Source of the DNA: an uncultured bacterium
GTDB taxonomy: Bacteria > Patescibacteriota > Microgenomatia > UBA1400 > PJMF01
DNA length: 62,864 bases
Reading direction: 5' to 3'
Assembly (NCBI GenBank): GCA_903959355.1
Contig: CAJBWJ010000025.1
Span: forward strand, 1-62,864
Positions within the stretch are counted from its first letter, which is position 1, and every line of letters begins with the position of its first letter. The notes under the pieces were generated by a model, which searched no databases, was not told where the DNA came from, and worked only from the letters and a program-made list of their open reading frames with translations. The translations under genes were made by a program, and so were the position numbers. Below, piece by piece: positions 1-62,864 of the stretch.

Positions 1-765
1 CTTGATAGATTATCTGTTGCCTATAATCTGGATAATTTTCTCGCTACAAAAATTGAAGTTAAAGCAGACGAAATCTTTCTCCTAGAAACTAATGGTCAAG
101 AAATATTACGCATAAAAAGTGATCAAAACAGAGAAAAATTTGCTCTTAAAAATAATGAAAAAATTAGAGATTTTACAGTTAGTGAAAACAAATTATTTTT
201 ATTAAGTAGTGGAATTAAAATGCTCGATTTGTCTAAAAATGAACAAGCTTTCACAGAAATTAAACAAGAAGGAGAGTCAGATAAAACTGGTGAATTTCTG
301 AGTAGCTTCGGACCATATTTATATCTATCTAATAAAGATAAAAGAAATGTTTATAGATATTATTACAACGAAGACAAGCTAAGCGATCCAATTGGTTGGC
401 TAGTAGATAAACAAGGTTTAAATTTTGATAACATCAGCAATTTAATGGTCGATGGAGATTTGTGGATGACTTTTAAAACAGGCGAGCTACTTAAATTCGG
501 TAAAGGCTCTAAAGCAGACTTTCAATTTAAAGGAATTGCTCAAATCCCAAATAGTCCAATTATCATCAGTGGCAATGAAGCAAGTAATTCCATAGCAATT
601 CTAGAAAAACAAAATAAAAGATTATTGATTGTAACCAAAGATGGTCAGCTCATTAATGAAATAAAGAGTAATGAATTGGCTGGAGTTAGCAGTATTGCTT
701 TTAGCAGTGATGGTAAAAAGATCTATGCAGTTAGCGGTTCAGTCATTTACGGATTAGAAATTTAA
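1..765 (+). CDS. hypothetical protein, C-terminal part (5' end outside window); repetitive beta-rich, propeller-like
   Basis: Frame 1 is open from nt 1 with no stop before the listed Met at 220, and ends at TAA 763-765. It has recurring blade-like segments (ENKLFLLSSG, GDLWMTFKTGELLKF, DGKKIYAVSGSVIYG). Confidence 0.5.
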   Translation, partial: LDRLSVAYNLDNFLATKIEVKADEIFLLETNGQEILRIKSDQNREKFALKNNEKIRDFTVSENKLFLLSSGIKMLDLSKNEQAFTEIKQEGESDKTGEFLSSFGPYLYLSNKDKRNVYRYYYNEDKLSDPIGWLVDKQGLNFDNISNLMVDGDLWMTFKTGELLKFGKGSKADFQFKGIAQIPNSPIIISGNEASNSIAILEKQNKRLLIVTKDGQLINEIKSNELAGVSSIAFSSDGKKIYAVSGSVIYGLEI

Positions 766-822
766 GTCTTAATCTTAATTAGACAAGTCTAAAGATGAGT
801 CTAATGTTAAAATAAACCTCAA

Positions 823-1260
823 ATGTCTCTCGTTTTTAATAAAAAAGCACAATACGAATATAGTATCAGCAAAAAATTTATTGCTGGAATTGTTCTGGAA
901 GGTGCCGAAGTTAAAAGTTTGCGCCTACAACAAGCCAGCTTAAATGGCAGCTACATCAAAGAAATAGGCGGAGAGCTTTTTCTCATCAACGCTCAAATAA
1001 ATGCTTATGCTTTTGCTCATCAAGAAAATTATGACCCAAAAAAATCTCGCAAGTTATTACTTAAAAAAAGCGAAGTCGAATCATTAACTGAAGCAAGCAA
1101 GCAAAAGGGTTTTGCCATTATTCCAATCGCCTTTTTTATCTCACACAATAGAATCAAGTTAGAAATAGCCTTGGCTAAAGGTAAAAAAGAGTACGAAAAA
1201 AGAGAAACCATTAAAAAAAGAGATTTAAAAAGAGAAATTGAAAAATCAATGAAAAATTGA
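823..1260 (+). CDS. smpB: SsrA-binding protein SmpB
   Basis: 145 aa. Typical SmpB N-terminus (NKKAQYEYSI..IAGIVLEGAEVKSLR) and basic C-terminal tail (KGKKEYEKRETIKKRD). ATG start, TGA stop. Confidence 0.9.
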   Translation: MSLVFNKKAQYEYSISKKFIAGIVLEGAEVKSLRLQQASLNGSYIKEIGGELFLINAQINAYAFAHQENYDPKKSRKLLLKKSEVESLTEASKQKGFAIIPIAFFISHNRIKLEIALAKGKKEYEKRETIKKRDLKREIEKSMKN

Positions 1261-1329
1261 TTTTCTTTAATTCAGCTCTTGTCGCTTCAACTAAACTAGG
1301 TTTTAATTAGATTGTAAGGAATTTCAACT

Positions 1330-1560
1330 ATGCCTAAGAAAATTTTTTGGCCTATCACATTAGTAATAATGGGACTCATTTTTATGGCTTCCAATATGGG
1401 CTATTTGCCAAGAGCTTTTTGGAATTTGTGGCCACTAATCTTAGTTGTTGTTGGACTAGGTGGTTTAATCACTTCAGATCGAGAAGAATGGTTAGTTGAA
1501 GAAAAAAGAAAAGTTATTAAAAAGCCTGCCAGCAAGAAGAAAAAATCCAACAAAAAATAA
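1330..1560 (+). CDS. small membrane protein (two TM helices, Lys-rich tail; LiaF/DUF5668-like TM pair)
   Basis: 76 aa. Two hydrophobic helices (WPITLVIMGLIFMA; LWPLILVVVGLGGL). AAGGA Shine-Dalgarno about 9 nt upstream of the ATG. Confidence 0.6.
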   Translation: MPKKIFWPITLVIMGLIFMASNMGYLPRAFWNLWPLILVVVGLGGLITSDREEWLVEEKRKVIKKPASKKKKSNKK

Positions 1561-1562
1561 CA

Positions 1563-2261
1563 ATGAGCGAATTTTTTCAAATTGCTATTGATGGTCCTGT
1601 TGCGGCTGGCAAAGGTACTGTTTCTCGTCTACTCGCCCAAAAACTTGGATTTCTATATGTAGATACCGGAGCCATGTACAGAGCTACTGCTCTTTTGTCT
1701 TTACGTCATGAGATAAGTTTAAACGACGAAGACAAAGTCATCGCTTTACTTGAAAAAAGTAAGTTAGAAATGAGAAATCCACTTTCACCTACTGAAATTG
1801 ACGGCAGATTAACCACAATTATTCTGGATGGTGAAGATATTTCTTGGGCAATTCGTACGCAAGAATGCAGTGACGGATCTTCAAAGGTGGCTGTTTTAGC
1901 TAAATTAAGAAAAGTTTTAGTCAAAAAACAGCAAGAAATAGCACGAAGCCAGGATGTGGTCATGGAAGGCAGAGACATAACTTTTCGAGTCTTGCCGGAA
2001 GCAGATCTCAAAATCTATTTAACTGCCAGCATTGAAGCTAGAGCCATCAGAAGACACACTCAATATTTAACCAAAGGTATTAACGTCTCTATTGAAGAAG
2101 TCATAAAAGAAATCAAAGAAAGAGATGAAAGAGACATGAAAAGAAAAACTGATCCCCTACAGGTGATGCCAGATGCTTGGTTAGTGGATACAAGTAAACT
2201 AGAAATTGAAGAAGTCGTCGATTTGATCGTCGCCAAAGTCAAAGAAATTAGAAATGAGTAA
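1563..2261 (+). CDS. cmk: cytidylate kinase
   Basis: P-loop IAIDGPVAAGKGTVSR followed by YVDTGAMYRA, which is characteristic of Cmk. 232 aa. Confidence 0.9.
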   Translation: MSEFFQIAIDGPVAAGKGTVSRLLAQKLGFLYVDTGAMYRATALLSLRHEISLNDEDKVIALLEKSKLEMRNPLSPTEIDGRLTTIILDGEDISWAIRTQECSDGSSKVAVLAKLRKVLVKKQQEIARSQDVVMEGRDITFRVLPEADLKIYLTASIEARAIRRHTQYLTKGINVSIEEVIKEIKERDERDMKRKTDPLQVMPDAWLVDTSKLEIEEVVDLIVAKVKEIRNE

Positions 2262-2463
2262 AAGCTATCAACAAGATCCCAACTTAATAAATGATGTTGC
2301 TAAAGATACTAATCGCATTGAAAAAGAATATTTAGCTAAACAAGCCAAAAAACGTCAAAAAAAAAGTGAAAAAGAAGAACTTAGTCAAAAATGGATTGCA
2401 CCTTTATTGTTACTCATCACTCTTTTACTCGGATTTTTAGTTTCTATAATTTTCCAAAAATAA
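2254..2463 (+). CDS. small tail-anchored membrane protein, Lys-rich
   Basis: 69 aa. Overlaps the cmk stop by 8 nt (ATGA-type coupling). Single C-terminal TM helix (WIAPLLLLITLLLGFLVSIIF). Confidence 0.5.
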   Translation: MSKSYQQDPNLINDVAKDTNRIEKEYLAKQAKKRQKKSEKEELSQKWIAPLLLLITLLLGFLVSIIFQK

Positions 2464-2478
2464 TTAATGTTTTGTAAA

Positions 2479-4932
2479 CTATAAAATCTGTCCACCTCTT
2501 TGTTCTATTGTTTTAAGATTGGTAAATGATTCGTTGATACAAGCTTTTTGTGGTTCACTACCTTTTACAAATAATTCTTCACTAATTTTTGGACAAGCAC
2601 TGCAAGGCAATGTTCCAGTGGTAGCGCATATTTTAACTTTGATCATATTTTCTGGAATAAAGAAACGATGAGGATTTTTATCATCCAAAAGCAACAGCAT
2701 TATTTTATTCCAAATAGGTGAAGCTCCAGTAATTCCGGAGGCAACATAACTCATAGGTGTATTGTCATTATTACCCACCCAAGTGGCTACTAAACGATCA
2801 GTAGTGTAGCCGATGGTCCAGTTGTCTTTCATGCTATTGGTGGTGCCTGTTTTGACTGCTACTTGTTGAGAAGGAATATTAAGCACAGAAAACAAACCAA
2901 AAGCTGAAGAGCGAGCTTTATTGTCAGATAAAATATCAGTAATAAGATAAGCTGCTTTTGGACTAAGTTCTAAGTCATCGTAGCAGTTATCAGCATCAAG
3001 AGCGCAATTATTTCGATACAGAGTCTCACCTTTATAATTACTTATTTCTAAAAATGGATTGATGGAAACTGGATAACCAAGATTAGCGAAACTACTATAA
3101 AGTTCTGCCATATCTGTCATCAAAACTTCACCAGCTCCAAGCGTCAGTGACAAACCAAAACGGCTGCGATCTTGCCAAGTACTAATACCAAGCATCTCGC
3201 CTTTATTAATCAGTGTGTTGACTCCTAACTCAGCTAAAAGTTTGACTGCTGGAATATTATAAGAAGAAGCTAAAGCTTCTCTCAGTGTTACTCTACCGTG
3301 AAAACGACCATCATAATTTTTTGGGGCATAAGGCTTACTACCTGGAATCTGATAAACAACTGGAGAATCATCAATAATTGAAGCAGCAGTTTTGCCTTGT
3401 TCAAAAGCAGTGGCATAAGTCAAAGGCTTAATTGAAGATCCAGGCTGACGCGGTCTAATCGTTACATTAACTTGACCGTCATGCACAAAGTCATAATAGT
3501 CAGCACCACCCACCATTGCTAAAAGTTCGCCAGTTTTTGGATTAGTTACTAGAGCTGCTCCATTGCTAATTTTAAAAACTCCAAGTTTATTTATTTCACT
3601 GCTAACTATAGATTGGGCTTGATTTTGTAGCGACAAATCCAGCGTTGTTCTGACTTCTAGACCACCTTTTGATAAAACATCTTCGCCATATTTTTCAGCA
3701 AGTAGTTTTCGCACATACATCACAAAATGTGGTGCCTGCATATCAATTCGGTCTTGATTGAAAACTAGTTTTTCTTGTTTGGCTTGATCAGCCTGCAATT
3801 GGCTAATATAACCATCGTCAACCATACGACGTAAAACTTCTGCCTGTCTGCTATAAGCTAATTCTGGATTCGAACCAAAAGGCGTGTAAGTTGATGGAGC
3901 CTGTGGCAAACCTGCCAAAAGTGCTGATTCAGCTAAACTTAAATCTTTGGCTGATTTATTAAAATATCTCCAAGATGCTTCTTCAATGCCATAAGTTGAG
4001 CCACCGTAAGCAACGGTATTAAGATACATTTCCAGTATTTGATCTTTGTTATAAATACGCTCAGCGATGAGAGATAAAAGTAATTCGCGAATTTTTCTGC
4101 GATATGTTTTTTCATTACCAAGCAAACGATTTTTAATTAATTGTTGAGTAATGGTCGAACCCCCTTGAGTTGATTCGCCAGAGAAATTTTTGAGCAAAGC
4201 TCTAAATATACCTTTGATAGAAAAGCCAAAATGGCTATAAAATTCTTGGTCTTCTATAGCGATAGTAGCATCTTTAAGATATTTGGAGACTGAAGATAAT
4301 GGCACCAAAGTTCGATTTTCATCTTCATAGATACGATAAAGCAACTTACCGTTTCTGTCTAAAATTCTCGTAGTAACATTTTGCGCTTTGTTAGAAAGAT
4401 CAGTCGGCGATGGTAAATCTTTGATTGCAATATCATAAGTGAAATAAGAAAAACCTAAAAATAAAACTGTTAGAAAAAAAGATGAGAGATAAGAGAAATG
4501 AAATGCTCTTTTCTTTGGTCGACCAACTTTTTTAGTTAAATGCAAAAATTTTAAAAATTGGTTTTTTCTAAATTTTAAGTTTTGAGAAAGTTTTTCTCTT
4601 TTTTTGGAAAGAATAATAAAAGTTAAAGAAAAAAAACGCTGCCATTTAATATAAAAAGGTAGCTTTTTACGACCACGACCTTTTTTAATTTTGATTAGTT
4701 TTAAAAATAAAATATACTGATAAGTCAATTTCTTTATTGATTTATCTATTTTTTTATTAATCAAATGAAAATATTTTTTGACAGCTCTTTTAAGCTTAAG
4801 GTGCAATGGTAATTTTGGACGACCCCGCTTAATCAATTTATTTTGCGAAACTGAAACATTGGCTACTAAAACATTTTTTTCTTGTTTTGATTTATTTTTT
4901 ACAAGAATTTTATAATTATTTTTAGCAGCCAT
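2479..4932 (-). CDS. class A penicillin-binding protein (bifunctional glycosyltransferase/transpeptidase, PBP1A-type) with a long basic N-terminal tail
   Basis: GT51 motifs IEDQEFYSHFG and GGSTITQQ. Transpeptidase SxxK (GSSIKP) and KTG (VKTGTTN). TM helix around residues 150-175, preceded by about 150 Lys/Arg-rich residues. Confidence 0.9.
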   Translation of the reverse strand: MAAKNNYKILVKNKSKQEKNVLVANVSVSQNKLIKRGRPKLPLHLKLKRAVKKYFHLINKKIDKSIKKLTYQYILFLKLIKIKKGRGRKKLPFYIKWQRFFSLTFIILSKKREKLSQNLKFRKNQFLKFLHLTKKVGRPKKRAFHFSYLSSFFLTVLFLGFSYFTYDIAIKDLPSPTDLSNKAQNVTTRILDRNGKLLYRIYEDENRTLVPLSSVSKYLKDATIAIEDQEFYSHFGFSIKGIFRALLKNFSGESTQGGSTITQQLIKNRLLGNEKTYRRKIRELLLSLIAERIYNKDQILEMYLNTVAYGGSTYGIEEASWRYFNKSAKDLSLAESALLAGLPQAPSTYTPFGSNPELAYSRQAEVLRRMVDDGYISQLQADQAKQEKLVFNQDRIDMQAPHFVMYVRKLLAEKYGEDVLSKGGLEVRTTLDLSLQNQAQSIVSSEINKLGVFKISNGAALVTNPKTGELLAMVGGADYYDFVHDGQVNVTIRPRQPGSSIKPLTYATAFEQGKTAASIIDDSPVVYQIPGSKPYAPKNYDGRFHGRVTLREALASSYNIPAVKLLAELGVNTLINKGEMLGISTWQDRSRFGLSLTLGAGEVLMTDMAELYSSFANLGYPVSINPFLEISNYKGETLYRNNCALDADNCYDDLELSPKAAYLITDILSDNKARSSAFGLFSVLNIPSQQVAVKTGTTNSMKDNWTIGYTTDRLVATWVGNNDNTPMSYVASGITGASPIWNKIMLLLLDDKNPHRFFIPENMIKVKICATTGTLPCSACPKISEELFVKGSEPQKACINESFTNLKTIEQRGGQIL

Positions 4933-5145
4933 CTTGGCGTTATTTTAACATGAAAAAACGAACGTGAACTATTAAATTAATCGCGTTCACTAAAAATAAA
5001 TCTAGAAAAAATAAACAAGCTTTTTTCACTCAGAGAAGTCGCTGCAAAAAATATTTTATATTAAAATAAAATTCACGATTAAGCTCCTTCTATGGATTAA
5101 TTTAATAGTTCGCGCTTGTTTTTTGATTACGCAAAATTGGTTAAA

Positions 5146-7326
5146 TTAGATCGGACATGCACCACTGTCACATTTGAGATGATCCATGCTAATGTCTTCT
5201 GTTATTTCTGCTTCGTCGTCACTTATTTCATTGATAACTTGCATGAATTGACCAATGGTTACTGCCTCTTCTGGCTGATACTCGTAAGCTGTCACATCAA
5301 TCTTTGGCATGACGCTACAAGTTTTAATCAGAGGCTGATATTTACGAATCATGTTTGAAAACTTGCGATAAGAAACTTGTTCTGGGTCATACTTTAAAGT
5401 GTAAGAAACTTGATTGCCTTTATCTTCAGCTAATGGCTTACCATCTTTATCTACACCAACTATCCAATATTTTTCAATTAACATCAACCATTTATATTGT
5501 TCTTCAGGAGTAGCTTCACTAGCAGTCACTAACTTATCATCCATACCTAAGCTACAAATTTCTGGCTGAGTTGGGAAACCGATGACGGTCGTACCTTGAT
5601 AACTTTTCAGCTCTTTATTTGGATAGCCCATTTTTTGATATTTTTTAACTAATGGATCATCTGAGCTAAATTGCACCCAACGAATATATTCGCGCATCGC
5701 TGGAAGATGAGCACCTTCAGAAAGACTAAATAATTTAGAAGTAGTGCCAGCTGGTTTGATAGTGGTATTAGTGTGAGGAACATTGACGCCAAGTTTTTTG
5801 GCATAACTAAATGATTCTTCTTCGACTGCTCTCTTGAAACGAGCGATAGTCATCCAAAAATCATGAGCTTTTTCTTCATCAATCAAATCACGGAAAGCCA
5901 AACCGAAGGCATTCCAAGCATATTCATGAATACCAGTCATGCCAACACCAATACGATTGGTTCTTTTAACTTCGCGAGAATACAAACTATCCATATAGGT
6001 ATTAACTCTCATCAAAGCACGAGTCGCAGCACGGAAGGCTTCTTCAGCACTATCAGCATCAGGAGCATGATAAGGCACCACATCAGCAATCACACAGTAA
6101 CCACCCAACATATTCAAAGTAATTTCACCACATGGATTTGGAATTTGAGTGTAATATTTGGCACCAGCACGTCTGGCTACTTCAGCTAGCATTTTGACGG
6201 TCTTTTTCATTGGAGCAAATTTCTTACTGCAAGCATAGCCACCATCTAAGTAGCCATCAAAGCCTTCATCGTTTTGGACCAATTTATGTTGGTTTACAAA
6301 GCCTGGCTCACCAGTTTTATCAAAATATGAAGCACGCATCACAGCATCAAGAACCTTGGTTGAATGCAAACTACGCTGCTTCCAAAATTTCTCGTCAACA
6401 GCCACACTATTGTTGGCTGACCATAAGAAACCGCCTTTTTTAATACTGATGAATTCAAAAATATCTGGATCAGTCCAAGTTTTAACTGCAATACGAGCTG
6501 CACGACGTGCTCCACCAACCAGAACACATTCTGATAAATAGTGATCAGCATAGAGAGCTTGTTTCCAAGGCTTCATGCCAGAACCTTTGATCGTGGCTAA
6601 TTTTTGAATAGCCTTAATCAAAGGACGAGGACCAGAAGCTGGACGACCCTGCATACCATTAATCGGTGAGCCTTTGGCTCTAACTTTGGAAAAATCTAGA
6701 ATGAGGGTTTCATCTTTGTATTTACGCTCGTAAGCCATTTCTTCAATTTTTTCGACTGCCTGAGCCCAACCTTCTCTGGTGTCAGGAATCTCAAACCAAT
6801 GAGCATTTTCATATTTATGACGAGCTTCACGAGTACTTTCATCATCACCCCAAACAAAATCACCATGATTCTCGTCTAATACACAGCGAATGATTGGCAT
6901 GTAATCCCAGTCCACTACCATCAAAGCGTCGTCATAAGCACGACCAACACCAGAACCATTTAAAAGTAGATAGAAAAGTAAAAAGGAAGAAGAAGCGGTA
7001 CTACAGTTGGTAAAAACCTCCATATTGCGACCAGGTTGAGTTTCATCACCATGTTGAAGATGACGGCCACTCATTAAAAGTGAAGCGTTGGAAATATGTT
7101 TACGCAAAATCTCATATTCTTCTTTTTGATCAGCAGCAAATTTCTTAGGTAGCAGCATGGAATTACCAAGAGCCACACGATGAGCTACATCAGCCCAAGT
7201 TTCTAGTTTGCCATCCGCCGTGGTACGTAAAATAGTGCGTTTAGCAACAGCTTCTCCCAAACCTTTAGACAACTTACGATTAATAAGTTTCATTTTTTTC
7301 TTGGGAAGCTGATTTTTAACGGACAT
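5146..7326 (-). CDS. nrdJ: class II (adenosylcobalamin-type) ribonucleotide reductase, monomeric RTPR-like
   Basis: RNR thiyl-radical loop NPCGEITL and a C-terminal redox pair C-x4-C (CDSGAC) at the extreme C-terminus. About 730 aa, the size of monomeric class II enzymes. The track ORF starts at a TTG (7362). I prefer ATG 7326 (MSVKNQ..), which has GAAGGA about 8 nt upstream. Confidence 0.8.
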   Translation of the reverse strand: MSVKNQLPKKKMKLINRKLSKGLGEAVAKRTILRTTADGKLETWADVAHRVALGNSMLLPKKFAADQKEEYEILRKHISNASLLMSGRHLQHGDETQPGRNMEVFTNCSTASSSFLLFYLLLNGSGVGRAYDDALMVVDWDYMPIIRCVLDENHGDFVWGDDESTREARHKYENAHWFEIPDTREGWAQAVEKIEEMAYERKYKDETLILDFSKVRAKGSPINGMQGRPASGPRPLIKAIQKLATIKGSGMKPWKQALYADHYLSECVLVGGARRAARIAVKTWTDPDIFEFISIKKGGFLWSANNSVAVDEKFWKQRSLHSTKVLDAVMRASYFDKTGEPGFVNQHKLVQNDEGFDGYLDGGYACSKKFAPMKKTVKMLAEVARRAGAKYYTQIPNPCGEITLNMLGGYCVIADVVPYHAPDADSAEEAFRAATRALMRVNTYMDSLYSREVKRTNRIGVGMTGIHEYAWNAFGLAFRDLIDEEKAHDFWMTIARFKRAVEEESFSYAKKLGVNVPHTNTTIKPAGTTSKLFSLSEGAHLPAMREYIRWVQFSSDDPLVKKYQKMGYPNKELKSYQGTTVIGFPTQPEICSLGMDDKLVTASEATPEEQYKWLMLIEKYWIVGVDKDGKPLAEDKGNQVSYTLKYDPEQVSYRKFSNMIRKYQPLIKTCSVMPKIDVTAYEYQPEEAVTIGQFMQVINEISDDEAEITEDISMDHLKCDSGACPI

Positions 7327-7368
7327 CTTGATTTCCTTCATAATTTTTATTTGTGAATTCAATTCTTA

Positions 7369-7445
7369 AACATGAGACAAGTTTGAAGAAAATTGCTTAC
7401 TTGTCCAAGTCGACAATCTTTTTCAAGCTTTATTTGTCTCATGTT
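7369..7445 (-). promoter_or_regulatory. long imperfect hairpin in the nrdR-nrdJ spacer (candidate 5'-UTR/regulatory RNA structure)
   Basis: Perfect 12-bp outer stem AACATGAGACAA (7369-7380) / TTGTCTCATGTT (7434-7445). Inner pairings TTGAA(G)AA.ATTG/CAAT.TT(T)TTCAA and ACTTG/CAAGT. Confidence 0.4.
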
Positions 7446-7467
7446 AAAAAACTGAAATCAGTTTTTT
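7446..7467 (-). terminator. weak AT-rich intrinsic terminator-like hairpin after nrdR
   Basis: AAAAAACTGA-AA-TCAGTTTTTT palindrome 12 nt downstream of the nrdR stop. It has a T-run on both strands but only 3 G:C pairs. Confidence 0.35.
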
Positions 7468-7478
7468 ATATTTTAAAA

Positions 7479-7934
7479 TTAACTTTGTTCTTTTAATTTT
7501 CGAATCTCTTCTTCGAAGTCTGCCAATTCACCAAAGTCTCTATAAACGCTGGCAAAGAGTAAGTAAGAAAGAGGGTCAAGTTTTTTTAGTCTATTAAGAA
7601 CTAGATTGCCTATTTCCCAGCTTTTGACTTCAATGACTTCTCTCTGTCTCAACTTTGCTTCAACGTCTTCTATTAGCAGTTCTATCTGCAACATACTAAC
7701 TGGACGTTTCCAAGTAGCTTTAATCAAACCTCTTTTAACTTTTTCTCGATCAAAAGTTTCTTTGCTACCATCTTTCTTGATCACCTTAAGATCTACACCT
7801 TCAACTCTTTCGTAGCTAGTGAAGCGCTTCTTGCAAGCTTCACATGCCCGTCTGCGCCTCACACTGTCACCGTTTTCCGTCTCTCGCGAATCAATTACCG
7901 CCGTTTCGCTGCCTTTGCAAAATGGACACTGCAT
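7479..7934 (-). CDS. nrdR: transcriptional repressor NrdR (zinc ribbon + ATP-cone)
   Basis: N-terminal CPFC...CEAC zinc ribbon, SVRRRR motif and a C-terminal ATP-cone. 151 aa. Confidence 0.95.
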   Translation of the reverse strand: MQCPFCKGSETAVIDSRETENGDSVRRRRACEACKKRFTSYERVEGVDLKVIKKDGSKETFDREKVKRGLIKATWKRPVSMLQIELLIEDVEAKLRQREVIEVKSWEIGNLVLNRLKKLDPLSYLLFASVYRDFGELADFEEEIRKLKEQS

Positions 7935-7944
7935 AATATGTTTA

Positions 7945-7992
7945 ATCCTACCTATAGTGTTTCACTATTTATTCAATCACAAAATATTGTGG
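7945..7992. promoter_or_regulatory. tandem NrdR boxes upstream of nrdR-nrdJ
   Basis: 7977-7992 TCACAAAATATTGTGG is a good match to the 16-bp palindromic NrdR box (acaCwAtATaTwgtgt). 7945-7960 ATCCTACCTATAGTGT has a perfect right half (TATAGTGT). Centre-to-centre spacing is 32 bp, the usual tandem spacing. Confidence 0.55.
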
Positions 7993-8075
7993 TTTGCTAA
8001 GGTGAGGACTAAAAGAATCTCATGTGGGAGGGTGTGTTGTCAACTATAACAAAAACTATCAATTTTGCAAAGAAC

Positions 8076-8639
8076 TTATTTGGCCAGGAGTCGTAATTTA
8101 TCTGCCAGAGATAAACTTTGAATAGATAAAGATTCCAAAGCTGCACTCTCTTCATTGTTGAATTTATTTTTGTTATTTGTAATAAAGTCCATGTGTTTAT
8201 CAAAACTTTCTAGAACAAAAAAAGCCAAAGATTGGTCTTCAGTTTTTTTATTATTATTTTCTTTTTCAAGTAAAACAATATTTTCATGCATAGCTCTATT
8301 TAAATATTTGAGTGCCTTATCCATAGTTATGAGTGCTAAAGATGAATTGCCTTTGTCCAAAAGTTTTTTGCTATAAAAAAGGCGACGATTGCTATAAGAA
8401 ACCAACAGATAAGTTCTTTTTTCTGAATCTGACATTTCAAGACGTAATCGATCAACAATCATTAAAAGCGGATAGAGAGAGTGGTCTGGCAAAATTTCTT
8501 TGGCCACATAAAATTTTCCAGACATTAAACTAGGATTACCTTTTAATTCATTTTTATTGGCTGATTGAAGTGAAATAAATAGAATAAACACTGAAAAAAG
8601 GACAGCAAACAATAAAAATAAATAATTAACTTTTTTCAT
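8076..8639 (-). CDS. hypothetical N-terminally TM-anchored helical protein
   Basis: 187 aa. N-terminal TM (YLFLLFAVLFSVFILFISL), remainder predicted helical. Last gene of an overlapping four-gene string. Confidence 0.6.
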   Translation of the reverse strand: MKKVNYLFLLFAVLFSVFILFISLQSANKNELKGNPSLMSGKFYVAKEILPDHSLYPLLMIVDRLRLEMSDSEKRTYLLVSYSNRRLFYSKKLLDKGNSSLALITMDKALKYLNRAMHENIVLLEKENNNKKTEDQSLAFFVLESFDKHMDFITNNKNKFNNEESAALESLSIQSLSLADKLRLLAK

Positions 8640-8648
8640 AAAAAAAGA

Positions 8649-9332
8649 TTAGAAATGAATTAAAAGCACCATGCCCCAGATAGCCTGTACCAAGATCAGC
8701 AAATAAGCATTGCGCCTTTTGTAAAAAATTAAGGCCTGACCACAGGCAAAAGCAAAAATTAACATAATTTGCAAAATAACCTCTGAAAGACTAAAGCGAG
8801 CAAAAATATTTGGCAGATGAAAAATAAGAAAAATTAGAGCCACCAGAATAACTCTCTTTAGAAGAGAAAAATGACTAAATTTGCTATCAATAATAATCAT
8901 CACAAAACTATAAAAGAACAAAGTCTCCCAAAAACCAGTCATGATTGCCAAAAACATCTCTTTCCAAAACCAGTCCGCAAAATAATAAGGAACCAAGGCT
9001 ACACTTCCGCCTCGATTTAAGGCTCCAAGTAATGCTCCTGAGAAACCAAAAATACCGCCGATTGCTAATCCAAGCAGTAAACCTGGCTTAATTTTCTTAA
9101 AAGAAAGGGTTTCAAAAATTTCTTTATTACCAGAAATCGAAACGTAAAGCAAAACAGGCAAAGCAAAAAAAACTAACTTACCAACAGTTTCATCAAACCA
9201 AACTGGAAAATGAAAAACACTTCTATAAAAAAACCACATAAGAAAAGTTAAAACCAAAATCGGCAAGAAAGCCTCATGCTTACTTGAGCTGATGGCTTCA
9301 ATTTTCTTTTTGTTATTTTTTTTCGATGGCAT
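8649..9332 (-). CDS. polytopic membrane protein, CPBP/Abi (CAAX protease)-like with degenerate catalytic motifs
   Basis: 227 aa with about 6-7 TM helices. Motif-like strings WETLFFYSF (in place of EExxxR), FLIFHLPN (FxxxH present) and QAIWG (in place of HxxxN). Confidence 0.45.
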   Translation of the reverse strand: MPSKKNNKKKIEAISSSKHEAFLPILVLTFLMWFFYRSVFHFPVWFDETVGKLVFFALPVLLYVSISGNKEIFETLSFKKIKPGLLLGLAIGGIFGFSGALLGALNRGGSVALVPYYFADWFWKEMFLAIMTGFWETLFFYSFVMIIIDSKFSHFSLLKRVILVALIFLIFHLPNIFARFSLSEVILQIMLIFAFACGQALIFYKRRNAYLLILVQAIWGMVLLIHF

Positions 9333-9936
9333 CTAGAACCATTTGTAAAGTCTTTTCTTTATTATTAGAAAAAGTATCAATAACTAAATCGTAAAGCTCG
9401 TCGCGCCAAAAATCAATTGGCTCTGTCTGTGACACTTTTCCAGTTGCTACTACCCACTCCTGCCATTCTTTCGAATACATGCGCTGCCATTTTGCCAAAT
9501 TACCCTGGTAGCGATTATGAATGCTTTCTTTAGCTTCCATAACATCGACCCCATCACGATTGACGATTCTATCAATTCTAACAGCATCATCACTGCAGGT
9601 CATTAAAACTTTGAGGGTTCCTGGAATATTTTGTGCCATAAAACCTGAAAGCCAAGATTCAATGATCCAGTTTTCCTGATCAGCGACTTTTTCACGCATT
9701 CCATAATCAACTTGACGATCAAATTCATCATTATATACAGAAGCACTATGATGAGCGGATTGATCAGGATTAAATAAGCCTTTCTCGATTGCATAGGCAC
9801 GCATGAATTCACCGCCTGAAAAACCAGACCAACCTTCTGGATTTAATCTGTCTCTTAATTCTTTTAGAAGAGTCGTAGAACCACAGCCTGGTAAACCAGA
9901 AATAGTAATATTTTTATAGTTATATTGCATTGCCAT
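9313..9936 (-). CDS. P-loop nucleotide kinase-like protein (cytidylate-kinase-like/AAA family)
   Basis: Walker A ITISGLPGCGSTTL at the N-terminus. 207 aa, with size and layout of small nucleoside-monophosphate kinases. Overlaps both neighbours (17 and 20 nt). Confidence 0.65.
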   Translation of the reverse strand: MAMQYNYKNITISGLPGCGSTTLLKELRDRLNPEGWSGFSGGEFMRAYAIEKGLFNPDQSAHHSASVYNDEFDRQVDYGMREKVADQENWIIESWLSGFMAQNIPGTLKVLMTCSDDAVRIDRIVNRDGVDVMEAKESIHNRYQGNLAKWQRMYSKEWQEWVVATGKVSQTEPIDFWRDELYDLVIDTFSNNKEKTLQMVLDAIEKK

Positions 9937-10420
9937 AATTTTGCCTTTTATCTAACTTATTAGCTACTGCTTGCATCGCTTCTTCCATTACTTTTATTCT
10001 TTTGCATGCTTCATCAAAATCAAGAAATTCTTCGCAATCAGAAAAATAATGAAAAACACGATTACGACAAGTGAGCCATGTCTCCCAAAGTTGACGGGCC
10101 ATTTCCTCACCAAACCTCACCGAGACATTGTCATAAAGCCAGTCATCATCTCTTTGATAAGATCGGATGTCTGGATTTAATGCTCTACCAATACGAAAAC
10201 GACGACCTTCATAAGTTTCTTTGCTAATTAATTGCAAATCTAAAAAAAGCTTCTTTAGAAAACCCTCATAAGCTTTGGCCATTGGAAAAACAATAAAAGA
10301 ATAATCTTTCAGACCGACTAGTTCATTTTTTTTATTTGTGAGAGAAAAACTGACATTAACTAATTCACGTTGGCATTCATCTAAGTATTCATACCAAGGC
10401 GAGTTCTTTTGTAGTTCCAT
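9920..10420 (-). CDS. hypothetical protein, possible HEPN-like (Rx4H) fold
   Basis: 166 aa, all-helical character. AKAYEGFLKK acidic motif plus CRNRVFH (R-x4-H) near the C-terminus, as in HEPN RNases. The functional call is tentative. Confidence 0.35.
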   Translation of the reverse strand: MELQKNSPWYEYLDECQRELVNVSFSLTNKKNELVGLKDYSFIVFPMAKAYEGFLKKLFLDLQLISKETYEGRRFRIGRALNPDIRSYQRDDDWLYDNVSVRFGEEMARQLWETWLTCRNRVFHYFSDCEEFLDFDEACKRIKVMEEAMQAVANKLDKRQNYGNAI

Positions 10421-10513
10421 GGGATGATTATAATAGAATAATCAAGAAATATAAACATTGATCTACTAAAATAAAAATACCTTGATTACAAGATTAAGGT
10501 ATAATGGTTTATC

Positions 10514-12889
10514 ATGAATCCTTTCCGTCTGGTACAGCAAAAAAAAGCAAAATTAAAAAAAGCCTCTGGCCTTTCGTTTGCTGTTCTGTGGAAAAAAATA
10601 AAAACAGACAGACTCTTTCAAATTGCTTTAGCTTTAATTTTTTTAGCTTTTTCCTCAATTCTTATTTATCTATACAGTCAACTGCCTTCACCAAGTAATT
10701 TAACTTCTAATGAAAATTTTCCAGTTAGCTCTCAAATTTTTGATAGAAATGGAAAATTACTCTATGAGATATATGGCAACGAAAATCGCATTCCAGTTAA
10801 AATTGTTGATTTACCAAAATATGTTCTTCAAGCAACCATAGCTATAGAAGATAAAAAGTTTTATTCGCATCATGGTCTAGATGTCAGAGGTTTATTACGT
10901 GCTGGAATTAATAATTTTAGTGGTGGAGATACTCAAGGCGGCTCAACTATTACTCAGCAGTTAGTCAAAAATGCTTTACTTAGCAAAGAAAAAACTCTAA
11001 CTCGTAAAGCCAAGGAAGCAGTTTTAGCTATTATGACCGAAGTTATATATAGTAAGGACGAAATCTTAGAGATGTATCTTAATTACATTTCTTATGGAGG
11101 CACTGCTGTTGGTATTGAAGCAGCAGCCAATAAATATTTTGATAAATCAGCTAAAGATTTAACTTTAGCAGAAGCTTCACTTCTTGCTGGTCTACCTCAA
11201 TCTCCTACAACTTATTCTCCTTTTGGTTCAAATCCAGAAAAAGGCAAAGCCCGTCAAAAAGAAGTTTTGCGTCGCATGGCAGAAGACAAATACATAAGTA
11301 ATACAGAAGCAGCAGCAGCTGAAAGCGAAGTTCTGACTTATGCCATCAAAAGAAATGATATTAAAGCTCCGCATTTTGTTTTTTATATAAAAGACTTACT
11401 TTACTCTAAATATGGCGAAAAAATGGTTGAAACTGGTGGATTGAGAGTCAAAACTACTCTTGATCTAGATTTACAAGAAACTGCTCAAGCTTCTTTATCC
11501 AGTGAATTAACTAAATTAGCTAGTTTGAAAGTTGGCAATGGAGCTGCCATCGTCATAAAACCAAACACTGGAGAAATTCTCACCATGATTGGTTCAAAAG
11601 ATTATTTTAATAGCGAAGGTGATGGTCAAGTTAATGTTGTTTTGTCACTACGTCAACCAGGATCATCGATCAAACCATTAATGTATGCCACTACTTTTGC
11701 AGAAAAAACCCTCAATCCAGGCTCAATGCTTTTGGATGTCCCGACTTGTTTCAAAGTCGCAGGTCAAAAAGAATATTGTCCAAAAAATTATAACGGTGGT
11801 TTCTCTGGTCCAGTCACAATTCGCCAATCACTTGGCAATTCACTTAATATTCCAGCCGTCAAAGCTCTTTCTACCATTGGTGTAGGAAAATTCATGGATC
11901 AAGCCAAAGCTATGGGTATTAATACTTGGACTGATCCAGCTAATTATGGATTATCTCTCACTTTGGGTGGTGGCGAAGTAAAAATGATTGAACTAGCTGA
12001 AGCTTTTGGTGTTTTGGCCAATCAAGGCGTCAGAGTTCCACTAACTGGCATCTTGGAAATTAGTAATTACAAAGGCGAAATTTTAGAAACATATGATCCA
12101 GAAATTACTAAATCTGACCTAGCTTATCTTTATGAAAATGAATTATCAGTAGAACAAGGTCAGCTAAAAAGAGTTATGGAAAGAGCTCCAGCTTATCTAA
12201 CTAGCCACATCATGCAAGATAATAATGCCCGCCAAGCAGCTTTTGGTTCAAATTCTGAACTAGTAATTAAAAATAAAATCGTATCTGCCAAAACCGGCAC
12301 CACCAATGATCTGAGAGATAACTGGACCGTGGGCTATACTCCAGAATATTTAACCATTGCCTGGGTTGGTAACAACGATAGTAAATCGATGAGTTATTTA
12401 GCTTCTGGTATCACTGGAGCTGCCCCAATTTGGCACGATATTATGCAATATATTTTGCAAGACAAAGAAACCATTTGGCCAGAAAAACCAGCCGATGTAA
12501 AAGTTGGTAATGTTTGTTTGACTGGAATGCCAGCCAAAGATGGTCTTGGACAAATAATGGTAACTAGTGGCGACAATGAAACTAGTGTTGGCGTAGTGAA
12601 TGGCGAGACCGATCCAATTGCCAGTTGCGAATCTAGAGGACAAGAACTGTACTGGGAAAGTTCCAAACCTAGTTATTCAGGCACTTTCCGTAAAGAATAT
12701 TGGATTAGAGCTGAAACTGGCTTACCACCAAAAGAAGGCGAACAAGCTAGCGATTTGAAGCTTGAGTCACATAGTTTCTATTACGATCCTCTAACCAAAC
12801 TTTACTGCGGAGACTGCGTGAGACTAGTTGATGATAAAGGCAAGATTATTTATGAACAAAATGTAATTGATGTCAAAAATATTCTTTAG
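10514..12889 (+). CDS. class A penicillin-binding protein (PBP1A-type), paralog of 2479-4932
   Basis: GT51 motifs IEDKKFYSHHG and GGSTITQQ. SxxK (GSSIKP) and KTG (AKTGTTN). N-terminal TM. About 60% identical by eye to the other PBP across the GT51 domain. Confidence 0.9.
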   Translation: MNPFRLVQQKKAKLKKASGLSFAVLWKKIKTDRLFQIALALIFLAFSSILIYLYSQLPSPSNLTSNENFPVSSQIFDRNGKLLYEIYGNENRIPVKIVDLPKYVLQATIAIEDKKFYSHHGLDVRGLLRAGINNFSGGDTQGGSTITQQLVKNALLSKEKTLTRKAKEAVLAIMTEVIYSKDEILEMYLNYISYGGTAVGIEAAANKYFDKSAKDLTLAEASLLAGLPQSPTTYSPFGSNPEKGKARQKEVLRRMAEDKYISNTEAAAAESEVLTYAIKRNDIKAPHFVFYIKDLLYSKYGEKMVETGGLRVKTTLDLDLQETAQASLSSELTKLASLKVGNGAAIVIKPNTGEILTMIGSKDYFNSEGDGQVNVVLSLRQPGSSIKPLMYATTFAEKTLNPGSMLLDVPTCFKVAGQKEYCPKNYNGGFSGPVTIRQSLGNSLNIPAVKALSTIGVGKFMDQAKAMGINTWTDPANYGLSLTLGGGEVKMIELAEAFGVLANQGVRVPLTGILEISNYKGEILETYDPEITKSDLAYLYENELSVEQGQLKRVMERAPAYLTSHIMQDNNARQAAFGSNSELVIKNKIVSAKTGTTNDLRDNWTVGYTPEYLTIAWVGNNDSKSMSYLASGITGAAPIWHDIMQYILQDKETIWPEKPADVKVGNVCLTGMPAKDGLGQIMVTSGDNETSVGVVNGETDPIASCESRGQELYWESSKPSYSGTFRKEYWIRAETGLPPKEGEQASDLKLESHSFYYDPLTKLYCGDCVRLVDDKGKIIYEQNVIDVKNIL

Positions 12890-14093
12890 TATTTTTCTAT
12901 TCTTACTGCTAGTTCTCGTAACTCTAATTTCTATTAATGTTTTTTATGACGCTCCATTATTTTCTTCGATCAACAATAATAGTCGTTTGCGCTATCTCAA
13001 AGAATTAATTATTCCAAAAAAAGACCATAAAGTCGTTTATGGATTCTTGCCATACTGGAATATCAATGATTTTAAGATAGAAAAAGAACTAACTCATCTG
13101 TCTTTTTTTGGCCTCAACATCGCCGCCAATGGTGAGATTTCTACCAAAGATGGTGACGGGAATCTCGATCCAGGATACAGAATCATCAATGATGACAAAT
13201 TTTTCGATCTCATAGAACAAATGAAAGCACAAAATGGACAAGTGGAACTTGTTCTCAAGCAATTTGAGCCAGATACGATCACTGCTTTTATTAATGACGA
13301 GAAAGCTCATCTTAAATTTTTTCAAAGCCTAGATTCATTACTACTCGCTTATCCTATCTCTGGAATCAATATTGATATTGAATATGGTGGCGAAAATAGC
13401 CAGGCTCTTCGAGAAAATTATGTTAAATTCATGCGTAAGCTGGACTGGTATTTAGACACTAAATATAAAAACATTAAAATTAGCATCGATGTCTATGCAA
13501 GTGCTGCCAGCAGTGATCAGACAATATGGGATATCAAAGCGCTTAGTCAATATGTCGATTACATCGTTGTCATGGCCTATGACTTTCAACAAAGAGGCAG
13601 TGACCAAGCTGGACCAGTGGCGCCTTTATTCAGCGAAGACGGCAACTGGAACAAAGACATTAATCAAAATTTAAAAATGTTTTTAGATCAAGCTCCAAGA
13701 GAAAAGATTTTGCTTGGAATTCCTTTTTATGGCTATGGTTGGCAAACTGATTCTATTAATCCAAAAGCCAATGCTTATAAAGACACTGGCTTTACAGTTA
13801 GTTATAAAAAAGCCAAAGATTTATTAAATTTAAGTGAAGGGAAAAGTGCCAGTGACAGCACCTGGCTTGGAGCCACTCAAATTAAAAAATCTTTTGATAA
13901 TGATGCCTTGTCCCCATACATAACCTATAAGCAAGATGGCGAACTCTATACTATTTATTATGAGGATCCTCAATCAATAGCCTATAAATTGGAATATGCC
14001 AGACAATTAGATTTAGCCGGTATTGCTATCTGGGCACTTGGTTATGAAGACAATAATCGAGAACTCTGGCAAGCCATTGCTGATGGCATCTAA
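12870..14093 (+). CDS. glycoside hydrolase family 18 protein (chitinase/YaaH-like), TM-anchored
   Basis: GH18 catalytic strand SGINIDIEY (DxxDxDxE-type with the Glu retained), then AYDF and a GIAIWALG-type end. Overlaps the PBP stop by 20 nt. The track start 12867 is TTG and the adjacent ATG is at 12870. Confidence 0.75.
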   Translation: MSKIFFSIFLFLLLVLVTLISINVFYDAPLFSSINNNSRLRYLKELIIPKKDHKVVYGFLPYWNINDFKIEKELTHLSFFGLNIAANGEISTKDGDGNLDPGYRIINDDKFFDLIEQMKAQNGQVELVLKQFEPDTITAFINDEKAHLKFFQSLDSLLLAYPISGINIDIEYGGENSQALRENYVKFMRKLDWYLDTKYKNIKISIDVYASAASSDQTIWDIKALSQYVDYIVVMAYDFQQRGSDQAGPVAPLFSEDGNWNKDINQNLKMFLDQAPREKILLGIPFYGYGWQTDSINPKANAYKDTGFTVSYKKAKDLLNLSEGKSASDSTWLGATQIKKSFDNDALSPYITYKQDGELYTIYYEDPQSIAYKLEYARQLDLAGIAIWALGYEDNNRELWQAIADGI

Positions 14094-14114
14094 GATTTCA
14101 CTCAAAAGAAATAA

Positions 14115-14870
14115 TTACCAAATTTCGTAAGTTACAGAGACTACTTTGGACACTTCGATTTTTTCTGGAGCAGCAGCTAAGAAATCTGACATTACTGCAT
14201 TGCCGCCTTGTTCTTGAGATGAAACCGTACCAGCAGCTTCACTCAGATCGTCAGTGATTGTTACGATACGACCTACTCTTTTACCAGCAGCTTGAGCGAT
14301 TCTTTTAGCTTGCTCACGAGCATCTTTGAGAGCGGCACGGCGAGCTTCTTGAGTCACATCTTCTTGTTTGTCTGGTAAAAAACTAACATTGTTGATAGTA
14401 ATTGCACCTTTAGTGTAGAGTGTTTTGATCAACTCTGAAGTTTTGGCTGGTTCAGAACTAGATAGCTTAAAAACATTGACTACTTGATACAACTTATCAC
14501 CACCAACTACAGTTGGAGTGATTTGATAAAAGGCACGCTGAATATCTGGACTAAGTAAAATTTTCTTACTTTCATCGATGAGAAGCTTAGTGTTGTTTTC
14601 ACCCTGATTGACAGCTACCACCGGATCTACACTCGAATCAACTCTGGAGACTGTCATTTCAACTTTAGCTGGAGCCACCTGCAATTTGCCTTTGCCAACT
14701 ACAGTAATAGCCGCTGGTTTGAAAAAAAGTTGTTGAATCAAAAAAAGAGAAACTACAGCTGCTGCGCCGATCATTAATTTCTTTTTATTTTGAGTAAAAA
14801 AATTAATAGCTACTTCACTATTAATATGTGCAATAGGTGCAATTGGAAAATTATTTGGGATTTGAGTCAT
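14115..14870 (-). CDS. SIMPL/DUF541-like periplasmic protein, TM-anchored
   Basis: 251 aa. N-terminal TM, then a two-lobed alpha/beta pattern with AALKDAREQAKRIAQAAGKRVGRIVTITD, typical of SIMPL-domain proteins. Confidence 0.6.
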   Translation of the reverse strand: MTQIPNNFPIAPIAHINSEVAINFFTQNKKKLMIGAAAVVSLFLIQQLFFKPAAITVVGKGKLQVAPAKVEMTVSRVDSSVDPVVAVNQGENNTKLLIDESKKILLSPDIQRAFYQITPTVVGGDKLYQVVNVFKLSSSEPAKTSELIKTLYTKGAITINNVSFLPDKQEDVTQEARRAALKDAREQAKRIAQAAGKRVGRIVTITDDLSEAAGTVSSQEQGGNAVMSDFLAAAPEKIEVSKVVSVTYEIW

Positions 14871-14954
14871 ACTTTTTGCCTTTTCACTAACGAGTACCAG
14901 TTTAACCTATTTTCGTTTCAAGCAAAAGCAGAAAAAAATTGTTATACTAACTTT

Positions 14955-15464
14955 ATGCTGCAATTTAAAGGACTTTTCCAAAAAACTTTTGCTAATCCAA
15001 AAGTAGCCATTCTAATCGGTTCACTTGATAAATTCTTCATTAAATTGCCACATTTGCCAAAAAATATTCGCGTTCTGATCAATAAAATTATTCCGTTTTT
15101 GATTTTAATTTTTGGCATCATTGGTCTAATTGCCAGTATATTAACTGGATTTTTCCTGATTTTGGCCATTATTTCTTTAGACTGGGTAGTTATTCCAGAA
15201 ATCATTGGCAGTTTTGCTTTAGTACTACTAGATACATTGTTTTTACTCAAAGCTTTTAAACCTTTACGCAGTGGCAACGCTGTTGGCTGGATCTATCTTT
15301 TCTGGGCAGAAACACTAGAAATTGTCAATTTTATCATTCGAGTTGTAAATAAAGAAACAAATGTCTTCCTTGGAATAGGTGTGATTCTTTTAAGCTTTTA
15401 TTTGCTTTTTGAAATTGGGCAATTTTACGTTTATAAAAAAAGTGGAACTCCTACTTCTATTTAA
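14955..15464 (+). CDS. integral membrane protein (4 TM), unknown function
   Basis: The track ORF 14790-15464 overlaps the divergent gene by 80 nt. The in-frame ATG at 14955 (MLQFKGLF..) removes the overlap. TATACT lies 6 nt upstream. Confidence 0.55.
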   Translation: MLQFKGLFQKTFANPKVAILIGSLDKFFIKLPHLPKNIRVLINKIIPFLILIFGIIGLIASILTGFFLILAIISLDWVVIPEIIGSFALVLLDTLFLLKAFKPLRSGNAVGWIYLFWAETLEIVNFIIRVVNKETNVFLGIGVILLSFYLLFEIGQFYVYKKSGTPTSI

Positions 15465-15483
15465 GTTTCCTGATTATTTAAAT

Positions 15484-18400
15484 TTATTGGTTTTCAACTG
15501 GTTGAACAAGCTCATATTGTGAAGAATTGTAAAAATATTCAATCTCTTGTCCATTACTAATAGCTCCAGCAAAACCAATTTCAACTGAATTATCTTCGAT
15601 AGGAGATTCACTGTCAAAATTAAGTCTACCTGCCTGAGCTGAAGATGGATAAAAAACGCCAGATTGTTCATTAGTTTGGCCAGTCCCAGGAGCAACCATA
15701 GCTATATGTCCCCTGGTTATAGCTATTGTAGGAATTCCTTGATTAGCCATTTCTTGAGCTTTTAAAGCAGAAGTAGATTGCCAACCTAAATCCTGTGCCA
15801 ATGGTTCTTCTAACCATTCTAGAGTAGTCGTCGCTGTCATCTTCTCACCATTTTTCCATCTTGGAATATAAACTCCAAGGGCACTTGTGACATCTGAAAC
15901 ATAGATATTACAAAAAGTTGTATCAGATGCTCGACGATAACGAAGACTTTCATCAACATTGAATAATTGTAAAGTTTTTAAATAATCATTAACATTTCTA
16001 TTAGTTGCGTACTCTGGGAAAATACTAGTATCTATCGGGTTCCACTCATCTCTGTCTATCAACATCAATGTTCCATCAGGCATGTATTTATATTTTGCAT
16101 AAGGATCCTCAACAACATATTCATCTGGCAAAGCAGTGTTCAAAATAACAGTTTTAACTTCAACTGGAGGTTGTGCTGCTATTGAAGTTGGAGATGGAGA
16201 TGGAGACGGTGACAAAGAAACACTTGGAGACGGAGATGGCGACGGTGACAAAGAAACACTTGGAGACGGAGATGGCGACGGTGATGCAGTTAAAGTCGGA
16301 CTAATAGTTTCTACAATTTGAGTTGGAGATGTTTGATTTGAAACAGTTTCTAATTGAGCATTAATTGTTTGAGAATAAATTGTAAGAAATACTCCAAGGC
16401 CAATAGATAAACCTCCTATTCCTAGTAAAATCTTTTTCCAAAAACCACTAATTAAATCATCATTTTCTGTACTTGGGGCTACAGAAGGAGATGGAGTAAC
16501 TGCGCTAGGTGATAAAGAAACACTTGGAGATGGAGACACACTAGGATCAATTGCTACTGAAACGGATGGGCTTACTGAAGGACTAACATCAACTTTTTCT
16601 TCTATTTTTTTACTGTCTTTGGTTAAACTAGAAATTTTTTCTACTAGTTCATCAAAAAATATTCTTTGTCTGGTAGAAATCGCAAAATCTCGCAAAAAGA
16701 CTCTTATCGAACTGATTCCACTTGAAATAACAGTATTTTGTAATTCAAGTAAACTCCCACTGATGATAATTCTTTCAAATTTTCCATCTTTTCCTTCTTT
16801 AAAGAAGGCCCATGATTGAAGTCCCTCTATATCTTTGCTGACATTGCCAAACAATAAATCTGCCACATCTTCAACTTCATCAGAAGTTAGATCTTTATAT
16901 TTAACAGTTGAGCCAAAACCGAAGATGCCACCTTCTCTGATACTCATTTTCTTACTATTAAGCATTTCTTCAGCCAGAATCGTGGCTCTATAAACAGAAT
17001 CTATAGCACTATCAACATCTGCTCTGGTCTTTCTGATCATGGCCTCACGAGTATTTATCCAAGCATTAAGATACAACTGCACACACTGATTTTGCATGCC
17101 ATGAGCATTAACCACCTGATTACGAGTGTCGCCTAATTGCTTTATAGCTGCTTTTTTCTTAGCTTCTGCCTGTTTAGCTAGATCTGCTGCTTTTGTTTGA
17201 TCTCCAGCTGTTTCGGCTATTAAAGCTTGTTCATTGAGAGCATTGGCTTCGGCCATTAAATTATCAGAAATTTGCACACCATTTTTAGTAGCTTCGCGAA
17301 CTTGAGCACAATCAGAGCACAAATCATTAAAAGCTAAGCTATCAGCATTAGACATCTCTCCCTGGAAAGATCCTGGGTTTGTGCCATGAGCTATGGCATC
17401 AATAAATTCATAACGAAGTGGAGCAACTTGCTTGAGATATTCTGGAGCAACTGAATACAAAGCTATAACATCTGCTAAATCTTCAGTTACAGCACGATCG
17501 TGTTGATCTCCACCAGCATCCTTGTAAGAATAATAGGCTTTCGCATAGTCAGTTGGTGGCAATTCAGTTGAACCTTTAGTTGAACCATAAAAATTATTAT
17601 CAAAAGAAGTAAGTAGTCTTGATTTGACGTAATTGCCATTAGCATCTTTTTCATATTTAATGATGTGACCAATTTCATGAATTAAAGCTGCTATAGATGC
17701 CTTATCTGACAAACCAATGTTAGATAATATCTTCTGCAAATGACTCTTCGTTTCATAATCAGATGTAAATTTAATAGATCCAAGCCACTGACCATTACTC
17801 AGAATCTCACTACCAGAAATTCCATAATAACTTTCACCACCATCAATTGTGCCAGGCTCCATTTTTTCTAATCTTATTTGATCAGTTTGCAGATAAGAAT
17901 AAAAAGGCGCTACCTTTTCGAAAGCAGATTGATAAGCAGATAAGTCTTTAGAATTAATTGATTGACTGTATTCTGCAAAATAAAAACCAACTTTTTGATT
18001 ATTACTATTAACAAAAGTTAATTCTGGTATATTTTCAGCATCCAACACTTTATTAGTTTTAGAAGAGTTGAAAAAAGATGCTGTTAAAGAGTCTGGGGCC
18101 GCTGTACTTAAAGAGCCATTTACCTTAGAAACTGTAGAAATGTCGCCTTGCGAATCTGACTGGGAAACAACAGTTGGAGAATAAATCTTGAAAGCTAACT
18201 TAGATATTTCTGTAATAATTCCAGGAGTAACATTATATTGTGTCTTATTGTCCAAGGCATTATAAATAACAATCGTATAGGCATCGCCATTTGGAAGTGT
18301 CACTATTGCAACATCTGAAGCTGTGAAAATGTCATCCTCTAAAACTGTCCCTGTTTTGTGAGCCATTTTGGCTTTAATTTCTGCTGTCAATCCAGCTCCA

Positions 18401-21400
18401 ATTCTAAAATCGTCATCTTTAGAATAAGTCTTCATCAAATTCAAAATATAATCAGTGCTAGTTTTTGATAAACCAGATTTATTAGCATAAAGATTTTCAA
18501 GAATGATGGCCATCGACTCTGCACTCGCACTTCTAGCATATCCGTCTACATCTTCTGTATAATATAAAATTCCATTTATGCCTATTTCTTCAAAATAAGC
18601 ACTCATGTCTTTTTGAGTAGAAGCATTAACAAAATCAACAAGTATAGATGTTGCTTCTTCTTCTGATTGAATCAGCATTGCTTTCATAAGTTGCGCAATA
18701 ATTCTGTCTTGACCTTTTGGAGCAATTTGCAAAGCTTGTTCTAAACTAATATTTTGCGATTCAAAATACCTCATCACCGCCATAGCCACTGGCACTTTAA
18801 TTGTTGAAGCAGCATGAAAAGATTTATTTTCCTGGTAAGAATACCCTGCTTCAGTTGAACCAATCTTATGTATGTAAGCTCCCCATTCTCCAGGAGCTTC
18901 TTCTAATATTCCTGTAATTTCTTGCTCTATTGCCTTAATTTCTTGATCACTTAGAGATGATTGCTGTGTTGGAATCGCATTTACTGCTGGAGGTGCAACG
19001 ACGGTTGGAGCTTTTTCAACTACTGGAGGTTGCGCAACAACTGCTGGAGCTTCAACAACTGGAGCTTGCTCCACAGGAGCTTGTGCTTGTGGAGCTTCAA
19101 CGGTTTGAACAATGGCTGGTTTATTGTCTACTGGATTCACTTTGGTACCCTGAGGAACCACTGAGAAGTAAACAATTGAGGCAACAACCATTGCAGACAA
19201 AACTGCCGCAACAATATTTCTTGGTTTACGAATGTTTAATTTTGGCAAATTAATTTTTGAAGCAAATCTCTTAGCAGCCGCCTTCTTAGCCCATAAATAA
19301 AGACCGGTTCCAAAGGTTCCAAAACCAACGGCTGCTGCAGCTGCATTGCGACCCAAACTCTTCCTGAAGTTATTGAGTCCATTACCTAAACTCTTAAGCG
19401 TTTCTGCTGGTTTAAATTCTTTTTTGTCTGCAACTGGAGCGATAGCGACTGGAGCAACACCACTAATTTCTTGCTTCTTGGCTTCTATCAAAGAAGTGAG
19501 TTTATCAGCCTGCATAATTAATTTGGCAGCACTGGCACTTGAAGAGTCAAAAGTGTATGGCTGACCAGTTAGAGTTATGTATTCAGAAATGAGAGTCTCT
19601 GCATTTGTTCTCAATTTACTCATGTAGTCACTTCTTTTTTGTAGAGTGTCAGCAAAAGCATTAATTTTTTCAAGAATATTATCTTGATTAAAATCGGAAG
19701 TCATTAAATAATCCAAGCCATCTACAACTCTCGCTAAATTACGATTTAATTCAGACAAAGACACTGAGCCGATTGATCCCTCAACTTCAAAAGCAGCAAT
19801 AACTGGCTGAATTTCTGTTAAAGCCAATTCTAATTGTTCTTGTTGTTTATCAGAGATAAAATTAGTTCTCATCTGTCTAACAATTTCTCTAATGCCAATT
19901 CTTAGAGAGTCTCCAATATATTCTTGACTACTCTTTTGTAATTGGACGTCTTTCAATGTTTTTAATTCTCCAGCCACTAATTCTTCTGTCAGATTTCCAG
20001 CATCTTCTTTAAATTCAGCCCATTTTTTAAGTTTCTGAGTCATTTCTTCAAAATCAGTCTTAGCTTGAGCATCTAGAGGAATGTTTTGTACTGGAGTAGT
20101 TAGACCAGGTAAACCAACGGCTTTAGTTATCATGAAACCATCGGCTAAAGTTTGACGAATAAATTGAGTTGCTTCATAGACAGACTTTATGGCTGAATTA
20201 GTATCGGCTAAAGTTTGCCTAATCAAAGCTTCACGTGCTCCAACCCAAGCATTTAAATAAAGTTGAACACATTGGTTTTCCCAACCATGATCATAAATTA
20301 CTTGGCTACGAATATCATCTAATTGTTTAATCGCAGCCTGTTTTTTGGCTGCAGCTTGCTTGTCAAAATCCACAGCTTGCTTCTGATTACCTGCGGTTCT
20401 GGCAGCAACAGCTTGTTTACTAAAAACATCAGCCTCAGCTAGAAGACTGTCAGCAAGTTCTACACCAGCTTTGGTTTGTTCACGAACGAGATCACAGTCG
20501 GAACAGAGACTGTTTAAATATGAACCAGCTTCATCTAACAAATTGGCAGGAGCAGTATTTAAAGATTGTCCCTGAAACAAACTTTCCAGATAAGTAATTG
20601 CGTCATTCAATTTGTTTACATCTAATAAATTAATGGATTTTATTAGAGACTGAACCAATAAGGAATCTACTCCATTGATTCTTTGTAAAGCCAACTTGAA
20701 TTCAAAAAGTCTACTTCCAAGACTTGTTGGATCATAATTAAGTAAAGATTTGGCACTAACATATTTCATGGCTTCAGCAAATGTTCCCACAGAACTGTGG
20801 GTAAAAACTCCAGCATCAGGTACATAAAATTGATTTGTTACTCCATCAAATTCAGGATTACTAACTAGTTTCTCCAAGTAATGAGCTAATTCATGAACTG
20901 AAACTCTTGTGTAGTTACCTGCCAAACTTCTTTGCAAATAAAAGGTTTTTTTAGTTGAACTAGCATTACTATTGTCATATCCACTAAAAGCTCCAGCAAA
21001 ACCATCTACTCCTTCTACAAAAGCAACTTCTTCTATGCCAAATGTTTTTGCAATTTCCAATATTTTCTTTCTAGCAAATTCTTCACTAGCTGTTAAATCT
21101 TTGGCAACATATTTTTCTGGATCTTTAAAGAAACTGTCCATTCCTACATAAGCATTGACCATGCTGGCCGCTTGAGCAACACGAGCAGTGTCAACCTCAC
21201 TCAAAGGCTGTTCAGAAACTTGTTCCACTTCAATTCCCAATTCTTTGGCCATTTCCATTTCTTTACTTACTCTAGACTTAGTACCCAATTCATTGGATTT
21301 TTTAGCAATTTCAGCTTGAACTTGTAATCTTTTAAGCAGCATGCTGGTGGTTTTTTTAGAATCATCAGTAGTTACGTTTAGGTTTAGAATCAACTTCAAA

Positions 21401-24400
21401 ATGCCATTTTTCCAATCCATCTCTTCTTGATTAATTAGAGATTGCAATTCTTCAGTAGATAATTCATCTATTTTTCCATCATTAATTTTTTTAATAATGC
21501 CTATCAATTCAACGTCCTTCCCCAAATCAAAAGCGTAAGAATAATTTGGTGACGAATACCAATCTAAAGGTAGAGAAGTAAAAACAAATTGTGGATTTGT
21601 TTGAGTAATTGCTTTTTGAGCCAAAGCTTTAAAGAAAGCTATTGCTAAATATTTTTGAATTTGTGGCAAATAATAAGATTCATTCTCAAATGATCCTCTA
21701 TTACGAATAAGTGGTAATGGAATTTGAATATTAAGATGCAAATCACTCACATATTTTCGTAAATCTTTTGGAATTAACTTTAAATATTCATCTTTTATTT
21801 CCTTAACTCTTAAGCCATTCCTATCAATAATTTGAAGAGGCATATCCTTGGTTTCATAAATCTGAATCTTTCCTTTGTTGACAACTGTTTTTGTATCTTT
21901 ATCGAATAAATTTAAATCTACATCGGCAAGCAACTTCTTTCCCTCAACAATTAATTCCTCTTCTTTTCCATCTGCTGCCTTAATATAAATTTTGAAATTA
22001 TCATTTTGAGACATACCAGCAAACATTTTCCAAGATTGTCTGGAAGAAATAGCCTCAAATTCAGGAATTGTATTTTCAGCATATTTAATTCTACGCACCG
22101 TTACTCCAGTTGGTAAATTTTCTCCAGCAAGATCTTTAAATCCTACTAAGACTAATTTTTCTGGATTTCCAGCGTCATTCTTTTTAACTTCAAAGAAGAA
22201 TTGATAGGCTCTATCTTCATTGACACTAACTATTTCCACCTTATCTACTCCTTCAAAGATTGTGTATTTACCTGTGCCAAAAAAGCCAGCCAAATCAATT
22301 TGTTGTCCGATTGATTTGGTAGATTTTGGAATAAGAAGAGCTATCTCATCAAGCGCTCCAGTTCCATTGTCATAAGCTTCTTCCACATACTCTCTGATGC
22401 CATTTCTAACTCTTAGATAAAAATCAACCACTAGCTTTCCAGCACGACCCCTAGTAGCGTCTTTTGCATTCTGAGTAATTTCAGCAGTATGAGCATCACC
22501 TTCTCTTTGCACTGCAATGTTCTTTAAAACTTCAGATTCTAAATTTTCATCAATTTTTGGAACATTTGTGGCAAAACCAGTAACTAATTCTTCTAAATTA
22601 TTAACAGGTTGAGACAAACTGCCTTTGGCCTGATTCATTTTGATGATTTGAGAAACTTGAAGACCTTCTTCTGGTAAATTAATATCTCTACCAGTGGCTT
22701 GCTCTCTGTCATCAAGTCTAAGCTGATCAACATCTCTACTTAAAAATATAAATATAGATCTGAGATCAGCTGGGATATTATCAATATCTTCTTTGCTATA
22801 TCTTCTTAAATATATGTCTAGAAGTCTTATATTTGATTTAAAAGAACCGACAATCAAATCAAAAAATTTCTTTCTTTCGCCTGATCTTAGGGCCATTATC
22901 TTTGCAATTTGTTGGCTTACGATTTTTGGATCTGACCATTCTCTCCCTGCAATTTCATCAAAGAATGCCGAGATGTGCAGAATTTGAGTGTAGCCATATC
23001 CTTCATTTTCCAAAGCTTCGATTAAAGGCCTACATGCTCTGTTCATATCAATAGATTTTTGTCGCAAGAATGGAGTGATGTAAGCAGACAAAGATAAATC
23101 GCTAGTTTTTATATCTAAAATAGTGTGGTCTGCTTTCATAAATGAAAAAAGAGAAAGACTCAAATGTTGATAAGCATATGATTTGTCATAAGGTTCAAGT
23201 GAACCGTATCTTTTATTGAAATCTTCCAAGAAAGCCTGCATATTTGGAATTTTGTTGGCATTTTTAATTGCCATATCAATTGGACCATTGCTCAAATCAA
23301 TTTCTGAACCGTTTGTTGCATAACTTAGAACTTGAGATTTGAGATATTCTTCTTGTTCTACATACATTTGCTTGATACTAGAAATAAATTCCTGTCTATG
23401 TTCTTCAGGAACTGAGTTCAAAATTGGCATGTATATATTTCTGAATTCTTGAATATATCTATCTCTGTTTTCTTGATTTTCACCAATAATTTTATTTAAT
23501 ATATCAGCTTTATTAACACCATTGATTTGATTAAATTCAGTTAAACCTTTTGTTTCTAGACTTTCCTTTGTATCGGCACCACTTTTAAGATCATCTATTA
23601 TTCTGCCAAGTTGGGTTTGATTTATTTCACCATGAAAGGTGATTACAACTTGTTTATTATTTTTATCTTTCAGAAGTACAAAAGAAGTTTGATTTGTGCC
23701 ATAAATATTACTTTTTATTACGATAGCATCACCATCAGAAACCACAGTTATATCCCCTTTGGTAAACTTAGGATCAATGCTAACAAGCTCTGAATAACCA
23801 TTTCTTAAGTCAAAAATTTCCATATTTGGAGATTCGCCAACAAACAAAAATCTGCCTTCAGGATCCATTGTCGCCTTGGAGACAATCCTTGAAGTTACTT
23901 TCCCTCCATAATTTAGGGTTATGTTTACACCAGCAGTTCCATAGCTAATTATTCTAGGCACTCCATAAGCGTCATCTAAATGTGACAATGATGCACTTTT
24001 AGAAAAGTTAATCATTTGAATATCTTTTTTCTGATTCTCATTCGTCACTGTTCGATAGATATAAGAAGAAAGCTTATCATTTTCTATTTCAATAAAACCC
24101 TGATCTTTCAAGTTAGATTCATTAAGAGTTGGAGCAATGAATGCAGTAGGATCAGCAGTAAACACAAAATTACCTCCAGCATCAAATAAAGCTCTACCTT
24201 TTGGAAAATCTAGTCTTATTTCAGCACCGCGAAATTTATCTATACTATAAGGACCAGGAGGATCATTAATTGTGAACCAAACTTTAAAATCATTTTTGTT
24301 CAATGATTCTATAAGATTCTCTTTGAAAGTATCAAATTCACTTGTCAAAAAACGAGGATCGTCAATCATTTGCGGGAAAAAAACTTCTACAATCTGACCA

Positions 24401-27400
24401 TTTATTATTCCAAAATAAAAAAGTCCATTTGGACCGCTCACGATATCATCAAAACCTATTGAATAACCACCATAGCCAATTGTTTTATTAAGATAAAAAG
24501 AATAAAAATGTTTTTTGCCATTTTCAATAATAATTGCATTTTTTTGTTTAGATTTTAAAAATGAAGAGCTTGTAAATTCTATTTCTTCTTTGAGAAGAAG
24601 AGTGTACTCATTACTAAATTGTAAAGTTGAAAATTCATTTTGGTCATAAGCTGTTTTTGTATAATAGTTACTTCCACGAGAGTTATATGAATAAACCCCA
24701 GCTTCAGCGCCAGATTCAAGAATTAGTGCGCCACTTTTAACATCTAGAACTCCACCATTTTGATCAACTAATATTTCACCAGTTGGAGCGCCAGTAAATG
24801 GCTGAAGAGTTTTTTTATAATTAGTATTGGTAGAAGGATTTACAAAACTACTTGAAAAATCGTTTGCTAAAAATTTATTTACAATATCTGAATCAATATT
24901 TCCCTCGTCTACTTTTACATTCAATTCGTCTTTCGTAATTATTTCTACATCTTCTATTCTCAAATTCTGTTCCACAGAACCAATTTCATAATCAGTTACA
25001 ACCTGATCAGCTGTTATGATATCTATTCTTTCTGCTAAATCTAAAAATTCTTGTTGCTCCTCAGTGTTTAATTCTCTTTGAGATCTTAAGTCATTTAACT
25101 CAATAAATCTAGCAAATGCATAAACATTTTTTGGTAAAACGACCATCGATCCATTCTTAATTACTGGCAAACGATCAATGGCTGTATTCAAATGCCAGGC
25201 ACCATTGAATGCGCGTGCTAAGCTAGTTGCATTGTCATCAAAATCAACAAACACTAATGGCAATTTGCTAGCACCACCAACAGTAATGTTGCTAACTATT
25301 TTTGCTCCTAAATAATTTTTCAAGTAATAAGATTCATTCCAATCAAAGACATCCTTATTTAGAAAAACAGTTTTATTTCTATCAATTGCAATTGATGAAA
25401 AGCTGGCCTCATCAGTAAAAATTAAATATCCATCTTTTCTTAGAGATACCAATATATCTTTAATTTTATCTTTTGTAGCACCTTTGATACTGTTAATTGT
25501 TTTTTTATAACTTGGATTACCACCTTCCAAAAATTCTATTCCAGCAATAATGGTGTTTATATATTTTATTTTTTCTAAAGACTGCAGCTCACTGTTTGAA
25601 ACAATTCGATCGACCATGTCATCTATGGCAACTTCAAAATTACTCATTTTACCTGATTCAGACTTTGAATTAATTATTAGGCTATCTCTGGACTCTGGAA
25701 CTTCAACTAAGTTAGCCAGTTCTAATAATAGATTGCCGGACACTAAAGAACCTTCAACCTTATTGCTTGGTAAAACAAAAGAAACAATTCCTTCTCTATT
25801 TCTAGAGAAAATAATTCTTTTTTCTTCATCATTACCTAATTCTTCAAAAATAAGTCCTAATTTAGTCTTTTCTTGCTCAATTTGCTGTTCATTTAAAGGC
25901 TCGGTAACTTTGGAGCCTTGCTTTGGCACAAACATTCTGCTTAAAAGAGCTTCGTTCATGCCAGTACCGTTATCAATTATTTCTATCGAATTAGAATTAG
26001 CTTTAACGTAAACAACATTATCTTTTGGATCATTAACTATGCCACCCTTGCTATAAGGAATAATGCTTCTTTTTTTGTTGTAACCATTTATTAATTTGTA
26101 ATCATCTCCTCCAAAGCTAGTAAATATTTTTAATCCTGGTACAAAAGAGTATTTATTACGAACTCCGCCGACAATCTTTTCTTGTGAAATAGTTTTTACA
26201 TCGTTGAGCTCACTATTTAATTTCGCGATATCGTCTTTAACGCTTAATTTGATCTTAGTGCCATGATCCAAATCAAAAGCAAAATCTCTCTTAGCATCAT
26301 CTTTGCTAAGTTTTTTCAAACTAATGTTATATCCGGATTCATTTTTACTTACACGGAGATAAAGAACACTCTCTGATCCAGCAGAAGTAGTTAGAACTTC
26401 GACATTGTCTTGACCATTAGTATCCAACCAAGCCAAAATTTGTTTAATACCTTTACCAAATTTACCAATACTATTACCTATCCCTGGAATAGCATCTATG
26501 CTATTAGCAACTGCTTCATAAATTGATTGCTCCATTGAAGAACCACTTTGTTGATTTATTTCTACCGAAACTCTTGGATCCAAATCACTACCTGGGACAA
26601 CTTCTTCAACGCCAGCAATTATTTGTACGATGTCTTTTCTATAAGAAGAATCTAGTAAAATACCGTATATATCTTCATAAAGCTTGGTCTCTGAATATGT
26701 ATTTAATGGTAAATTTGTGGCTTTTGCCAAATCAAGAATTTGTTGCTTTGTTAAATTCTTGAGAGCTAAATTGTTTTGAGCGACAAGAAATAAATTGTAA
26801 TCTACCCCTTGATTAGAACTACTAGTTTCATCTGTATTTATTAAACTTTTAATTTGCTGTATCTGCTCTCTTAAAGAAATCTCGCCAGCATCTAAATTAT
26901 AATTAAATTTCTTTTTTGTGGTTGTAAGATAGCTTTGAGCTAATTGCTTTAATTCACTTCTCAATGAAGTTAAATTTGCTTTAACATCAGTTAGTTGTTT
27001 GGCAAAATCTTTAATTTCTGTCCACCACTTCTTATTTTCTAATTTAGAATTTTGGAAAAATTTTGTTGCACGGTCAACAGTTCTTAATGCTTCATTGATT
27101 TCTCTGAGACTTAAAGAGCCAATCATGCCTGGCTGTCTCAATTTGGAAAAGACTGGGTCGTATTTTTTTACAAAATCAATTAATTTTGTATTACTTTTTA
27201 CTGCATTACTTGCTTTAGATTTAAAGTCATTTACATCTTTAAAACTCGCACTATCTTGATTAATGATAATCATGCCAAGAATATCTTCAGTGGAACCTTG
27301 AAAAAAGACATAATCCAAGCCAGATGATTTTTCTAAAGCATCTATCTCAATAATTAAATTAGATAAAATATCCAACTGCTTCTCATAGTCACCAACAGTA

Positions 27401-30400
27401 ACAATGTTCACATCAATTCCTAATGATTTAAAGAGCTCAGAAATTTTTGTAAACTTTCTTTGTTGATCATTCAGCCACTGATTGGCATCTATCTCAGTTT
27501 TCCATGAATTAACTAAAGAGCTTTCAGCACCAATTTGCACAGCTTTATCACGAAGTGCACTGAGAGCTATTCCATCTTCTGGAGAATTATTTATTTGATC
27601 ATTCTCATTGACATATGATTCATTCATTTGTTGCAAATCAACAAGTGCTTTTTCAAGTTCGTCGGCAGTCATAGCAGCTAAATCATATTCAAGAATTGCA
27701 CCCTTAGCCTTCAGTTCTTCCATTATTGGATTGATTTTACCTATGAGTTCTTTTTTACGATTTGTTTCTTCCAATAGTTTTGAGGCATCATCTAGAGCAG
27801 CTTGGATTTTTGCAGATAAATCAATGGTTCTGTCAGCTATACTCAACAAACCATTTAAAGAAACAAAGTTTGGAGTAATCTTGCTTATATTCAAAATAAA
27901 AGCATTCCTAGTAAATTTATGTTGATTAAATGCTTCTAAAACTAAATCAAGCAGTTTCTGACTAAGAACAGAGACGTCACTTAAGGCTTCGTTTCCTAAT
28001 AAGAATGGTTTAACTTGAATACCTGCTTGTCTAAATGAATTCAAGAAATTGGACACTTCTCTTTGAGCATCGAGAAGTGCTTTGGCTTTTTGTAAAAGCG
28101 CTGTTGACTGCAAAAGACCATCCTCTAAACCAGTTATTGTTTGATTAGTATTTGCCTGAGCGCTTAAAAGATTGGCTACGTTTAAAACTGATAACTGATC
28201 TTGTAGCTTAGATCCAGAATTAGCTGCAGCATCAGTGTCTAAATTATTTTTTTCAATTTGTTTGTTAATTTGACCAAGCTGTGCGCTTATGTTTTCAAAT
28301 TCTGAACGCAATTGACTTAGCTTTTGTCTACTAGATTCTGATTGCTCATTAGCTTCAATTAATACATCAGATAACGGTCTAGCCAAAATTACTCCTAATT
28401 GTTGCTTTGGAAGACCAGCTGCAATCGCCACATTTAATTTTTCTATTCCTGGAACTGTTTGAGTGAAAGTTCTCCCTCTGCTTTTGCCTTTCCCGTATTT
28501 ACTGTCATATGATCCAGAAAGTGCGCCATCAACATTAGTTACTCTTGAGTCTTTTGGCACTGCTGTCTCACTGTGACCATGCACTAAATGCTCTGCATTG
28601 TAAGTTTCTAAGAAATAAGAGACATCCCCTGCTAAATCGAAACCTTCTCTTTTAGTTAGATCATGCAACAATAATTCCAAATCTTTTAATCCCGATTGAT
28701 TGCTCATTATTGAACGTATTCTATTGTTTACATCTTGAACAGTTTTTCCATACGCTGTGTAAGCAGTGGTATCACTATGAAAACGTAGAACGCCATCATC
28801 TATAGTCATAGCATCTAGATTCATAACCCAATTTGCTAAATCTGGATGATCAAAAAGATAAATCACTTCTTCTGGAGTAATTCCTGGGTTCATTCCAGTA
28901 AAACTTCCTGCCTCTGCAGCAGTGTTTTTATCAACATTTGGCCTATTTGCTAATATATCTTTCATTCGCCAATATGCAAAAATAGCATTTATATCGTGAT
29001 TTCCAATTAATACCTTAACTCTAGGAGTTCCGTCAGCAAAATTTCCAGCTTGCTTTTGCAAATTCATGATACGCTCTGCTGTTTCAGCAGCGCTGACACC
29101 AGCTGGAGCACGATCAAATAAATCTCCGGTAAGAACTAAGTAATCAGTCGGCCCACCAATCCATTTTTCATTACTATCCAATAAAGGTTTGCTTATTCTT
29201 TCTCCGCTTTCGTTCGTTGAGCTTCCACTAAGCAATCCAACTAAAGCCTTCCAGTCTCCGTGCACATCTCCGATGGTAATGATGTCTCGACGAGTTACTT
29301 CATCTTCCTGCAAGGATATCTGCAAACGATTGGTAGCTGTATGTCTGGCAACAAAGAAATCTTCTGTAACTGTACCTAAAATATCTCTTATATAGCCATC
29401 AGCTCCTTCTGGATCATTTTTAAATTCAGGAAGATAACTAAACTCTCCAACCACATAACTCAAAGCTGGCTGTAATTTATATCTAGCAAATTCTCCTTTA
29501 ATTGTTTGCGTGATTTGCATGCGCACGGCTGCTAAATCTTTATTATTTTCTCTGCTAAGAGAAAGAGCTAACGTACGCAGAGATTGATTAATATTTTTAT
29601 CTAATTCTACGACAACCTTATCTCTAATTTTTTGTGCTGCTGCTGCCTGCTGCTCTTTTGTGAAAGCTGGCTTTATCTGACCGGATAAAGCGGTAGCTTG
29701 ATTGGAAATTTCTTTAGATCTAATCAAAAACTCATCTCTTTGGCCTTGGAGTTCTTTTAGCTTGGCCTGTAATTGAGTGGTGTTGTTTTTAATATTTTCT
29801 AATTCTTGGTTTATCTCTCCAGAGAGTTTTATTTTTTGCTCTAAATCTTTTAAAATTGCTTTCGCATCACTTATTTGCGAATTTAAATATTTCACTTCAG
29901 CATTGATATCTCCATAATCTTTAGCTAAAGTATCAAGTTGAGTTTTTTCTTCTGGGCTCAATATTGCAATTCTATTAGTTGGAACAGTTTTTAACTTAGA
30001 AGCTAAACTAGAAACTGCTTGTCTAAATCCAGCAGTTTTTTGCCAAAGTTGTTTAGCTCTATCCGATAATTGCTTGATTCTTTCTGATAAAGAAACTGAC
30101 GAAGTTTTGTTATTTTGAATTTCTGGTACAGATTGAGTGCCAGCATCAGCAACAGGCGCTAAATTTTCTTTTTTATTTTCCAAAAGAGCCTTTGCTTCAT
30201 TCCATGCTTTAAGAGCTCGATCAGCACTAACATTAAGTCCTCCAGCTCTCTCAGGAATACTAGCCAATAATCTGCTTACTCCACTTCTTAAATTACTGAG
30301 ATGAGTGCTTAAGCCAATTTGCACATATTTGACATCGTCGGCATATTTTTCTTTAACTACAGGAATTGCTTCGGCAGTAAAATCTTTTTGATTTATGGAT

Positions 30401-33400
30401 TCATTTTCTGCCTGAATTACATCTACTTGTTTTGCAAGAGCTTCCATAGCAGCAAGCAATTCTTGCTGTTTTTTGTTGGCTTTAGTTTTTTGAAGTTCTT
30501 GATTTAATTTATTAATTTCATCAGCCACAGCTTGCATCTCTGCTGCTTTTTCCAATAAAGCGTCTGCTTTTATCTGTAAAGCTGTATTGTCAATTTCTGC
30601 TTTATTATCAGTCATGAAAGCTTGCTCATTGAAACTATCAGACCAAGCAACTGGAAGATTGGCTAATGAAGCGGCACTCACAGTAAAAGTACCACCTCTC
30701 TCTGAATTGACAAAGAAACTCTTGATTCCATCAGTTCGATAGTTATCAGCTAATTGTTCTGTAGTTTTAGCTTTTGCCGCAGCATCTATAGCAGTTTGGT
30801 CAGCTTGAGCTGCTTTTAAATTTTTAATTTGTTGATCTATAGCGTCTTTTTCTGCTGGTTCTGTAGCGGCGCCAAGCTGTTCAATGAGTTTTTCTATTTG
30901 AGCTTGGTAACCTGCAGCAATCGCTGTTTTATTATCTTCAACAGCAGCAGCATTTTCAGCTAAAAGCTTTTCTTCATCAACTGCACCATTCCACAAGTTG
31001 GAGGCAAATGTGGCAAAACCAATATTTCTAGAAGAATTATTTTGTGACGATTGGTTTGAGCTGTTGTTATTTGTGGTGGTGTTTCTAGTATTATTTGTTC
31101 CATTATTAGTTGTGGTGTCACCAGCAGGTCTAACTAGACCAGCTCCACCACCATTAGCATCTGGGCCATCACTACCAGGTCTAACCGGAGCGGCACCTCC
31201 ATCAATATTTCCATCTGTACTAGTTTTACTATTTATTTGAGCTTCACTAGCCGCTCTAGCCATTTCATTTCCGACAACTTCTGGCGCAGAACTCTTATTG
31301 GTAAAGGCAATATTAACACTCTCTAAATGCTTAGAGCTTTGATTAATGAGATCAACAATCTGACGATAAGATGGATTTTCACCAAGAACTTGATATCCTT
31401 CATCGCCACTAAAAGCTAATTTGACTGGATTATTCCCAATAGCACCATCAGCACGTTTGGCCAATAATTTTGCTGGTTCACCACTATTTGCCAACAATCT
31501 AGTTAGCTCAGCATAAGCAGCACCTACTTGAGAGGCAGTCTTTTCTAATTTAGCCTGAGCAGTCATATCATCACTCCCAAGCATATAGTTCATACCTGTA
31601 GTTTCTTTCCATTTCTGCTGAGCAGCCTCAAGTTGAGAAACTATATCGAGATTTGTCTTATAGGAACCAAAGCCCAAGAAACCATCTTTGCCATTTCTAG
31701 CCAAATCAATTAATTCAGCAAAAGTTCCATCAACACTATTTTTGAGCAGAGTTTCTTTGAAACTAACTTCTGCGAGAGCTTCATTAATTGTTTGCAGACG
31801 ACTCATGTCAGCCGTGAAGTTTTCTATACTTGGATCTCTGAGAACACTTGGAGCGTCAAGCCAAACAATATCAATTGGAGCGTGTTTAACTTCATATGCA
31901 CCAGTGCTATTTTTAGTCACTTGAACACGAACACGATTAATACCTTGAGAGAAAGTAGTTTGATCACAACCATTACAAAGTCCAATTGCTCTACTCAAGC
32001 TAACATTATTGGCAGTATCCACACCCACATGAGCACCATACTCATAAAATTTGACATAACGCTCTGAAGTTTTATCTAGATCTGCTGTTCTTGCATTCAT
32101 TGCCTCAGTGCTTGCAAATTCACCAGTTCTAAGCAAAGCTCCACCGCTTATCTGATATTCGATCAATTCTCCATTCGCTCCAACCAATAAAATTTTCTGA
32201 TAAGGAGCACCGGTGTCAGTAATTGTTTTAACTAAATTGGCCAGAGCAGCCTCATTGCTACGAAGTCCAGAGGCCATATTAATGAAAACTTGATTTCTAC
32301 CATCTGCCAAGCGAGCCGTCATCTGATCTTGTAAGTTAGTGAAAACTCTTGAGTTGGTGCCAGCTGGAGGAGCATTAAATCTAGCAATCGAACTATCAAC
32401 TGCTGAATCTGTGAAAACATTTAGCTCAATGCCGTAAGCCATTTTGTAAAGTTTGGCGACTGTTTCAGGAGTACCGGTGTAGAGAGAAAAGCCTCTGCTT
32501 TCTAACATCAAAAGTGCATAGTTGATTTCGCTACCACCTTCACCAACGGTAATTTTATTGATATCAACTTGTCCATTTGCTCCCATGATTCTAGCGCCGA
32601 GACTGTTGTAGAGTAATGATTCGGCAACAGCACTGTAAGAACGGCCACTAGTTCTGCCTTGTTCTCTCGGAGCAATACTACTAACAACTTCTTCTACGCC
32701 GCCAACGGTTTTTTTATTACTAGTTGGACCATAATCTTCTCCAGGCACTCTGGAAAGAAAATTAACTGTTTCGTTAATCATTGCCATTTCAGCACGACGC
32801 TGGTGAACATCTGCATCAGTGCCTCTGGTTAAATAATCATTGATCTGTTGTCTAATGGTTTTTGTATCAGCTGACATATCAAGGCCTGGAATTTTACTTT
32901 GACCGCCCCAAGTCCCCAACCATTCACCAAGCACTTGTTTTTCCAATTCTGGACTAGCAAATTTACCGCCTTTGCCATCACTGGTGCGAGCAATTCCTTC
33001 TGGAACAGATTTACTGTTGCTTAGTTTACTAATTAGATCATTTAAAGTATTAAGTCCTCGACCTGGTAAAAGATTACCATTTTCATCAATTCCTAAAACT
33101 TGTTTTTGAGCATCTGCATAAAGACCAAATTCAGCTTTATCTCTTAGTGCAATTTGAGTTCCAGAAAGTTTATAATTTTCGTTTGGATTGAAAGTCCAGT
33201 CAACTTCGTCGGCATGAACAAAAGAATTTCGCCATTTGCTGCGAAGATTCAAGCCGAGTTTAGTATCGGTGTTTTGCAAATCAAAAGCTACATCTTTGGT
33301 GGTAATTACAAACTTAGCGTTGGCAATTGCTATTGGATCAACACTCGTGTCATTGGCTTTAATAATTACAACACTGCCTTTACCGAATTGAGATTCAACG

Positions 33401-36400
33401 TAATCGATGAAGGCTTTGTTTGGAATTGGATTTTCACCACCAGTCGTCCATGGCTTTGCTAATTTAGCCTCTGGAAAAACCACAAATTGTGGCTGACCAG
33501 TTAAACGCTGTTTTAGCAAAATATTAAAAGGCATCACCACATCAGTTTTACCCATACCAGGCAGTGCTCCAAAAACTGTACCGCGTCGACCTGCACCAAA
33601 AGCTTCTACCTCTGCTAACAAGAAAACATCCTGATCTTTGAAGGTATCAGTTCCACTATAAATTTTGAAAGGACCACCATTTTTCTTAACATCTGCTTGG
33701 GTTTCACTAGATCGTCTAAAGGTTTCAAATGCCTGCAACTCTGTATTTAGAATATCGAGTTGTTTTTGTTTGATGCCGGCAGCTAAGCCAGCGTCTGTGA
33801 CTACGTACTTAGTAAAATCACCAGATTTATCAACAGCTATTACAGCACCATTACCTTTTAAAGGATTTCTAGCAGTTTTTAGTAATTCAGTAACCTCACC
33901 CTCCAATCTAGTTATTTCTACTTGATTAGCTGTAGCATCCTCAGTTTTTAATCTTTCAATTTCTGCCTGTTTGGCAACAATTGCTTCCGCTATATTTAGG
34001 TTGCTTTCACCCATTTTTTTTGCTGCATCTTTCAGATCAGCAATCTGACCTCTAGTTTTAATGCCTGATACAAAATCAGTGATAGTTTGTCTCATGCCTT
34101 TACTTGGATTAGCTGCCGCTTGAGCTAAAAGATATTGCTGGTCGCGTAATTGACGATTTGCATCAGCAAGCTGTTCTCTAAAAGCTTTTGCATCAGCACT
34201 ATCTGCTCCGACGCCAGCCAATTTTGCTCTGAGCGTTTCAGCTTCACGAGTTAAATCTAGAGATTTGTAATAAGCTTCTCTGGTAGACTTACCTGGACTA
34301 AAAAAGTCTGTAATCTTCTTCCAAATTGGACGGCTATCAGCAGAGACTGCATCAGCAATTTGTCTGATGCCGCCAATTTCTGCATCGATAGCATCAAATT
34401 TAACCATTTCAACTTGTAAATCATTTCTTTGAGTTTCTAAGTCAACAACTCTGGCAGTATCTGCTTCGTTTAAAACTCCCTGATTATTTAATCTATTAAT
34501 TTCTGCGCTTAATCCGTCAATTTTTCTGCCAACCTGATCGCTACTATCAACACCAAGGCCAATTAATAATGCTTGTTTTTGACTTTCCAGCGCAGTAACT
34601 TTGGCTAAACTATCCTGCAAAGCAGCGATAGAAGCCAAGCGCTTGGTTTCGTCAGTTTCCAATTTAACTTTAGTGGCATTGGCCTCCAGATCAGTTTGAT
34701 ATTTGGTAACTTGTTCGTTGTCTGGAGCGTACTGCTTAACTAAGCTGGCTTTCTCGACATCATTTTTTAATAAATTCTCATATTCAGAAAAAGCTTCGTT
34801 TTTCTTTGCCACGCTTAAAAGAGCTTCATTCTGAGTTTTGAGTGAATCAACTGCTGAAAGACTTTTTGTTAAATTTTCCAAATCAGCCACTAGGGCAGTT
34901 CTTTTTTGTTGGAGATCAGCGACTTCGCTTTCTGGTAAAAGGACACCTCTTTTAGTAATTTGTTCATCAATTGCAGTGATTTGATCTCTAACAGCAGCGA
35001 TTGCATTTGGCCCTTCTTTAAAAATTTCTATCTGTCCAGCTAAATAAGCTTCTTTTTCTGTTTGAGCAGTTTTTCTAGCGACCTCTGCTTGATCAAGATA
35101 ATTAGCTACTTCTGCTTTTCCAGCAATTCTGGCAGCTTCAACGTCAGCTGCATATTTAGCTTCTGCAGCCTTACCAGCTTCGGCGCTATCTTTTAATTGA
35201 GTTTCTAAGTCAGATGCTACACGAACACTACTAGCCATATAATTTTCAGTTGAATTATCATTGCCAGCAATTCTAAAGTTTGGATTGATGCCCTCAGCCT
35301 GAGCGACTAAATTCGATCTCTGAGCTTGCAAATCATTAATTTGCAATCCCTCTCTCATGCCTTTATTTGGACCATTTAAAGCCAAAACTTCGGCGTCGAT
35401 AGCATCAATTTGTTTTTGAATATCCACAACGTGAGCAGTTTCAATTCCTGCCTTAGCTGCTGCTGTATCTGCTAGATAAGATTTTCTACTACTGGCAATT
35501 TGAGAAACATTTTGACCGGCACTAAGTGCCAAACCTATCCAAGCATTGGTACAATCTTTTTCTGAAAAAGCCCCACTTGAACCATAACAAGCTTGAGCAA
35601 CTTGCTGAGCATCAACTGCTGCGCCAGCTGGAACGTTCATTGCATCTAGCACATAATCAATTTTATTGGTGTAAGAAGTTGGACCAAGCAAACCAAAAGT
35701 GTTGCCAGCAACACCTGAAGCTGCCACAAAGGAACTAATTCCACTCATAATTCCACCACCAATATTGCCTTCTTGAAATGAATTGTAAGAAGAAATTCCA
35801 GAATTAACTGCATTGTAAGAATTCATGGCTATACCACTAACTTGACCTGCTTTAGTTAAAACTTGACCAGAAGTAGCTAAGACATTAGCTGTAGCACCAG
35901 CATTAACTGCGCCAGCAGCACTAGTCAATAAACCACCAACACTAGTCATAGCTGCCACTGCTGAATTAGCCAACATCATGTTGCCTTGCTGATTAAGTGC
36001 ATCCACCTGAGCGCTCAAGTCAGTTTTGACTTTTTCAATCGTTACTTCATCTGCTCCGTTTTCTATGTAAGATTGAACAACTGCGTTTTCTCTAGACTCA
36101 ATATCTATTCTTTGAATTTCTAAGGCTTGAGCCTTCATTCCAGCACCTTGATATAAAGAAAAGGCAGAGGAAGCTATGCCCAGCACAGCTGGAGCGCCGA
36201 CACCACTGATTAACATTGCTGTTAGAACTGGAGCAGCTACCACTGGAGCTACTACTTTTGATAAGCGTTCAAAATCTAATTGCTGACTAGAACGCTGTAT
36301 TTCTGGATCAGTTAAGAACTGCTCATAAGTGGCCTGATCGACTTGATTAATTCCAGCTTTATTGGCATTGGCAATATAATTACTGTAAAGATCATTCTTC

Positions 36401-39192
36401 ATGTTTTCTGAATAATCTGCCTTAAACTCTTCATTAGCTTTATTGGCATAATCCACAGGATCGATAAGAGTAATATCCTGATTGTCTGTATACATGCTTT
36501 GATTAATTGCAGCTTGATTCATTTGACCAGCTGCATACATCGCTCCAGCCTGAGTCATCACTGCTCCAATATCTTCTCCCCAATTTTTAAATGTTTTAGC
36601 AGTGTAATAGCCAGAAGTAGCAGGTTGATAACTGTAATCAAGTACACCCATATTGCTGGCTCCTGTTAGAGCTATATTAGAAATTCCAGTATCAGCTGGA
36701 CCGGTGTAATCTAAATATTTAAGGAGAATCTTCTTTCTTTTCTTACTGGTCGCATAGTTAGTAGCAATATTTTGTGCCACATCAACACCAGCTACTTGAG
36801 AACTTAATTGATTAAAAGTTAAGCCAGCAGTTTGACCAAAATTTAAACCCATTTCTTCTGGTGTAAATTCACGATTTATGATGTTGTCTGCCATCAAAGC
36901 ATTGCCATAAGACATGCCCCAGGTGTAATCGCTAAGCGCACCTCTATTTTCTGTAGCATAAGAAAAAGTTTGGGAAGCATTAAAAATCTTGCTTGCTTCA
37001 ACAGCTGTTGAATAAGAATCCATTGCCTGCTGCTGATTGTCCAAAGTAGCACTGAAGTTTTGAGCTACTGCTGAATCTTCACCCAAAAAAATAATAGCAC
37101 TAGCGCTGTCAGCTGTTTGAGCCATGGCAAAATTAGCAAAAGCTAAATCCCAGAAACTCTGAGTCTCTTGTGTTTTATTTTCAGCATAAATTTGATTTGA
37201 ATAGTTAACGGCTAGATCTGGAACATTAACTTTAGGATCGCCTTGATAAATTTGATCCAGCATTAAAGAAATTTTGTCGGTAGCATTTTTAGAATCAATA
37301 TTACAGTCTGGAACATTCAATTCCTTACAAACAGAAGTCAATGAACGCCCTCCATCTATCGCAAAATTAGAAACAGCTTCATTGAAACGATTTGGTAAAA
37401 CAATTTGACCGTAAAGTTCATTGCCTGCTTCTGAACCATAAATACTAGACAGCAGCAGTTTTGGATCATCTGGTACCCAAGTTCCATAGCTATTCGCTGA
37501 ATCACTATTTGAATAATAATTCTTCAAATAAGACACATCCTGTGTGTTGGCATAAAGACTTAAAGCAACTTGAGAATTATATTTAGCAATTTCTTTTTTC
37601 AGCCACTCTTCAGTCACACTTCCTTCTAGAGTTTTGCCAGTATAAAGAGTGTAAAGATTAGATAAATCATCATAAGAAGCAGCTTTTCCTTGATTATCAA
37701 TGTATTGACTTGTTAAATTTTTCTCCTCAGCAGCAGTTGTTCTAGCAGCGACAATTGTAGCTGCTTCCTGTTGAGCTTGAGTTGTAGAAGTGCCAGAGAA
37801 TTTAGAAAGAAGAAGGGCTAGAACCTGTGCTTCAGATAAATTTTTAAGCTGGTCAGCAGTGATAACTCCAGCAGTAATAGCAGCACTCTTCAAACCGTTA
37901 ATATCTGTGCTACTACCATTAACATAGTTTTGATACTCAGTATTTAATTTATTAAAATCTTCAGTTTGTTTGGTTGTTTGTGCTGGAGTTTGATCGGTGG
38001 TCTGACCTGCAGCTTGAGAAGGCTGAACAACTGGTGCAGCATATTTAGCACGATCAGCATTGAGTTGTGCTGGATCAATACCAAAAGCACCAAGAATTCC
38101 ATTTACATTACCGTACTTGGTGCTTGGATCATAGCCAAAAATTGCCTTAAATTGTTCTGTAGCAATTCTATTCAAATCGCTATCACTGCCAGCTACCACC
38201 AAAGTAGAATACATTTTGTTAACAGCAGCATTTAATGTCGTTTGCTGAGAAGTGGAATCATTAAGCTGATCTAGAACTTGATAGCGATTAGCTAAGTTAG
38301 GATCATTGATAATTTGCTTGTTAAAATCAAAAATTGCTTGCTCATTAGAATTAAGTGAGCCCTTACTAGTCAGAGCAGCATTCTCTGCTGCTGCTTGTTG
38401 CTGAAGAACAGAAGCGTTGGTTAAAGCTGATAAAATTGCCTGTGCTTTAAGAAGACCAGCATTAGCTGCATTAGGATCATAAAGTGAACCAGCAGTAAAA
38501 CTCACTCCATAAGTTTTTTGATAAAGATCTTCTAAGGCTTTTACATCACCATTTGTTTTGTATAGATCAACGGCAGTTTGCCAATCTTTGTAAGGAACTT
38601 CAATTTTTTCCAAATGAGCGTAACAATAATCACCAGCAGTATTAGTACAACCAGTGGCGCGGGGTGGAACAACCAGATAACCATTAACTGTTGCGCCATA
38701 AGCGTAACAAGTATTGCCTAGAGCTACACCTTGTCCATTACAATCTTTTCCTAGGTTTTCAGTAGAACCAACTACTTTAGAAACATTCTCGGCTCCAAAG
38801 CTAGTGCTTTCATAAACCTTCTTATCTTCAATATATGGATAATCATAACGACCTGAAGCCAAGATTATTTTCCCGCCAGCTAGCTCATCTCCAGGCATAT
38901 AACAAAAACTGTTCATCCACATACCACCACCACAGCCGCTCTGAGAACTAGGACGAGTTCCAGTGTAAGTGGTGCTAATAATTCCTTGGGTGTTTAGATT
39001 GCTGCTTGGAGCGGTGGTAACAGCAGGAAGCAAGCCATTGCAGTAAGGATTACTTACAGGACAGGTTCCACTAGCTTGTTGACGAGTATCTTGATTGCTT
39101 TTGAGTAGAATAAAACCAGCTGCGGTAGAGATACACAAAAAAAGAAATAACAACACAGAAAAGAGATAGCGTTTCTTCTTTTGAATCAGCAT
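15484..39192 (-). CDS. giant multidomain membrane/surface protein, 7,902 aa
   Basis: Single uninterrupted frame of 23,709 nt from ATG (39190-39192) to TAA (15484-15486). The N-terminus MLIQKKKRYLFSVLLFLFLCISTAAGFILL is a signal anchor. Several catalytic motif sets are listed as separate sub-features. Confidence 0.85.
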   Translation of the reverse strand: MLIQKKKRYLFSVLLFLFLCISTAAGFILLKSNQDTRQQASGTCPVSNPYCNGLLPAVTTAPSSNLNTQGIISTTYTGTRPSSQSGCGGGMWMNSFCYMPGDELAGGKIILASGRYDYPYIEDKKVYESTSFGAENVSKVVGSTENLGKDCNGQGVALGNTCYAYGATVNGYLVVPPRATGCTNTAGDYCYAHLEKIEVPYKDWQTAVDLYKTNGDVKALEDLYQKTYGVSFTAGSLYDPNAANAGLLKAQAILSALTNASVLQQQAAAENAALTSKGSLNSNEQAIFDFNKQIINDPNLANRYQVLDQLNDSTSQQTTLNAAVNKMYSTLVVAGSDSDLNRIATEQFKAIFGYDPSTKYGNVNGILGAFGIDPAQLNADRAKYAAPVVQPSQAAGQTTDQTPAQTTKQTEDFNKLNTEYQNYVNGSSTDINGLKSAAITAGVITADQLKNLSEAQVLALLLSKFSGTSTTQAQQEAATIVAARTTAAEEKNLTSQYIDNQGKAASYDDLSNLYTLYTGKTLEGSVTEEWLKKEIAKYNSQVALSLYANTQDVSYLKNYYSNSDSANSYGTWVPDDPKLLLSSIYGSEAGNELYGQIVLPNRFNEAVSNFAIDGGRSLTSVCKELNVPDCNIDSKNATDKISLMLDQIYQGDPKVNVPDLAVNYSNQIYAENKTQETQSFWDLAFANFAMAQTADSASAIIFLGEDSAVAQNFSATLDNQQQAMDSYSTAVEASKIFNASQTFSYATENRGALSDYTWGMSYGNALMADNIINREFTPEEMGLNFGQTAGLTFNQLSSQVAGVDVAQNIATNYATSKKRKKILLKYLDYTGPADTGISNIALTGASNMGVLDYSYQPATSGYYTAKTFKNWGEDIGAVMTQAGAMYAAGQMNQAAINQSMYTDNQDITLIDPVDYANKANEEFKADYSENMKNDLYSNYIANANKAGINQVDQATYEQFLTDPEIQRSSQQLDFERLSKVVAPVVAAPVLTAMLISGVGAPAVLGIASSAFSLYQGAGMKAQALEIQRIDIESRENAVVQSYIENGADEVTIEKVKTDLSAQVDALNQQGNMMLANSAVAAMTSVGGLLTSAAGAVNAGATANVLATSGQVLTKAGQVSGIAMNSYNAVNSGISSYNSFQEGNIGGGIMSGISSFVAASGVAGNTFGLLGPTSYTNKIDYVLDAMNVPAGAAVDAQQVAQACYGSSGAFSEKDCTNAWIGLALSAGQNVSQIASSRKSYLADTAAAKAGIETAHVVDIQKQIDAIDAEVLALNGPNKGMREGLQINDLQAQRSNLVAQAEGINPNFRIAGNDNSTENYMASSVRVASDLETQLKDSAEAGKAAEAKYAADVEAARIAGKAEVANYLDQAEVARKTAQTEKEAYLAGQIEIFKEGPNAIAAVRDQITAIDEQITKRGVLLPESEVADLQQKRTALVADLENLTKSLSAVDSLKTQNEALLSVAKKNEAFSEYENLLKNDVEKASLVKQYAPDNEQVTKYQTDLEANATKVKLETDETKRLASIAALQDSLAKVTALESQKQALLIGLGVDSSDQVGRKIDGLSAEINRLNNQGVLNEADTARVVDLETQRNDLQVEMVKFDAIDAEIGGIRQIADAVSADSRPIWKKITDFFSPGKSTREAYYKSLDLTREAETLRAKLAGVGADSADAKAFREQLADANRQLRDQQYLLAQAAANPSKGMRQTITDFVSGIKTRGQIADLKDAAKKMGESNLNIAEAIVAKQAEIERLKTEDATANQVEITRLEGEVTELLKTARNPLKGNGAVIAVDKSGDFTKYVVTDAGLAAGIKQKQLDILNTELQAFETFRRSSETQADVKKNGGPFKIYSGTDTFKDQDVFLLAEVEAFGAGRRGTVFGALPGMGKTDVVMPFNILLKQRLTGQPQFVVFPEAKLAKPWTTGGENPIPNKAFIDYVESQFGKGSVVIIKANDTSVDPIAIANAKFVITTKDVAFDLQNTDTKLGLNLRSKWRNSFVHADEVDWTFNPNENYKLSGTQIALRDKAEFGLYADAQKQVLGIDENGNLLPGRGLNTLNDLISKLSNSKSVPEGIARTSDGKGGKFASPELEKQVLGEWLGTWGGQSKIPGLDMSADTKTIRQQINDYLTRGTDADVHQRRAEMAMINETVNFLSRVPGEDYGPTSNKKTVGGVEEVVSSIAPREQGRTSGRSYSAVAESLLYNSLGARIMGANGQVDINKITVGEGGSEINYALLMLESRGFSLYTGTPETVAKLYKMAYGIELNVFTDSAVDSSIARFNAPPAGTNSRVFTNLQDQMTARLADGRNQVFINMASGLRSNEAALANLVKTITDTGAPYQKILLVGANGELIEYQISGGALLRTGEFASTEAMNARTADLDKTSERYVKFYEYGAHVGVDTANNVSLSRAIGLCNGCDQTTFSQGINRVRVQVTKNSTGAYEVKHAPIDIVWLDAPSVLRDPSIENFTADMSRLQTINEALAEVSFKETLLKNSVDGTFAELIDLARNGKDGFLGFGSYKTNLDIVSQLEAAQQKWKETTGMNYMLGSDDMTAQAKLEKTASQVGAAYAELTRLLANSGEPAKLLAKRADGAIGNNPVKLAFSGDEGYQVLGENPSYRQIVDLINQSSKHLESVNIAFTNKSSAPEVVGNEMARAASEAQINSKTSTDGNIDGGAAPVRPGSDGPDANGGGAGLVRPAGDTTTNNGTNNTRNTTTNNNSSNQSSQNNSSRNIGFATFASNLWNGAVDEEKLLAENAAAVEDNKTAIAAGYQAQIEKLIEQLGAATEPAEKDAIDQQIKNLKAAQADQTAIDAAAKAKTTEQLADNYRTDGIKSFFVNSERGGTFTVSAASLANLPVAWSDSFNEQAFMTDNKAEIDNTALQIKADALLEKAAEMQAVADEINKLNQELQKTKANKKQQELLAAMEALAKQVDVIQAENESINQKDFTAEAIPVVKEKYADDVKYVQIGLSTHLSNLRSGVSRLLASIPERAGGLNVSADRALKAWNEAKALLENKKENLAPVADAGTQSVPEIQNNKTSSVSLSERIKQLSDRAKQLWQKTAGFRQAVSSLASKLKTVPTNRIAILSPEEKTQLDTLAKDYGDINAEVKYLNSQISDAKAILKDLEQKIKLSGEINQELENIKNNTTQLQAKLKELQGQRDEFLIRSKEISNQATALSGQIKPAFTKEQQAAAAQKIRDKVVVELDKNINQSLRTLALSLSRENNKDLAAVRMQITQTIKGEFARYKLQPALSYVVGEFSYLPEFKNDPEGADGYIRDILGTVTEDFFVARHTATNRLQISLQEDEVTRRDIITIGDVHGDWKALVGLLSGSSTNESGERISKPLLDSNEKWIGGPTDYLVLTGDLFDRAPAGVSAAETAERIMNLQKQAGNFADGTPRVKVLIGNHDINAIFAYWRMKDILANRPNVDKNTAAEAGSFTGMNPGITPEEVIYLFDHPDLANWVMNLDAMTIDDGVLRFHSDTTAYTAYGKTVQDVNNRIRSIMSNQSGLKDLELLLHDLTKREGFDLAGDVSYFLETYNAEHLVHGHSETAVPKDSRVTNVDGALSGSYDSKYGKGKSRGRTFTQTVPGIEKLNVAIAAGLPKQQLGVILARPLSDVLIEANEQSESSRQKLSQLRSEFENISAQLGQINKQIEKNNLDTDAAANSGSKLQDQLSVLNVANLLSAQANTNQTITGLEDGLLQSTALLQKAKALLDAQREVSNFLNSFRQAGIQVKPFLLGNEALSDVSVLSQKLLDLVLEAFNQHKFTRNAFILNISKITPNFVSLNGLLSIADRTIDLSAKIQAALDDASKLLEETNRKKELIGKINPIMEELKAKGAILEYDLAAMTADELEKALVDLQQMNESYVNENDQINNSPEDGIALSALRDKAVQIGAESSLVNSWKTEIDANQWLNDQQRKFTKISELFKSLGIDVNIVTVGDYEKQLDILSNLIIEIDALEKSSGLDYVFFQGSTEDILGMIIINQDSASFKDVNDFKSKASNAVKSNTKLIDFVKKYDPVFSKLRQPGMIGSLSLREINEALRTVDRATKFFQNSKLENKKWWTEIKDFAKQLTDVKANLTSLRSELKQLAQSYLTTTKKKFNYNLDAGEISLREQIQQIKSLINTDETSSSNQGVDYNLFLVAQNNLALKNLTKQQILDLAKATNLPLNTYSETKLYEDIYGILLDSSYRKDIVQIIAGVEEVVPGSDLDPRVSVEINQQSGSSMEQSIYEAVANSIDAIPGIGNSIGKFGKGIKQILAWLDTNGQDNVEVLTTSAGSESVLYLRVSKNESGYNISLKKLSKDDAKRDFAFDLDHGTKIKLSVKDDIAKLNSELNDVKTISQEKIVGGVRNKYSFVPGLKIFTSFGGDDYKLINGYNKKRSIIPYSKGGIVNDPKDNVVYVKANSNSIEIIDNGTGMNEALLSRMFVPKQGSKVTEPLNEQQIEQEKTKLGLIFEELGNDEEKRIIFSRNREGIVSFVLPSNKVEGSLVSGNLLLELANLVEVPESRDSLIINSKSESGKMSNFEVAIDDMVDRIVSNSELQSLEKIKYINTIIAGIEFLEGGNPSYKKTINSIKGATKDKIKDILVSLRKDGYLIFTDEASFSSIAIDRNKTVFLNKDVFDWNESYYLKNYLGAKIVSNITVGGASKLPLVFVDFDDNATSLARAFNGAWHLNTAIDRLPVIKNGSMVVLPKNVYAFARFIELNDLRSQRELNTEEQQEFLDLAERIDIITADQVVTDYEIGSVEQNLRIEDVEIITKDELNVKVDEGNIDSDIVNKFLANDFSSSFVNPSTNTNYKKTLQPFTGAPTGEILVDQNGGVLDVKSGALILESGAEAGVYSYNSRGSNYYTKTAYDQNEFSTLQFSNEYTLLLKEEIEFTSSSFLKSKQKNAIIIENGKKHFYSFYLNKTIGYGGYSIGFDDIVSGPNGLFYFGIINGQIVEVFFPQMIDDPRFLTSEFDTFKENLIESLNKNDFKVWFTINDPPGPYSIDKFRGAEIRLDFPKGRALFDAGGNFVFTADPTAFIAPTLNESNLKDQGFIEIENDKLSSYIYRTVTNENQKKDIQMINFSKSASLSHLDDAYGVPRIISYGTAGVNITLNYGGKVTSRIVSKATMDPEGRFLFVGESPNMEIFDLRNGYSELVSIDPKFTKGDITVVSDGDAIVIKSNIYGTNQTSFVLLKDKNNKQVVITFHGEINQTQLGRIIDDLKSGADTKESLETKGLTEFNQINGVNKADILNKIIGENQENRDRYIQEFRNIYMPILNSVPEEHRQEFISSIKQMYVEQEEYLKSQVLSYATNGSEIDLSNGPIDMAIKNANKIPNMQAFLEDFNKRYGSLEPYDKSYAYQHLSLSLFSFMKADHTILDIKTSDLSLSAYITPFLRQKSIDMNRACRPLIEALENEGYGYTQILHISAFFDEIAGREWSDPKIVSQQIAKIMALRSGERKKFFDLIVGSFKSNIRLLDIYLRRYSKEDIDNIPADLRSIFIFLSRDVDQLRLDDREQATGRDINLPEEGLQVSQIIKMNQAKGSLSQPVNNLEELVTGFATNVPKIDENLESEVLKNIAVQREGDAHTAEITQNAKDATRGRAGKLVVDFYLRVRNGIREYVEEAYDNGTGALDEIALLIPKSTKSIGQQIDLAGFFGTGKYTIFEGVDKVEIVSVNEDRAYQFFFEVKKNDAGNPEKLVLVGFKDLAGENLPTGVTVRRIKYAENTIPEFEAISSRQSWKMFAGMSQNDNFKIYIKAADGKEEELIVEGKKLLADVDLNLFDKDTKTVVNKGKIQIYETKDMPLQIIDRNGLRVKEIKDEYLKLIPKDLRKYVSDLHLNIQIPLPLIRNRGSFENESYYLPQIQKYLAIAFFKALAQKAITQTNPQFVFTSLPLDWYSSPNYSYAFDLGKDVELIGIIKKINDGKIDELSTEELQSLINQEEMDWKNGILKLILNLNVTTDDSKKTTSMLLKRLQVQAEIAKKSNELGTKSRVSKEMEMAKELGIEVEQVSEQPLSEVDTARVAQAASMVNAYVGMDSFFKDPEKYVAKDLTASEEFARKKILEIAKTFGIEEVAFVEGVDGFAGAFSGYDNSNASSTKKTFYLQRSLAGNYTRVSVHELAHYLEKLVSNPEFDGVTNQFYVPDAGVFTHSSVGTFAEAMKYVSAKSLLNYDPTSLGSRLFEFKLALQRINGVDSLLVQSLIKSINLLDVNKLNDAITYLESLFQGQSLNTAPANLLDEAGSYLNSLCSDCDLVREQTKAGVELADSLLAEADVFSKQAVAARTAGNQKQAVDFDKQAAAKKQAAIKQLDDIRSQVIYDHGWENQCVQLYLNAWVGAREALIRQTLADTNSAIKSVYEATQFIRQTLADGFMITKAVGLPGLTTPVQNIPLDAQAKTDFEEMTQKLKKWAEFKEDAGNLTEELVAGELKTLKDVQLQKSSQEYIGDSLRIGIREIVRQMRTNFISDKQQEQLELALTEIQPVIAAFEVEGSIGSVSLSELNRNLARVVDGLDYLMTSDFNQDNILEKINAFADTLQKRSDYMSKLRTNAETLISEYITLTGQPYTFDSSSASAAKLIMQADKLTSLIEAKKQEISGVAPVAIAPVADKKEFKPAETLKSLGNGLNNFRKSLGRNAAAAAVGFGTFGTGLYLWAKKAAAKRFASKINLPKLNIRKPRNIVAAVLSAMVVASIVYFSVVPQGTKVNPVDNKPAIVQTVEAPQAQAPVEQAPVVEAPAVVAQPPVVEKAPTVVAPPAVNAIPTQQSSLSDQEIKAIEQEITGILEEAPGEWGAYIHKIGSTEAGYSYQENKSFHAASTIKVPVAMAVMRYFESQNISLEQALQIAPKGQDRIIAQLMKAMLIQSEEEATSILVDFVNASTQKDMSAYFEEIGINGILYYTEDVDGYARSASAESMAIILENLYANKSGLSKTSTDYILNLMKTYSKDDDFRIGAGLTAEIKAKMAHKTGTVLEDDIFTASDVAIVTLPNGDAYTIVIYNALDNKTQYNVTPGIITEISKLAFKIYSPTVVSQSDSQGDISTVSKVNGSLSTAAPDSLTASFFNSSKTNKVLDAENIPELTFVNSNNQKVGFYFAEYSQSINSKDLSAYQSAFEKVAPFYSYLQTDQIRLEKMEPGTIDGGESYYGISGSEILSNGQWLGSIKFTSDYETKSHLQKILSNIGLSDKASIAALIHEIGHIIKYEKDANGNYVKSRLLTSFDNNFYGSTKGSTELPPTDYAKAYYSYKDAGGDQHDRAVTEDLADVIALYSVAPEYLKQVAPLRYEFIDAIAHGTNPGSFQGEMSNADSLAFNDLCSDCAQVREATKNGVQISDNLMAEANALNEQALIAETAGDQTKAADLAKQAEAKKKAAIKQLGDTRNQVVNAHGMQNQCVQLYLNAWINTREAMIRKTRADVDSAIDSVYRATILAEEMLNSKKMSIREGGIFGFGSTVKYKDLTSDEVEDVADLLFGNVSKDIEGLQSWAFFKEGKDGKFERIIISGSLLELQNTVISSGISSIRVFLRDFAISTRQRIFFDELVEKISSLTKDSKKIEEKVDVSPSVSPSVSVAIDPSVSPSPSVSLSPSAVTPSPSVAPSTENDDLISGFWKKILLGIGGLSIGLGVFLTIYSQTINAQLETVSNQTSPTQIVETISPTLTASPSPSPSPSVSLSPSPSPSPSVSLSPSPSPSPTSIAAQPPVEVKTVILNTALPDEYVVEDPYAKYKYMPDGTLMLIDRDEWNPIDTSIFPEYATNRNVNDYLKTLQLFNVDESLRYRRASDTTFCNIYVSDVTSALGVYIPRWKNGEKMTATTTLEWLEEPLAQDLGWQSTSALKAQEMANQGIPTIAITRGHIAMVAPGTGQTNEQSGVFYPSSAQAGRLNFDSESPIEDNSVEIGFAGAISNGQEIEYFYNSSQYELVQPVENQ
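15487..16180 (-). other. giant protein: C-terminal Cys/His hydrolase-like domain (CHAP or NlpC/P60-like, tentative)
   Basis: TTFCNIYVSDV (Cys 15910-15912, residue 7761) and ITRGHIAMVAPG (His 15706-15708, residue 7829). The 68-aa Cys-His spacing resembles papain-fold cell-wall amidases/peptidases. Confidence 0.4.
16185..16590 (-). other. giant protein: Pro/Ser linker, TM helix, Pro/Ser linker
   Basis: VSPSVSPSVSVAIDPSVSPSPSVSLSPS..., then the TM helix ILLGIGGLSIGLGVFLTIY (about 16380-16440), then ASPSPSPSPSVSLSPSPSPSPSVSLSPSPSPSP. Confidence 0.7.
16205..16276 (-). repeat. perfect 36-bp tandem duplication inside the Pro/Ser linker
   Basis: GACGGTGACAAAGAAACACTTGGAGACGGAGATGGC occurs twice back to back (16205-16240 and 16241-16276), encoding SPSPSPSVSLSP twice. 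Confidence 0.9.
16984..17322 (-). repeat. giant protein: CxxC helical module, copy B
   Basis: LCSDCAQVREATKNGV...NQCVQLYLNAWINTREAMIRK...SVYRA. Same three Cys positions as copy A. Lies 119 aa after HExxH-2; copy A lies 129 aa after HExxH-1. Confidence 0.8.
17400..17900 (-). other. giant protein: zincin-like metallopeptidase motif 2
   Basis: AALIHEIGHIIKYE; HEIGH at 17665-17679 (residue about 7172). Confidence 0.5.
18180..18950 (-). other. giant protein: class A beta-lactamase-like / penicillin-binding serine hydrolase domain
   Basis: SxxK as AASTIKVP (Ser 18805-18807, residue 6796), an SDN-position SEE, and KTG as HKTGTV (18349-18357, residue 6946). The Ser-to-KTG spacing of 150 aa is close to class A enzymes. 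Confidence 0.65.
19156..19345 (-). other. giant protein: pair of TM helices
   Basis: AAAAAVGFGTFGTGLYLWA, then the basic loop KKAAAKRFASKINLPKLNIRKPR, then IVAAVLSAMVVASIVYFSVV. Followed by a Pro/Ala/Val/Gln-rich linker (18960-19140). Confidence 0.65.
20170..20508 (-). repeat. giant protein: CxxC helical module, copy A (protein-level duplication)
   Basis: LCSDCDLVREQTKAGV...NQCVQLYLNAWVGAREALIRQ...SVYEA. About 62% identical (70/113 by hand alignment) to copy B. Confidence 0.8.
20700..21100 (-). other. giant protein: zincin-like metallopeptidase motif 1
   Basis: VSVHELAHYLEK; HELAH at 20881-20895 (residue about 6100). Confidence 0.5.
22150..22500 (-). other. giant protein: GHKL ATPase domain (sacsin/Hsp90/MORC-like Bergerat fold)
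   Basis: Canonical order and spacing: EITQNAKDA (ExxxNxxD, 22459-22482), 37 aa, DNGTG (22357-22371), 23 aa, GFFGTGKY (22264-22287). Confidence 0.65.
25870..26530 (-). other. giant protein: GHKL-like motifs, atypically spaced
   Basis: N-box-like EAVANSID (ExxxNxxD, E at 26515-26517) and G1-box IEIIDNGTGM (25960-25974). They are about 180 aa apart instead of the usual 30-50, so the assignment is uncertain. Confidence 0.3.
28510..29290 (-). other. giant protein: PPP-family metallophosphoesterase (Ser/Thr phosphatase/ApaH-like) domain
   Basis: Complete ordered motif set: GDVHGD (29254-29271), GDLFDR (29110-29127), GNHD (28993-29004), HLVHGH (28573-28590). Confidence 0.75.
31900..33650 (-). other. 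giant protein: SecA-like DEAD/SF2 ATPase module
   Basis: Walker A GALPGMGKTDV (33544-33570), followed by LLKQRLTGQPQFVVFPEAKLAKPW (compare SecA ..[22 protein letters not shown]). Walker B HADEVDW (DEVD 33199-33210), then ..KLSG as in SecA DEVDSILIDEARTPLIISG. Degenerate C-lobe (GAHVGVDT, QGINRVRV). Confidence 0.6.
35650..36270 (-). other. giant protein: hydrophobic Gly/Ala-rich segments (candidate membrane-embedded region)
   Basis: VVAPVVAAPVLTAMLISGVGAPAVLGIASSAFSLY (about residues 975-1010), then MMLANSAVAAMTSVGGLLTSAAGAVNAGA and GGGIMSGISSFVAASGVAGNTFGLLGP. Confidence 0.45.
38580..39192 (-). other. giant protein: signal anchor plus Cys-rich N-terminal domain
   Basis: KKKR followed by a 21-residue hydrophobic core. 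Then 8 Cys in four close pairs (CPVSNPYC, CGGGMWMNSFC, CNGQGVALGNTC, CTNTAGDYC), suggesting a disulfide-bonded extracytoplasmic module. Confidence 0.55.
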
Positions 39193-39307
39193 TTTATGGT
39201 CGGAAAATAGCTTTTTTACACTATTTTCACTTACTCCAATTTACACTAAAAAGCATCTGGTAGAAAGGACCAAAAGAAGAGAATTTTGAGTAAAAAAAGC
39301 GAACAAT

Positions 39308-41125
39308 TTAATCGTGGCTTTTTGGGTCAAAAGAAGTAGCTAAAAAGTAGCTCCAAACCCCCGCCAAAACAAAGAATAAACCGCCCAAAAGTAGTGCAAC
39401 TGTCGTGCCCACTGAACCAGAATTGTATTGACCGCTATTAGTGGCCACAATTGCTGATCTCGTACTAACAACGGCTGCAGAAGGAGATGCTGTTGGAGTT
39501 GCAGAAATAGTTGGAGCAAAAGGATTGCCAGAACCATAAGGAATACTTGGCACTGGAGTTGGTGATTTAGTGACCGTTGGGCTTGGAGTCTTAGAAGGAG
39601 TCTTTAGATCTGCAGCAGCAGCAATCTGTCTAGGCGCTTTCGGATCAACCGTAAAATTATAAGTTTTCGTAACTTCTTTACCAGATACAGGGTCAATGTA
39701 TGTATAACTAGCAGTGTGTTCACCAGGTTCAAGATTTTTACCAAGACTGGCCACATCTAGCACCATGTTACCATTCGCATCTGTTTGCACTGTTTCATCG
39801 ATCGCAGTGTCAGAATGAATAACCACTCTAATCATAGTATTAGCTGGCAAAGTGGCCTTAATTTGAGGTTGTGAAGTTTGAATTGTAGTAGCCGAAGCTT
39901 CTTTAGTTTCATCGAGTGCACTTAAATTTAAAATTTCTGGAGGAGCGGTGGTTGGAGCAACTGTTGGTATAGCTGCCACAGCAGTCGAAGTAGAATCATT
40001 GACAGTTGAATCTTTCAAAGAATCAGTAGAAGCGCTCGCTTCTGCAGTTAGATTGCCACCTTCACTAGCATCGCTGCTTTCAGTAGACTCCATCAAATCA
40101 GCAGACGAAGATGTTGTCATGTCTGCTAATAATTCAGCTTTATCAACTGCTGGCAAATCATCAACTGAGGCTGAAGCACTAGCAGCCGAATCATATTTAT
40201 CCAAGATTAAATTAATCACTGGCTGAGCAGTTGCGACAGTTGTTTGCAAATTGTTAGTTAGATCGAGTTCAATTCCTTGAGCTTTAATGTCAAGCATGCT
40301 TCCGTCAGTCATCGTCGCATAATTACTTTTTTCCGTATTAAAGGCGTTAGCCAAAGAAATTCCCCAACTACCAGATGATTTGACCAAACTGGAAAGAGCT
40401 CCAATTCCATCACTGTTAACATAAACTATTGCTCCTTCTGCTGGAGTCCCATCATTTTTGAGAATAGTTCCATAAATAGTTTGATTGTTGCTAGGAGATT
40501 GACTTGGTTTCGCAGCAGTTGTCAAATTATATGGCTGTCCTTCATTGTCAAAAGAACTGGAGCCAGTGCCCAAAACATAAAAGTAATTTTTTCCAGGATC
40601 AAGATTTCTGACAGTAACGTAATGCAAACGATAATCTTTTACCACTCCAGAGAGCTGGTCACGATCGTCACTCGCTTGTTTATCTAATGTTTTGTCATCT
40701 GTGCCATATTTGACAAAAGCAATGGTGCTCTCATCAGTGTAAAAAGAGATGGTAAAAGTTTTGTCAGTGACATTGCTAATACGAATATTTTTTGGAGTAG
40801 TTTCTGGAGTAGCGCGAGGAGCAAAAACGCCAGTACCTTGACCAAAAAGCAATACTCCTGAGATTAAAGCTACAAATAGAATCAACAAACCAAGTATTGT
40901 AGGAATCTGCTTTTTTGAGCCACGCTTATTCTTACCAAACTTCATTTTGATGTTTTTTTCACTAAAATTAGCTGATTCAGCAATTGGCTTTGTAGCTTCT
41001 TTTGTAAGTGGGGGTGGTGAAACTTGAGTTTGAGCAACCACTGGAACATTATTTAAAGCAGATGGCATCGGCACATTGCTTGAAGGAGTTGGCTTGCTAG
41101 TTTGTATGTTTGATTGCACCTGCAT
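39308..41125 (-). CDS. surface protein anchored by N- and C-terminal TM helices (FN3/PAP-N-like, CarboxypepD_reg-like and Ig-like modules, tentative)
   Basis: 605 aa. TM1 is IPTILGLLILFVALISGVLLF. FN3-like NIRISNVTDKTFTISFYTDE..YGTD..RLHYVTVRNLDPGKNYFY. IYGTILKNDGTPAEGAIVYV. An acidic Ser/Thr-rich linker, a Big-like module and a Pro-rich stalk. The C-terminal TM is TTVALLLGGLFFVLAGVWSYFL. Confidence 0.65.
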   Translation of the reverse strand: MQVQSNIQTSKPTPSSNVPMPSALNNVPVVAQTQVSPPPLTKEATKPIAESANFSEKNIKMKFGKNKRGSKKQIPTILGLLILFVALISGVLLFGQGTGVFAPRATPETTPKNIRISNVTDKTFTISFYTDESTIAFVKYGTDDKTLDKQASDDRDQLSGVVKDYRLHYVTVRNLDPGKNYFYVLGTGSSSFDNEGQPYNLTTAAKPSQSPSNNQTIYGTILKNDGTPAEGAIVYVNSDGIGALSSLVKSSGSWGISLANAFNTEKSNYATMTDGSMLDIKAQGIELDLTNNLQTTVATAQPVINLILDKYDSAASASASVDDLPAVDKAELLADMTTSSSADLMESTESSDASEGGNLTAEASASTDSLKDSTVNDSTSTAVAAIPTVAPTTAPPEILNLSALDETKEASATTIQTSQPQIKATLPANTMIRVVIHSDTAIDETVQTDANGNMVLDVASLGKNLEPGEHTASYTYIDPVSGKEVTKTYNFTVDPKAPRQIAAAADLKTPSKTPSPTVTKSPTPVPSIPYGSGNPFAPTISATPTASPSAAVVSTRSAIVATNSGQYNSGSVGTTVALLLGGLFFVLAGVWSYFLATSFDPKSHD

Positions 41126-41197
41126 AAAACGAATCGAGACAAAAATGTCCTTACATTAAATTTACATGATTCAGAGCCAAGCAACAAGTATTAGACT

Positions 41198-41701
41198 TCA
41201 ATTTTGTGGTCCAACAATTGACTCAAGTGGAATCGGTATAAAATCCACATTTTTATTTGCTGATCCCGTTGCCTGAGGAGATTGATTTGTTTGATCTGTT
41301 TGAGTTGGCTGAGAAGATGAAGGAGAAACAAGTGGTGATATTTGCTCTAATTGCCCAGACTCTGTACCAACCAAGTCTTCAAGCGGAGCAATAATATCTA
41401 TCAACACTGGATTGATGTCAGTATTTTTTTTATCAAGAATATAAATAGGAAAATAGCTCAACTCATCAGCTGAATAAATCCTTTTGCCAATAATTCCTTC
41501 GAAAGCAGCTGATTCTAACCTCGGCACAAATGATTTGGCCAAATCCCTCAATTCTGGAGAGACTGAACTTGTTTTAGATGTAGCAAAAATACTAGTCAAA
41601 ATCCATAAAACAACCATCACAAATACCATAATGCCAATCCACAAAAGTTTTTTATTGCGGCGCAGCTTAGCTAGTTGTTTTTGAATGTCACTATTGTTCA
41701 T
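41198..41701 (-). CDS. hypothetical TM-anchored protein (in the position of a PilP-like component)
   Basis: 167 aa. N-terminal TM (LLWIGIMVFVMVVLWILTSIF), a small domain, and a Ser/Pro/Gln-rich tail. The start overlaps the pilO-like stop by 4 nt. Confidence 0.55.
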   Translation of the reverse strand: MNNSDIQKQLAKLRRNKKLLWIGIMVFVMVVLWILTSIFATSKTSSVSPELRDLAKSFVPRLESAAFEGIIGKRIYSADELSYFPIYILDKKNTDINPVLIDIIAPLEDLVGTESGQLEQISPLVSPSSSQPTQTDQTNQSPQATGSANKNVDFIPIPLESIVGPQN

Positions 41702-42318
41702 TTGGCATCTTCGTTTAAATAATAAGGTAAATTAACTCTAATAACGGCTGTTAAATTTTTTTGATAGCGATTGCTGCCTAAACTAAAATTAATTTGATCG
41801 ACAATCATCATTCTCCTAGAAAGCATTAACTCATCGATAAATTTACGAATTTTCATATAATCACCAGCCAAATCAACATTAAAAGTTAACAATTGTCTGG
41901 TAGCTTTATCTGAAGTAGCAATTGACAATTCATTTGGCATTGAAGAAATAGTAATTCCTTGAATAACCAAGTCATTTTCACTAGCAATTTTTTCTACTAT
42001 TTTCAGGCTTTCTACTAATTGAGCTTTTTTTGGAATAGCTTCATCAAGTAAATAAAATTGTGAACTAAATTTTTGATACTGACTTTGAGCTGTGTTTAAA
42101 CTAGCTATTTTTTGAGCAAGTTGTTCATCTAGAGTTCTTTTGTCTTCAATTTCTTTGATTAATTCGGACATTGTTTGCAAAGTTGGCTTGATAGCAAAAA
42201 TAGCAAAAAAGATCACTGCAAGAATTGAAAACACCAGCTCCAAAGAAACTCTAGCCACCGGATTCTTGTAGAAATCAAAAAGAGCGTTTTGAATTTGTTC
42301 TTGTCTACTTTTTGGCAT
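41698..42318 (-). CDS. PilO-like type IV pilus assembly protein
   Basis: 206 aa. N-terminal TM, a coiled coil (KRTLDEQLAQKIASLNTAQSQYQKF), then a ferredoxin-like C-terminal half (TFNVDLAGDYMKIRKFIDEL..MIVDQINF). This is the PilO architecture. Confidence 0.55.
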   Translation of the reverse strand: MPKSRQEQIQNALFDFYKNPVARVSLELVFSILAVIFFAIFAIKPTLQTMSELIKEIEDKRTLDEQLAQKIASLNTAQSQYQKFSSQFYLLDEAIPKKAQLVESLKIVEKIASENDLVIQGITISSMPNELSIATSDKATRQLLTFNVDLAGDYMKIRKFIDELMLSRRMMIVDQINFSLGSNRYQKNLTAVIRVNLPYYLNEDAK

Positions 42319-42877
42319 TTAAGTTAATCTTTGATCTAATATCAAAATTAAATCCAGAAGTTTTCTCTCCTCTTGATTCAATTTTATTAACACTGACTTC
42401 AGTAAAATAAGGACTAAGTTGCAAGTTATTAACTAAGACATTTAAAGCAGTTTGCGAAAGAGCTGATCCAGTAAAATTGATTGCATCAGGTCTAACCAGA
42501 AGCGTCTCAAACACAACATTATTTGGAATATTGTCATTTAAGATTGGAAAAATATCTACTAAATTAGAATCTTGTTTAAATTGCTGATAATCATCTATTT
42601 GTTTTTGTATAAAACGAAATTTTTTTTCCAAATCGCCATAAGAAGCAATTACTCTTTCCTTTTGATTGAGGGCTGAATTGAGATCTGTGACCATACGATC
42701 AAGAGTAAAACGCGAAGCGAAACTCAAAATAACAATCATTTCAGTAAAAATAACAATGTAGCGACCAACAGAAAGAGCCCATTTTAAAAAACGACCAAGA
42801 ATAGTCTCAAAAAAAGGATCTTGAGGAACTAGATTGATAGTAATGTCCAATTTCTTATTGGCAGGCCTTTTTGACAT
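42305..42877 (-). CDS. PilN-like type IV pilus assembly protein
   Basis: 190 aa. N-terminal ITINLVPQDPF resembles the PilM-binding INLLP motif. It is followed by a TM helix, a coiled coil and an alpha/beta domain. Confidence 0.6.
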   Translation of the reverse strand: MSKRPANKKLDITINLVPQDPFFETILGRFLKWALSVGRYIVIFTEMIVILSFASRFTLDRMVTDLNSALNQKERVIASYGDLEKKFRFIQKQIDDYQQFKQDSNLVDIFPILNDNIPNNVVFETLLVRPDAINFTGSALSQTALNVLVNNLQLSPYFTEVSVNKIESRGEKTSGFNFDIRSKINLNAKK

Positions 42878-42908
42878 CTATGTACATGATAGAGGTTTAA
42901 GTAAATTT

Positions 42909-44615
42909 TTACAATTCATTATTCTCAATAGAATTGTCCAAAAGCACTTCTTCGGAGTCTTCAATGGCTTCTTTCCATTTTCCAAATTTACCCAAAATAT
43001 TGCGGAAATATGTTAACTCTTTAACATCGAAAAGTACGGAAAAATACACATAGACTAGAGTTGCAACACTGGCTGTAGAAACAGTTAAGGCGATCAAATC
43101 AATAGTTTTTGAAGTATCAAAAACTACTTCGTCGAGAATTTTGAAAGGCAAATAAAGGAAAACTGCCATAAAAAAACTAGAGGCTAAAATCTTCATTTGT
43201 GGTATCCAAAACTCTTTATTATTGAAACAAGTTATTTTTTTGTTTAGTAAAAATAAAGATAGAATTAATTCCAAGAAAGCAGCCAATGAAATCGCCATTC
43301 CCAAGCCCAAAACATCAAGTGAAAAAACGTAAACTGAGAGATAGGAAATGATCAAATAAACAGCAGCCGTAATTAAAGTAATAATGAATGGTGTCTTTGT
43401 ATCTTTAAGAGCATGAAAAGCTCTAATTAAAAGCTGGACCATTGCCTGGGCAGTGATCGAAATAGCAATAATTGCTACTACCTTGCCAGTTAATACTGTT
43501 GTTTTCCACGGAAAGTTATAGGTACCAAAAACTAAACGAACAATTGGAACGCGCAAAATCAATAATAAAACTGAAGCTGGCATAGCAAAAAAAGCAATTT
43601 GATTGAGAGACTGAAGTAATAAGCGATTGAATTTATCACGATCCTCCACTGCTGATTCCTCAGATAGAAAAGATAAAGATGCCTGAGAAATTGGCACACC
43701 AAAAAAACGAATTGGCAAAGTCATTAAACGACTTGCTAATTTAACCACCACAAAACTAAGATCACCAATAGTAGTGGCGAAGAAGCCCATCGCTAAGTTT
43801 TGAAACTCAGTAATACCAACCGTTAACAAGCGAGGCGGCATTAAAGAAAAAAGTTTTTTAACTGAAGGAAAATTAAGATTAAAATCTAACTTAAATCTAA
43901 AACCCATTTTCCAAACCAAGGGCAGCTGAACGGCAGTGTGCAAAAAAGCACCAATTAAAACACCCAGCCCAGCAGCATAAATTCCAAAATACTTAGCCAA
44001 AAACACAGTGCCGAGCATAATCCCTAAGTTATAAAAAATTGGAGCAAGAGCTGGAGCCACAAAACGCTGATATGACTGCAAAATTCCAGTTAAAAAGTTT
44101 GAAATAGCAAAGAAAAACTGGGCAAAAAGCATCAAACGAGTTAGCTTGACAGCGATGATGAGTTGGTCTGGAGTAAATTCCTTTCCGGTGCGGAAGCCAG
44201 TAATTTGTTCTGCATAGATAAAAGCCAAAAGAGAAAAAATGAGAAAAATCAAAAGAACCCAATTCATAACAATTGAAGTAAATTGGAAAGCTTGCTTTTC
44301 ATCTTTTTTCTTAAGTTCTGCAAAAAGAGGAATAAAAGAAGCTGCTAAAGCCCCCATCACAATCAATTGAAAGATCATGTCTGGAAGCTGGAAAGCTACC
44401 TGAAAAGCCTCATAAGCTTGTTGAGATGCATTGGTGTTAAAAAATTGATTAATTAGAACTCTTTCACGCCATAAACCAAAAATTGAAGAAAAAACATTAG
44501 CCAAAGTAATAACTACAGCAGCAGAAAGAATAGAATTTTGCTTCTTTTCTAGCCAACGCCCGTTACTGTTGAATATTTTGGCAAGTGAGATCACGATTAA
44601 GAAATTATAATTCAA
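42909..44615 (-). CDS. murJ: lipid II flippase MurJ (MviN family)
   Basis: 568 aa polytopic (about 14 TM) protein with a MurJ-like N-terminus (ILSAAVVITLANVFSSIFGLWRERVL). The listed start is a TTG, so the exact start is uncertain. Confidence 0.8.
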   Translation of the reverse strand: MNYNFLIVISLAKIFNSNGRWLEKKQNSILSAAVVITLANVFSSIFGLWRERVLINQFFNTNASQQAYEAFQVAFQLPDMIFQLIVMGALAASFIPLFAELKKKDEKQAFQFTSIVMNWVLLIFLIFSLLAFIYAEQITGFRTGKEFTPDQLIIAVKLTRLMLFAQFFFAISNFLTGILQSYQRFVAPALAPIFYNLGIMLGTVFLAKYFGIYAAGLGVLIGAFLHTAVQLPLVWKMGFRFKLDFNLNFPSVKKLFSLMPPRLLTVGITEFQNLAMGFFATTIGDLSFVVVKLASRLMTLPIRFFGVPISQASLSFLSEESAVEDRDKFNRLLLQSLNQIAFFAMPASVLLLILRVPIVRLVFGTYNFPWKTTVLTGKVVAIIAISITAQAMVQLLIRAFHALKDTKTPFIITLITAAVYLIISYLSVYVFSLDVLGLGMAISLAAFLELILSLFLLNKKITCFNNKEFWIPQMKILASSFFMAVFLYLPFKILDEVVFDTSKTIDLIALTVSTASVATLVYVYFSVLFDVKELTYFRNILGKFGKWKEAIEDSEEVLLDNSIENNEL

Positions 44616-44667
44616 AAGCCTTTAAAAGCGAAGGGACTAGTAAGGAAGTCAAAGGCTTATCTTTAAC

Positions 44668-44696
44668 TTGCTTAAACCAATTTACTCTAGTATAAT
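44668..44696 (+). promoter_or_regulatory. sigma70-type promoter of rpsT
   Basis: TTGCTT (44668-44673), a 17-nt spacer, then TATAAT (44691-44696). The ATG is at 44705, implying a leader of only about 0-3 nt. Confidence 0.5.
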
Positions 44697-44704
44697 TGTC
44701 GCTT

Positions 44705-44938
44705 ATGCCGATACTCAAAAACGCAATCAAAGCTCTTAAAGTTAGTAAGAAAAAAGCCATCACTAATGGTCAGATTAAAGCAAAAATGAAATCTGCCGTT
44801 GATGAGATGAAAAAAAGCCCTGCAGCTGATAAGCTAAGTGCTGCTTTTTCCGCAGTTGATCGCGGTGTCAAAAAGAATATTTTACAAAAAAATAAGGCTG
44901 CCCGTATCAAAGCCTCATTGAGTAAATTACTCAAATAA
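44705..44938 (+). CDS. rpsT: 30S ribosomal protein S20
   Basis: MPILKNAIKALKVSKKKAITNGQIKAKMKSA.. is a typical S20. The track start (44696, TTG) lies inside the -10 box, so ATG 44705 is preferred. Confidence 0.9.
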   Translation: MPILKNAIKALKVSKKKAITNGQIKAKMKSAVDEMKKSPAADKLSAAFSAVDRGVKKNILQKNKAARIKASLSKLLK

Positions 44939-44963
44939 TAATTTGGTCACAAGACCTTTATCC

Positions 44964-46784
44964 ATGATAAACAGTGATCTTTCTTTGATTAGAAATTTTT
45001 CTATCATCGCTCACATAGATCACGGCAAAACAACTTTGACCGATGCTTTTTTGCGTCTTACTGGAGCTGTAACCGCTTTGGATTTTCATGAACGAATGAT
45101 GGACAGTAACCCCATAGAACAAGAAAAAGGCGTTACCATTAAACTCGCTCCTGTGCGCATGAATTACACGCATTTGGGTCAAGAATATATTCTTAATTTA
45201 ATTGATACACCAGGACATGTTGACTTTGGATACGAAGTCGATCGGTCGTTAGCTGCTTGTGAGGGTGCTCTCTTACTTATTGATGCCACTCAAGGAGTGC
45301 AAGCTCAGACTCTCGCCAATTATCAAAAAGCCAAAAATCTTAATCTCAAAATTATTCCTGTCATTAATAAAATTGATTTACCATCAGCCAATGTCGAACA
45401 AAGTATTCTCGAAATTATGGAATTTTTTGATTTAGATGAAGAAGAAGTCTTGATGGTTTCAGCTAAAACTGGTGAAGGTGTCGAAAAAGTTTTGCAAAGA
45501 ATCATTGAAGAAGTTCCAGCACCTGGTAAAAAACTAATTCAAGAAGATCATGATCAAGAAAGCAACAAATTAAGAGCCTTAATTATTACTTCTAAATTTG
45601 ATAATCATCAGGGAGCTATCGCTTACATGCGCGTAGTAAATGGTGAAATTCGTAAAAAAGATTTGTATTTAAGTTTTAGTAAAACTAAATTTTTGCCAGT
45701 CGAAATTGGTATTTTTGCTCCAGAAAAAGAAAAAAGAGATGTTCTCAAGGAAGGCGAAGTCGGCTATATCGCTACCGGTCTCAAAGATATTTCTCTACTT
45801 AAAGTTGGAGATACCATCACTAGTTTTGAAGATAAAGAATTAATCGATGTTCTCCCTGGTTATAAAGAGCCAACTCCAATGGTCTTTATGGAAATTTATC
45901 CAGTTGATAGTAAAGATTTTACCAATCTCAAAGATGCGATGGCCAAATTAACCATGCATGACAGTGCTCTACAATATCAAGGTACTCATTCGATTGCTCT
46001 GGGAAATGGCTTGCGCGTTGGTTTTCTTGGAATCTTCCATGCTGAAATTGTTCGTGAAAGATTGATGAGAGAATTTGATCTAAATTTAATCGCCACTGCT
46101 CCTTCGGTAACTTACCACATTCTGACTACCAATGAAAAAACTATTGAAATTCATTCTCCAGCAGAAATGCCAGATCTGAGTCGTGTCAAAAAAATTCTTG
46201 AGCCAATTGCCAAACTAAGTATTTTTTGTCCAGAAGGCTATGTTTCTAATGTAATGAAACTTTGCCACGACAAGAGAGCTGTCTTGGTTGGCAGTGTTGG
46301 TACCGGCAATCGCATTCGCTTAGAATATTTGATTCCTTTGGCTGAGCTCATTACCGACTTTCACGACAAGCTCAAGTCAGTTACTTCTGGTTTTGCTTCT
46401 ATGGAATATTTACTTTTAGATTTTAGAGAAGTCGATGCTGTCAAAGTAGAAATTTTAGTCAACGGAGAATCTGTGGAAGCACTTAGCTTCATTACTGTTG
46501 CAGATAATGTTGAACTAAAAGCCCGACTAATTGTCAAAAAATTAAAAGAAGTTATTCCTCGCCAATTATTTGAGATACCAATTCAAGCTAGTATTGGTGC
46601 CAAAGTTATCGCTAGAGAAACCATTAAAGCCTGGCGTAAAGACGTTACTGCTAAGCTATATGGTGGAGATCAAACCAGAAAAATGAAGCTGCTTAAAAAG
46701 CAAGCTGAAGGTAAGAAAAAAATGAAATCTATTGGTAGGGTTCAACTCAATCAAGATGCTTTCTTGGCAGTTCTCGAAACTTAA
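44964..46784 (+). CDS. lepA: translation elongation factor 4 (LepA)
   Basis: IRNFSIIAHIDHGKTTL, DTPGHVDF and NKIDL G-motifs, plus the LepA C-terminal domain. ATG 44964 is preferred over the upstream TTG at 44943. Confidence 0.95.
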   Translation: MINSDLSLIRNFSIIAHIDHGKTTLTDAFLRLTGAVTALDFHERMMDSNPIEQEKGVTIKLAPVRMNYTHLGQEYILNLIDTPGHVDFGYEVDRSLAACEGALLLIDATQGVQAQTLANYQKAKNLNLKIIPVINKIDLPSANVEQSILEIMEFFDLDEEEVLMVSAKTGEGVEKVLQRIIEEVPAPGKKLIQEDHDQESNKLRALIITSKFDNHQGAIAYMRVVNGEIRKKDLYLSFSKTKFLPVEIGIFAPEKEKRDVLKEGEVGYIATGLKDISLLKVGDTITSFEDKELIDVLPGYKEPTPMVFMEIYPVDSKDFTNLKDAMAKLTMHDSALQYQGTHSIALGNGLRVGFLGIFHAEIVRERLMREFDLNLIATAPSVTYHILTTNEKTIEIHSPAEMPDLSRVKKILEPIAKLSIFCPEGYVSNVMKLCHDKRAVLVGSVGTGNRIRLEYLIPLAELITDFHDKLKSVTSGFASMEYLLLDFREVDAVKVEILVNGESVEALSFITVADNVELKARLIVKKLKEVIPRQLFEIPIQASIGAKVIARETIKAWRKDVTAKLYGGDQTRKMKLLKKQAEGKKKMKSIGRVQLNQDAFLAVLET

Positions 46785-46824
46785 ATCTCTTTTCTGTTTA
46801 AAAAACCTCTTTTAAAACAAAAAA

Positions 46825-46849
46825 TCCCCCGACCGTTAGATCTGGGGGA
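46825..46849. terminator. bidirectional intrinsic terminator between convergent lepA and the SurA-like gene
   Basis: TCCCCC (46825-46830) pairs with GGGGGA (46844-46849). A/T runs on both sides. Confidence 0.6.
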
Positions 46850-46867
46850 CTTTCTATTTATTTTAAT

Positions 46868-47581
46868 TTAAAGTTGAGTACTTGGAGCAAATTTAAAGTA
46901 ATTTACTTTAGCAGTTTTTTTAATCTCAGCAAACCATTTTTGTTGTTCTGAAACTAATTTCTGTTGCTTAAGTTGAGCTTTAATACTTTCAGAGACATCT
47001 TCTAATTTAGAATCAGCTCCAATTGATACTTTATTTGCTTCAAAATAAGCTTTGACTTCATCATCACTCACTGTGATCTTATCAGCCAAAAGCTTCTCTA
47101 AGCCTTTGCTAAGAGATAGCTGATCTCTAACTTCATTTCTGGTTAGACCTTGAGCTTTAAGCAAATCATCTAGGTTTTGACCTTGAGCTGTCAGCTGTTC
47201 TTCGATTTTAGTGATTTCTGCATCCATTTCTTCTTTTGAAACCACGACTCCAGCTTTCTTGAGTTCTTGTTCAACTAACATCTTGAGAGTCATATTTTCC
47301 AAAGCAGTCGAACCGCCTTGTTTTTCGAGATTTTGGATCAGAGCCCAACGAGTGACAGGACGACCGTTTACACTGGCAACTATGACCTCATCCTTGAACA
47401 AATAAACTAAAGCCAAGATCAATAGAAAGATCAGTGGTTTAATTAGCTTCTTTGGCTCAATTTTCTTTATCACAGAGGGAGCTACTTTTACTGGAGAAAC
47501 TTTAGTAATCACTGGTTTTGCTACAGAACTTTTAGCAACAACTTTTTTAATGTTTTTTTTGTCTGTTTTTTTGACTGACAT
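46868..47581 (-). CDS. SurA/PrsA N-terminal-domain chaperone-like protein (no PPIase domain), TM-anchored
   Basis: 237 aa. TM is LIFLLILALVYLF, then VASVNGRPVTRWALIQNLEKQ... and LLADKITVSDDEVKAYFEANK, typical of SurA_N-type domains. Confidence 0.55.
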   Translation of the reverse strand: MSVKKTDKKNIKKVVAKSSVAKPVITKVSPVKVAPSVIKKIEPKKLIKPLIFLLILALVYLFKDEVIVASVNGRPVTRWALIQNLEKQGGSTALENMTLKMLVEQELKKAGVVVSKEEMDAEITKIEEQLTAQGQNLDDLLKAQGLTRNEVRDQLSLSKGLEKLLADKITVSDDEVKAYFEANKVSIGADSKLEDVSESIKAQLKQQKLVSEQQKWFAEIKKTAKVNYFKFAPSTQL

Positions 47582-47689
47582 TTTTCCTCTCTAATTCAAT
47601 TATTGATTTCAACCTGGTCATAACATAACAAATTTTAGAAGAAAATCAAAGTAGGAAACAATAGCTTGGTGTTATAATTAGAATGAAAT

Positions 47690-48328
47690 ATGCCTAATCA
47701 AGCCAAACACCACTCAAAAAGAAAAGTTGATGACTATTCTGATGTGATGAAACACGAGCATACAACTGGCAACTTTTTTAAAGCTTTTATTCCCAAGCCT
47801 CAAAATATTGTTTTAGATATTCAAGACAAAGATGAACAAATTATTCTCGTATTGAGACAACATCTAATCACTCAGGTCAGAGAATTATTTATTATTCTTG
47901 GAGTGATCGTTCTGATCCCTGCTCTTTTAAGTTTCTCTGGTTTTTTGGGGGTACTACCTCTTAAATTTATTGGAGCATTCAATATTTTTTGGCTAGTACT
48001 TGCCTTTGGCATGATTGCCAAAACATTCTTGATTTGGTTTTTCAATGTTTACATTATCACTGATGAAAGAGTAATTGATGTTGACTTCACTTCAATGATT
48101 TCTCACGATGTCAGTAGTGCTAAAATTGAAAATATTGAAGACGTTACAGCTAGCACGGCTGGACCACTCGCAGCTGTTTTTGACTATGGAACGATTTTAA
48201 TTCAAACAGCTGGAGAAAAAACTGTGTTTGAATTTGGCAATGTGCCTCAACCATCAAAGGTTACAAAATTACTTAACGAATTGATATTAGAAGAAGAAAG
48301 AGAAAATTTAGCAGGTAGAGCTAATTAA
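47690..48328 (+). CDS. membrane protein with bacterial PH (bPH/YdbT-like) domain
   Basis: 212 aa. Two TM helices, then IITDERVIDVDF...ILIQTAGEKTVFEFGNVPQP. Extended -10 (TGTTATAAT, 47670-47678) lies 11 nt before the ATG. Confidence 0.55.
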   Translation: MPNQAKHHSKRKVDDYSDVMKHEHTTGNFFKAFIPKPQNIVLDIQDKDEQIILVLRQHLITQVRELFIILGVIVLIPALLSFSGFLGVLPLKFIGAFNIFWLVLAFGMIAKTFLIWFFNVYIITDERVIDVDFTSMISHDVSSAKIENIEDVTASTAGPLAAVFDYGTILIQTAGEKTVFEFGNVPQPSKVTKLLNELILEEERENLAGRAN

Positions 48329-48342
48329 GGAAAATTAGACTT

Positions 48343-48564
48343 ATGACTGATATTTTTAGCCTAGACTGGACACAAATTATTCTCAAACTTATTTTTGTGG
48401 TAGCTGCTCTTTTCTATTTAGTTTACAGTTTTATTATGTTACGCCAAGTACAGTTGATGAAAAAAACACTCATCACCAGCTTCTCCTCTAGCGTAAATTT
48501 ACTTGGTTTTGCCAACTTTTTACTTGCTCTAGCAATGTTTATTGGCTTCATCATGTTTTTGTAA
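48343..48564 (+). CDS. small two-TM membrane protein
   Basis: 73 aa with two hydrophobic helices. Follows the previous gene after 14 nt. Confidence 0.5.
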   Translation: MTDIFSLDWTQIILKLIFVVAALFYLVYSFIMLRQVQLMKKTLITSFSSSVNLLGFANFLLALAMFIGFIMFL

Positions 48565-48606
48565 ACTAGCCGCCTTTTCTTAATTACTAAAAATCCACCA
48601 AAAAAT

Positions 48607-48635
48607 ACCGGCTCGAACCGGTTTCTTTTTGTTTT
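48607..48635 (+). terminator. weak intrinsic terminator
   Basis: ACCGG-ctcgaa-CCGGT hairpin followed by TTCTTTTTGTTTT. Confidence 0.4.
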
Positions 48636-48669
48636 AAAAAGGGTAATTTGGCGTAAAAAAACGCTTAAT

Positions 48670-48785
48670 TCTGGCCTCGACCTATCTTTGCAGGGGGAGA
48701 ACCCCCAACTATTGTCAGCGCTGAAGCGTTTCAAGACTCTGTTCGGGATGGGAAGAGTTGGTACCACCTCGCTCTGGAGACCAGA
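48670..48785 (-). rRNA. rrf: 5S rRNA
   Basis: 116 nt on the minus strand: TCTGGTCTCC...CCCATCCCGAACAGAG..GAAACGC..TAGTTGGGGG...GAGGCCAGA. The ends pair as helix I. Confidence 0.9.
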
Positions 48786-48967
48786 ATTAAACGTTTTTAG
48801 ACGCACGTGTACTGCGATTTGTTCGCGGTGCACAAATAATATGTTAATTAGCGATTTTTGTTCGCTAATAAGTGAAGCTAACTGCTTTATATCGAAATAT
48901 AAAGGTTAGTAGTAAAAGATAAATCTTCCACTACTAACCTACTCAATAAGACCTTTGAAAGAACTGA

Positions 48968-51903
<2,936 letters not shown>

Positions 51904-52125
51904 TATCATTGAAATGTTCTCTTTACTCAGTCTATTGAGTAACAGTTAGTTTATGGCCTAAATAAATTAGACCATAAAGTTTCTTCACTTATTAAAGAAC
52001 AAATTTGATACTTGGATTATCTCCAAACATCAAAGTCTAGCAATTTGCTAGTTATTAGTCTCTAGAAATTCCGGAAGGAAAATCCAAAGTCTAATAAGCA
52101 GCAAACAGCTTATATATAGTTTACT

Positions 52126-52202
52126 TGGTGGACCCTAAGGGGCTCGAACCCTTGGCCTCCACATTGCAAATGTGGCGCTCTAGCCAACTGAGCTAAGGGC
52201 CC
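52126..52202 (-). tRNA. tRNA-Ala (anticodon UGC), CCA encoded
   Basis: GGGCCCTTAGCTCAGTTGGCTAGAGCGCCACATTTGCAATGTGGAGGCCAAGGGTTCGAGCCCCTTAGGGTCCACCA. It folds as a cloverleaf, has anticodon loop TTTGCAA, and carries the G3:U70 Ala identity pair. Confidence 0.95.
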
Positions 52203-52383
52203 TTGCTTTAGTAAACTTGTTGTTCAATTTAACGTGCTAAAAAACAATAAAATACTCTTAATACTTTCTTGTTCTTCTTTTTTAGCCTTAAAAGGCAATT
52301 ATCTTGGACGGAGGGAATCCTAAATCGGATTGTCGCGTAGTCTCTTGTAGGCCTATCCCGAGAAGCCTTAGAGACAAAGAGTG

Positions 52384-52411
52384 ATTATATATTTTTTATA
52401 AGTGATTTCAA
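52384..52411 (-). promoter_or_regulatory. sigma70-type promoter of the tRNA-Ala-23S-5S operon
   Basis: On the minus strand: TTGAAA (52406-52411), a 16-nt spacer, then TATAAT (52384-52389). This is 25 nt downstream of the preceding gene's stop. Confidence 0.5.
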
Positions 52412-52435
52412 GAGGGAGTTTTGTGCAAACAACCC

Positions 52436-54778
52436 CTAGAGAAGTCTTGCTCTTTGGTTGATTTCTACCTCAACCAATTCTTTATCCTTACCATATTTCA
52501 AACGCGAAAGCTGTCTAACCATCTCAGCCAGCTTTGGATTCATACGAGCTGCTTGTGCTTTAATATCCTTATATAGAGACATACTAAAGGCTGGCACTGG
52601 CTCATTATCGACAATCGTCTTGATATAAGCATGATATTTCTCGACATTGGCCAGATCATTTTCATTAAATGTAGGAGCAAATTCATGCTGTAAGAAATTA
52701 GCATCAGTGACACCGACACGGAAAGAGACCATCGTTCCAACGTTACCAAAAACAGCGTTTTTGATTTCTTCATCAATCTGACCAATAAACTGATTGGCCA
52801 CAATTAGATTTAGACGATATTTACGAGCTTCTGACAAAATAGCCGCAAAATCCTCTGTGGCAAAGTTCTGAAACTCATCAACATAGAGGAAAAAGTCTGG
52901 GCGCTCTTCCATTGGTACATTTTGACGACTCATAGCTGCAGCCAAAATCTTTGGCACCAAAATCAAGCCGAGAAATTTAGCATCTTCTTCACCTAAAATA
53001 CCTTTGGATAAATTACAAAGGACGATTTTCTTTTCATCCATGGCCTTGCGGAAATCAAAAGAACTATAAGGCTGACCAATAATATTACGCATGGTCTTAT
53101 TGGTAACGAATTTACCAAATTTAGAAACGATATAGTCCATCACTTCAGATTTATGAAAATCACTGGTATTAGCGATCTGGTCAGTCCAGTAGCGTTTAAC
53201 CATGCCATCTTTAACAAGTGGTAAATATTCTTCGACAAATTTAGCATCAGTCAAAATACGCACCATCTCGATAAAAGTACTACCAGGCTTACACATAATA
53301 GTTAACATGGCATTACGAATAGCATGTTCAAAACGAGGACCAACGATACCAGTATGGTGAGGATCATAGAGCTTATACATTAAACCAATGATGGAACTTG
53401 CCACAAAATGCATTTGTTCTTCAGTTTCTGCCTCCATGATATTAAGACCCATTGGGCGCTGAATATCTGAAGGATTGAAGTAAATAACATCTTCAGCACG
53501 CTCTGGCGGCATTAATTGCAAAACATCATCCACTAAGTCTCCATGTGGATCAATAACACAAACACCATGACCAGCTTCAACATCTTGCAAGATCATATCT
53601 TTGAGAAACTCTGACTTACCAGTACCAGTTTTTCCAATAATATAAGTGTGACGGCGGCGATCATTGAGACTGGCGTAAATATCTCTTTCCTGACCACGAT
53701 AAACAGATTTACCAAGAAACAAACCTGAAGTAGGAATTTTGTTTGGTGCAGGGGCATTTTTAGCAGTAAGAACTCGAATATGATGAGTTTCTACTGTTTT
53801 ATTTGGGAAATGCATGATGGTAGCTAATTCTTCAGTATTGAGAATCATTGTGTTTGTGCCAAAAAGCGGCATGTAACGATAAATGAAATCAATCATGAAA
53901 AAGTGCTTAAAAAACAAAAAGGTTGGTTTCTTAAAGCTATTATAAGTAGAAGTAAATTGTGAAAAAGCACCAATAATATTGTTAAGATGAGATTGAGCTG
54001 TCACTGCATTTTGAGCGGAAACAACCACTCTAATCGAAGCTTTAAAACCAGGCTTACCAACCTTATTATTGATTGCTTCAACTTCCTTTGGATCGTGTGA
54101 ATAATTGGCTTTATCAGGATCAGATTCTCTCTTTTTTTCTTTTTGATTGTGCTTCTGTCCTTGATTTTGCCAACGTTTTCCCTCTGGGCGCAGTAAAATT
54201 TGCAAAGTTGCTCCTTCACCATCGCCCATCTTGGACATACCAGAAGTAATTAGTGAAAGACCATCAGTTGGTAAATCTTTATAAGTTTTGATTGGATAAA
54301 AGTTGGCTCTATCAAATTTAATTGGAGAAAAAGCCACTCTTCCTTTTTCATTAAAAATATTAACCTCATCCATTTCAGAAATCGATGCTGATGGATAAGC
54401 ACCATTAATTTGTTTTTCGACGAGATCGCGAATATCTTTATGACAGGTCACATAGAAAGCAATGTCTTCCTTCATACCAACAATTTCAAAACCAACCACA
54501 TCTTCTGGCTTAAGAAAAGAAAAGAAGCCGTCTTTTTTGAGTGAATAAAGTCCAGCAAACATTTGTTCAGCTGCATCAATCTTTATTTCATTGCTTTTTG
54601 GAAGTTTGACTAGAAGAGTAACAAAATTAAGAACATAAGATTCTCGACGATGATTCTTAACGAGAGAAGCAATAAGATAGACCAACAAGACTAAAAATAC
54701 CAATAAACAAATCATTAAAAAAGCAGAAACAAAAAAGCCATTCAATTGAGCTAGTAAATTTTGACTTTGATTATTCAT
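52436..54778 (-). CDS. FtsK/HerA-superfamily ATPase related to type IV secretion coupling proteins (VirD4/TraG/TraD-like), TM-anchored
   Basis: 780 aa. N-terminal TM and an N-domain of about 350 aa. Walker A is YIIGKTGTGKSEF, followed by CVIDPHGDL. Walker B is FFLYVDEFQNF, followed by ARKYRLNLIVANQ. Confidence 0.7.
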   Translation of the reverse strand: MNNQSQNLLAQLNGFFVSAFLMICLLVFLVLLVYLIASLVKNHRRESYVLNFVTLLVKLPKSNEIKIDAAEQMFAGLYSLKKDGFFSFLKPEDVVGFEIVGMKEDIAFYVTCHKDIRDLVEKQINGAYPSASISEMDEVNIFNEKGRVAFSPIKFDRANFYPIKTYKDLPTDGLSLITSGMSKMGDGEGATLQILLRPEGKRWQNQGQKHNQKEKKRESDPDKANYSHDPKEVEAINNKVGKPGFKASIRVVVSAQNAVTAQSHLNNIIGAFSQFTSTYNSFKKPTFLFFKHFFMIDFIYRYMPLFGTNTMILNTEELATIMHFPNKTVETHHIRVLTAKNAPAPNKIPTSGLFLGKSVYRGQERDIYASLNDRRRHTYIIGKTGTGKSEFLKDMILQDVEAGHGVCVIDPHGDLVDDVLQLMPPERAEDVIYFNPSDIQRPMGLNIMEAETEEQMHFVASSIIGLMYKLYDPHHTGIVGPRFEHAIRNAMLTIMCKPGSTFIEMVRILTDAKFVEEYLPLVKDGMVKRYWTDQIANTSDFHKSEVMDYIVSKFGKFVTNKTMRNIIGQPYSSFDFRKAMDEKKIVLCNLSKGILGEEDAKFLGLILVPKILAAAMSRQNVPMEERPDFFLYVDEFQNFATEDFAAILSEARKYRLNLIVANQFIGQIDEEIKNAVFGNVGTMVSFRVGVTDANFLQHEFAPTFNENDLANVEKYHAYIKTIVDNEPVPAFSMSLYKDIKAQAARMNPKLAEMVRQLSRLKYGKDKELVEVEINQRARLL

Positions 54779-54787
54779 AAAAAGCTC

Positions 54788-55468
54788 TTATTGAGCATCT
54801 TCAGATACTTCTTCCTTATATACAACAGCACCGGAAAACATTTTAGCGACTTTTTCACACCACTCAAGTAACCATTTTACACTGTACTTGGTACTTTTAA
54901 ATTTTGCCTCTTCTTTACTTTTTACAGTAATTGGCAGAACTACTACTGGCTTATCAGAAATTGCCACTGGAGAAGTGACGGTAGCAGCTAAATTATTTAT
55001 TTCTTTCTGTTTCTCGGCAATCATGGCTTGCTCGCGCTGCTCTTTGGTTTCTTTGGAAACTTCTTGCAATTCTTTTGATAATTCAGCCATTTCTGGATTT
55101 GGAGCTGACTCGACAGGCGAAATACTTTCAATTTGTTTAGAAACTTCCTCTGTAGCAGCATTTTCTGCACTTGCCTGCGCTTGATTAGGCAAAACTTCTT
55201 TTGCACGACTAGAGACTTGAGGAGAATCTTGTCCTGTTTGAACAGAATCATTTCTACTAATAAGAGTTTGCGTAATTAACTGATCAAGTGTGTCCAAGTT
55301 TTCATCTGCATTTTTTTCTTGTGGACCAGGAAAAACTACCTGCGTATTTGAGGTTTGAGGTAAAAATTTACCAATGGTCGGATATTTACTGGCATTAGAA
55401 CCAGAAAACATTCTTCGAAAAGATTGATCATTTGTCACGCATTTATCATAGCGTTTTTTTGTCACCAC
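54788..55468 (-). CDS. hypothetical low-complexity (Gln/Glu/Ser-rich) protein
   Basis: 226 aa. The listed start is GTG and overlaps the upstream gene, so the true start may be the internal Met (RRMFSGS). Conserved-looking C-terminus KYSVKWLLEWCEKVAKMF. Confidence 0.45.
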   Translation of the reverse strand: MVTKKRYDKCVTNDQSFRRMFSGSNASKYPTIGKFLPQTSNTQVVFPGPQEKNADENLDTLDQLITQTLISRNDSVQTGQDSPQVSSRAKEVLPNQAQASAENAATEEVSKQIESISPVESAPNPEMAELSKELQEVSKETKEQREQAMIAEKQKEINNLAATVTSPVAISDKPVVVLPITVKSKEEAKFKSTKYSVKWLLEWCEKVAKMFSGAVVYKEEVSEDAQ

Positions 55469-55959
55469 TTAAAGAAGAGTTTTAACTTGAGTTCTTCGTT
55501 GCTAAAATAATCTGGAGCTGTTTCTAGAACCAAGTCAGATATTATTGGCGAACGATAAATTTTCAATTCTTTTCCAAAATCTGGTTTTTGAATCTGTCTT
55601 TCACAAGAAAAAAAAGCTAGATCATCCAACCAACAAATATCAATGTTAAAAAGCATATCTTTCATCCAAAATTGGCGAATTTCTTTCATTGGAAAAATGA
55701 ATAATAAACCATTAATTTTTTGACCAGATTCACTGACAAGATCTTTGCGCAAAGACAAGCCCTTGGCAATACTATCTTGTGTATTAACCACTTCCACTAA
55801 TAATTCTTTTTGCGCCTGATCAAAAAAACTTTTTTTCAACGTTAATTTAATTAATTGCTGATCCTTAACAAAAAAAATAAAACCATAACTACTATAAAAA
55901 ACATAAGCTATAAAAATAAAAACGCAAAAAAACGAAACAAAAAACAAATGACTTTTCAT
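55462..55959 (-). CDS. DUF192-domain protein, TM-anchored
   Basis: GLSLRKDL...NGLLFIFP...FWMKDMLFNIDICWLD matches the DUF192 (COG1430) signature pattern. Confidence 0.7.
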   Translation of the reverse strand: MKSHLFFVSFFCVFIFIAYVFYSSYGFIFFVKDQQLIKLTLKKSFFDQAQKELLVEVVNTQDSIAKGLSLRKDLVSESGQKINGLLFIFPMKEIRQFWMKDMLFNIDICWLDDLAFFSCERQIQKPDFGKELKIYRSPIISDLVLETAPDYFSNEELKLKLFFKW

Positions 55960-55960
55960 A

Positions 55961-56467
55961 TTAAAAAAGCAAAATAATTATCAGAAAAGCAAAATAAGCC
56001 AATGCAAACCAACAAATTTTATGCACTAATTTGCGGCTTGTTTGAATTTTGGACATTGCCAAAAAACGATCTGCAAACAATAAAAACTCATCGCGCAATT
56101 GCCACATTTCAATTAATAAATAAAAATTAATTGACATGATTAAAGCTATGCCAAAAATACTCCCTGAAGAAGTTAAAACAAAAATACTTAAAAAAGGTAA
56201 AGCTAAAAGAAAAAGAAAATTTCTGCTGGCAAGCATTAAAAGATGCAAATCATTATTTACTTCTGAACCAATCTTTTCTTGATAAAACTTATACAAAAAT
56301 TGTTCATCTAAAAACAAGAAAATCACGCCGAAAAAATAAGATAAAACAAAATAAGTTAGGCTAAGCCAATTCTCCCAAGCTTTGAAAAAAGTAATTAAAA
56401 AAGCAAGCAATAAAAAGGAAAAAACTAATTTAAAAATCAATTGCTTTTTGGAAAAAATATTTTTCAT
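55961..56467 (-). CDS. integral membrane protein, unknown function
   Basis: 168 aa with 4-5 TM helices. Packed between its neighbours (1-nt gap, 4-nt overlap). Confidence 0.55.
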   Translation of the reverse strand: MKNIFSKKQLIFKLVFSFLLLAFLITFFKAWENWLSLTYFVLSYFFGVIFLFLDEQFLYKFYQEKIGSEVNNDLHLLMLASRNFLFLLALPFLSIFVLTSSGSIFGIALIMSINFYLLIEMWQLRDEFLLFADRFLAMSKIQTSRKLVHKICWFALAYFAFLIIILLF

Positions 56468-57630
56468 TTCTTTAAACTTAAAATTTTTTGTAAAGAGTCA
56501 TCTACTTTTTTTCTAAAACTTTCTGAATCCTTATATTCTCTCTCTAAAGCATAAATTGTTTTTTCTAAAGTTTGAGAATCAACTCCAGGACCAAAGACCA
56601 AAACATTATTTCCAGCCTCAATTGCTTCAACAGCAATAACAGAAATATCTTTTTCTTCTGTGGTGCCTACTTGAGCTCTAGCTGACTTCATCATGAGATC
56701 ATCAGTAAAAAGCAAAACTTTTGGATAAGACTTGGCAAATTGGCTCAAACATTCTTCACTTAAACTACAGACTTTGCCGGCTAGTTTATTTTCTAATTTA
56801 ACATGAGTAGTCATGACACCGATGTTAGTGAATTTATCTAAAACTTTGCTAAAAATCTGAGTGTCATCTGTACTTAGGCTAATCGTAGAAACCTCATTAT
56901 GTAGATCTTTATCAATCGAACCTATACCTGGGAAATGTTTCAAAACTGCCATTACAGCATTTTGAGAAAAAGCATAAATAAAATTATTAGTAGCAGCAAA
57001 TGTTTTTTCTGGATCAGCAGCCACTCTAGTCTTTAAAACAGCACTGTTCGAAGCCAAATCAACCACTGGAGCAAAAACGATATTCACACCGACAGCTTTC
57101 AATTCTCTGGCTGATTGATTAAAAACAGCCTTTTGTTGAGCACTTGAGTAGGTATTGACGATCTTCTGCCAAGAATCTAGTTTTGTAAAACCCTCTCCAC
57201 TCAAACGCTGAACCAAACCTCCTTCATGATCAACAGCAATTAGAGGCAAATAGCTATTTTCATCTTTTAAGTAACTAAAAATTGTCTTAGTGGCAAGAAT
57301 AGCTGAGGTGGTAGAAACTTTTTCACCAAAATATAAAACAAAACCAGGATTGCTATCCTCTATAAAACGAAGAGCTCTAGCACTTTCGGTACTATTCTTT
57401 TCCATTTCGTTTAGATCGAGTGACACAGCCAGAAGTTGAGTAATTTTTTCTTTCGTATTTAATTCTTTCTTCGGAGTTTGACTAGGAGTGGGAGTAGCAA
57501 CTAATCCGGTACTTTCTCCAGAGTTTTGACTGAATTTCTTGAGAAAAGGTTTTTTAAAATAGTTGTAGGCAGAAATAATAAGCAAGATAAAAAGAACAAG
57601 AATTAAAAGTTTGGTAGTCCAATTTTTCAT
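56464..57630 (-). CDS. glycoside hydrolase family 3 N-terminal-domain protein (NagZ-like beta-N-acetylhexosaminidase), TM-anchored
   Basis: IAVDHEGGLVQRL and KHFPGIGS motifs of GH3. 388 aa. Confidence 0.8.
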   Translation of the reverse strand: MKNWTTKLLILVLFILLIISAYNYFKKPFLKKFSQNSGESTGLVATPTPSQTPKKELNTKEKITQLLAVSLDLNEMEKNSTESARALRFIEDSNPGFVLYFGEKVSTTSAILATKTIFSYLKDENSYLPLIAVDHEGGLVQRLSGEGFTKLDSWQKIVNTYSSAQQKAVFNQSARELKAVGVNIVFAPVVDLASNSAVLKTRVAADPEKTFAATNNFIYAFSQNAVMAVLKHFPGIGSIDKDLHNEVSTISLSTDDTQIFSKVLDKFTNIGVMTTHVKLENKLAGKVCSLSEECLSQFAKSYPKVLLFTDDLMMKSARAQVGTTEEKDISVIAVEAIEAGNNVLVFGPGVDSQTLEKTIYALEREYKDSESFRKKVDDSLQKILSLKK

Positions 57631-57633
57631 AAT

Positions 57634-58008
57634 TTAAGTTTTGCCACCTTGCTTTAGTTGCTCTAACTTCCACATGAAGAGTTTGGCTTTATTATCTGCA
57701 GTTGAGTCACTTACAAAACTAAGCGCTCGTTCTAAAAGACCACGCGACATTGTTTTGGCTAACTTAATATACAACGATGTGTGACGCTTGTCTGCCAAAA
57801 CATCTGCCAAATGGCAACCAAAGCTCTGAAATTCATGAGAAATATGCTTGTTTTGCTCGGTCATTTGATATTTGCTAAGCAAATCTTTAGTGGAAGCAAA
57901 ATTATCTTTTTGACGATCAATTGTCCTAACCTTAGCGATAGGAGTAGAAATAGGTTTTTCAAATTCACTGAATAAAGAAACAATTTGAGCTTTTTTAGCT
58001 TTAGACAT
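57634..58008 (-). CDS. hypothetical protein
   Basis: 124 aa with an ATG start. Overlaps the upstream gene by 8 nt. No recognisable motif. Confidence 0.55.
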   Translation of the reverse strand: MSKAKKAQIVSLFSEFEKPISTPIAKVRTIDRQKDNFASTKDLLSKYQMTEQNKHISHEFQSFGCHLADVLADKRHTSLYIKLAKTMSRGLLERALSFVSDSTADNKAKLFMWKLEQLKQGGKT

Positions 58009-58675
58009 CTAGGAAATTATAACCCAAGCTGAGCAGAATAGCTTTATTTTTTGCTACTACTTCTTCTGGTAAATCTCCCTTGTCTTCAATTACAAATTTT
58101 AGAGGTCTTTTGGCAAGCTTTTCGTAAAATTTTACTTGAGTATCAATAATTGATTTAACTAAATCTAATTTGGCAAAAGACAGCCAGTCAGCTGAAATTA
58201 AATATTGACCAAGATTGTAAGTGGTTTCTCCACCAGCCAAAGTAAAACAAATTTTATTGGCTATGTGAATATTGCGTGGACGAACCATATGACCTTTGAT
58301 GTCATATTTGAGTTCCAAAGGATCAGCAAAAGGTAAAATTCCGGCATAAAGTAAGTTTTCTTTATCTGCCATGACTTGCAAATGCTGTTGCATACTAGCA
58401 TTAGCTTCATCAAAATCATTGAGCTCAAGAATTTCTTTGACGTAAGCATTTTCTTCACTAGCTACCAAACGAAGGTCATGATCTGGAGCTTCTGGATAAA
58501 GTTCAAGCATCTTGCGAAGAGCAATAATAACCTGACTGAAACCTTCTAATTTCAGACCAGCACCCAAAAAAGCCAGACGACGGCCGAGATTGATTTGCAC
58601 GCCTTCATCGCCGCAAGCAATTACGAGTGGTGACTTGACTGGAATAGTGATTTCTTGATTTTTTTTATCTGACAT
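58001..58675 (-). CDS. hypothetical protein
   Basis: 224 aa with an ATG start. Soluble alpha/beta character. No recognisable motif. Confidence 0.55.
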   Translation of the reverse strand: MSDKKNQEITIPVKSPLVIACGDEGVQINLGRRLAFLGAGLKLEGFSQVIIALRKMLELYPEAPDHDLRLVASEENAYVKEILELNDFDEANASMQQHLQVMADKENLLYAGILPFADPLELKYDIKGHMVRPRNIHIANKICFTLAGGETTYNLGQYLISADWLSFAKLDLVKSIIDTQVKFYEKLAKRPLKFVIEDKGDLPEEVVAKNKAILLSLGYNFLDV

Positions 58676-58742
58676 CAGACTACCTTCTTATTCAGGGCAG
58701 GAAATAGATCTCTTACAAAATAGCTAAAAAAATAAAGCGGAG

Positions 58743-58907
58743 TTATTCTCCACTAACTTCAGTCATACCTTGGACTGCAGCTAGATATTGCTTCATCTCT
58801 TGTTCAACTTGTTTCCAATCACCTTTAGCTTCGCGGATTGCATTGAACAATAAGTCCATATCAATTAATAATTGGTCATCGGTAACGATCATTCTTTGTT
58901 TTGCCAT
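58743..58907 (-). CDS. possible small protein (54 aa), below the ORF-track cutoff
   Basis: Hand translation: MAKQRMIVTDDQLLIDMDLLFNAIREAKGDWKQVEQEMKQYLAAVQGMTEVSGE*. It fills an otherwise empty 290-nt gap and has the same orientation as the downstream operon. Confidence 0.35.
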   Translation of the reverse strand: MAKQRMIVTDDQLLIDMDLLFNAIREAKGDWKQVEQEMKQYLAAVQGMTEVSGE

Positions 58908-58969
58908 GTGCGTATTGTAGCACTTTTCGTCACAAAAAGATAGATTAAGGCCTGGTCTTTTGGGATTTT

Positions 58970-59659
58970 ATGGTTAAAATAGAAACTAAATTTATGCTTA
59001 GTAAAAAAAGAGCTTTTGATCTTTTAAGTTCTATTTCTATATTGGTCTTAATTATTCCATTTGGAATCTTGTCATATCCTTTTTTGATGTTTTTAATTGG
59101 CAAACCAATCATTTTCAAGCAAGAAAGAATTGGAAAAAATGGAAAAAAGTTTAAACTATATAAATTGCGTAGCATGAAGGCAAACGCTCAATCAATTAAA
59201 AATAAATATTTGACAAAAAATGAAGCTCCGCTTCCAATGTTTAAAATGGCCGAAGACCCTCGTTTCATCAAAAAAGAAATTATTTTTTTTGGAATAAAAA
59301 AACCAAAAATCGTGAGGGTTGGAAAATTTTTATCTAGCTCTGGAATTGATGAGATTCCTCAATTTTTGAATATTCTAAAGGGTGAAATGAGTTTAATTGG
59401 ACCGAGACCTTTGCCAGTCGATGAAGCAGAAGCACTCGAGAAAATTGACAAAAATTGGTATAAATGGCGTCATGAAGTTAGACCAGGAATTTTCTCAGTT
59501 TGGGCAGCTGATTCTAAACACAATAAATCTTTAAATTATTGGAAAAAACTAGAAAAAGAAACTCTGAGTTTAAGTTTTGAAAAACAGATTTTGGTTATTT
59601 TTAAAATCATTTTTAAACAAATAAAGAATATCTTTCATATACTAAAAGAGCGCCTTTAA
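58970..59659 (+). CDS. polyprenyl-phosphate sugar-phosphate transferase (bacterial sugar transferase family, WbaP/EpsL-like C-terminal domain type)
   Basis: KRAFDLLSSISILVLIIP..IIFKQERIGKNGKKFKLYKLRSM...DEIPQFLNILKGEMSLIGPRPL. An alternative start is Met9 (58994). Confidence 0.85.
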   Translation: MVKIETKFMLSKKRAFDLLSSISILVLIIPFGILSYPFLMFLIGKPIIFKQERIGKNGKKFKLYKLRSMKANAQSIKNKYLTKNEAPLPMFKMAEDPRFIKKEIIFFGIKKPKIVRVGKFLSSSGIDEIPQFLNILKGEMSLIGPRPLPVDEAEALEKIDKNWYKWRHEVRPGIFSVWAADSKHNKSLNYWKKLEKETLSLSFEKQILVIFKIIFKQIKNIFHILKERL

Positions 59660-59670
59660 AGGCGCTCTTT
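59645..59670. terminator. bidirectional intrinsic terminator
   Basis: Perfect palindrome AAAGAGCGCCTTT|AAAGGCGCTCTTT between convergent genes. It overlaps the sugar transferase stop codon. Confidence 0.7.
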
Positions 59671-59691
59671 CATTAAGTTCTTATTAAGAAT

Positions 59692-60804
59692 TTATTTGTA
59701 AGCGATTGGTGTAGAAGTATCCACAATGGATAAACTCATACGACGCTGTTCTGGAACAACGTTTTCAACGTTTACAGTAACTTTCTCACCAACTTTTAGA
59801 TCGTAACCCTCAAGTTTAGAAGCGTGGATGAGAGCATCGACACCCTTCTCAACATTGATGAAAGCACCGAAAGCTTCAATACGAGTCACTTCACCGGTAA
59901 AGGTGGTGCCTGCACTGTAACGTTCTTCAATACTTTCCCATGGATCAGCATCTAATTGCTTGATAGAAAGATTAAGTTTATTGGTTTTCTCATCGATACC
60001 AAGGACTTTAACTTTGATACGATCACCAATTTTGTGGTAATCCTTTGGATGATTAACTTTTTCCCAAGAAATTTCAGAAATGTGAATTAAACCTTCAACA
60101 TAACCGATACTATCTTTGGAATCAGAATCTTTGACTGGCACTTCAACAGTGACAAACAAACCAAAGTGCATAACACCAGAAACGACGCCATCGTAAATTT
60201 TGCCTTCTTCGACACTAGCAATAGCTAAGTCTTTTTGGGCTAATTCTTTGGCTTCACTGACGTGACGCTCTGAGAAAATCAAACGATTTTTCTCGCGATC
60301 AACTTCAATGGCTTTAACTGGGAAAGCAACACCTTTGAGGTTTTGGATTTTACCCATGTATTTACGACTAAATTGACTAGATGGAACAAAAGCGCGAACG
60401 CCATTGACCAAAACAATTAAGCCACCACGGTTCATTTCGACACCTTTAGCCTCAAGTTCTTGATCTTTTTCCATGGCCTCTTCGAAATATTCCCATTTGG
60501 CATCTGAAGCAGCGCCTTTGAGAGATAGAACGACTTGACCCTTATCATTATCAGTAGAAACGACGATAGCTTTGACAGCATCGCCTTCATTGAGTTCTTT
60601 GACGAAATCAACAGCAAATTCGAATTCTTTTTCGGAAACAATTCCTTCAGTCTTAGAGCCCAAATCAATAATGAGACTCTTTTTATTCTTTTCAACGATC
60701 ACACCTGAAACGGTGTCACCTTTTTTTGGGATCACTAGCTTACCTGCGTTAGCAGTTAAGAGTTCCTCCATAGTTTGTAATTTCTTGACCGGTTTATCAG
60801 TCAT
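59692..60804 (-). CDS. rpsA: 30S ribosomal protein S1 (four S1 domains)
   Basis: Repeated S1 OB-fold starts: GDTVSGVIVEK, (V)KAIVVS, GKIYDGVVSGVMHFGLFV, GTTFTGEVTRIEAFGAFI. 370 aa. Confidence 0.85.
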   Translation of the reverse strand: MTDKPVKKLQTMEELLTANAGKLVIPKKGDTVSGVIVEKNKKSLIIDLGSKTEGIVSEKEFEFAVDFVKELNEGDAVKAIVVSTDNDKGQVVLSLKGAASDAKWEYFEEAMEKDQELEAKGVEMNRGGLIVLVNGVRAFVPSSQFSRKYMGKIQNLKGVAFPVKAIEVDREKNRLIFSERHVSEAKELAQKDLAIASVEEGKIYDGVVSGVMHFGLFVTVEVPVKDSDSKDSIGYVEGLIHISEISWEKVNHPKDYHKIGDRIKVKVLGIDEKTNKLNLSIKQLDADPWESIEERYSAGTTFTGEVTRIEAFGAFINVEKGVDALIHASKLEGYDLKVGEKVTVNVENVVPEQRRMSLSIVDTSTPIAYK

Positions 60805-60854
60805 ATCAAAAATATTTCCTTTCTTTTTGGATTGCGAGATTGTATCATGATGAT

Positions 60855-62153
60855 ATGTTAATTCACACCCCCAAGGTCTTGGATGTTCAAGATAAAAAAG
60901 TAATCGTTAGAGTGGACTTTAATGTTCCACTAAAAAAAAGAATTAATGCCGCCGGCATTACTAAATTTTCAGTAGCAGATGATCAACGTATTCGTAGTGC
61001 TCTGGAGACTATTCTCTTCTTAAAGGAACATGGCGCTAAAATTATTTTAATGTCACATTTGGGACGTCCAGATGGCAAAATTGTTCCTGAATTTAGTCTG
61101 GAACCAATTGCTTTTTATCTTAGACAAAATATGGGACTTAGTGTGGAATTTGCCAATAATTGTATAGGCGAAGAAGTTACTACTAAAGCTAGTGCACTGC
61201 AAAAAGGTGAAATTTTACTTCTCGAAAACTTGCGTTATCACAGTGAAGAAGAAAACAATGACCATGATTTTGCCAAAGAAATCATCAAAGATACTGGAGC
61301 TGAGGTTTATATAAACGAAGCTTTCTCCGCTTCTCACCGCGCTCATGCTTCTATCGTCGGTCTCAATAAATTAATTCCAAGTTTTGCAGGTTTTGATTTG
61401 GCAGCAGAAATTAAAATTCTTAGTAAAATTCTCGAAAAAGCTCATCGCCCTTTTGTGGTGGTACTTGGCGGTGCCAAAATCGATGACAAAGTTTCAGCTG
61501 TCAAAAATCTTTCTAAATTAGCTGATTTGGTTCTAGTTGGTGGCGGTATTGCCAATGCTTTTTTAAAGGCTAGTGGCATTGAAGTTCATAAATCTTTTAT
61601 GGGTAAAAACGCAGAAACCAACGTAGCAATTGCTAAAGAAATTCTTGACGCTCATCAAACTGAACGAACCATGATTGATATAGAACAAGCTGGCAAAGGT
61701 TTGCCACTGCCAAAAGTAGTTGTGCCTATTGATGTGCTTGCTGCCAAGAATCAAGATGTAAAAAATGAAAAAGAAGTCATTCACTTGGAATTACTCAAAA
61801 ATGTCAAAGATAGCGATGAAGATCTAGATTTGCAATATTTAGACATCGGTAAAGAAACGATAGCTTTATACAAATATTTATTATCTAAAGCCAAAACTAT
61901 TTTCTTTAATGGCCCAATGGGTGTTTTTGAAAACCCACTTTTTGCCAAAGGCAGTCGTGACCTCGCTAAAAACATTGCTAACAATACCACCGACTTCGGA
62001 GCAACCACAGTTTGCGGTGGTGGTGAGACAAACGCAGTAATTAATGCCTGTGGCCTTCGAGACCGTTTTACCCACGTCTCAACTGCTGGAGGTGCGGCTT
62101 TAGAATTCCTCGGTGGAGAAAAGCTACCAGGAATTGAAGCGCTTAAAAAGTGA
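60855..62153 (+). CDS. pgk: phosphoglycerate kinase
   Basis: VRVDFNVPL, SHLGRPDG and the C-terminal STAGGAALEFLEG-type motif. The track start 60840 is TTG and the first in-frame ATG is at 60855. Confidence 0.9.
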   Translation: MLIHTPKVLDVQDKKVIVRVDFNVPLKKRINAAGITKFSVADDQRIRSALETILFLKEHGAKIILMSHLGRPDGKIVPEFSLEPIAFYLRQNMGLSVEFANNCIGEEVTTKASALQKGEILLLENLRYHSEEENNDHDFAKEIIKDTGAEVYINEAFSASHRAHASIVGLNKLIPSFAGFDLAAEIKILSKILEKAHRPFVVVLGGAKIDDKVSAVKNLSKLADLVLVGGGIANAFLKASGIEVHKSFMGKNAETNVAIAKEILDAHQTERTMIDIEQAGKGLPLPKVVVPIDVLAAKNQDVKNEKEVIHLELLKNVKDSDEDLDLQYLDIGKETIALYKYLLSKAKTIFFNGPMGVFENPLFAKGSRDLAKNIANNTTDFGATTVCGGGETNAVINACGLRDRFTHVSTAGGAALEFLGGEKLPGIEALKK

Positions 62154-62162
62154 AGCTCTAAG

Positions 62163-62864
62163 CTAATCTTTCAGTGGCCAAAAATCCGCCCAAGTTGACA
62201 AGTCTTTGAAGTGTTCATGAACCTTTAAAAGTCTTTCTTTTTCTTCTGGTGTTTTAGATGTTGCAACTATATCTCGAAAAACAAACCAAGAAAAGTTAGG
62301 TTGCTGTCTAAAGATGGCTTCAGCCAAAACATAAAATTCATCAAGACGATCATTTTGAAATAAATAGACCAAAGTTTTATCGTAGAAATCCATATATGGA
62401 TAAAAGTTTCCATTCATAGAGTCTGGATTAAAATCTTTGAAATATTTTAGAAAAGCAGCAGCTTGCTCAAAATTCTTTTCATCCAAAAATGAAGCTTTGA
62501 TGTCACCCATAATAAAGGGGTTTAAAACAAGTGCTTTTTGATAATACCACGCTGCTATCGTAGGGTTTTTGTCTTTGTAAGCTTGTTCTCCAAAATAAAA
62601 AAACTCTTTAGCTATATTTCTTTGACGTAAATAATCTAAAAAATTAACATTATTCAAAAATTGATATTTTTGTATTAACTCAATAAACTCATTGACGAGC
62701 GGCTGAGCTTCTTTATAGGAAAAAGCTTTAAAATCAATGTTTGTAGAAAAAAGTAAAGGATCTATCTTGGCAAATTCTATTTGCAATTGAACTTTTCTAT
62801 TCAAATCTAGTTCACTCGAAAGAGAAAAGTTAGATAAAAAAATTGGATCATTCTTATAAAGAAA
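62163..62864 (-). CDS. hypothetical helical (TPR-like) protein, 5' end probably outside window
   Basis: The listed 'Met' at 62802-62804 is a TTG codon. The frame stays open through nt 62864 (..FLYKNDPIFLSNFSLSSELDLNRKV..), so the gene is probably truncated by the window edge. Confidence 0.5.
   Translation of the reverse strand, partial: FLYKNDPIFLSNFSLSSELDLNRKVQLQIEFAKIDPLLFSTNIDFKAFSYKEAQPLVNEFIELIQKYQFLNNVNFLDYLRQRNIAKEFFYFGEQAYKDKNPTIAAWYYQKALVLNPFIMGDIKASFLDEKNFEQAAAFLKYFKDFNPDSMNGNFYPYMDFYDKTLVYLFQNDRLDEFYVLAEAIFRQQPNFSWFVFRDIVATSKTPEEKERLLKVHEHFKDLSTWADFWPLKD

Follow-up and report, generated by a model that had tools for sequence, protein, structure and literature searches.

A 7,902-Residue Mosaic Protein from a Patescibacteria Bacterium, Proposed as a Counterpart of the Omnitrophota Giants with SecA Domains

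Introduction

How can one bacterial polypeptide of 7,902 residues combine modules that use ATP with modules whose usual place of action is outside the cytoplasm, and on which cell would it act? The question is raised by a 23.7-kb ORF in the window (the whole stretch of DNA analyzed here, 62,864 nucleotides). A sequence-only reading had proposed either that the chain threads the membrane several times with catalytic modules on both faces or that it is an exported effector acting on or in another cell. The gene, most of the modules, and the conflict between ATP-dependent and extracytoplasmic modules stood up to our analysis, and between the two options we lean toward export.

A Single Gene of a CPR Bacterium

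The ORF lies on the minus strand (15484-39192), as do all the parts of the protein described below, and runs from an ATG at 39192 through 7,902 codons to a TAA at 15484 without any internal stop. Over the same stretch, each of the remaining five frames contains 407-1000 stops, with no open stretch longer than 166 codons; from the base composition, the probability of 7,902 stop-free codons is about 1e-268. The identical 7,902-aa sequence was found on five contigs from NCBI, JGI, and ENA, the longest being 188.5 kb. It is called as one gene in the independent ENA assembly ERZ27313463, whose contig agrees with the window at 99.995% identity across 21.8 kb, including the first 9.9 kb of the gene. 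Giant ORFs from metagenome assemblies may be chimeric, and one relative (L034) is frameshifted within the GHKL2-zincin block described below. Against an assembly artifact, or a pseudogene read as one frame, stand the stop-free ORF, the independent assemblies, and the collinearity of its segments with the proteins of relatives; we consider such an origin extremely improbable and reject it as far as sequence data go. The 23.7-kb frame represents one real gene of a CPR/Patescibacteria bacterium, in agreement with the earlier description of one uninterrupted frame.

The genes flanking the giant ORF share 65-82% identity with their counterparts in Candidatus Pacebacteria UBA6188 (locus L036), and the gene content is typical of CPR: a class II RNR, NrdR, DUF5667, a VirD4-like protein, and PilN/PilO without secretin. 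Judged from these genes, the DNA comes from a CPR (Patescibacteria/Minisyncoccota) bacterium that has Candidatus Pacebacteria UBA6188 as a relative. Genes for the cell's own wall are abundant in the neighborhood (MurJ, two class A PBPs, GH18, and GH3). The adjacency to PilN/PilO is absent at L039, the sole other locus with a readable upstream side.

A Family Core with a Divergent SecA-Like ATPase

An exhaustive HMMER search of 1.84 billion representatives with the SecA-like region retrieved only 19 protein clusters, mostly proteins of 4,600-7,500 aa. Three relatives, P0016-P0018, have in common an N-terminal domain, a hydrophobic region, the SecA-like domain, and a CxxC module, and vary in having PPP, GHKL, and beta-lactamase cassettes. 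The comparison shows a family core consisting of a signal anchor, a disulfide-type domain, an Ala/Gly-rich hydrophobic region, a helical stalk, and the SecA-like ATPase.

The N-terminal signal anchor recognized by the sequence-only reading spans residues 12-30 (39103-39159; Kyte-Doolittle mean 2.52). It is preceded by KKKR, and an AxA cleavage site was not found in the sequence. The following domain (residues 31-330, 38203-39102) is 39-49% identical to P0016-P0018 and contains the four Cys pairs expected (44/51, 87/97, 151/162, and 182/190), the last three of which are invariant in all three of these aligned relatives. It gave no match in Pfam, PHROG, or PDB; we regard it as the N-terminal hallmark of the family, presumably extracytoplasmic. 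The remaining N-terminal region (residues 331-979, 36256-38202) is 25-28% identical to P0016 and P0018, and family searches, including Pfam, revealed no recognizable domain in it. The predicted Gly/Ala-rich hydrophobic segments were located at residues 980-1169 (35686-36255), as an Ala/Gly-rich hydrophobic stretch at 980-1014 followed by weakly hydrophobic Gly/Ala/Ser segments at 1072-1169. This part of the chain might be either a membrane anchor or a membrane-insertion region; a comparable stretch of 30-55 aa is present in all relatives.

Two helical regions, whose Ala/Glu/Lys/Gln-rich composition is as announced, border the ATPase: a coiled-coil-like, Ala/Leu/Glu/Lys/Gln-rich region at residues 1230-1830 (33703-35505; 52% A+E+K+Q+L+R) and a second Ala/Leu/Lys/Glu/Gln-rich region at residues 2730-3290 (29323-31005; 53%). 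Their matches to coiled-coil-type Pfam families are weak. The Asn/Thr/Ser low-complexity stretch seen earlier corresponds to residues 2695-2722 (31027-31110).

Between these stalks, residues 1840-2680 (31153-33675) carry the motifs of a two-RecA motor ATPase: GMGKT 1879, DEVD 1995, TGTPE 2239, GAHVGVD 2386, and QGINRVR 2416. Walker A, Walker B, TGTPE, GAHxGVD, and QGxxRxR are invariant across ten relatives. The AF2 model (pLDDT 81.7, pTM 0.79) was compared with PDB using Foldseek, and the best nine matches are all SecA structures (E-values from 2.5e-12 to 1.8e-8), with TM-scores of only 0.32-0.45. This region resembles SecA in its pair of RecA-like domains bearing motifs I, II, III, V, and VI, in a large insertion of about 240 aa that separates motifs II and III where SecA has its preprotein-binding domain, and in a long helix past the second RecA domain. 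Unlike SecA, it sits in the middle of a very long chain, is only 10-13% identical, and gave no sequence match in Pfam (SecA_DEAD included) or PDB. The SecA-like ATPase proposed by the sequence-only reading is thus supported by invariant motifs and predicted fold, not by a profile match.

A Phosphatase and a Double-GHKL Supermodule

The domain at residues 3304-3560 (28513-29283) contains the complete set of PPP phosphatase motifs predicted for it (GDVHGD, GDLFDR, GNHD, and VHGH) and matches Pfam Metallophos (E 2.8e-9, 38.1 bits for a cut-off of 21.5). Its closest solved structure is a cold-active phosphatase of Shewanella (E 0.016). It is followed by a helical region (residues 3600-4100, 26893-28395), part of which (4013-4099) is repeated at 6463-6549.

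Further downstream, a single set of GHKL motifs and about 1,100 aa of motif-free, beta-rich sequence had been reported. We found two GHKL domains, with N-boxes at 4226 and 5571; the second one, as well as the modular build of the family, had been overlooked. GHKL1, an HSP90-like Bergerat ATPase unit (residues 4130-4775, 24868-26805), carries EAVANSIDA 4226, GKFGKG 4243, and DNGTGM 4407. This unit is 27-35% identical over about 30 loci, and its E, N, D, and G positions do not vary among 14 sequences. Its profile matches the HtpG/TRAP1 N-domain (E 1.4e-3 to 0.02), and its score against Pfam HATPase_c, 18.6 bits, is under the cut-off of 26.4. Of the motif-free stretch, only some 460 aa remain as a variable spacer (residues 4776-5239, 23476-24867), described as beta-rich in the first reading. 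The spacer is unmatched at most loci and in Pfam and further family searches; the alignments of L007, L011, L018, L036, and P0003 enter it by 50-120 aa, and in L024 its counterpart consists of TPR repeats. The rest belongs to a block (residues 5240-6170, 20683-23475) comprising a conserved helical region, GHKL2 (EITQNAKDA 5571, DNGTGA 5608, and GFFGTGK 5636), and a putative zincin, zincin 1 (HELAH 6100). This block was detected with 28-45% identity in 36 loci and nine proteins. The GHKL2 profile matches the HSP90 N-domain (E 1.2e-3), and the HExxH of zincin 1 is kept in every homolog extending that far.

The N-box ExxxNxxDA, DxGxG, and GxFGxG of HSP90/HtpG N-domains align with both GHKL domains, whereas the E-values are marginal (about 1e-3). 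In GHKL1, unlike in HSP90, GxFGxG directly follows the N-box and DNGxGM lies about 170 residues further. The fusion to an HExxH domain and the secretion of homologs in Omnitrophota also differ from HSP90. Sacsin is a multi-HSP90-like protein, and two such domains likewise occur per chain here.

In about 30 loci, spread over Omnitrophota, Ratteibacteria, Elusimicrobiota, Margulisbacteria, and CPR, GHKL1, spacer, GHKL2, and zincin follow one another in the same order; they form a conserved supermodule. Its Omnitrophota homologs are stand-alone proteins of 2.3-4.5 kaa. A cleavable signal peptide is present in 11-12 of the 14 complete ORFs, mostly from Omnitrophota; these ORFs have no further TM segment, and their ATP-site and HExxH motifs are intact.

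Duplicated CxxC Modules and Candidate Cell-Wall Enzymes

As had been noted, each of the two HExxH sites (6100 and 7172) is followed by a CxxC helical module. Copy 1 (residues 6226-6454, 19831-20517; C6230, C6233, and C6308) and copy 2 (residues 7288-7520, 16633-17331; C7292, C7295, and C7370) are internal duplicates with 33-55% identity, and the module is also found in P0016-P0018, L026, and L034. Copy 2 was modeled as four long helices and a small alpha/beta part (pLDDT 80-94 over 7290-7491), which matched nothing in the fold search. Zincin 2 (residues 7062-7280, 17353-18009; HEIGH 7172) is 36% identical to L026, where the motif reads HETAH; AF2 confidence is low, and family searches, including Pfam, gave no match. 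The zincin assignment is that of conserved HExxH motifs, with no profile or fold match for either domain.

Two enzyme domains complete the chain; ahead of each lie a separate hydrophobic anchor and a Pro/Ser-rich linker of the kind seen earlier. The first follows a hydrophobic pair (residues 6617-6678, 19159-19344) composed of a weak Ala/Gly-rich segment (6617-6635), a 24-aa loop with nine Lys/Arg (6636-6659), and a strong TM segment (6660-6678), after which comes a Pro/Ala/Val/Gln linker; L026 has the same arrangement of the pair. The second follows a Ser/Pro linker, a TM segment (7588-7606), and a second Ser/Pro linker (residues 7534-7690, 16123-16593), an order also found in L026; the second linker contains a tandem repeat of a 36-nt unit at 16188-16284. 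With such a leader, in which a positive patch, a hydrophobic helix, and a Pro/Ser linker succeed one another, each enzyme domain resembles a stand-alone CPR exoprotein.

The first enzyme domain (residues 6773-6977, 18262-18876) has a class-A beta-lactamase/PBP-A-like fold (Pfam Beta-lactamase2, E 4e-27), with STIK 6796 and KTG 6946, in line with the SxxK/KTG domain first proposed. In PDB it matches class A enzymes and the DD-peptidase Tll2115 (PDB 2j9o), with E-values of 1.7e-8 to 2.7e-4. Unlike in PBP-A and class A enzymes, SEE 6843 replaces SDN, the scores against NCBIfam class A models (66-74 bits) are far under the cut-offs of 200-320, and the domain lies within a giant protein. It could also act on the producer's own wall. 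The C-terminal Cys/His domain (residues 7678-7902, 15487-16161) contains FCNIYVSDVT with Cys7761 and GHIAMV with His7829. Only two relatives were found (P0035, 53%; L026, 50%), and both residues are invariant among them. Its profile matches the T6SS amidase Tse1, with the catalytic Cys and His, about 68 residues apart, in register; the E-value is only 0.12-0.26, and AF2 confidence is low. The domain is present as first described, and its papain fold is weakly supported; we consider it a candidate NlpC/P60-type peptidoglycan amidase. Like Tse1, it would be a wall-cutting enzyme used against another cell. Together, the C-terminal enzymes seem to point at peptidoglycan.

The cassettes of this protein are the PPP phosphatase, the supermodule, the duplicated zincin and CxxC unit, and the C-terminal cell-wall-directed enzymes. 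At the syntenic locus of L036, the giant protein is only 27-50% identical, compared with 65-82% for the flanking genes. There, an FHA domain lies inside the giant ORF, and Amidase_2 and VanY, in place of the beta-lactamase fold and the Cys/His domain, are encoded by the next ORF, which starts 11 nt downstream. By these comparisons, the protein belongs to a small and rapidly evolving family of giant, mosaic proteins of the envelope, in which exchangeable cassettes are joined in frame downstream of the core.

Topology and Competing Interpretations

We favor, with a probability of about 0.5, a multi-enzyme protein that is anchored in the membrane, largely exported, and directed at a host, and that represents a CPR variant of the giant proteins known from Omnitrophota; its topology and function are inferred. 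We lean toward export and action on or in another cell because homologs of the supermodule bear signal peptides while keeping their ATP-site motifs, because the locus outpaces its neighbors and swaps cassettes, because the C-terminal enzymes point at peptidoglycan, and because the producer is a CPR bacterium. Some of the topological data pull the other way. P0016-P0018 have just two strong hydrophobic segments, with the entire ATPase body downstream of the second, a pattern that fits catalytic modules on both membrane faces and, given the lack of any further strong segment, speaks for a body inside the cell more than for an exported one. A single crossing at 980-1014 would place the whole ATPase body in the cytoplasm. 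The giant protein could then be a multi-pass machine for the producer's own envelope, coupling cytoplasmic ATP use and phospho-signaling to remodeling of its own peptidoglycan or surface. The N-terminal Cys domain and the C-terminal enzymes would lie outside, and residues 1015 to about 6616 (stalks, SecA-like motor, PPP phosphatase, both GHKL domains, zincin 1, and CxxC copy 1) would be cytoplasmic. Modules with intact catalytic motifs for ATP use do require ATP, both the PPP module of this protein and the FHA module of the Pacebacteria relative are of a type usual in cytoplasmic signaling, and the neighborhood is rich in wall genes. We nonetheless hold this possibility to be the lesser one: the homologous supermodule is exported in most complete ORFs, and such divergence and domain swapping beside well-conserved neighbors are unexpected for housekeeping wall machinery. 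The family is also rare, and with only 19 clusters it is no general CPR requirement. Moreover, the loop 6636-6659 would fall outside, or the CxxC copies would be split across the membrane; CxxC copies on the same side, the loop inside, and the candidate amidase outside are incompatible in any simple topology.

The chain might also be a polyprotein, putatively cut, for instance by its own two HExxH zincins, into separately anchored products, which is compatible with either topology. Residues 6660-6678 and 7588-7606 resemble internal signal anchors ahead of linkers and enzyme domains, the wall enzymes of L036 form a separate ORF, the supermodule stands alone in Omnitrophota, and West-Roberts et al. 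(2023, 10.1101/2023.11.21.568195) proposed that built-in peptidases process the giant proteins of Omnitrophota. We judge this unlikely, as the zincins were assigned by their HExxH motifs, with neither a profile nor a fold match, and internal anchors are unable to start translocation by themselves without a consistent topology.

Relationship to Other Giant Proteins

Very long secreted or membrane-inserting chains with several enzymatic cassettes are known in MARTX and large clostridial toxins, where cassettes are strain-variable, some need cofactors of the target-cell cytoplasm, and hydrophobic Gly-rich regions serve membrane insertion; the giant protein would share these traits. RTX-type repeats, a cysteine protease processing domain, and a type I secretion signal were not identified in the giant protein. 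We hypothesize that it may be delivered into another cell.

The first reading knew of no characterized protein with such a domain combination. This is fair for the combination, whereas proteins of this kind have already been described. In Omnitrophota they are giant multi-TM proteins that combine divergent SecA domains with HATPase_c and Ser/Thr phosphatase domains (West-Roberts et al. 2023); among CPR, giant membrane proteins are described from the predatory Vampirococcus (PMC8080830). The 'Archaeovorin'-type giant SecA-domain proteins of Omnitrophota, for which, as for the Vampirococcus proteins, the same proposal was published, are documented by West-Roberts et al. (2023) and Seymour et al. 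(2023, PMC10066038), and further by Nielsen and Lui (2026, 10.64898/2026.06.07.730766). Like them, the protein is encoded by one very long ORF of an ultra-small bacterium that depends on a host. It has several hydrophobic segments, few recognizable domains, and low sequence conservation, and it combines a divergent SecA-like ATPase with domains of the HATPase and Ser/Thr-phosphatase types and with wall-aimed enzymes. Type II secretion/type IV pilus genes lie close by, and the supermodule is directly homologous to Omnitrophota proteins (28-45% identity). In contrast, the protein has 7,902 aa, compared with more than 30,000 aa for 'giant' Omnitrophota proteins (West-Roberts et al. 2023), and its producer belongs to the CPR rather than the PVC group. 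Its SecA-like domain, too divergent for Pfam SecA_DEAD and confined to the 19 clusters, appears to retain the long helix past the second RecA domain. The glycosyltransferase, methyltransferase, NUDIX, and dockerin content defining the two published Omnitrophota types is lacking, and the N-terminal Cys domain and the CxxC module are family-specific.

We therefore propose that the giant protein is the CPR counterpart of the predatory Omnitrophota giant SecA-domain proteins. It would be anchored in the membrane of the CPR cell, with most of the chain exposed or exported where this cell touches its host or prey. Reaching and binding the partner cell would fall to the N-terminal Cys domain and the helical stalks, and the SecA-like motor might aid the threading of so long a chain, a role also proposed in the Omnitrophota giants. 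The ATP-dependent supermodule, with its variable binding spacer, and the phosphatase would work where ATP exists, in the producer's cytoplasm or in the partner cell, the latter being suggested for the supermodule by its signal-peptide-bearing Omnitrophota homologs. The C-terminal enzymes may cut or remodel the partner's peptidoglycan.

A Single Intact Reading Frame of 23.7 kb

The giant gene (15484–39192, minus strand) starts with an ATG and encodes a protein of 7,902 aa. Its translation contains one stop, the terminal one; the remaining five frames of the same 23.7 kb each have between 407 and 1000 stops and stay open for at most 166 codons. Given a local A+T content of about 64%, the probability of 7,902 stop-free codons is approximately 1e-268. 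The exact protein sequence is on public record from NCBI, JGI/IMG, and ENA, on five contigs of which the longest is 188.5 kb. In the independent ENA assembly ERZ27313463, the same 7,902-aa gene was called on a 108.6-kb contig, which is 99.995% identical to the window across the 21.8 kb compared, including the first 9.9 kb of the giant gene. As no internal stop interrupts the frame and the same protein is found in independent assemblies, the giant ORF is genuine by all the sequence evidence, in agreement with the sequence-only reading, which had described a single 23.7-kb ORF. We therefore rejected misassembly as its origin. A phage or defense-island origin was also rejected, no hit being in its favor: PHROGs gave no match for seven segments of the protein and PADLOC no defense system, its sole return being a Csn2 hit at chance level. 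Within the GHKL1 unit, a 153-aa ORF (25550–26011, plus strand) lies antisense to the giant gene and is most likely a chance open frame.

Genomic Context and Origin of the Window

The window has a G+C content of about 35% and carries a 23S and a 5S rRNA gene with a tRNA-Ala, with no adjacent 16S gene. In the region 48669–52202, the tRNA-Ala is located just upstream of the 23S and the next gene upstream encodes a VirD4/TrwB-like ATPase, so that the 16S rRNA gene appears to be unlinked to the 23S and 5S genes. In addition to this ATPase, the window encodes a class II ribonucleotide reductase, NrdR, a DUF5667 protein, LepA, a four-domain S1 protein, PGK, several wall-related proteins (two class A PBPs, MurJ, GH18, and GH3), and PilN and PilO without a secretin. 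A small ORF at 9920–10420, with weak matches to RnlA / RNase LS HEPN-like toxins, lies beside a gene for a cytidylate-kinase-like AAA protein.

Downstream of the giant gene, four genes encoding a 224-aa ORF, a SIMPL protein, GH18, and a PBP are found in the same order and with 65–82% identity in Candidatus Pacebacteria UBA6188 (locus L036) and in a metagenome-assembled genome (MAG) labeled "Pseudomonadales" (locus L026). On the basis of this gene order and identity, we assign the window to a CPR bacterium (Patescibacteria, named Minisyncoccota in the current NCBI taxonomy) close to the Pacebacteria UBA6188 lineage. The two closest MAGs, of L026/L038 (CAZIBP01...) and of L034 (CAZHLX01...), are labeled "uncultured Pseudomonadales" and have a G+C content of 36–39%. 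Their flanking genes are 65–82% and 42–43% identical to those of the window, respectively, the upper range equaling that of Pacebacteria UBA6188. We rejected the label because the flanks in this upper range match the window as closely as those of Pacebacteria UBA6188; judged by the flanking genes, it looks wrong for both MAGs.

The region 14115–15464, next to the 3' end of the giant gene, contains a SIMPL (DUF541) gene in the opposite orientation, which shares 81 nt with the conserved 224-aa ORF (14790–15464, plus strand). The adjacency of SIMPL and giant genes is found in the window, in L036, L026, and L034, and in the distant locus L039, where the SIMPL protein is only 27% identical; it may reflect more than inherited gene order. 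Upstream of the giant gene and on the same strand, the order is MurJ, PilN, PilO, a 167-aa ORF, and a 605-aa Ig-like protein, PilN and PilO being 2.5–3.7 kb and the 605-aa gene 115 nt away. PilN and PilO were not seen beside the giant gene at L039. The interval between PilO and the giant gene (39308–41701) holds the 167-aa ORF, which belongs to no family, and the 605-aa protein, which combines a purple-acid-phosphatase-N (fibronectin-like) and a Big_13 Ig-like domain. These two products could act as partners of the giant protein in association with the pilus or the surface. No terminator was found between the 605-aa gene and the giant gene by consensus scan, the promoter and terminator scans being at chance level, and a look-up of the upstream gene's relative in its 90% cluster returned nothing.

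A Predicted SecA-Like Fold in a Family of Giant Proteins

The SecA-like region, delimited by motifs and predicted fold, spans residues 1840–2680. It gave no Pfam match to SecA_DEAD or SecA_PP_bind at E ≤ 1, no PDB match by profile search, and no homolog by word-index search. An exhaustive HMMER search yielded 19 clusters; when ten of these were aligned, GxGKT, DE, TGTPE, GAHxGVD, and QGxxRxR showed no variation. Motifs I, II, III, V, and VI of the SF2 type, with arginine fingers, are present. The AlphaFold model built on this ten-sequence alignment reached a pLDDT of 81.7 and a pTM of 0.79. Among its Foldseek matches in the PDB, the nine best are all SecA (E 2.5e-12 to 1.8e-8), with about 900 aligned columns and TM-scores of 0.32–0.45; RIG-I-like and DinG helicases rank after them at 1e-6 or worse. 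The model has an insertion of about 240 residues between motifs II and III, at the site of the preprotein-binding domain of SecA, and its second RecA domain is followed by a helix of 45 residues. The region is therefore predicted to share the overall fold of SecA, with an NBD1 carrying an inserted domain, an NBD2, and a helical scaffold. The SecA-like ATPase of the sequence-only reading was right in fold and motifs, as a predicted motor.

The proteins sharing this region are themselves giants: P0016 (6,637 aa, 65% identity in that region), P0017 (6,230 aa), P0018 (5,319 aa), P0019 (5,270 aa), P0022 (4,647 aa), and P0033 (7,512 aa). BLAST of the whole giant protein against these relatives revealed different cassette contents. 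P0016 has in common with it the N-terminal domain, the hydrophobic and SecA-like regions, both GHKL domains, the zincin, and the CxxC module; it has no phosphatase, beta-lactamase fold, or C-terminal domain. P0017 has the N-terminal domain, SecA-like region, phosphatase, and CxxC module without the GHKL block, and P0018 only the N-terminal domain, SecA-like region, and CxxC module. Based on this comparison, the N-terminal half and the CxxC module define the family, and the parts between and behind them are exchangeable. Four family members share three invariant Cys pairs in the N-terminal domain, whose profile matched nothing in the PDB.

Enzyme Modules

The module list drawn from the sequence alone proved mostly right. 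Metallophos matches residues 3304–3541 (Pfam, 38.1 bits for a cut-off of 21.5) and the complete set of PPP phosphatase motifs is present, GDVHGD at 3308, GDLFDR at 3356, GNHD at 3397, and VHGH at 3537. Similarly, the predicted beta-lactamase-like SxxK/KTG domain corresponds to a Beta-lactamase2 match at 6773–6977 (E 4e-27, 95.4 bits for a cut-off of 22), with STIK at 6796 and KTG at 6946. Matches in the PDB comprised class A enzymes and Tll2115, a PBP-A-like protein. We rejected a beta-lactamase proper, as SEE replaces the expected SDN and the NCBIfam class A models scored 66–74 bits, far under their cut-offs of 200–320, NCBIfam returning nothing further. We classify this domain, by profile and motifs, as a member of the class A beta-lactamase / PBP-A fold.

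The GHKL ATPase motifs noted from the sequence alone are present and belong to two domains, not one. GHKL1 carries EAVANSIDA (4226), GKFGKG (4243), and DNGTGM (4407), and GHKL2 carries EITQNAKDA (5571), DNGTGA (5608), and GFFGTGK (5636), that is, an N-box (E...N..DA), a GxxGxG, and a DxGxG in each, all invariant across homologs. Both family profiles match the N-terminal domains of HSP90/HtpG with the motifs aligned, at marginal E values of 1.2e-3 and 1.4e-3, and Pfam HATPase_c scored 18.6 bits for a cut-off of 26.4. An hhalign match between GHKL1 and GHKL2 was discarded as evidence of paralogy, because it came only from one sequence overlapping both regions.

The two HExxH sites, HELAH at 6100 and HEIGH at 7172, are each followed, as had been described, by a helical CxxC module (6226–6454 and 7288–7520); the modules are internal duplicates with 33–55% identity. 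HExxH is kept in every homolog reaching it, the homologous proteins P0001–P0008 and 14 of 14 complete ORFs. The HExxH units gave no zincin profile or fold match, and the AlphaFold2 model of the second zincin is of low confidence. CxxC copy 2 was modeled confidently as four long helices and a small alpha/beta part, for which Foldseek returned no fold match. The model of residues 7000–7902 has a pLDDT of 45.5 and is poor outside the CxxC module, its Foldseek search being uninformative.

The C-terminal domain (7678–7902) has only two known relatives, and all three sequences share Cys7761 and His7829 without exception. It has no Pfam or PHROG match and its model has a pLDDT below 50. Its profile aligned with the type VI amidase Tse1 in the PDB with both catalytic residues in register (E 0.12–0.26), and the spacing and context of the two residues fit the NlpC/P60-CHAP family. 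This is suggestive, at a nonsignificant E value, of a candidate NlpC/P60-CHAP-like peptidoglycan amidase. The Cys/His domain of the sequence-only reading is present, with these invariant residues.

A ∼90-aa helical element flanks both sides of the block formed by GHKL1, a variable spacer, GHKL2, and the HExxH zincin, which we call the supermodule. Its copies, at residues 4013–4099 (nt 26896–27156) and 6463–6549 (nt 19546–19806), are 26% identical. In L026 (nt 2033–2791), the copy after the zincin resembles the copy preceding GHKL1 in the window (41%). The element may serve as a handle for recombination when cassettes are exchanged.

A Supermodule Shared with Omnitrophota

With residues 5501–6600 as query, nine proteins of 35–43% identity were retrieved, including some from Omnitrophota and Elusimicrobia. 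Scanning GTDB genomes identified 36 loci, most of them in Omnitrophota and others in Ratteibacteria, Elusimicrobiota, Margulisbacteria, FCPU426, and MAGs labeled Planctomycetia. CPR are represented by two named MAGs (Gottesmanbacteria and Pacebacteria); three further loci come from the two MAGs labeled "Pseudomonadales," which, according to their flanking genes, are probably CPR too. The Gottesmanbacteria locus (L009, JAUXTO010000018.1) is a 22-kb stretch consisting of one stop-free frame that runs past both ends (>7,337 aa), so that at least one other CPR lineage has a supermodule giant of similar or larger size.

A tblastn search with the whole protein delineated two collinear blocks in about 30 loci long enough for both, one at residues ∼4130–4775 (GHKL1) and one at ∼5240–6160 (helical region, GHKL2, and zincin), parted by a poorly conserved spacer that consists of TPR repeats in one complete ORF. 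The complete supermodule ORFs range from 2,288 to 5,580 aa and many stop just past the zincin. Both N-boxes, the second GxFGxG, the second DxGxG, and HExxH are kept in all 14, the first GxFGxG in 13, and the first DxGxG matched our search pattern in 11. At their start, 11–12 of the 14 have a textbook signal peptide, as judged by eye (e.g., MPKTPLAILTLVSFLVSLVIGPMPAYA|QD and MLKKSRILSILLCFCLVFEQTGFA|QI), and most of these have no further hydrophobic segment. Proteins of 2.3–4.5 kaa that combine a canonical cleavable signal peptide with a full set of ATP-site motifs are encoded at L007, L008, L013, L014, L016, L024, L025, L028, L029, L032, L033, and L035, mostly in Omnitrophota MAGs; they form an exported, apparently ATP-dependent family without annotation. 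No conserved partner gene was found beside the Omnitrophota supermodule genes in a survey of their neighbors.

Rapid Change at a Syntenic Locus

We considered as syntenic the position beside the same 224-aa ORF, SIMPL, GH18, and PBP genes. At this position, Pacebacteria UBA6188 (L036) encodes an ORF ≥4,200 aa long, ended by the contig edge, with an FHA domain and a supermodule of 28–36% identity. It is followed after 11 nt by a 1,156-aa ORF with Amidase_2 and VanY domains. The MAG of L038 and L026 encodes an ortholog of the giant protein, with 28–50% identity depending on the segment, in which the hydrophobic pair, the CxxC modules, and the C-terminal domain are all kept but neither a beta-lactamase fold nor a phosphatase was matched. 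At L034, a frameshift within the GHKL2-zincin part of the supermodule (nt ∼10808–10881) indicates either a pseudogene or an assembly error. Next to neighbors that are 65–82% identical, the locus diverges rapidly, gains and loses cassettes, and carries a different set of peptidoglycan enzymes at the corresponding end. All this fits a protein facing a partner that changes.

Membrane Topology and Possible Site of Action

Kyte-Doolittle windows and charge counts revealed four strong and two to four weak hydrophobic segments in the giant protein. The strong segments are at 12–30, preceded by KKKR, 980–1014, 6660–6678, and 7588–7606, and the weak ones at 1072–1169 and 6617–6635. All relatives have an Ala/Gly-rich stretch of 30–55 residues in the place of the 980–1169 region. 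We tentatively favor, with a probability of roughly 0.5, a topology in which this region crosses the membrane an even number of times and the body of the protein is exported. The signal anchor fits this topology, as do the signal peptides of the supermodule homologs and the 24-residue loop 6636–6659, which should face the cytoplasm given its nine Lys/Arg and whose hydrophobic pair is also found in L026. However, P0016–P0018 have nothing strongly hydrophobic past the equivalent of 980–1169. This favors instead a single crossing, with the SecA-like motor and all ATPases inside, where ATP is, an arrangement that we regard as the less probable of the two. No simple topology places both CxxC copies on the same side, the Lys/Arg loop inside, and the amidase candidate outside. 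The proposal made from the sequence alone, catalytic modules on both faces of the membrane or an exported effector, is partly supported.

The strongest single argument for action of these cassettes at the ATP of another cell is the retention of two putative ATP sites in an exported protein. A bolder and rather unlikely reading joins both groups of proteins: the supermodule would be a secreted ATP-dependent effector working in another cell, and the CPR giant a self-translocating multi-effector weapon. If the supermodule acts inside another cell, the signal peptides and the retained ATP-site motifs of the Omnitrophota proteins would be explained. The C-terminal enzymes would first open the wall; the SecA-like motor and the Gly/Ala-rich hydrophobic regions would then move the phosphatase, along with the ATPase/protease cassettes, through the envelope of the host. 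This would be a MARTX-like principle, independently invented by ultra-small episymbionts and spread across phyla by cassette exchange.

Relationship to Known Giant Proteins

Giant ORFs of Omnitrophota encode many predicted TM helices, a divergent SecA DEAD domain, and HATPase_c and Ser/Thr phosphatase domains, lie near type II secretion genes, and have been proposed to function in prey adhesion and wall digestion (10.1101/2023.11.21.568195; PMC10066038; 10.64898/2026.06.07.730766). Proteins of this type are termed "giant" from 30,000 aa and "large" from 10,000 aa (10.1101/2023.11.21.568195). In the predatory CPR Vampirococcus, giant membrane proteins have been described that reach 4,163 aa (PMC8080830). 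With 7,902 aa, the protein described here is shorter than the Omnitrophota giants and under both thresholds. Like them, it has a divergent SecA-type domain, recognizable by fold and motifs and not by Pfam, and type II secretion / type IV pilus-like genes (PilN and PilO) nearby. It differs from the published kind by its own N-terminal and CxxC hallmarks and by a SecA-like domain too divergent for Pfam, and Pfam detected neither the Archaeovorin set (glycosyltransferases, methyltransferases, glycoside hydrolases, and NUDIX) nor dockerin/TSP3 in it. It is a CPR variant of the Omnitrophota-type giants, not categorically new but an informative new variant. In a limited literature search, we found no description of the double-GHKL/zincin supermodule, of its signal peptides, or of cassettes being swapped at a syntenic locus in CPR.

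The CPR account for a large part of bacterial diversity, and most of their members presumably live attached to other cells. To our knowledge, the molecules for this attachment and for feeding are almost unknown. The giant protein family, which is rare, provides a concrete and testable candidate with a structurally supported SecA-like motor; if this domain exports its own chain, it would represent a new use of the Sec motor. One of its cassettes is shared with predatory Omnitrophota, where it is predicted to be secreted with its ATP-binding motifs kept, and, at one position on the chromosome, close relatives have exchanged one set of wall-directed enzymes for another. This pattern is what a host-range determinant in an arms race would look like. 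At 2.3–8 kaa, the supermodule and giant family also offers a moderately sized entry to the larger and less tractable giants of Omnitrophota.

Follow-up and report, generated by a model that had tools for sequence, protein, structure and literature searches.

Two paralogous copies of an undescribed domain in a giant, zincin-bearing membrane protein of a CPR bacterium

Giant proteins with embedded peptidases

West-Roberts et al. (bioRxiv 10.1101/2023.11.21.568195) describe giant proteins of ultra-small and predatory bacteria with multiple transmembrane (TM) helices, divergent SecA_DEAD domains and embedded peptidases, and propose that these peptidases may cut the giant protein, whose topology is ambiguous. 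In the polyvalent proteins of phages and conjugative elements, one to several interspersed zincin-like MPTase domains (HExxH), distantly lethal-factor-like, are the commonest hub and have been proposed to act in autoprocessing (Iyer et al. 2017, PMC5512222).

The window analysed here, the whole stretch of 62,864 nucleotides, contains a giant ORF of 7,902 aa (15484..39192, minus strand), which holds all features discussed below, all encoded on the same strand. The host is an ultra-small bacterium of a CPR/Paceibacterota-type lineage, and the product is a 7,902-residue membrane protein with an N-terminal signal anchor and TM-like segments at residues 12-30, 980-1011, 6660-6678 and 7588-7606. The same protein was recovered on five contigs in the public collection and is therefore not a one-off assembly artefact. 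It resembles the West-Roberts proteins as a very long single ORF of a small genome, with several TM helices, an enzyme mosaic, embedded peptidases and an ambiguous topology, and its relatives P0020 and P0021 also carry SecA_DEAD (PF07517), which Pfam did not report in the giant protein itself at E<=0.01. In contrast, those proteins exceed 30 kaa and have C39 or S8 peptidases, while this one has 7.9 kaa and HExxH zincins and belongs to a Paceibacterota-type CPR bacterium; no mention of a CxxC helical module was found in the passages of that preprint retrieved by term search.

The likeness to polyvalent proteins lies in the many unrelated domains, the interspersed zincin-like HExxH regions and a weak ATLF match given below. 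However, the product is membrane-anchored, the module has no significant match in PHROGs or BFVD, and the gene is chromosomal, adjoining the rRNA genes in a window that carries 23S and 5S rRNA and a tRNA, with no mobile-element context seen around it. With this setting, and with no significant PHROGs match for five segments (two zincin regions, two modules and the C-terminal domain), a phage or conjugative polyvalent protein was rejected.

The duplicated unit and its age

An undescribed domain of some 230 aa occurs twice in the giant protein, as the paralogues copy A (residues 6226-6460; 19813..20517; C6230, C6233, H6302, C6308) and copy B (residues 7288-7525; 16618..17331; C7292, C7295, H7364, C7370), with the same predicted architecture of a helical hairpin, two helices and an alpha/beta subdomain. 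BLASTP aligns them with 95/238 identities (E=3e-40), and in the ungapped core (6226-6345 versus 7288-7407) 72 of 120 residues are identical (60%), with a Smith-Waterman score of 371 versus 33.7 +/- 6.1 in shuffles (z=55.6). The similarity of the downstream half is weaker but real (z=4.7, reached by 0/500 shuffles). A preliminary description, made from the sequence alone, had placed HELAH and HEIGH at about residues 6100 and 7172, with the modules 129 and 119 aa further on, and had counted 70/113 identical residues by hand, with all three Cys conserved and weak similarity continuing downstream. All of this is borne out: the two motifs lie at residues 6100 and 7172, LCSDC at 6229 and 7291 and NQCVQLYLNAW at 6306 and 7368, and one His (H6302/H7364) is common to both copies besides the three Cys. 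The hairpin helices are rich in Ala, Lys and Gln, a composition that could suit a chance or low-complexity coiled-coil resemblance, but the BLASTP E-value, a z of 55 against composition-matched shuffles, the persistence of the similarity after SEG filtering, and motifs conserved family-wide refute this reading, and its probability is negligible.

Each copy follows a zincin-like region. Region A (approximately residues 6035-6160; 20713..21090), with HELAH at 20881-20895, belongs to an unclassified family, also present in giant proteins of Omnitrophota, with the invariant pattern FAGxF...HELxHxLE...TH...GxFAxAMKY. In its AF2 model, an N-terminal helix (46-62) and a three-stranded sheet (66-70, 78-81 and 94-98) precede the helix bearing HELAH (99-122), an arrangement expected of zincins, and pLDDT is <50 past this helix. 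Searches of Pfam and PDB gave no match to any family, and no TM helices were found around HELAH. Region B (approximately residues 7058-7275; 17368..18021) has its HEIGH (17665-17679), invariant in six family members, inside a predicted helix (123-140 of the model). An invariant E-D-x-x-D (residues 7237-7241; 17470-17484) follows 65 aa past HExxH on another predicted helix and fits a candidate gluzincin-type third-ligand helix (ExxxD type). No curated family was matched at threshold by region B, the best Pfam matches, ATLF (E=0.13) and DUF2268 (E=0.14), being below the cut-off; a PDB profile search found nothing, and the best Foldseek match was ERAP1 (E=0.68).

Downstream of copy A there is a helical spacer (residues 6461-6616; 19345..19812), which resembles residues 4013-4118 of the same protein and is unlike the region after copy B. 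Next come an Ala/Gly-rich, weakly hydrophobic segment (6617-6635; KD 1.2), a highly basic loop and, at 6660-6678, a strong TM helix (KD 2.4), together spanning 19159..19344. Copy B is followed by a TM helix at residues 7588-7606 (KD 2.1; 16375..16431) with Pro/Ser linkers on both sides. TM helices had been noted after each copy from the start and were found again, the first of the two segments after copy A being weak.

The same description had regarded the whole succession of zincin, module, helical region and TM helix as a duplicated cassette. This stands for the module and fails for the other parts compared: the two HExxH regions resemble each other below the shuffle mean (z=-0.33), and the segments between module and TM helix are unrelated (z=-1.27). 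By these sequence comparisons, the duplicated unit is one domain. An ancestral tandem could nevertheless have been duplicated as a whole, its zincin and TM-proximal parts diverging beyond recognition while the module stayed conserved. Such a scenario would agree with the like HExxH-to-CxxC distances (129 vs 119 aa), the TM helices after both copies and the zincin-like core modelled in both HExxH regions, whose HExxH helices hhalign pairs. However, besides the chance-level similarity of the zincin regions and the unrelated post-module regions, only 53 columns around the HExxH helix align between the two family profiles (hhalign probability 20%), and zincins A and B are different zincin families. 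Each type has closer relatives elsewhere without the module (P0022-P0024 and P0026 for A, P0021 for B), and in P0017/G006 and P0018, relatives with both A-type and B-type copies, the orthologue of copy A lacks an upstream HExxH. In addition, the zincins that accompany modules, on one side or the other, represent at least five families, a pattern indicative of domain shuffling. A whole-cassette duplication therefore appears very improbable.

The duplication had been taken to be old, with diverged DNA copies that are both maintained, and our results agree. The DNA of the copies is 62.8% identical over 360 nt (42.5% at third codon positions), with synonymous changes even within the NQCVQLYLNAW block, and no long exact repeats were found. 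In the tree, A copies and B copies separate into two clades (support 100/97 and 97/97), each with orthologues in other species; A/B orthologues were found in three species. Synonymous divergence (dS) between the copies is saturated, and the dN/dS of orthologues is 0.15 (A) and 0.11 (B). By the tree and these rates, the duplication is older than the divergence of at least three species, and purifying selection acts on both copies. In other lineages, the domain was duplicated independently.

Distribution, predicted fold and candidate ligands

The module had matched nothing recognised by eye, and it likewise found no match in Pfam, NCBIfam, PHROGs, PADLOC, PDB or Foldseek, and no significant match in the BFVD viral structure library. 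A search of protein sets, as suggested in the preliminary description, found it in only 14 clusters at E<=1e-10 among 1.84 billion proteins; almost all of these are giant proteins from CPR bacteria. The host proteins, mostly of 1.7-7.8 kaa, are enzyme mosaics with Fic, kinase, phosphatase, SLT and beta-lactamase-like domains. Within the same genus, the domain occurs in 5/14 other genomes; searches of 26 further genera from the family and order, and of 400 further genomes from the phylum, found none. Within the range of these searches, the family is restricted, nearly without exception, to Paceibacterota-type CPR bacteria and, in them, to giant mosaic envelope proteins. Its modules form three clades (A, B and clade 3), and a remote variant (hhalign probability 93%, E=2.4e-7) sits after zincin A in P0007 and after zincin B in G004.

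AlphaFold predicts the same order of elements in both copies, namely a long antiparallel helical hairpin, two shorter, very conserved helices (QxY...EAxIR...D...A..S.Y.AT) and a small alpha/beta subdomain modelled as beta-hairpin/helix/beta-hairpin/helix. In both models, block-mean pLDDT reaches ~83-96 for the greater part of the hairpin and for the first shorter helix, and pTM is 0.46-0.49. The CxxC lies one residue ahead of the first modelled helix, which has 34 residues and belongs to an all-helical bundle. A thioredoxin-like redox domain was rejected on this arrangement, which has no beta-alpha-beta; the Foldseek listings, 50 best matches per model, likewise include no entry with a thioredoxin fold.

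The His and the third Cys are located ~70 residues after the CxxC, where the second helix ends and the third begins, with variable spacing between the two clusters. CxxC and His are invariant in 12/12 alignment rows, and the third Cys is conserved at 90% or more. Indels cluster at the hairpin tip, so that hairpin length varies between homologues while the base is fixed. As CxxC and the His(+Cys) of HGMQNQC flank this hairpin of varying tip length, they probably lie together at its closed base. There they would most likely hold a structural metal (Zn) or, if the domain is extracellular, be joined in a disulfide, and either bond would staple the hairpin. Zinc knuckles and Cys2-His-Cys staples likewise have a CxxC and then a distant His and Cys at variable spacing. 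In contrast to them, the fold context of the module (hairpin and alpha/beta subdomain) matched no zinc-finger structure, and the fourth ligand is not universal: P0008, P0009, P0020b and G004 have another residue in place of the third Cys, and the remote variant lacks it, so that a classical four-ligand Zn site cannot be general in the family.

Helices 3-4 and the alpha/beta subdomain also carry invariant polar residues (R, Q, Y, E, R and D). With these, with only three invariant ligand candidates (C, C, H) in the aligned modules and with enzyme mosaics as hosts, the module might itself be an effector or enzyme (e.g., metal-dependent, with Cys2-His and water) and the cargo of a polyvalent-type giant protein. 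Nevertheless, the searches showed no resemblance to any enzyme in either sequence or fold, catalytic scaffolds seldom consist of long helical hairpins, and cargo domains usually vary between relatives, whereas the module keeps fixed positions before TM anchors. We consider an effector role unlikely.

Peptidase and membrane neighbours and possible roles

Among 27 module instances, 11 have an HExxH no further than 200 aa upstream or 250 aa downstream of the module, versus 3.7 expected, an excess whose significance is overstated by treating related proteins as independent. Several families are represented among these neighbours, namely zincin A, zincin B, HEAGH, HETDH, Peptidase_M48 (E=7e-15 and 5e-14) and M78-like. 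The enrichment of unrelated HExxH families gives indirect support to a functional coupling of module and peptidase. However, the peptidase partner is not obligatory, since 16/27 instances have no HExxH nearby and the A-type copies in P0017, P0018 and P0010 are preceded by helical, FHA or phosphatase-like sequence. Of the 27 instances, 11 have a TM helix behind the module, and all 11 belong to clade A or clade B; among B-type modules the distance to it is conserved at ~52-67 aa. Nearby TM helices are lacking in clade 3.

Between the two copies lies a class A beta-lactamase/PBP-like domain (residues 6773-6977; 18262..18876; Pfam Beta-lactamase2, E=7e-27), which NCBIfam class A models match below their cut-offs. 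Behind copy B lies a C-terminal domain (approximately residues 7660-7902; 15487..16215) without a match in the Pfam search; relatives conserve it after their B-type modules, as BLAST collinearity with G004, G002, G006 and G007 shows. The highly basic loop ahead of the TM helix at 6660 would place copy A inside and copy B outside, in conflict with the K/R bias at the B-type TM helix (11 upstream, 2 downstream), by which copy B would be inside.

The BlaR1/MecR1 sensor-transducers combine an M56 zincin with an extracellular PBP-like sensor. The giant protein is like them in having a zincin and a penicillin-binding/beta-lactamase-fold domain in one chain with a TM helix between them, the Beta-lactamase2 domain following TM 6660-6678, and the best Foldseek match of the copy A model was BlaR1 (8exs_A), although weak (E=0.056, probability 0.75, TM-score 0.16). 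In contrast to BlaR1/MecR1, zincin A is a soluble domain with no set of four TM helices around it, the PBP-like domain is class A-like, and zincin A is missing at the orthologous position in P0017 and P0018. An M56 zincin among TM helices was rejected for region A, with no Peptidase_M56/M48 match and no TM helix around HELAH. It is improbable that the modules are metal- or redox-gated latches controlling zincin self-cleavage on both membrane faces, which with the PBP-like domain would make a BlaR1-like 'sense outside, cut inside' device releasing enzyme payloads upon touching the cell wall of a host or prey.

Taken together, the overall reading, fairly likely, is that one domain was duplicated and, as a best guess, that its copies would be metal-stapled peptidase partners near the membrane. 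The A/B-type domain would sit a conserved distance ahead of TM anchors that bracket the PBP-like domain, zincin B and copy B. Tentatively, it may be a partner of the neighbouring metallopeptidase, acting as a docking, latency or cleavage-site element in the self-processing of a giant precursor. Nearly as likely, and ranking just below, it may possibly serve only as a structural stalk or adaptor, a rigid metal- or disulfide-stapled spacer or oligomerisation element with no specific peptidase link. The varying hairpin on a fixed base, the conserved distance to TM anchors in two clades, the many non-peptidase neighbours and the lack of similarity to any enzyme would suit such a stalk, but the conserved polar residues on helices 3-4 and the alpha/beta subdomain exceed what a spacer needs, HExxH domains are enriched beside the module, and clade 3 lacks nearby TM helices.

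An old intragenic domain duplication alone is ordinary biology. To our knowledge, hardly any annotation exists for the giant mosaic proteins of ultra-small bacteria. The present analysis defines a compact, well-conserved new domain with Cys2-His(-Cys), some 230 aa long, which is modelled with confidence, is very rare and has been duplicated repeatedly; it adjoins zinc peptidases of several unrelated families and precedes membrane anchors in two of three clades. These associations offer a concrete experimental handle, and the domain is small enough to express; if it marks processing sites, it would reveal the positions at which giant proteins are cut.

Two copies of one domain in a giant open reading frame

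The giant ORF (window 15484-39192, minus strand) encodes 7,902 aa and contains a Cys/His helical domain of about 230 residues, hereafter the module, at residues 6226-6460 (copy A) and 7288-7525 (copy B). The genome comprises 864 kb in 86 contigs and is approximately 89% complete, and the window also carries 23S rRNA, 5S rRNA and one tRNA. The identical giant protein is recorded on five contigs in the public collection; therefore, the duplication did not arise from a single faulty assembly. Related genes occur on public contigs labelled Candidatus Paceibacterota or Parcubacteria group, indicating that the giant gene belongs to an ultra-small bacterium of the CPR. This CPR-type gene is also present on four contigs labelled "uncultured Pseudomonadales bacterium" (CAZWWE010000001.1, CAYXMW010000002.1, CAYREI010000011.1 and CAZHLX010000014.1; L018-L021). 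As G005, a genome of the same genus, is among them, the MAGs have probably been mislabelled taxonomically.

The motifs lie where the preliminary description had placed them: HELAH at residue 6100 and HEIGH at 7172, LCSDC at 6229 and 7291, and NQCVQLYLNAW at 6306 and 7368. The similarity of the copies, previously aligned by hand, was recovered by BLASTP between residues 6226-6454 and 7288-7520 (40% identity, 238 columns, E=3e-40) and persists after low-complexity filtering; a self-BLAST of the whole protein showed no internal match, and pairwise and windowed BLAST were used instead. Over their first 120 residues the copies can be aligned ungapped (72/120 identical), and this core scores 371 against 33.7 +/- 6.1 in composition-matched shuffles (z=55.6), while the second half of the module is weaker but genuinely similar (z=4.7, matched by none of 500 shuffles). 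At the DNA level the copies are clearly diverged, as already noticed: the cores are 62.8% identical (42.5% at third codon positions), even the block of 11 invariant residues contains synonymous differences, and a search for long exact DNA repeats found none. Therefore, what is conserved is the protein, and the absence of such repeats, together with the synonymous differences throughout, leads us to reject a recent gene conversion.

Smaller repeats were also observed. Copy A contains a mini-repeat, IRQTLAD...IRQTLAD, 21 residues apart in helices 3 and 4 (window 20140-20226, residues about 6323-6351), seen in the DNA as a 24-nt repeat of 88% identity; IRQTLAD followed by IRQTLA(D/N) is also found in the A-type copies of the related proteins P0017 and P0018 and is missing from B-type copies. 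In addition, the helical spacer after copy A (residues 6463-6569, window 19486-19806) resembles a segment some 2,450 residues upstream (residues 4013-4118, window 26839-27156; 27% identity over 107 aa, E=6e-6), which looks like another recurrent helical unit of such giant proteins.

Extent and age of the duplication

The preliminary description proposed that a whole cassette, composed of an HExxH zincin, the CxxC module, a helical region and a TM segment, had been duplicated. Shuffle tests, zincin profiles and orthologues uphold this for the module and contradict it for the zincin and TM parts. The alignment of the copies starts one to three residues ahead of CxxC and ends about 230 residues further on. 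The HExxH regions of about 250 aa upstream of the copies, containing HELAH (zincin A) and HEIGH (zincin B), score below the shuffle mean (z=-0.33), and when profiles built from the relatives of each are compared, the match is limited to 53 columns at the HExxH helix (hhalign probability 20%), which is no more than generic zincin likeness. On these two values, we reject zincin A and zincin B as paralogues. Hydrophobic segments do follow both copies where they had been reported (residues 6660-6678 and 7588-7606), and the stretches leading to them from the modules are unrelated (z=-1.27). Moreover, copy A lacks any upstream HExxH in P0017 (G006) and P0018, relatives sharing the two-copy layout. 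Therefore, given these unrelated flanks and zincin-less orthologues, the cassette reading fails for its outer parts: one domain was duplicated, not a protease-to-membrane cassette.

A maximum-likelihood tree built from 29 instances of the module groups copy B with P0017b (identical to G006b), P0018b, P0004, P0019, G004 and G002 (support 97/97) and places copy A in a separate clade with P0017a (G006a), P0018a and P0010 (G007) (support 100/97), showing that the duplication preceded the divergence of these species. The dS between the copies is saturated, and the dN/dS among orthologues is 0.15 for A and 0.11 for B, in agreement with the earlier proposal that the duplication is old and that both copies are maintained. 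The two-copy state arose more than once, as P0002 (two sister copies), P0020 (two from one subclade) and the public contig L022 (also two) each hold their own pairs.

Sequence, predicted fold and distribution of the module

According to alignments of 17 sequences and 12 rows, the module starts with an invariant C-S-x-C, followed by V-R/K, G and a near-invariant D, and by a helical stretch of variable length. The core reads R-x-x-V-x-x-H-G-x-x-N-x-C-x-Q-x-Y, then E-A-x-I-R, D, A and a near-invariant S, commonly with Y-x-A-T behind it, and GFLGIG-like and GL..AEF motifs are found further on. AlphaFold2, run on both copies with family alignments (pieces of P0025 and P0027 were left out of these and unused elsewhere), predicts the same succession of elements in each: a hairpin made of two helices of about 33 residues, then two helices of about 20 residues, and finally a beta-hairpin, helix, beta-hairpin and helix. 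In both models, block-mean pLDDT is about 83-96 across most of the hairpin together with the first of the shorter pair of helices, and about 78-93 across most of the alpha/beta part. CxxC is located one residue ahead of the first modelled helix, and the His and third Cys are found where the second helix ends and the third begins. Since they flank the hairpin in sequence, they would meet at its closed base. With these candidate ligands around the base and the indels among homologues at the tip, we infer a putative metal-stapled (Cys2-His-Cys) hairpin. The third Cys is substituted in P0008, P0009, P0020b and G004.

The module had matched nothing recognisable, and this holds for all the collections searched. 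Scans of the modules, zincins and C-terminus against Pfam, NCBIfam, PHROGs and PADLOC gave only noise, save Beta-lactamase2 and Metallophos; profile searches of PDB sequences with the zincin B plus module, zincin A and zincin B alignments found no match; and Foldseek returned nothing at E<0.05 (both models against PDB, model B against BFVD). Its best matches were BlaR1 and ERAP1 (E=0.68), the others being generic helical repeats, ferritins and 14-3-3. For the model of residues 5990-6460, containing copy A, the closest PDB structure was S. aureus BlaR1 (8exs_A, E=0.056, probability 0.75, TM-score 0.16). Like BlaR1, the giant protein has a zincin and a PBP-fold domain with a TM helix between them. 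However, no sequence match to M56 or M48 was found for zincin A, which is also missing at the orthologous position in P0017 and P0018, so the BlaR1-like layout is only weakly suggested and is taken as a lead rather than as family membership. The beta-lactamase-like domain between the copies (window 18262-18876, residues 6773-6977) shows, by eye, S-T-I-K and K-T-G motifs and S-E-E in place of the S-D-N of class A enzymes, and its scores fall far short of the cut-offs of the NCBIfam class A models; rather than a beta-lactamase, this may be a domain of binding or DD-peptidase type.

The module is very sparsely distributed. A profile of both copies retrieved 15 clusters (14 at E<=1e-10) from 1.84 billion representative proteins, nearly all of 1.7-7.8 kaa. 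The three short matches (P0003, P0009 and P0014) look like fragments of giant ORFs and not stand-alone module proteins; in the module tree, P0009 branches next to copy two of P0020, from which it hardly differs. Whole-genome searches found the module in 5 of 14 other same-genus genomes, in none of 26 from other genera of the family and order, and in none of 400 others across the phylum. A remote variant, GCS(D/N)CL...H(L/S)...N...Q...EA, retains CxxC and the H...N...Q...EA..R core without the third Cys (hhalign probability 93%, E=2.4e-7), and occurs at residue 2307 of G004, 5648 of P0004, 427 of P0007, 2151 of P0012 and 5325 of P0020. In G004 it follows a zincin B, at the position of copy B in the window protein, and in P0007 a zincin A.

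Peptidase neighbours, membrane context and possible role

Of 27 module instances, 11 have an HExxH motif nearby, at most 200 aa upstream or 250 aa downstream, against 3.7 expected at random placement, although the naive P=2e-4 overstates the significance because related proteins are not independent. The neighbours are diverse: zincin A in the window protein and P0006; zincin B in the window protein, P0017 and P0018; HEAGH in P0020; HETDH in P0011; an M78-like domain in P0002; and, directly after the module, bona fide Peptidase_M48 domains above the Pfam cut-off in P0008 (residues 4866-5250, E=7e-15) and G005 (residues 5318-5700, E=5e-14). Each zincin also occurs apart from the module. Zincin A, with the invariant residues FAGxF...HELxHxLE...TH...GxFAxAMKY, has relatives in giant proteins of other metagenomes, two labelled Omnitrophota, and the module was found in none of those tested (P0022-P0024 and P0026). 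Zincin B, defined by HExxH and an invariant EDxxD, is also present in P0017, P0018, G004 and P0021, the last without a module behind it.

The best indication of what the module does is that several unrelated zincin families adjoin it, on one side or the other. Self-cleavage of the polypeptide has been proposed both for the zincin-like domains of polyvalent proteins (PMC5512222) and for the peptidases of giant Omnitrophota proteins (bioRxiv 10.1101/2023.11.21.568195). On the leading, still tentative reading, the module could be a metal-stapled partner domain of the adjoining peptidase, with a role in docking, latency or cleavage-site presentation. This reading is weakened by the 16 of 27 instances without HExxH nearby and by the A-type copies of relatives, which are preceded by FHA, phosphatase-like or helical sequence.

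The membrane context bears on a second explanation. B-type modules are followed by a TM helix 52-67 aa downstream and then by a conserved C-terminal domain, whereas behind A-type modules, after 150-400 aa, a hydrophobic segment that is weak and Ala/Gly-rich leads through a very basic loop into a strong TM helix; no TM was found near the modules of the third clade. The second explanation, in which the module is simply a structural stalk or adaptor ahead of membrane anchors, is nearly as likely as the peptidase partner. The extremely basic loop is itself a conserved feature of A-type cassettes: in the window protein (window 19216-19287, between the weak segment and the strong TM) it has 24 aa with 9 K/R, and homologous loops are found in P0018, P0010 and P0017, where it reaches about 70 very K/R-rich residues.

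Topology calls from hydropathy and the positive-inside rule conflict. As the basic loop precedes the TM helix at 6660-6678, the beta-lactamase-like domain would be outside and, by continuity, zincin B and copy B also outside and copy A inside; the hydropathy scan found no further hydrophobic segment between this helix and the TM of copy B. In contrast, the K/R bias at the B-type TM helices (11 upstream vs 2 downstream in seven proteins) argues for copy B on the opposite side. The topology bears on whether the cysteines of the module bind metal or make a disulfide.

Any function of the module is deduced from its context only. What this giant CPR envelope protein, itself of a kind recently recognised, contains is an old duplication, still maintained, of a domain that is new and very rare.

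Follow-up and report, generated by a model that had tools for sequence, protein, structure and literature searches.

The DNA analysed here (the window) is a stretch of 62,864 nucleotides from an uncultured bacterium of the Patescibacteriota. Its minus strand carries a string of six co-oriented genes that leads from murJ, through genes for a PilN-like, a PilO-like and a small bitopic protein, to a surface protein of 605 aa (p605) and a giant gene. The features of the locus are as follows.

42909..44615, minus strand: murJ, lipid II flippase
42305..42877, minus strand: PilN-like gene, bitopic protein
41698..42318, minus strand: PilO-like gene, bitopic protein
41198..41701, minus strand: gene for a small bitopic protein of 167 aa (tm167)
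39308..41125, minus strand: p605, the 605-aa surface protein, anchored at both ends
39236..39265, minus strand: conserved non-coding motif TTCTACCAGATGCTTTTTAGTGTAAATTGG, upstream of the giant gene
39202..39230, minus strand: hairpin (GAAAATAG...CTATTTTC), located after the conserved motif and before the giant start codon
15484..39192, minus strand: giant gene, 7902 aa, one uninterrupted ORF
39067..39165, minus strand: N-terminal anchor of the giant protein, residues 10-42
14115..14870, minus strand: SIMPL/DUF541 gene (PF04402, 4.7e-24)

All six ORFs of the string were found exactly where a preliminary description of this DNA had placed them, and its account of their spacing also holds: a 31-nt gap between murJ and pilN, overlaps of 14 nt between pilN and pilO and of 4 nt between pilO and the 167-aa gene, and spacers of 72 nt before p605 and 115 nt before the giant. 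The giant is not strictly the terminal gene that it had been called, as a co-oriented SIMPL/DUF541 gene comes 613 nt later. MurJ is recognised by TIGR01695 (276 bits; cut-off 235.6) and PF03023 (7.5e-72). The TIGR01695 match does not begin until residue 29, and the listed TTG is overlapped by a TATAAT; the start of murJ is probably a GTG near 44594, about 20 nt inside the TTG ORF.

The assignments of the next two proteins stand, with scores above the Pfam cut-offs for both the PilN-like (PF05137, 46.6 bits; cut-off 22.8) and the PilO-like protein (PF04350, 27.2 bits; cut-off 22); the latter also matches GspM (NF040576, 1e-5), under the family cut-off. The PilN-like protein combines an INLVP motif at its N-terminus with a TM helix, a long coiled coil and a ferredoxin-like ectodomain. 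The INLVP motif noted earlier is indeed present, within ITINLVPQDPFF; N-L-x-P-x-D-P-F is invariant across 14 homologs, and INLxP is invariant in homologs spanning 35-100% identity. A motif of this type in PilN binds a pocket of PilM (PMC5805733), and since it is retained here, it is possible that a PilM partner is encoded elsewhere and hence that the protein is an ordinary member of a type IV pilus (T4P) system. The top Foldseek matches of its AF2 model are PulL/EpsL/XcpY, Thermus PilN (4bhq) and PilO. It belongs to a distinct subfamily with 873 representatives, in which the TM and juxtamembrane segment is unusually conserved and the TM helix bears a conserved polar E/Q.

The 167-aa protein has a TM helix, a conserved ectodomain segment of ~45 aa (LAKPLxPxI...KRxxSxEELxxFPIY) and a variable acidic/PT-rich tail, and matches no Pfam or NCBIfam family. 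In p605, one TM helix at the N-terminus and another at the C-terminus enclose FN3-like (Pur_ac_phosph_N), CarboxypepD_reg-like and Big_13-like beta-sandwich domains separated by disordered linkers. The three domains are modelled by AF2 with pLDDT above 90, and Foldseek returns FN3/Ig arrays and adhesins only, so that the predicted fold appears generic. The p605 family comprises 565 proteins, every one of them CPR-labelled. Conservation is absent from the initial ~60 residues of the ORF; translation may actually begin at M20 or M61 rather than M1, in which case the 72-nt gap would grow to as much as ~250 nt.

Conservation of the gene order was assessed in 102 informative loci of other genomes, 71 close and 31 distant, which represent two CPR clades, one of them Pacebacteria-like, with PilN identities of 35-90%. 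The order pilN, pilO, small TM protein, p605 is kept in 102/102 of these: pilO always follows pilN and p605 always follows the module. Between pilO and p605, 67/71 close and 29/31 distant loci have a small TM ORF, and the median spacing is 1 nt between pilN and pilO and -4 nt between pilO and the small TM gene. The outer flanks are GH18 and PBP1 in one clade; the second clade has an FAD oxidoreductase and large membrane glycosyltransferase-like proteins there. As the preliminary description had said, the window holds no further pilus genes: the PilM, PilB, PilT, PilC, PilD and secretin families match none of its ORFs of at least 120 aa, and the class III pilin motif is absent from all six frames. 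Pilus ATPase and pilin motifs are both absent from 2.13 Mb of loci, and neither an ATPase nor PilC, a pilin or PilM occurs within 10 kb at any of 151 distinct loci. The module is kept and has no pilus ATPase or pilin within 10 kb; it is therefore a conserved unit distinct from a canonical type IV pilus operon, which bears out that part of the earlier proposal. The extrusion role suggested at the same time finds no footing, as the ATPase, the platform protein and the pilins are all absent from the locus.

The two ends of the string fare differently from its centre. murJ adjoins the module in 106/112 loci, in either orientation: it sits next to the module in the same orientation in 78/79 close loci, and next to it but divergent in 27/33 distant ones. 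Its adjacency is thus confirmed, but co-orientation is limited to the Pacebacteria-like clade, and because murJ is divergent in the second clade it should be regarded as a linked neighbour rather than an obligatory operon member. At the other end, homologs of the giant (41-71% identity) occupy the same place in seven more loci (L003/4, L008, L009, L010, L014, L016 and L018), and a decayed remnant remains in L015; these and the window make up one subclade, to which the gene is confined. It is missing from L001/2/12 (L012 being CP011212.1, the most closely related complete genome), L017, L019, all more distant loci and about 90 other species. The expectation that gene order is conserved in relatives thus holds for the four genes from pilN to p605 and fails for the giant, which is facultative rather than a conserved member of the system, and for the orientation of murJ.

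Two domains of the giant are recognised, Metallophos at residues 3304-3541 and a class-A beta-lactamase-like one at about 6773-6977; the protein also has two HExxH motifs, additional TM segments and a weak HATPase-like match. A metallophosphatase and a HATPase-like match, weak as the latter is, would be odd in a purely extracellular protein. The motif TTCTACCAGATGCTTTTTAGTGTAAATTGG ends 43 nt before the ATG of the giant and is unique in the window, where none is expected by chance; it is kept in 8/9 giant-bearing loci, and its 13-mer core is confined to these among all loci. As judged from the sequence, it is likely to be a promoter or operator of the giant, which suggests that the giant is regulated separately from the module, and this conserved motif together with the 115-nt spacer makes co-transcription with the module doubtful. 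Promoter and terminator calls across the string gave nothing decisive. Other giant loci have a hairpin of unlike sequence at the same place, which hints weakly at a conserved hairpin ahead of the gene. The SIMPL/DUF541 gene is missing where the giant is missing (L001/L012) and persists as a fragment beside the remnant in L015; the two genes appear to have been gained or lost jointly.

In the N-terminal anchor of the giant, a basic stretch leads into a hydrophobic helix of 22 aa, after which comes the motif LLKSNQDTRQQAS. The core of this motif (QDxRQQA type) occurs 50 times in the window and 169 loci, directly preceded by a hydrophobic run in 50/50 cases, and the giant is its only carrier among the proteins of the window. 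Of the ORFs with the motif, 35/42 (25/25 distant, 10/17 close) are found on the strand of p605 and no more than 1.5 kb behind it, and in the distant clade this fifth gene directly adjoins the stop codon of p605 or overlaps it. Residues ~83-200 of the giant resemble stand-alone motif proteins. Since it shares this specific anchor motif with the distant-clade proteins encoded directly after p605, the giant is, on sequence grounds, an expanded "fifth gene", an optional and lineage-restricted version of the surface-protein gene usual there, and its place behind the module is probably not accidental. No motif gene lies within 10 kb in 52/66 close-clade loci, and therefore a "cargo" link is not obligatory, or else the cargo genes are dispersed.

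Among known systems, the PilM-PilN-PilO(-PilP) subcomplex of type IVa pili (T4aP; Pseudomonas aeruginosa, Thermus thermophilus, Myxococcus xanthus) shares with the module bitopic proteins with coiled coils and ferredoxin-like ectodomains, an INLLP-type motif and overlapping genes. Unlike that subcomplex, the module is without pilM, pilP, pilQ, an ATPase, pilC or a pilin at any of the 151 distinct loci, has two unrelated fixed partners, a small TM protein and a doubly anchored FN3/Ig protein, as well as a linked murJ, and has the unusually conserved, E/Q-bearing TM segment in PilN. GspL/GspM of the type II secretion system (T2SS; PulL/PulM, EpsL/EpsM, XcpY/XcpZ) give the best structural matches of the PilN-like ectodomain (5hl8, 2w7v, 5n7l), along with the weak, sub-cut-off PilO-GspM match, but here there is no fusion to a GspL-type cytoplasmic domain, there are no GspE, GspF, GspD or pseudopilin genes, and no G/F-T-L-x-E prepilin motif is present in the putative substrates. 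The T2SS assembly platform recruits N-terminally TM-anchored substrates, the pseudopilins, and this can be applied to the anchor-motif proteins as a functional analogy.

PilM, PilN and PilO are at work outside pili in the flagellar cage of Helicobacter pylori (Liu et al., 2024, PMC10823254). This sets a precedent: PilN/PilO heterodimers were co-opted there as a peripheral non-pilus scaffold, and their operon is without further pilus genes. The H. pylori operon includes pilM, however, and T4P are demonstrably absent there; here pilM is not at the locus and flagella are not involved. The giant proteins of Omnitrophota, for which carbohydrate degradation and cell wall digestion have been proposed (West-Roberts et al., 2023, bioRxiv 10.1101/2023.11.21.568195), are likewise very large, multi-domain and secreted or anchored, lie right downstream of T2SS/T4P-family genes and have cell-wall-active domains, comparable to the beta-lactamase-like domain here. 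Their loci encode more than 10 subunits, among them gspD, gspE, gspF and genes for proteins with class III signal peptides, in contrast to the PilN/PilO-type parts only of the present locus, and our giant (7.9 kaa) is smaller and facultative; the likeness seen is one of gene setting rather than of demonstrated homology between giants. Within the same superphylum, the T4P loci of Saccharibacteria TM7x (PMC11623550) also have PilN and PilO, encoded there together with PilM, PilB, PilC, PilT, PilD and pilins, whereas here the pair stands apart, joined to murJ, tm167 and p605.

These observations can be read in several ways. The pair may simply be ordinary T4P parts, the genome's only PilN and PilO, belonging to a standard pilus machine that has its pilM, pilB/T, pilC, pilD and pilin genes at other sites. 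The small protein and p605 would then be lineage-specific accessories that stand in for PilP or a wall-spanning element, and the downstream surface proteins, including the giant, mechanistically unconnected neighbours. The PilM-binding type motif of PilN, the reported conservation of T4P machinery including pilM across Patescibacteria phyla (PMC11623550), the fact that PilN/PilO alone can power nothing, and a facultative giant with its own upstream element are all consistent with this. We nevertheless consider it rather unlikely: cultivated Saccharibacteria group pilM, pilN and pilO with pilB and pilC, 0/151 distinct loci have a pilus gene within 10 kb, this PilN belongs to a separate subfamily with an exceptionally conserved TM/juxtamembrane segment, and the strict placement of the anchor-motif genes would go unexplained.

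That placement is equally left aside if the PilN/PilO-like proteins, the small protein and p605 serve peptidoglycan or envelope-glycan assembly as a bitopic scaffold with MurJ and the class A PBPs encoded nearby, in the manner of FtsQ/L/B or other coiled-coil bitopic proteins, the PilN peptide docking an actin-like protein other than PilM, such as FtsA. murJ stays adjacent even after its orientation flips, envelope genes surround the module in both clades (PBP1 twice, GH18, GH3, Wzy_C-like, glycosyltransferases, an epimerase), the structure of PilM resembles FtsA (PMC5805733), and the PilO-like protein has a very weak match to DivIC (E = 0.046). No specific divisome or elongasome similarity rises above noise, however, and adjacency counts for less than it normally would, because the compared CPR genomes are collinear across long stretches; we regard this explanation as improbable. 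The same slow rearrangement of small genomes might by itself have preserved functionally unlinked PilN/PilO, p605 and giant genes, given that the Pacebacteria-like genomes are collinear over tens of kilobases and the promoter and terminator calls leave the matter undecided. Still, the module persists despite changed outer flanks and a flipped murJ, its overlaps are of the translational-coupling type, and the motif genes hold their position, which makes mere inheritance of gene order very improbable.

We favour a widespread four-gene CPR envelope module that acts as a surface-protein scaffold with anchor recognition, to which as a whole explanation we assign a probability of about 0.45. It is likely that PilN/PilO form a scaffold linked to anchored surface proteins; of the earlier proposal that PilN/PilO had been recruited for the two surface proteins, the conserved linkage to the 605-aa protein (71 close and 31 distant loci) speaks for one half, and the other is undercut by the facultative giant with its own upstream motif. 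The core would consist of the PilN-like, PilO-like and small bitopic proteins and the doubly anchored FN3/Ig protein p605, genetically linked to murJ. PilN and PilO would form the usual bitopic heterodimer, as in T4P/T2SS assembly platforms, and an actin-like protein with its gene at another site, PilM or a relative, would bind to the cytoplasmic INLxP peptide of PilN. Outside the membrane, a membrane-proximal, wall-spanning scaffold may be built by PilN/PilO together with the small protein and p605. The slot directly after the module would be reserved for surface proteins with a common N-terminal signal-anchor, namely basic residues, a TM helix and a juxtamembrane L-V/L-K-x-x-Q-D/E-x-R-x-x-A, of which p605 carries a variant. 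If the scaffold recognises this signal-anchor, the module would recruit, position or retain such proteins at the cell surface, and the 7902-aa multi-domain protein would fill the slot here and in near relatives, separately regulated and dispensable for the module. What is new is that the TM-plus-"QDxRQQA" anchor of the giant is the mark of the distant-clade genes right after p605.

Six minus-strand genes had been placed in one string running from murJ to a giant gene in the preliminary description, and ORF calling in the window finds all six at those positions. The spacing is also correct: proceeding from murJ, successive genes are separated by a 31-nt gap, a 14-nt overlap, a 4-nt overlap, a 72-nt gap and a 115-nt gap.

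Genes of the string, from murJ to the giant gene
42909-44615, minus strand: murJ (TIGR01695 equivalog)
42305-42877, minus strand: PilN-like protein (PF05137)
41698-42318, minus strand: PilO-like protein (PF04350)
41198-41701, minus strand: 167-aa transmembrane (TM) protein, no family match
39308-41125, minus strand: p605, a 605-aa surface protein
15484-39192, minus strand: giant protein of 7902 aa, single uninterrupted ORF

MurJ scores 276.1 bits with TIGR01695 (cut-off 235.55), residues 29-535 being aligned to model positions 2-502 of 506, and its start probably lies about 20 nt further in than listed; the first ~60 residues of the p605 ORF show no conservation. The giant gene is indeed the last of the six, but it is followed by a co-oriented SIMPL (DUF541) gene, and in this respect it is not terminal. 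The genome, with a GC content of 35%, is that of a Pacebacteria-like member of the CPR, and the PilN of the window is 88% identical to that of GW2011_GWF2_38_9. rpsT-lepA is divergent from murJ, and two class A PBPs, GH18, GH3, 23S and 5S rRNA and a VirD4/TrwB-like ATPase are also encoded in the window. This 780-aa ATPase (DUF8128, DUF87 and TrwB_AAD_bind; 52436-54778, minus strand) is the downstream-most member of a co-oriented gene run including DUF192 (55462-55959), GH3 (56464-57630) and small unannotated ORFs (54788-55468, 55961-56467 and 57634-58675); it keeps its relative position in related genomes (loci L005 1-694, L007 1-632 and L169 16027-18369) and may belong to a T4SS-like or DNA-translocation system. 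The 23S and 5S rRNA genes (48669-52202, minus strand) have one tRNA upstream of 23S and no adjacent 16S within the window. A 166-aa ORF (9920-10420, minus strand) gives sub-threshold matches to the RnlA-toxin DBD and to RNase LS-like HEPN, and its relatives keep the position between a PBP gene and a cytidylate-kinase-like gene.

The PilN-like protein is a bitopic PilN-domain protein of about 200 aa (PF05137, 46.6 bits; cut-off 22.8), and the gene beside it encodes a PilO domain (PF04350, 27.2 bits; cut-off 22). Searching PDB sequences with the PilN profile gave no significant match, and therefore a fold search was needed. In the AF2 model, a disordered N-terminus is followed by a helix comprising the TM segment and a coiled coil and then by an alpha/beta ectodomain, the best PDB fold matches of which are PulL/EpsL/XcpY, Thermus PilN (4bhq), PilO and PulM/EpsM. 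The N-terminal INLVP motif noticed earlier is present as INLVPQDPF at a PilN start reading ...DITINLVPQDPFF; N-L-x-P-x-D-P-F is invariant among 14 PilN homologs, and INLLP is retained in relatives of 30-40% identity. In published structures a PilN motif of the INLLP type occupies the PilM pocket (PMC5805733), and by analogy with this literature the peptide of the window PilN would be of the PilM-binding type. The TM and juxtamembrane segment (residues ~38-61, 42740-42760 region) is unusually conserved in two alignments as GRYIVIFTE[LM]xVIxxFxSRFxLDRxxTDLN, and a polar E/Q within the membrane helix is retained across 30-100% identity. To our knowledge, such a residue is not a canonical feature of PilN.

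Are other pilus genes encoded with this pair? As had been described from the sequence, the window has no pilM, pilin, PilB/PilT ATPase, PilC or secretin gene, none being found by Pfam on every ORF of at least 120 aa, and all six of its frames are devoid of class III pilin motifs. Walker A and His box motifs of the T2SSE (PilB/PilT) type and class III pilin motifs are likewise missing from the 2.13 Mb formed by the window and 169 related loci, each covered over about 20 kb, and no pilus genes occur in an additional ~9 kb flanking the window on either side. pilM is not encoded with pilN and pilO: no PilM family match occurs in the window, and in every locus the gene upstream of pilN encodes either MurJ or a UvrD-like helicase. 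A PilP-like lipoprotein or secretin partner was not found at the locus either, the 167-aa protein having no family match and p605 no secretin fold. Literature searches found no publication on Pacebacteria or Microgenomates pili. The pair also differs from GspL/GspM of the T2SS platform, as the GspM model NF040576 gives 25.3 bits here against a cut-off of 60, and GspL has a cytoplasmic domain whereas the 190-aa PilN-like protein has none; moreover, T2SS has gspE/F/D nearby, but the motif scan of the window and 169 loci revealed no GspE-type ATPase.

Conservation of the gene order was examined in two sets of loci. An exhaustive phmmer search defined a PilN subfamily of 873 representatives, all of ~180-210 aa among the 150 listed. 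The close set (L001-L087) consists of 87 loci around close PilN relatives, from metagenome contigs and 80 GTDB species representatives, and the distant set (L088-L167) of 80 loci around distant members of the subfamily, which were located with a 6-sequence PilN alignment, a 23-sequence alignment being too diverse. Genes were counted by tblastn with the window proteins, among loci with enough downstream sequence. The order pilN, pilO, p605-like gene is kept in 71/71 close and 31/31 distant loci, PilO thus following PilN in 102 of 102 informative loci, and in 67/71 and 29/31, respectively, pilO and p605 have a small TM ORF between them. Median spacing in the close set is 1 nt between pilN and pilO, -4 nt between pilO and the small TM gene, and ~100 nt between the latter and p605. 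murJ is directly upstream of pilN and co-oriented in 78 of 79 close loci, and adjacent but divergent in 27 of 33 distant loci, so that the linkage has survived an inversion; loci without murJ beside pilN have the UvrD-like helicase in that place. Since the outer flanks differ wholly between the two clades, the core is a module of four genes, with murJ as a persistently linked neighbor and not an obligatory operon member. Membrane proteins of the Wzy_C (O-antigen ligase/oligosaccharyltransferase-like) type recur near the module (L054 17225-19441, L104 ~2824, L111 ~12880 and L169 6495-8642).

The two remaining members of the module are less familiar. The 167-aa family consists of a TM helix, a conserved segment of ~45 residues (LAKPLxPxI...KRxxSxEELxxFPIY) and a variable acidic/PT tail; the window protein matches no known family in Pfam or NCBIfam and was judged too short and disordered for useful structure prediction. 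The p605 family comprises 565 proteins, all CPR-labelled, in which an N-terminal TM helix is followed by FN3-like, CarboxypepD_reg-like and Big_13-like beta-sandwich domains, a conserved PYGSGNPY segment and a C-terminal TM helix. The AF2 model of p605 gives its three domains a pLDDT above 90, with disorder in the linkers. Foldseek returned only FN3/Ig arrays and adhesins, which are generic, and one distant member gave sub-threshold matches to S-layer glycoproteins. From this architecture and these folds, p605 is a doubly anchored surface protein without a secretin or enzyme fold.

The giant is an uninterrupted 23.7-kb ORF with homologs of 41-71% identity at the same position in L003/L004, L008, L009, L010, L014, L016 and L018. 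It is missing in L001, L002, L012 (CP011212.1, a complete genome of 853 kb), L017, L019 and all loci that are more distant, where p605 is directly followed by a convergent GH18-PBP pair or other genes, and L015 retains only a decayed remnant of 150 and 795 aa plus a SIMPL fragment. Thus, the giant is real but facultative, and most module-bearing genomes are without it. The distribution fits presence in the ancestor of a subclade with repeated loss since and vertical inheritance. Insertion as a mobile element was considered and rejected: no integrase is seen, the GC content is like that of the rest of the window, and the same site in eight species together with one decayed remnant speaks against it. 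A 16-nt exact direct repeat, ATTTTGAGTAAAAAAA on the plus strand, brackets the giant at 14787-14802 and 39283-39298, one copy just past the p605 stop and the other within the 5' end of the SIMPL ORF; AT-rich DNA may produce such a repeat by chance, or it may be a recombination scar. The SIMPL gene (14115-14870, minus strand) is absent from the giant-less L001 and L012, its fragment in L015 (14232-14519) adjoins the giant remnant, and it appears to have been gained and lost together with the giant.

Recognizable domains in the giant are a Metallophos domain (residues 3304-3541) and a class A beta-lactamase-like domain (Beta-lactamase2, residues about 6773-6977); two HExxH motifs and extra TM segments are also present, and Pfam on six segments gave no further significant family, leaving the remainder unannotated. 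The most conserved stretch, residues 1785-2384 (32041-33840; 47% identity to L003), has no Pfam match, SecA and helicase included, and no PDB sequence match. It has no scoring match among 5.8 billion word-indexed proteins, not even the giant itself, an index from which very long proteins may be missing; only the fetched loci therefore inform on how widely the giant is distributed.

Upstream of the giant ATG lies a non-coding motif of ~35 nt, CCTTTCTACCAGATGTTTTTTGTAGTAAATTGGA (39236-39265, minus strand), which is kept in 8 of 9 giant loci (L003 13491-13503, L008 13590-13602, L009 13527-13539 and L010 13615-13627 among them; the exception is L018), is unique in the window and is found nowhere else in the loci. 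It is followed by a hairpin (39202-39230, minus strand) whose sequence varies between species. The motif may be a promoter or operator and the hairpin a structure of the 5' UTR, an arrangement suggesting that the giant has its own regulatory region. Promoter and terminator scanning gave counts at chance level with no site in either the 72-nt or the 115-nt gap, and no canonical terminator was detected in either of them; the fold of the p605-giant spacer is unremarkable (z = -1.3).

How, then, is the giant related to the module? Its N-terminus consists of KKKRY, a 22-aa hydrophobic helix and LLKSNQDTRQQAS. In all six-frame ORFs of the window and 169 loci, the core Q[DE]xR[KQ][QE]A occurs 50 times, each time (50/50) directly after a hydrophobic run, and the giant is the only window protein to carry it. 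When the pattern is relaxed slightly, the distant set yields 25 motif ORFs, in 21 of 32 informative loci, and every one of them is on the strand of p605 and no more than 1.5 kb past its stop; degenerate variants occur in several other distant loci. Of 17 motif ORFs in the close set, 10 have this placement, namely the giants and those of L006, L055 and L085. This fifth gene, the one directly after p605, adjoins the p605 stop codon or overlaps it in the distant clade. Alignment of the anchors is convincing ('...IPLAVILVKQRQEIRKEA' versus '...GFILLKSNQDTRQQAS'), and p605 itself has a related form (e.g., GVFLVTQGQEIFLRASP in L147). Giant residues ~83-200 resemble stand-alone motif proteins of 390-470 aa from related genomes. 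Given the shared motif, the positional linkage and this resemblance, the giant looks, at the level of sequence, like an expanded member of a protein class habitually placed behind the module. The motif proteins have no known domains, the motif string appears in no indexed paper, and NCBIfam and Pfam models of sorting signals (LPXTG, PEP-CTERM, PGF-CTERM, class III and YSIRK) gave nothing above cut-off for the giant N-terminus, the motif proteins or p605, the only matches being sub-threshold ones to LPXTG-anchor and S-layer glycoprotein models.

Some related genes deserve separate mention. L017, L018 and L083 have a stand-alone anchor-motif gene directly after the 5S rRNA terminator. In L085 the motif is carried by a DUF11 surface protein (15112-16773), which together with the recurring Wzy_C proteins hints at glycosylation of PT-rich surface proteins. 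A second small-protein family, seen in distant-clade loci downstream of the module (L096 14139-14747, L107 ~7786, L118 ~4562 and L124 14199-15101), has a different conserved anchor, KKNWxxVLI...AVITAI[KR]LYQLRKQPVAPTAP, which recalls ...FAPRATPETTP of p605.

Established here are the conserved module, its murJ linkage, the lack of any other pilus gene at its loci, the facultative giant with an upstream element of its own, and the shared anchor motif with its positional linkage to the module. The PilN/PilO alignment pair stands in a fixed, previously undescribed partnership, which is plausibly connected with anchored surface proteins of a new class. PilN and PilO would form a bitopic scaffold as in T4P (type IV pilus) and T2SS platforms, with the cytoplasmic peptide docking an actin-like partner. 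Their extracytoplasmic partners would be the small protein and p605, and the anchor motif may be the means of recruiting or retaining downstream surface proteins, the giant included. In its fullest form, to which we assign a probability of only about 0.2, the module would be a T4P-independent CPR platform that reads an undescribed N-terminal signal for sorting or anchoring (a TM helix and L-V-K-x-x-Q-D/E-x-R-x-x-A) and installs a dedicated class of surface proteins in the envelope, from ~230-aa Cys-rich ones to the 7902-aa giant, coordinated with MurJ-dependent wall synthesis. The earlier proposal that a PilN/PilO subcomplex was recruited to assemble, anchor or extrude surface proteins thus survives as far as a conserved module of PilN/PilO and a surface protein apart from pilus genes is concerned, but the giant is facultative and has an upstream element of its own, and no supporting evidence was found for active extrusion.

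The main rival explanation is that the module is the alignment complex of a pilus, encoded apart from the motor; Patescibacteria generally retain pilM, pilB and pilC, which favors it, although in Saccharibacteria pilMNO lie inside pilus loci, unlike the present arrangement (PMC11623550). Alternatively, the module may be coupled to MurJ-dependent wall synthesis. Reuse of PilN/PilO outside pili has been described for the flagellar cage of H. pylori (PMC10823254), but there a PilMNO operon serves another machine in an organism without T4P, whereas here pilM is not at the locus, and the cage is a precedent only. Giant genes are also known behind T2SS-like loci in Omnitrophota (bioRxiv 10.1101/2023.11.21.568195). 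Those loci are far more complete, multi-subunit ones that include gspD/E/F and genes with class III signal peptides, whereas the giant of the window is preceded only by PilN/PilO-type genes, with no ATPase, secretin or pilin motif.

CPR/Patescibacteria, which account for a substantial part of the diversity of bacteria, live attached to host cells, and the surface machinery central to this lifestyle is mostly undescribed. The present analysis defines a strictly conserved four-gene module in which pilus alignment proteins are used in isolation from all other pilus genes, and it identifies two new partner families, both obligate (the 167-aa type and p605). A common N-terminal anchor motif links the module to a surface-protein class, one member of which is a giant multi-domain protein with wall-active and other enzyme-like domains. 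Should the module belong to a pilus, missing envelope-spanning components of monoderm-like CPR pili have been named; if it is independent, it would be a second example of PilN/PilO reuse after the H. pylori flagellar cage and a candidate for a new sorting pathway. Should the T4P-independent platform be real, it would be a new protein-sorting system built from parts of a pilus scaffold.
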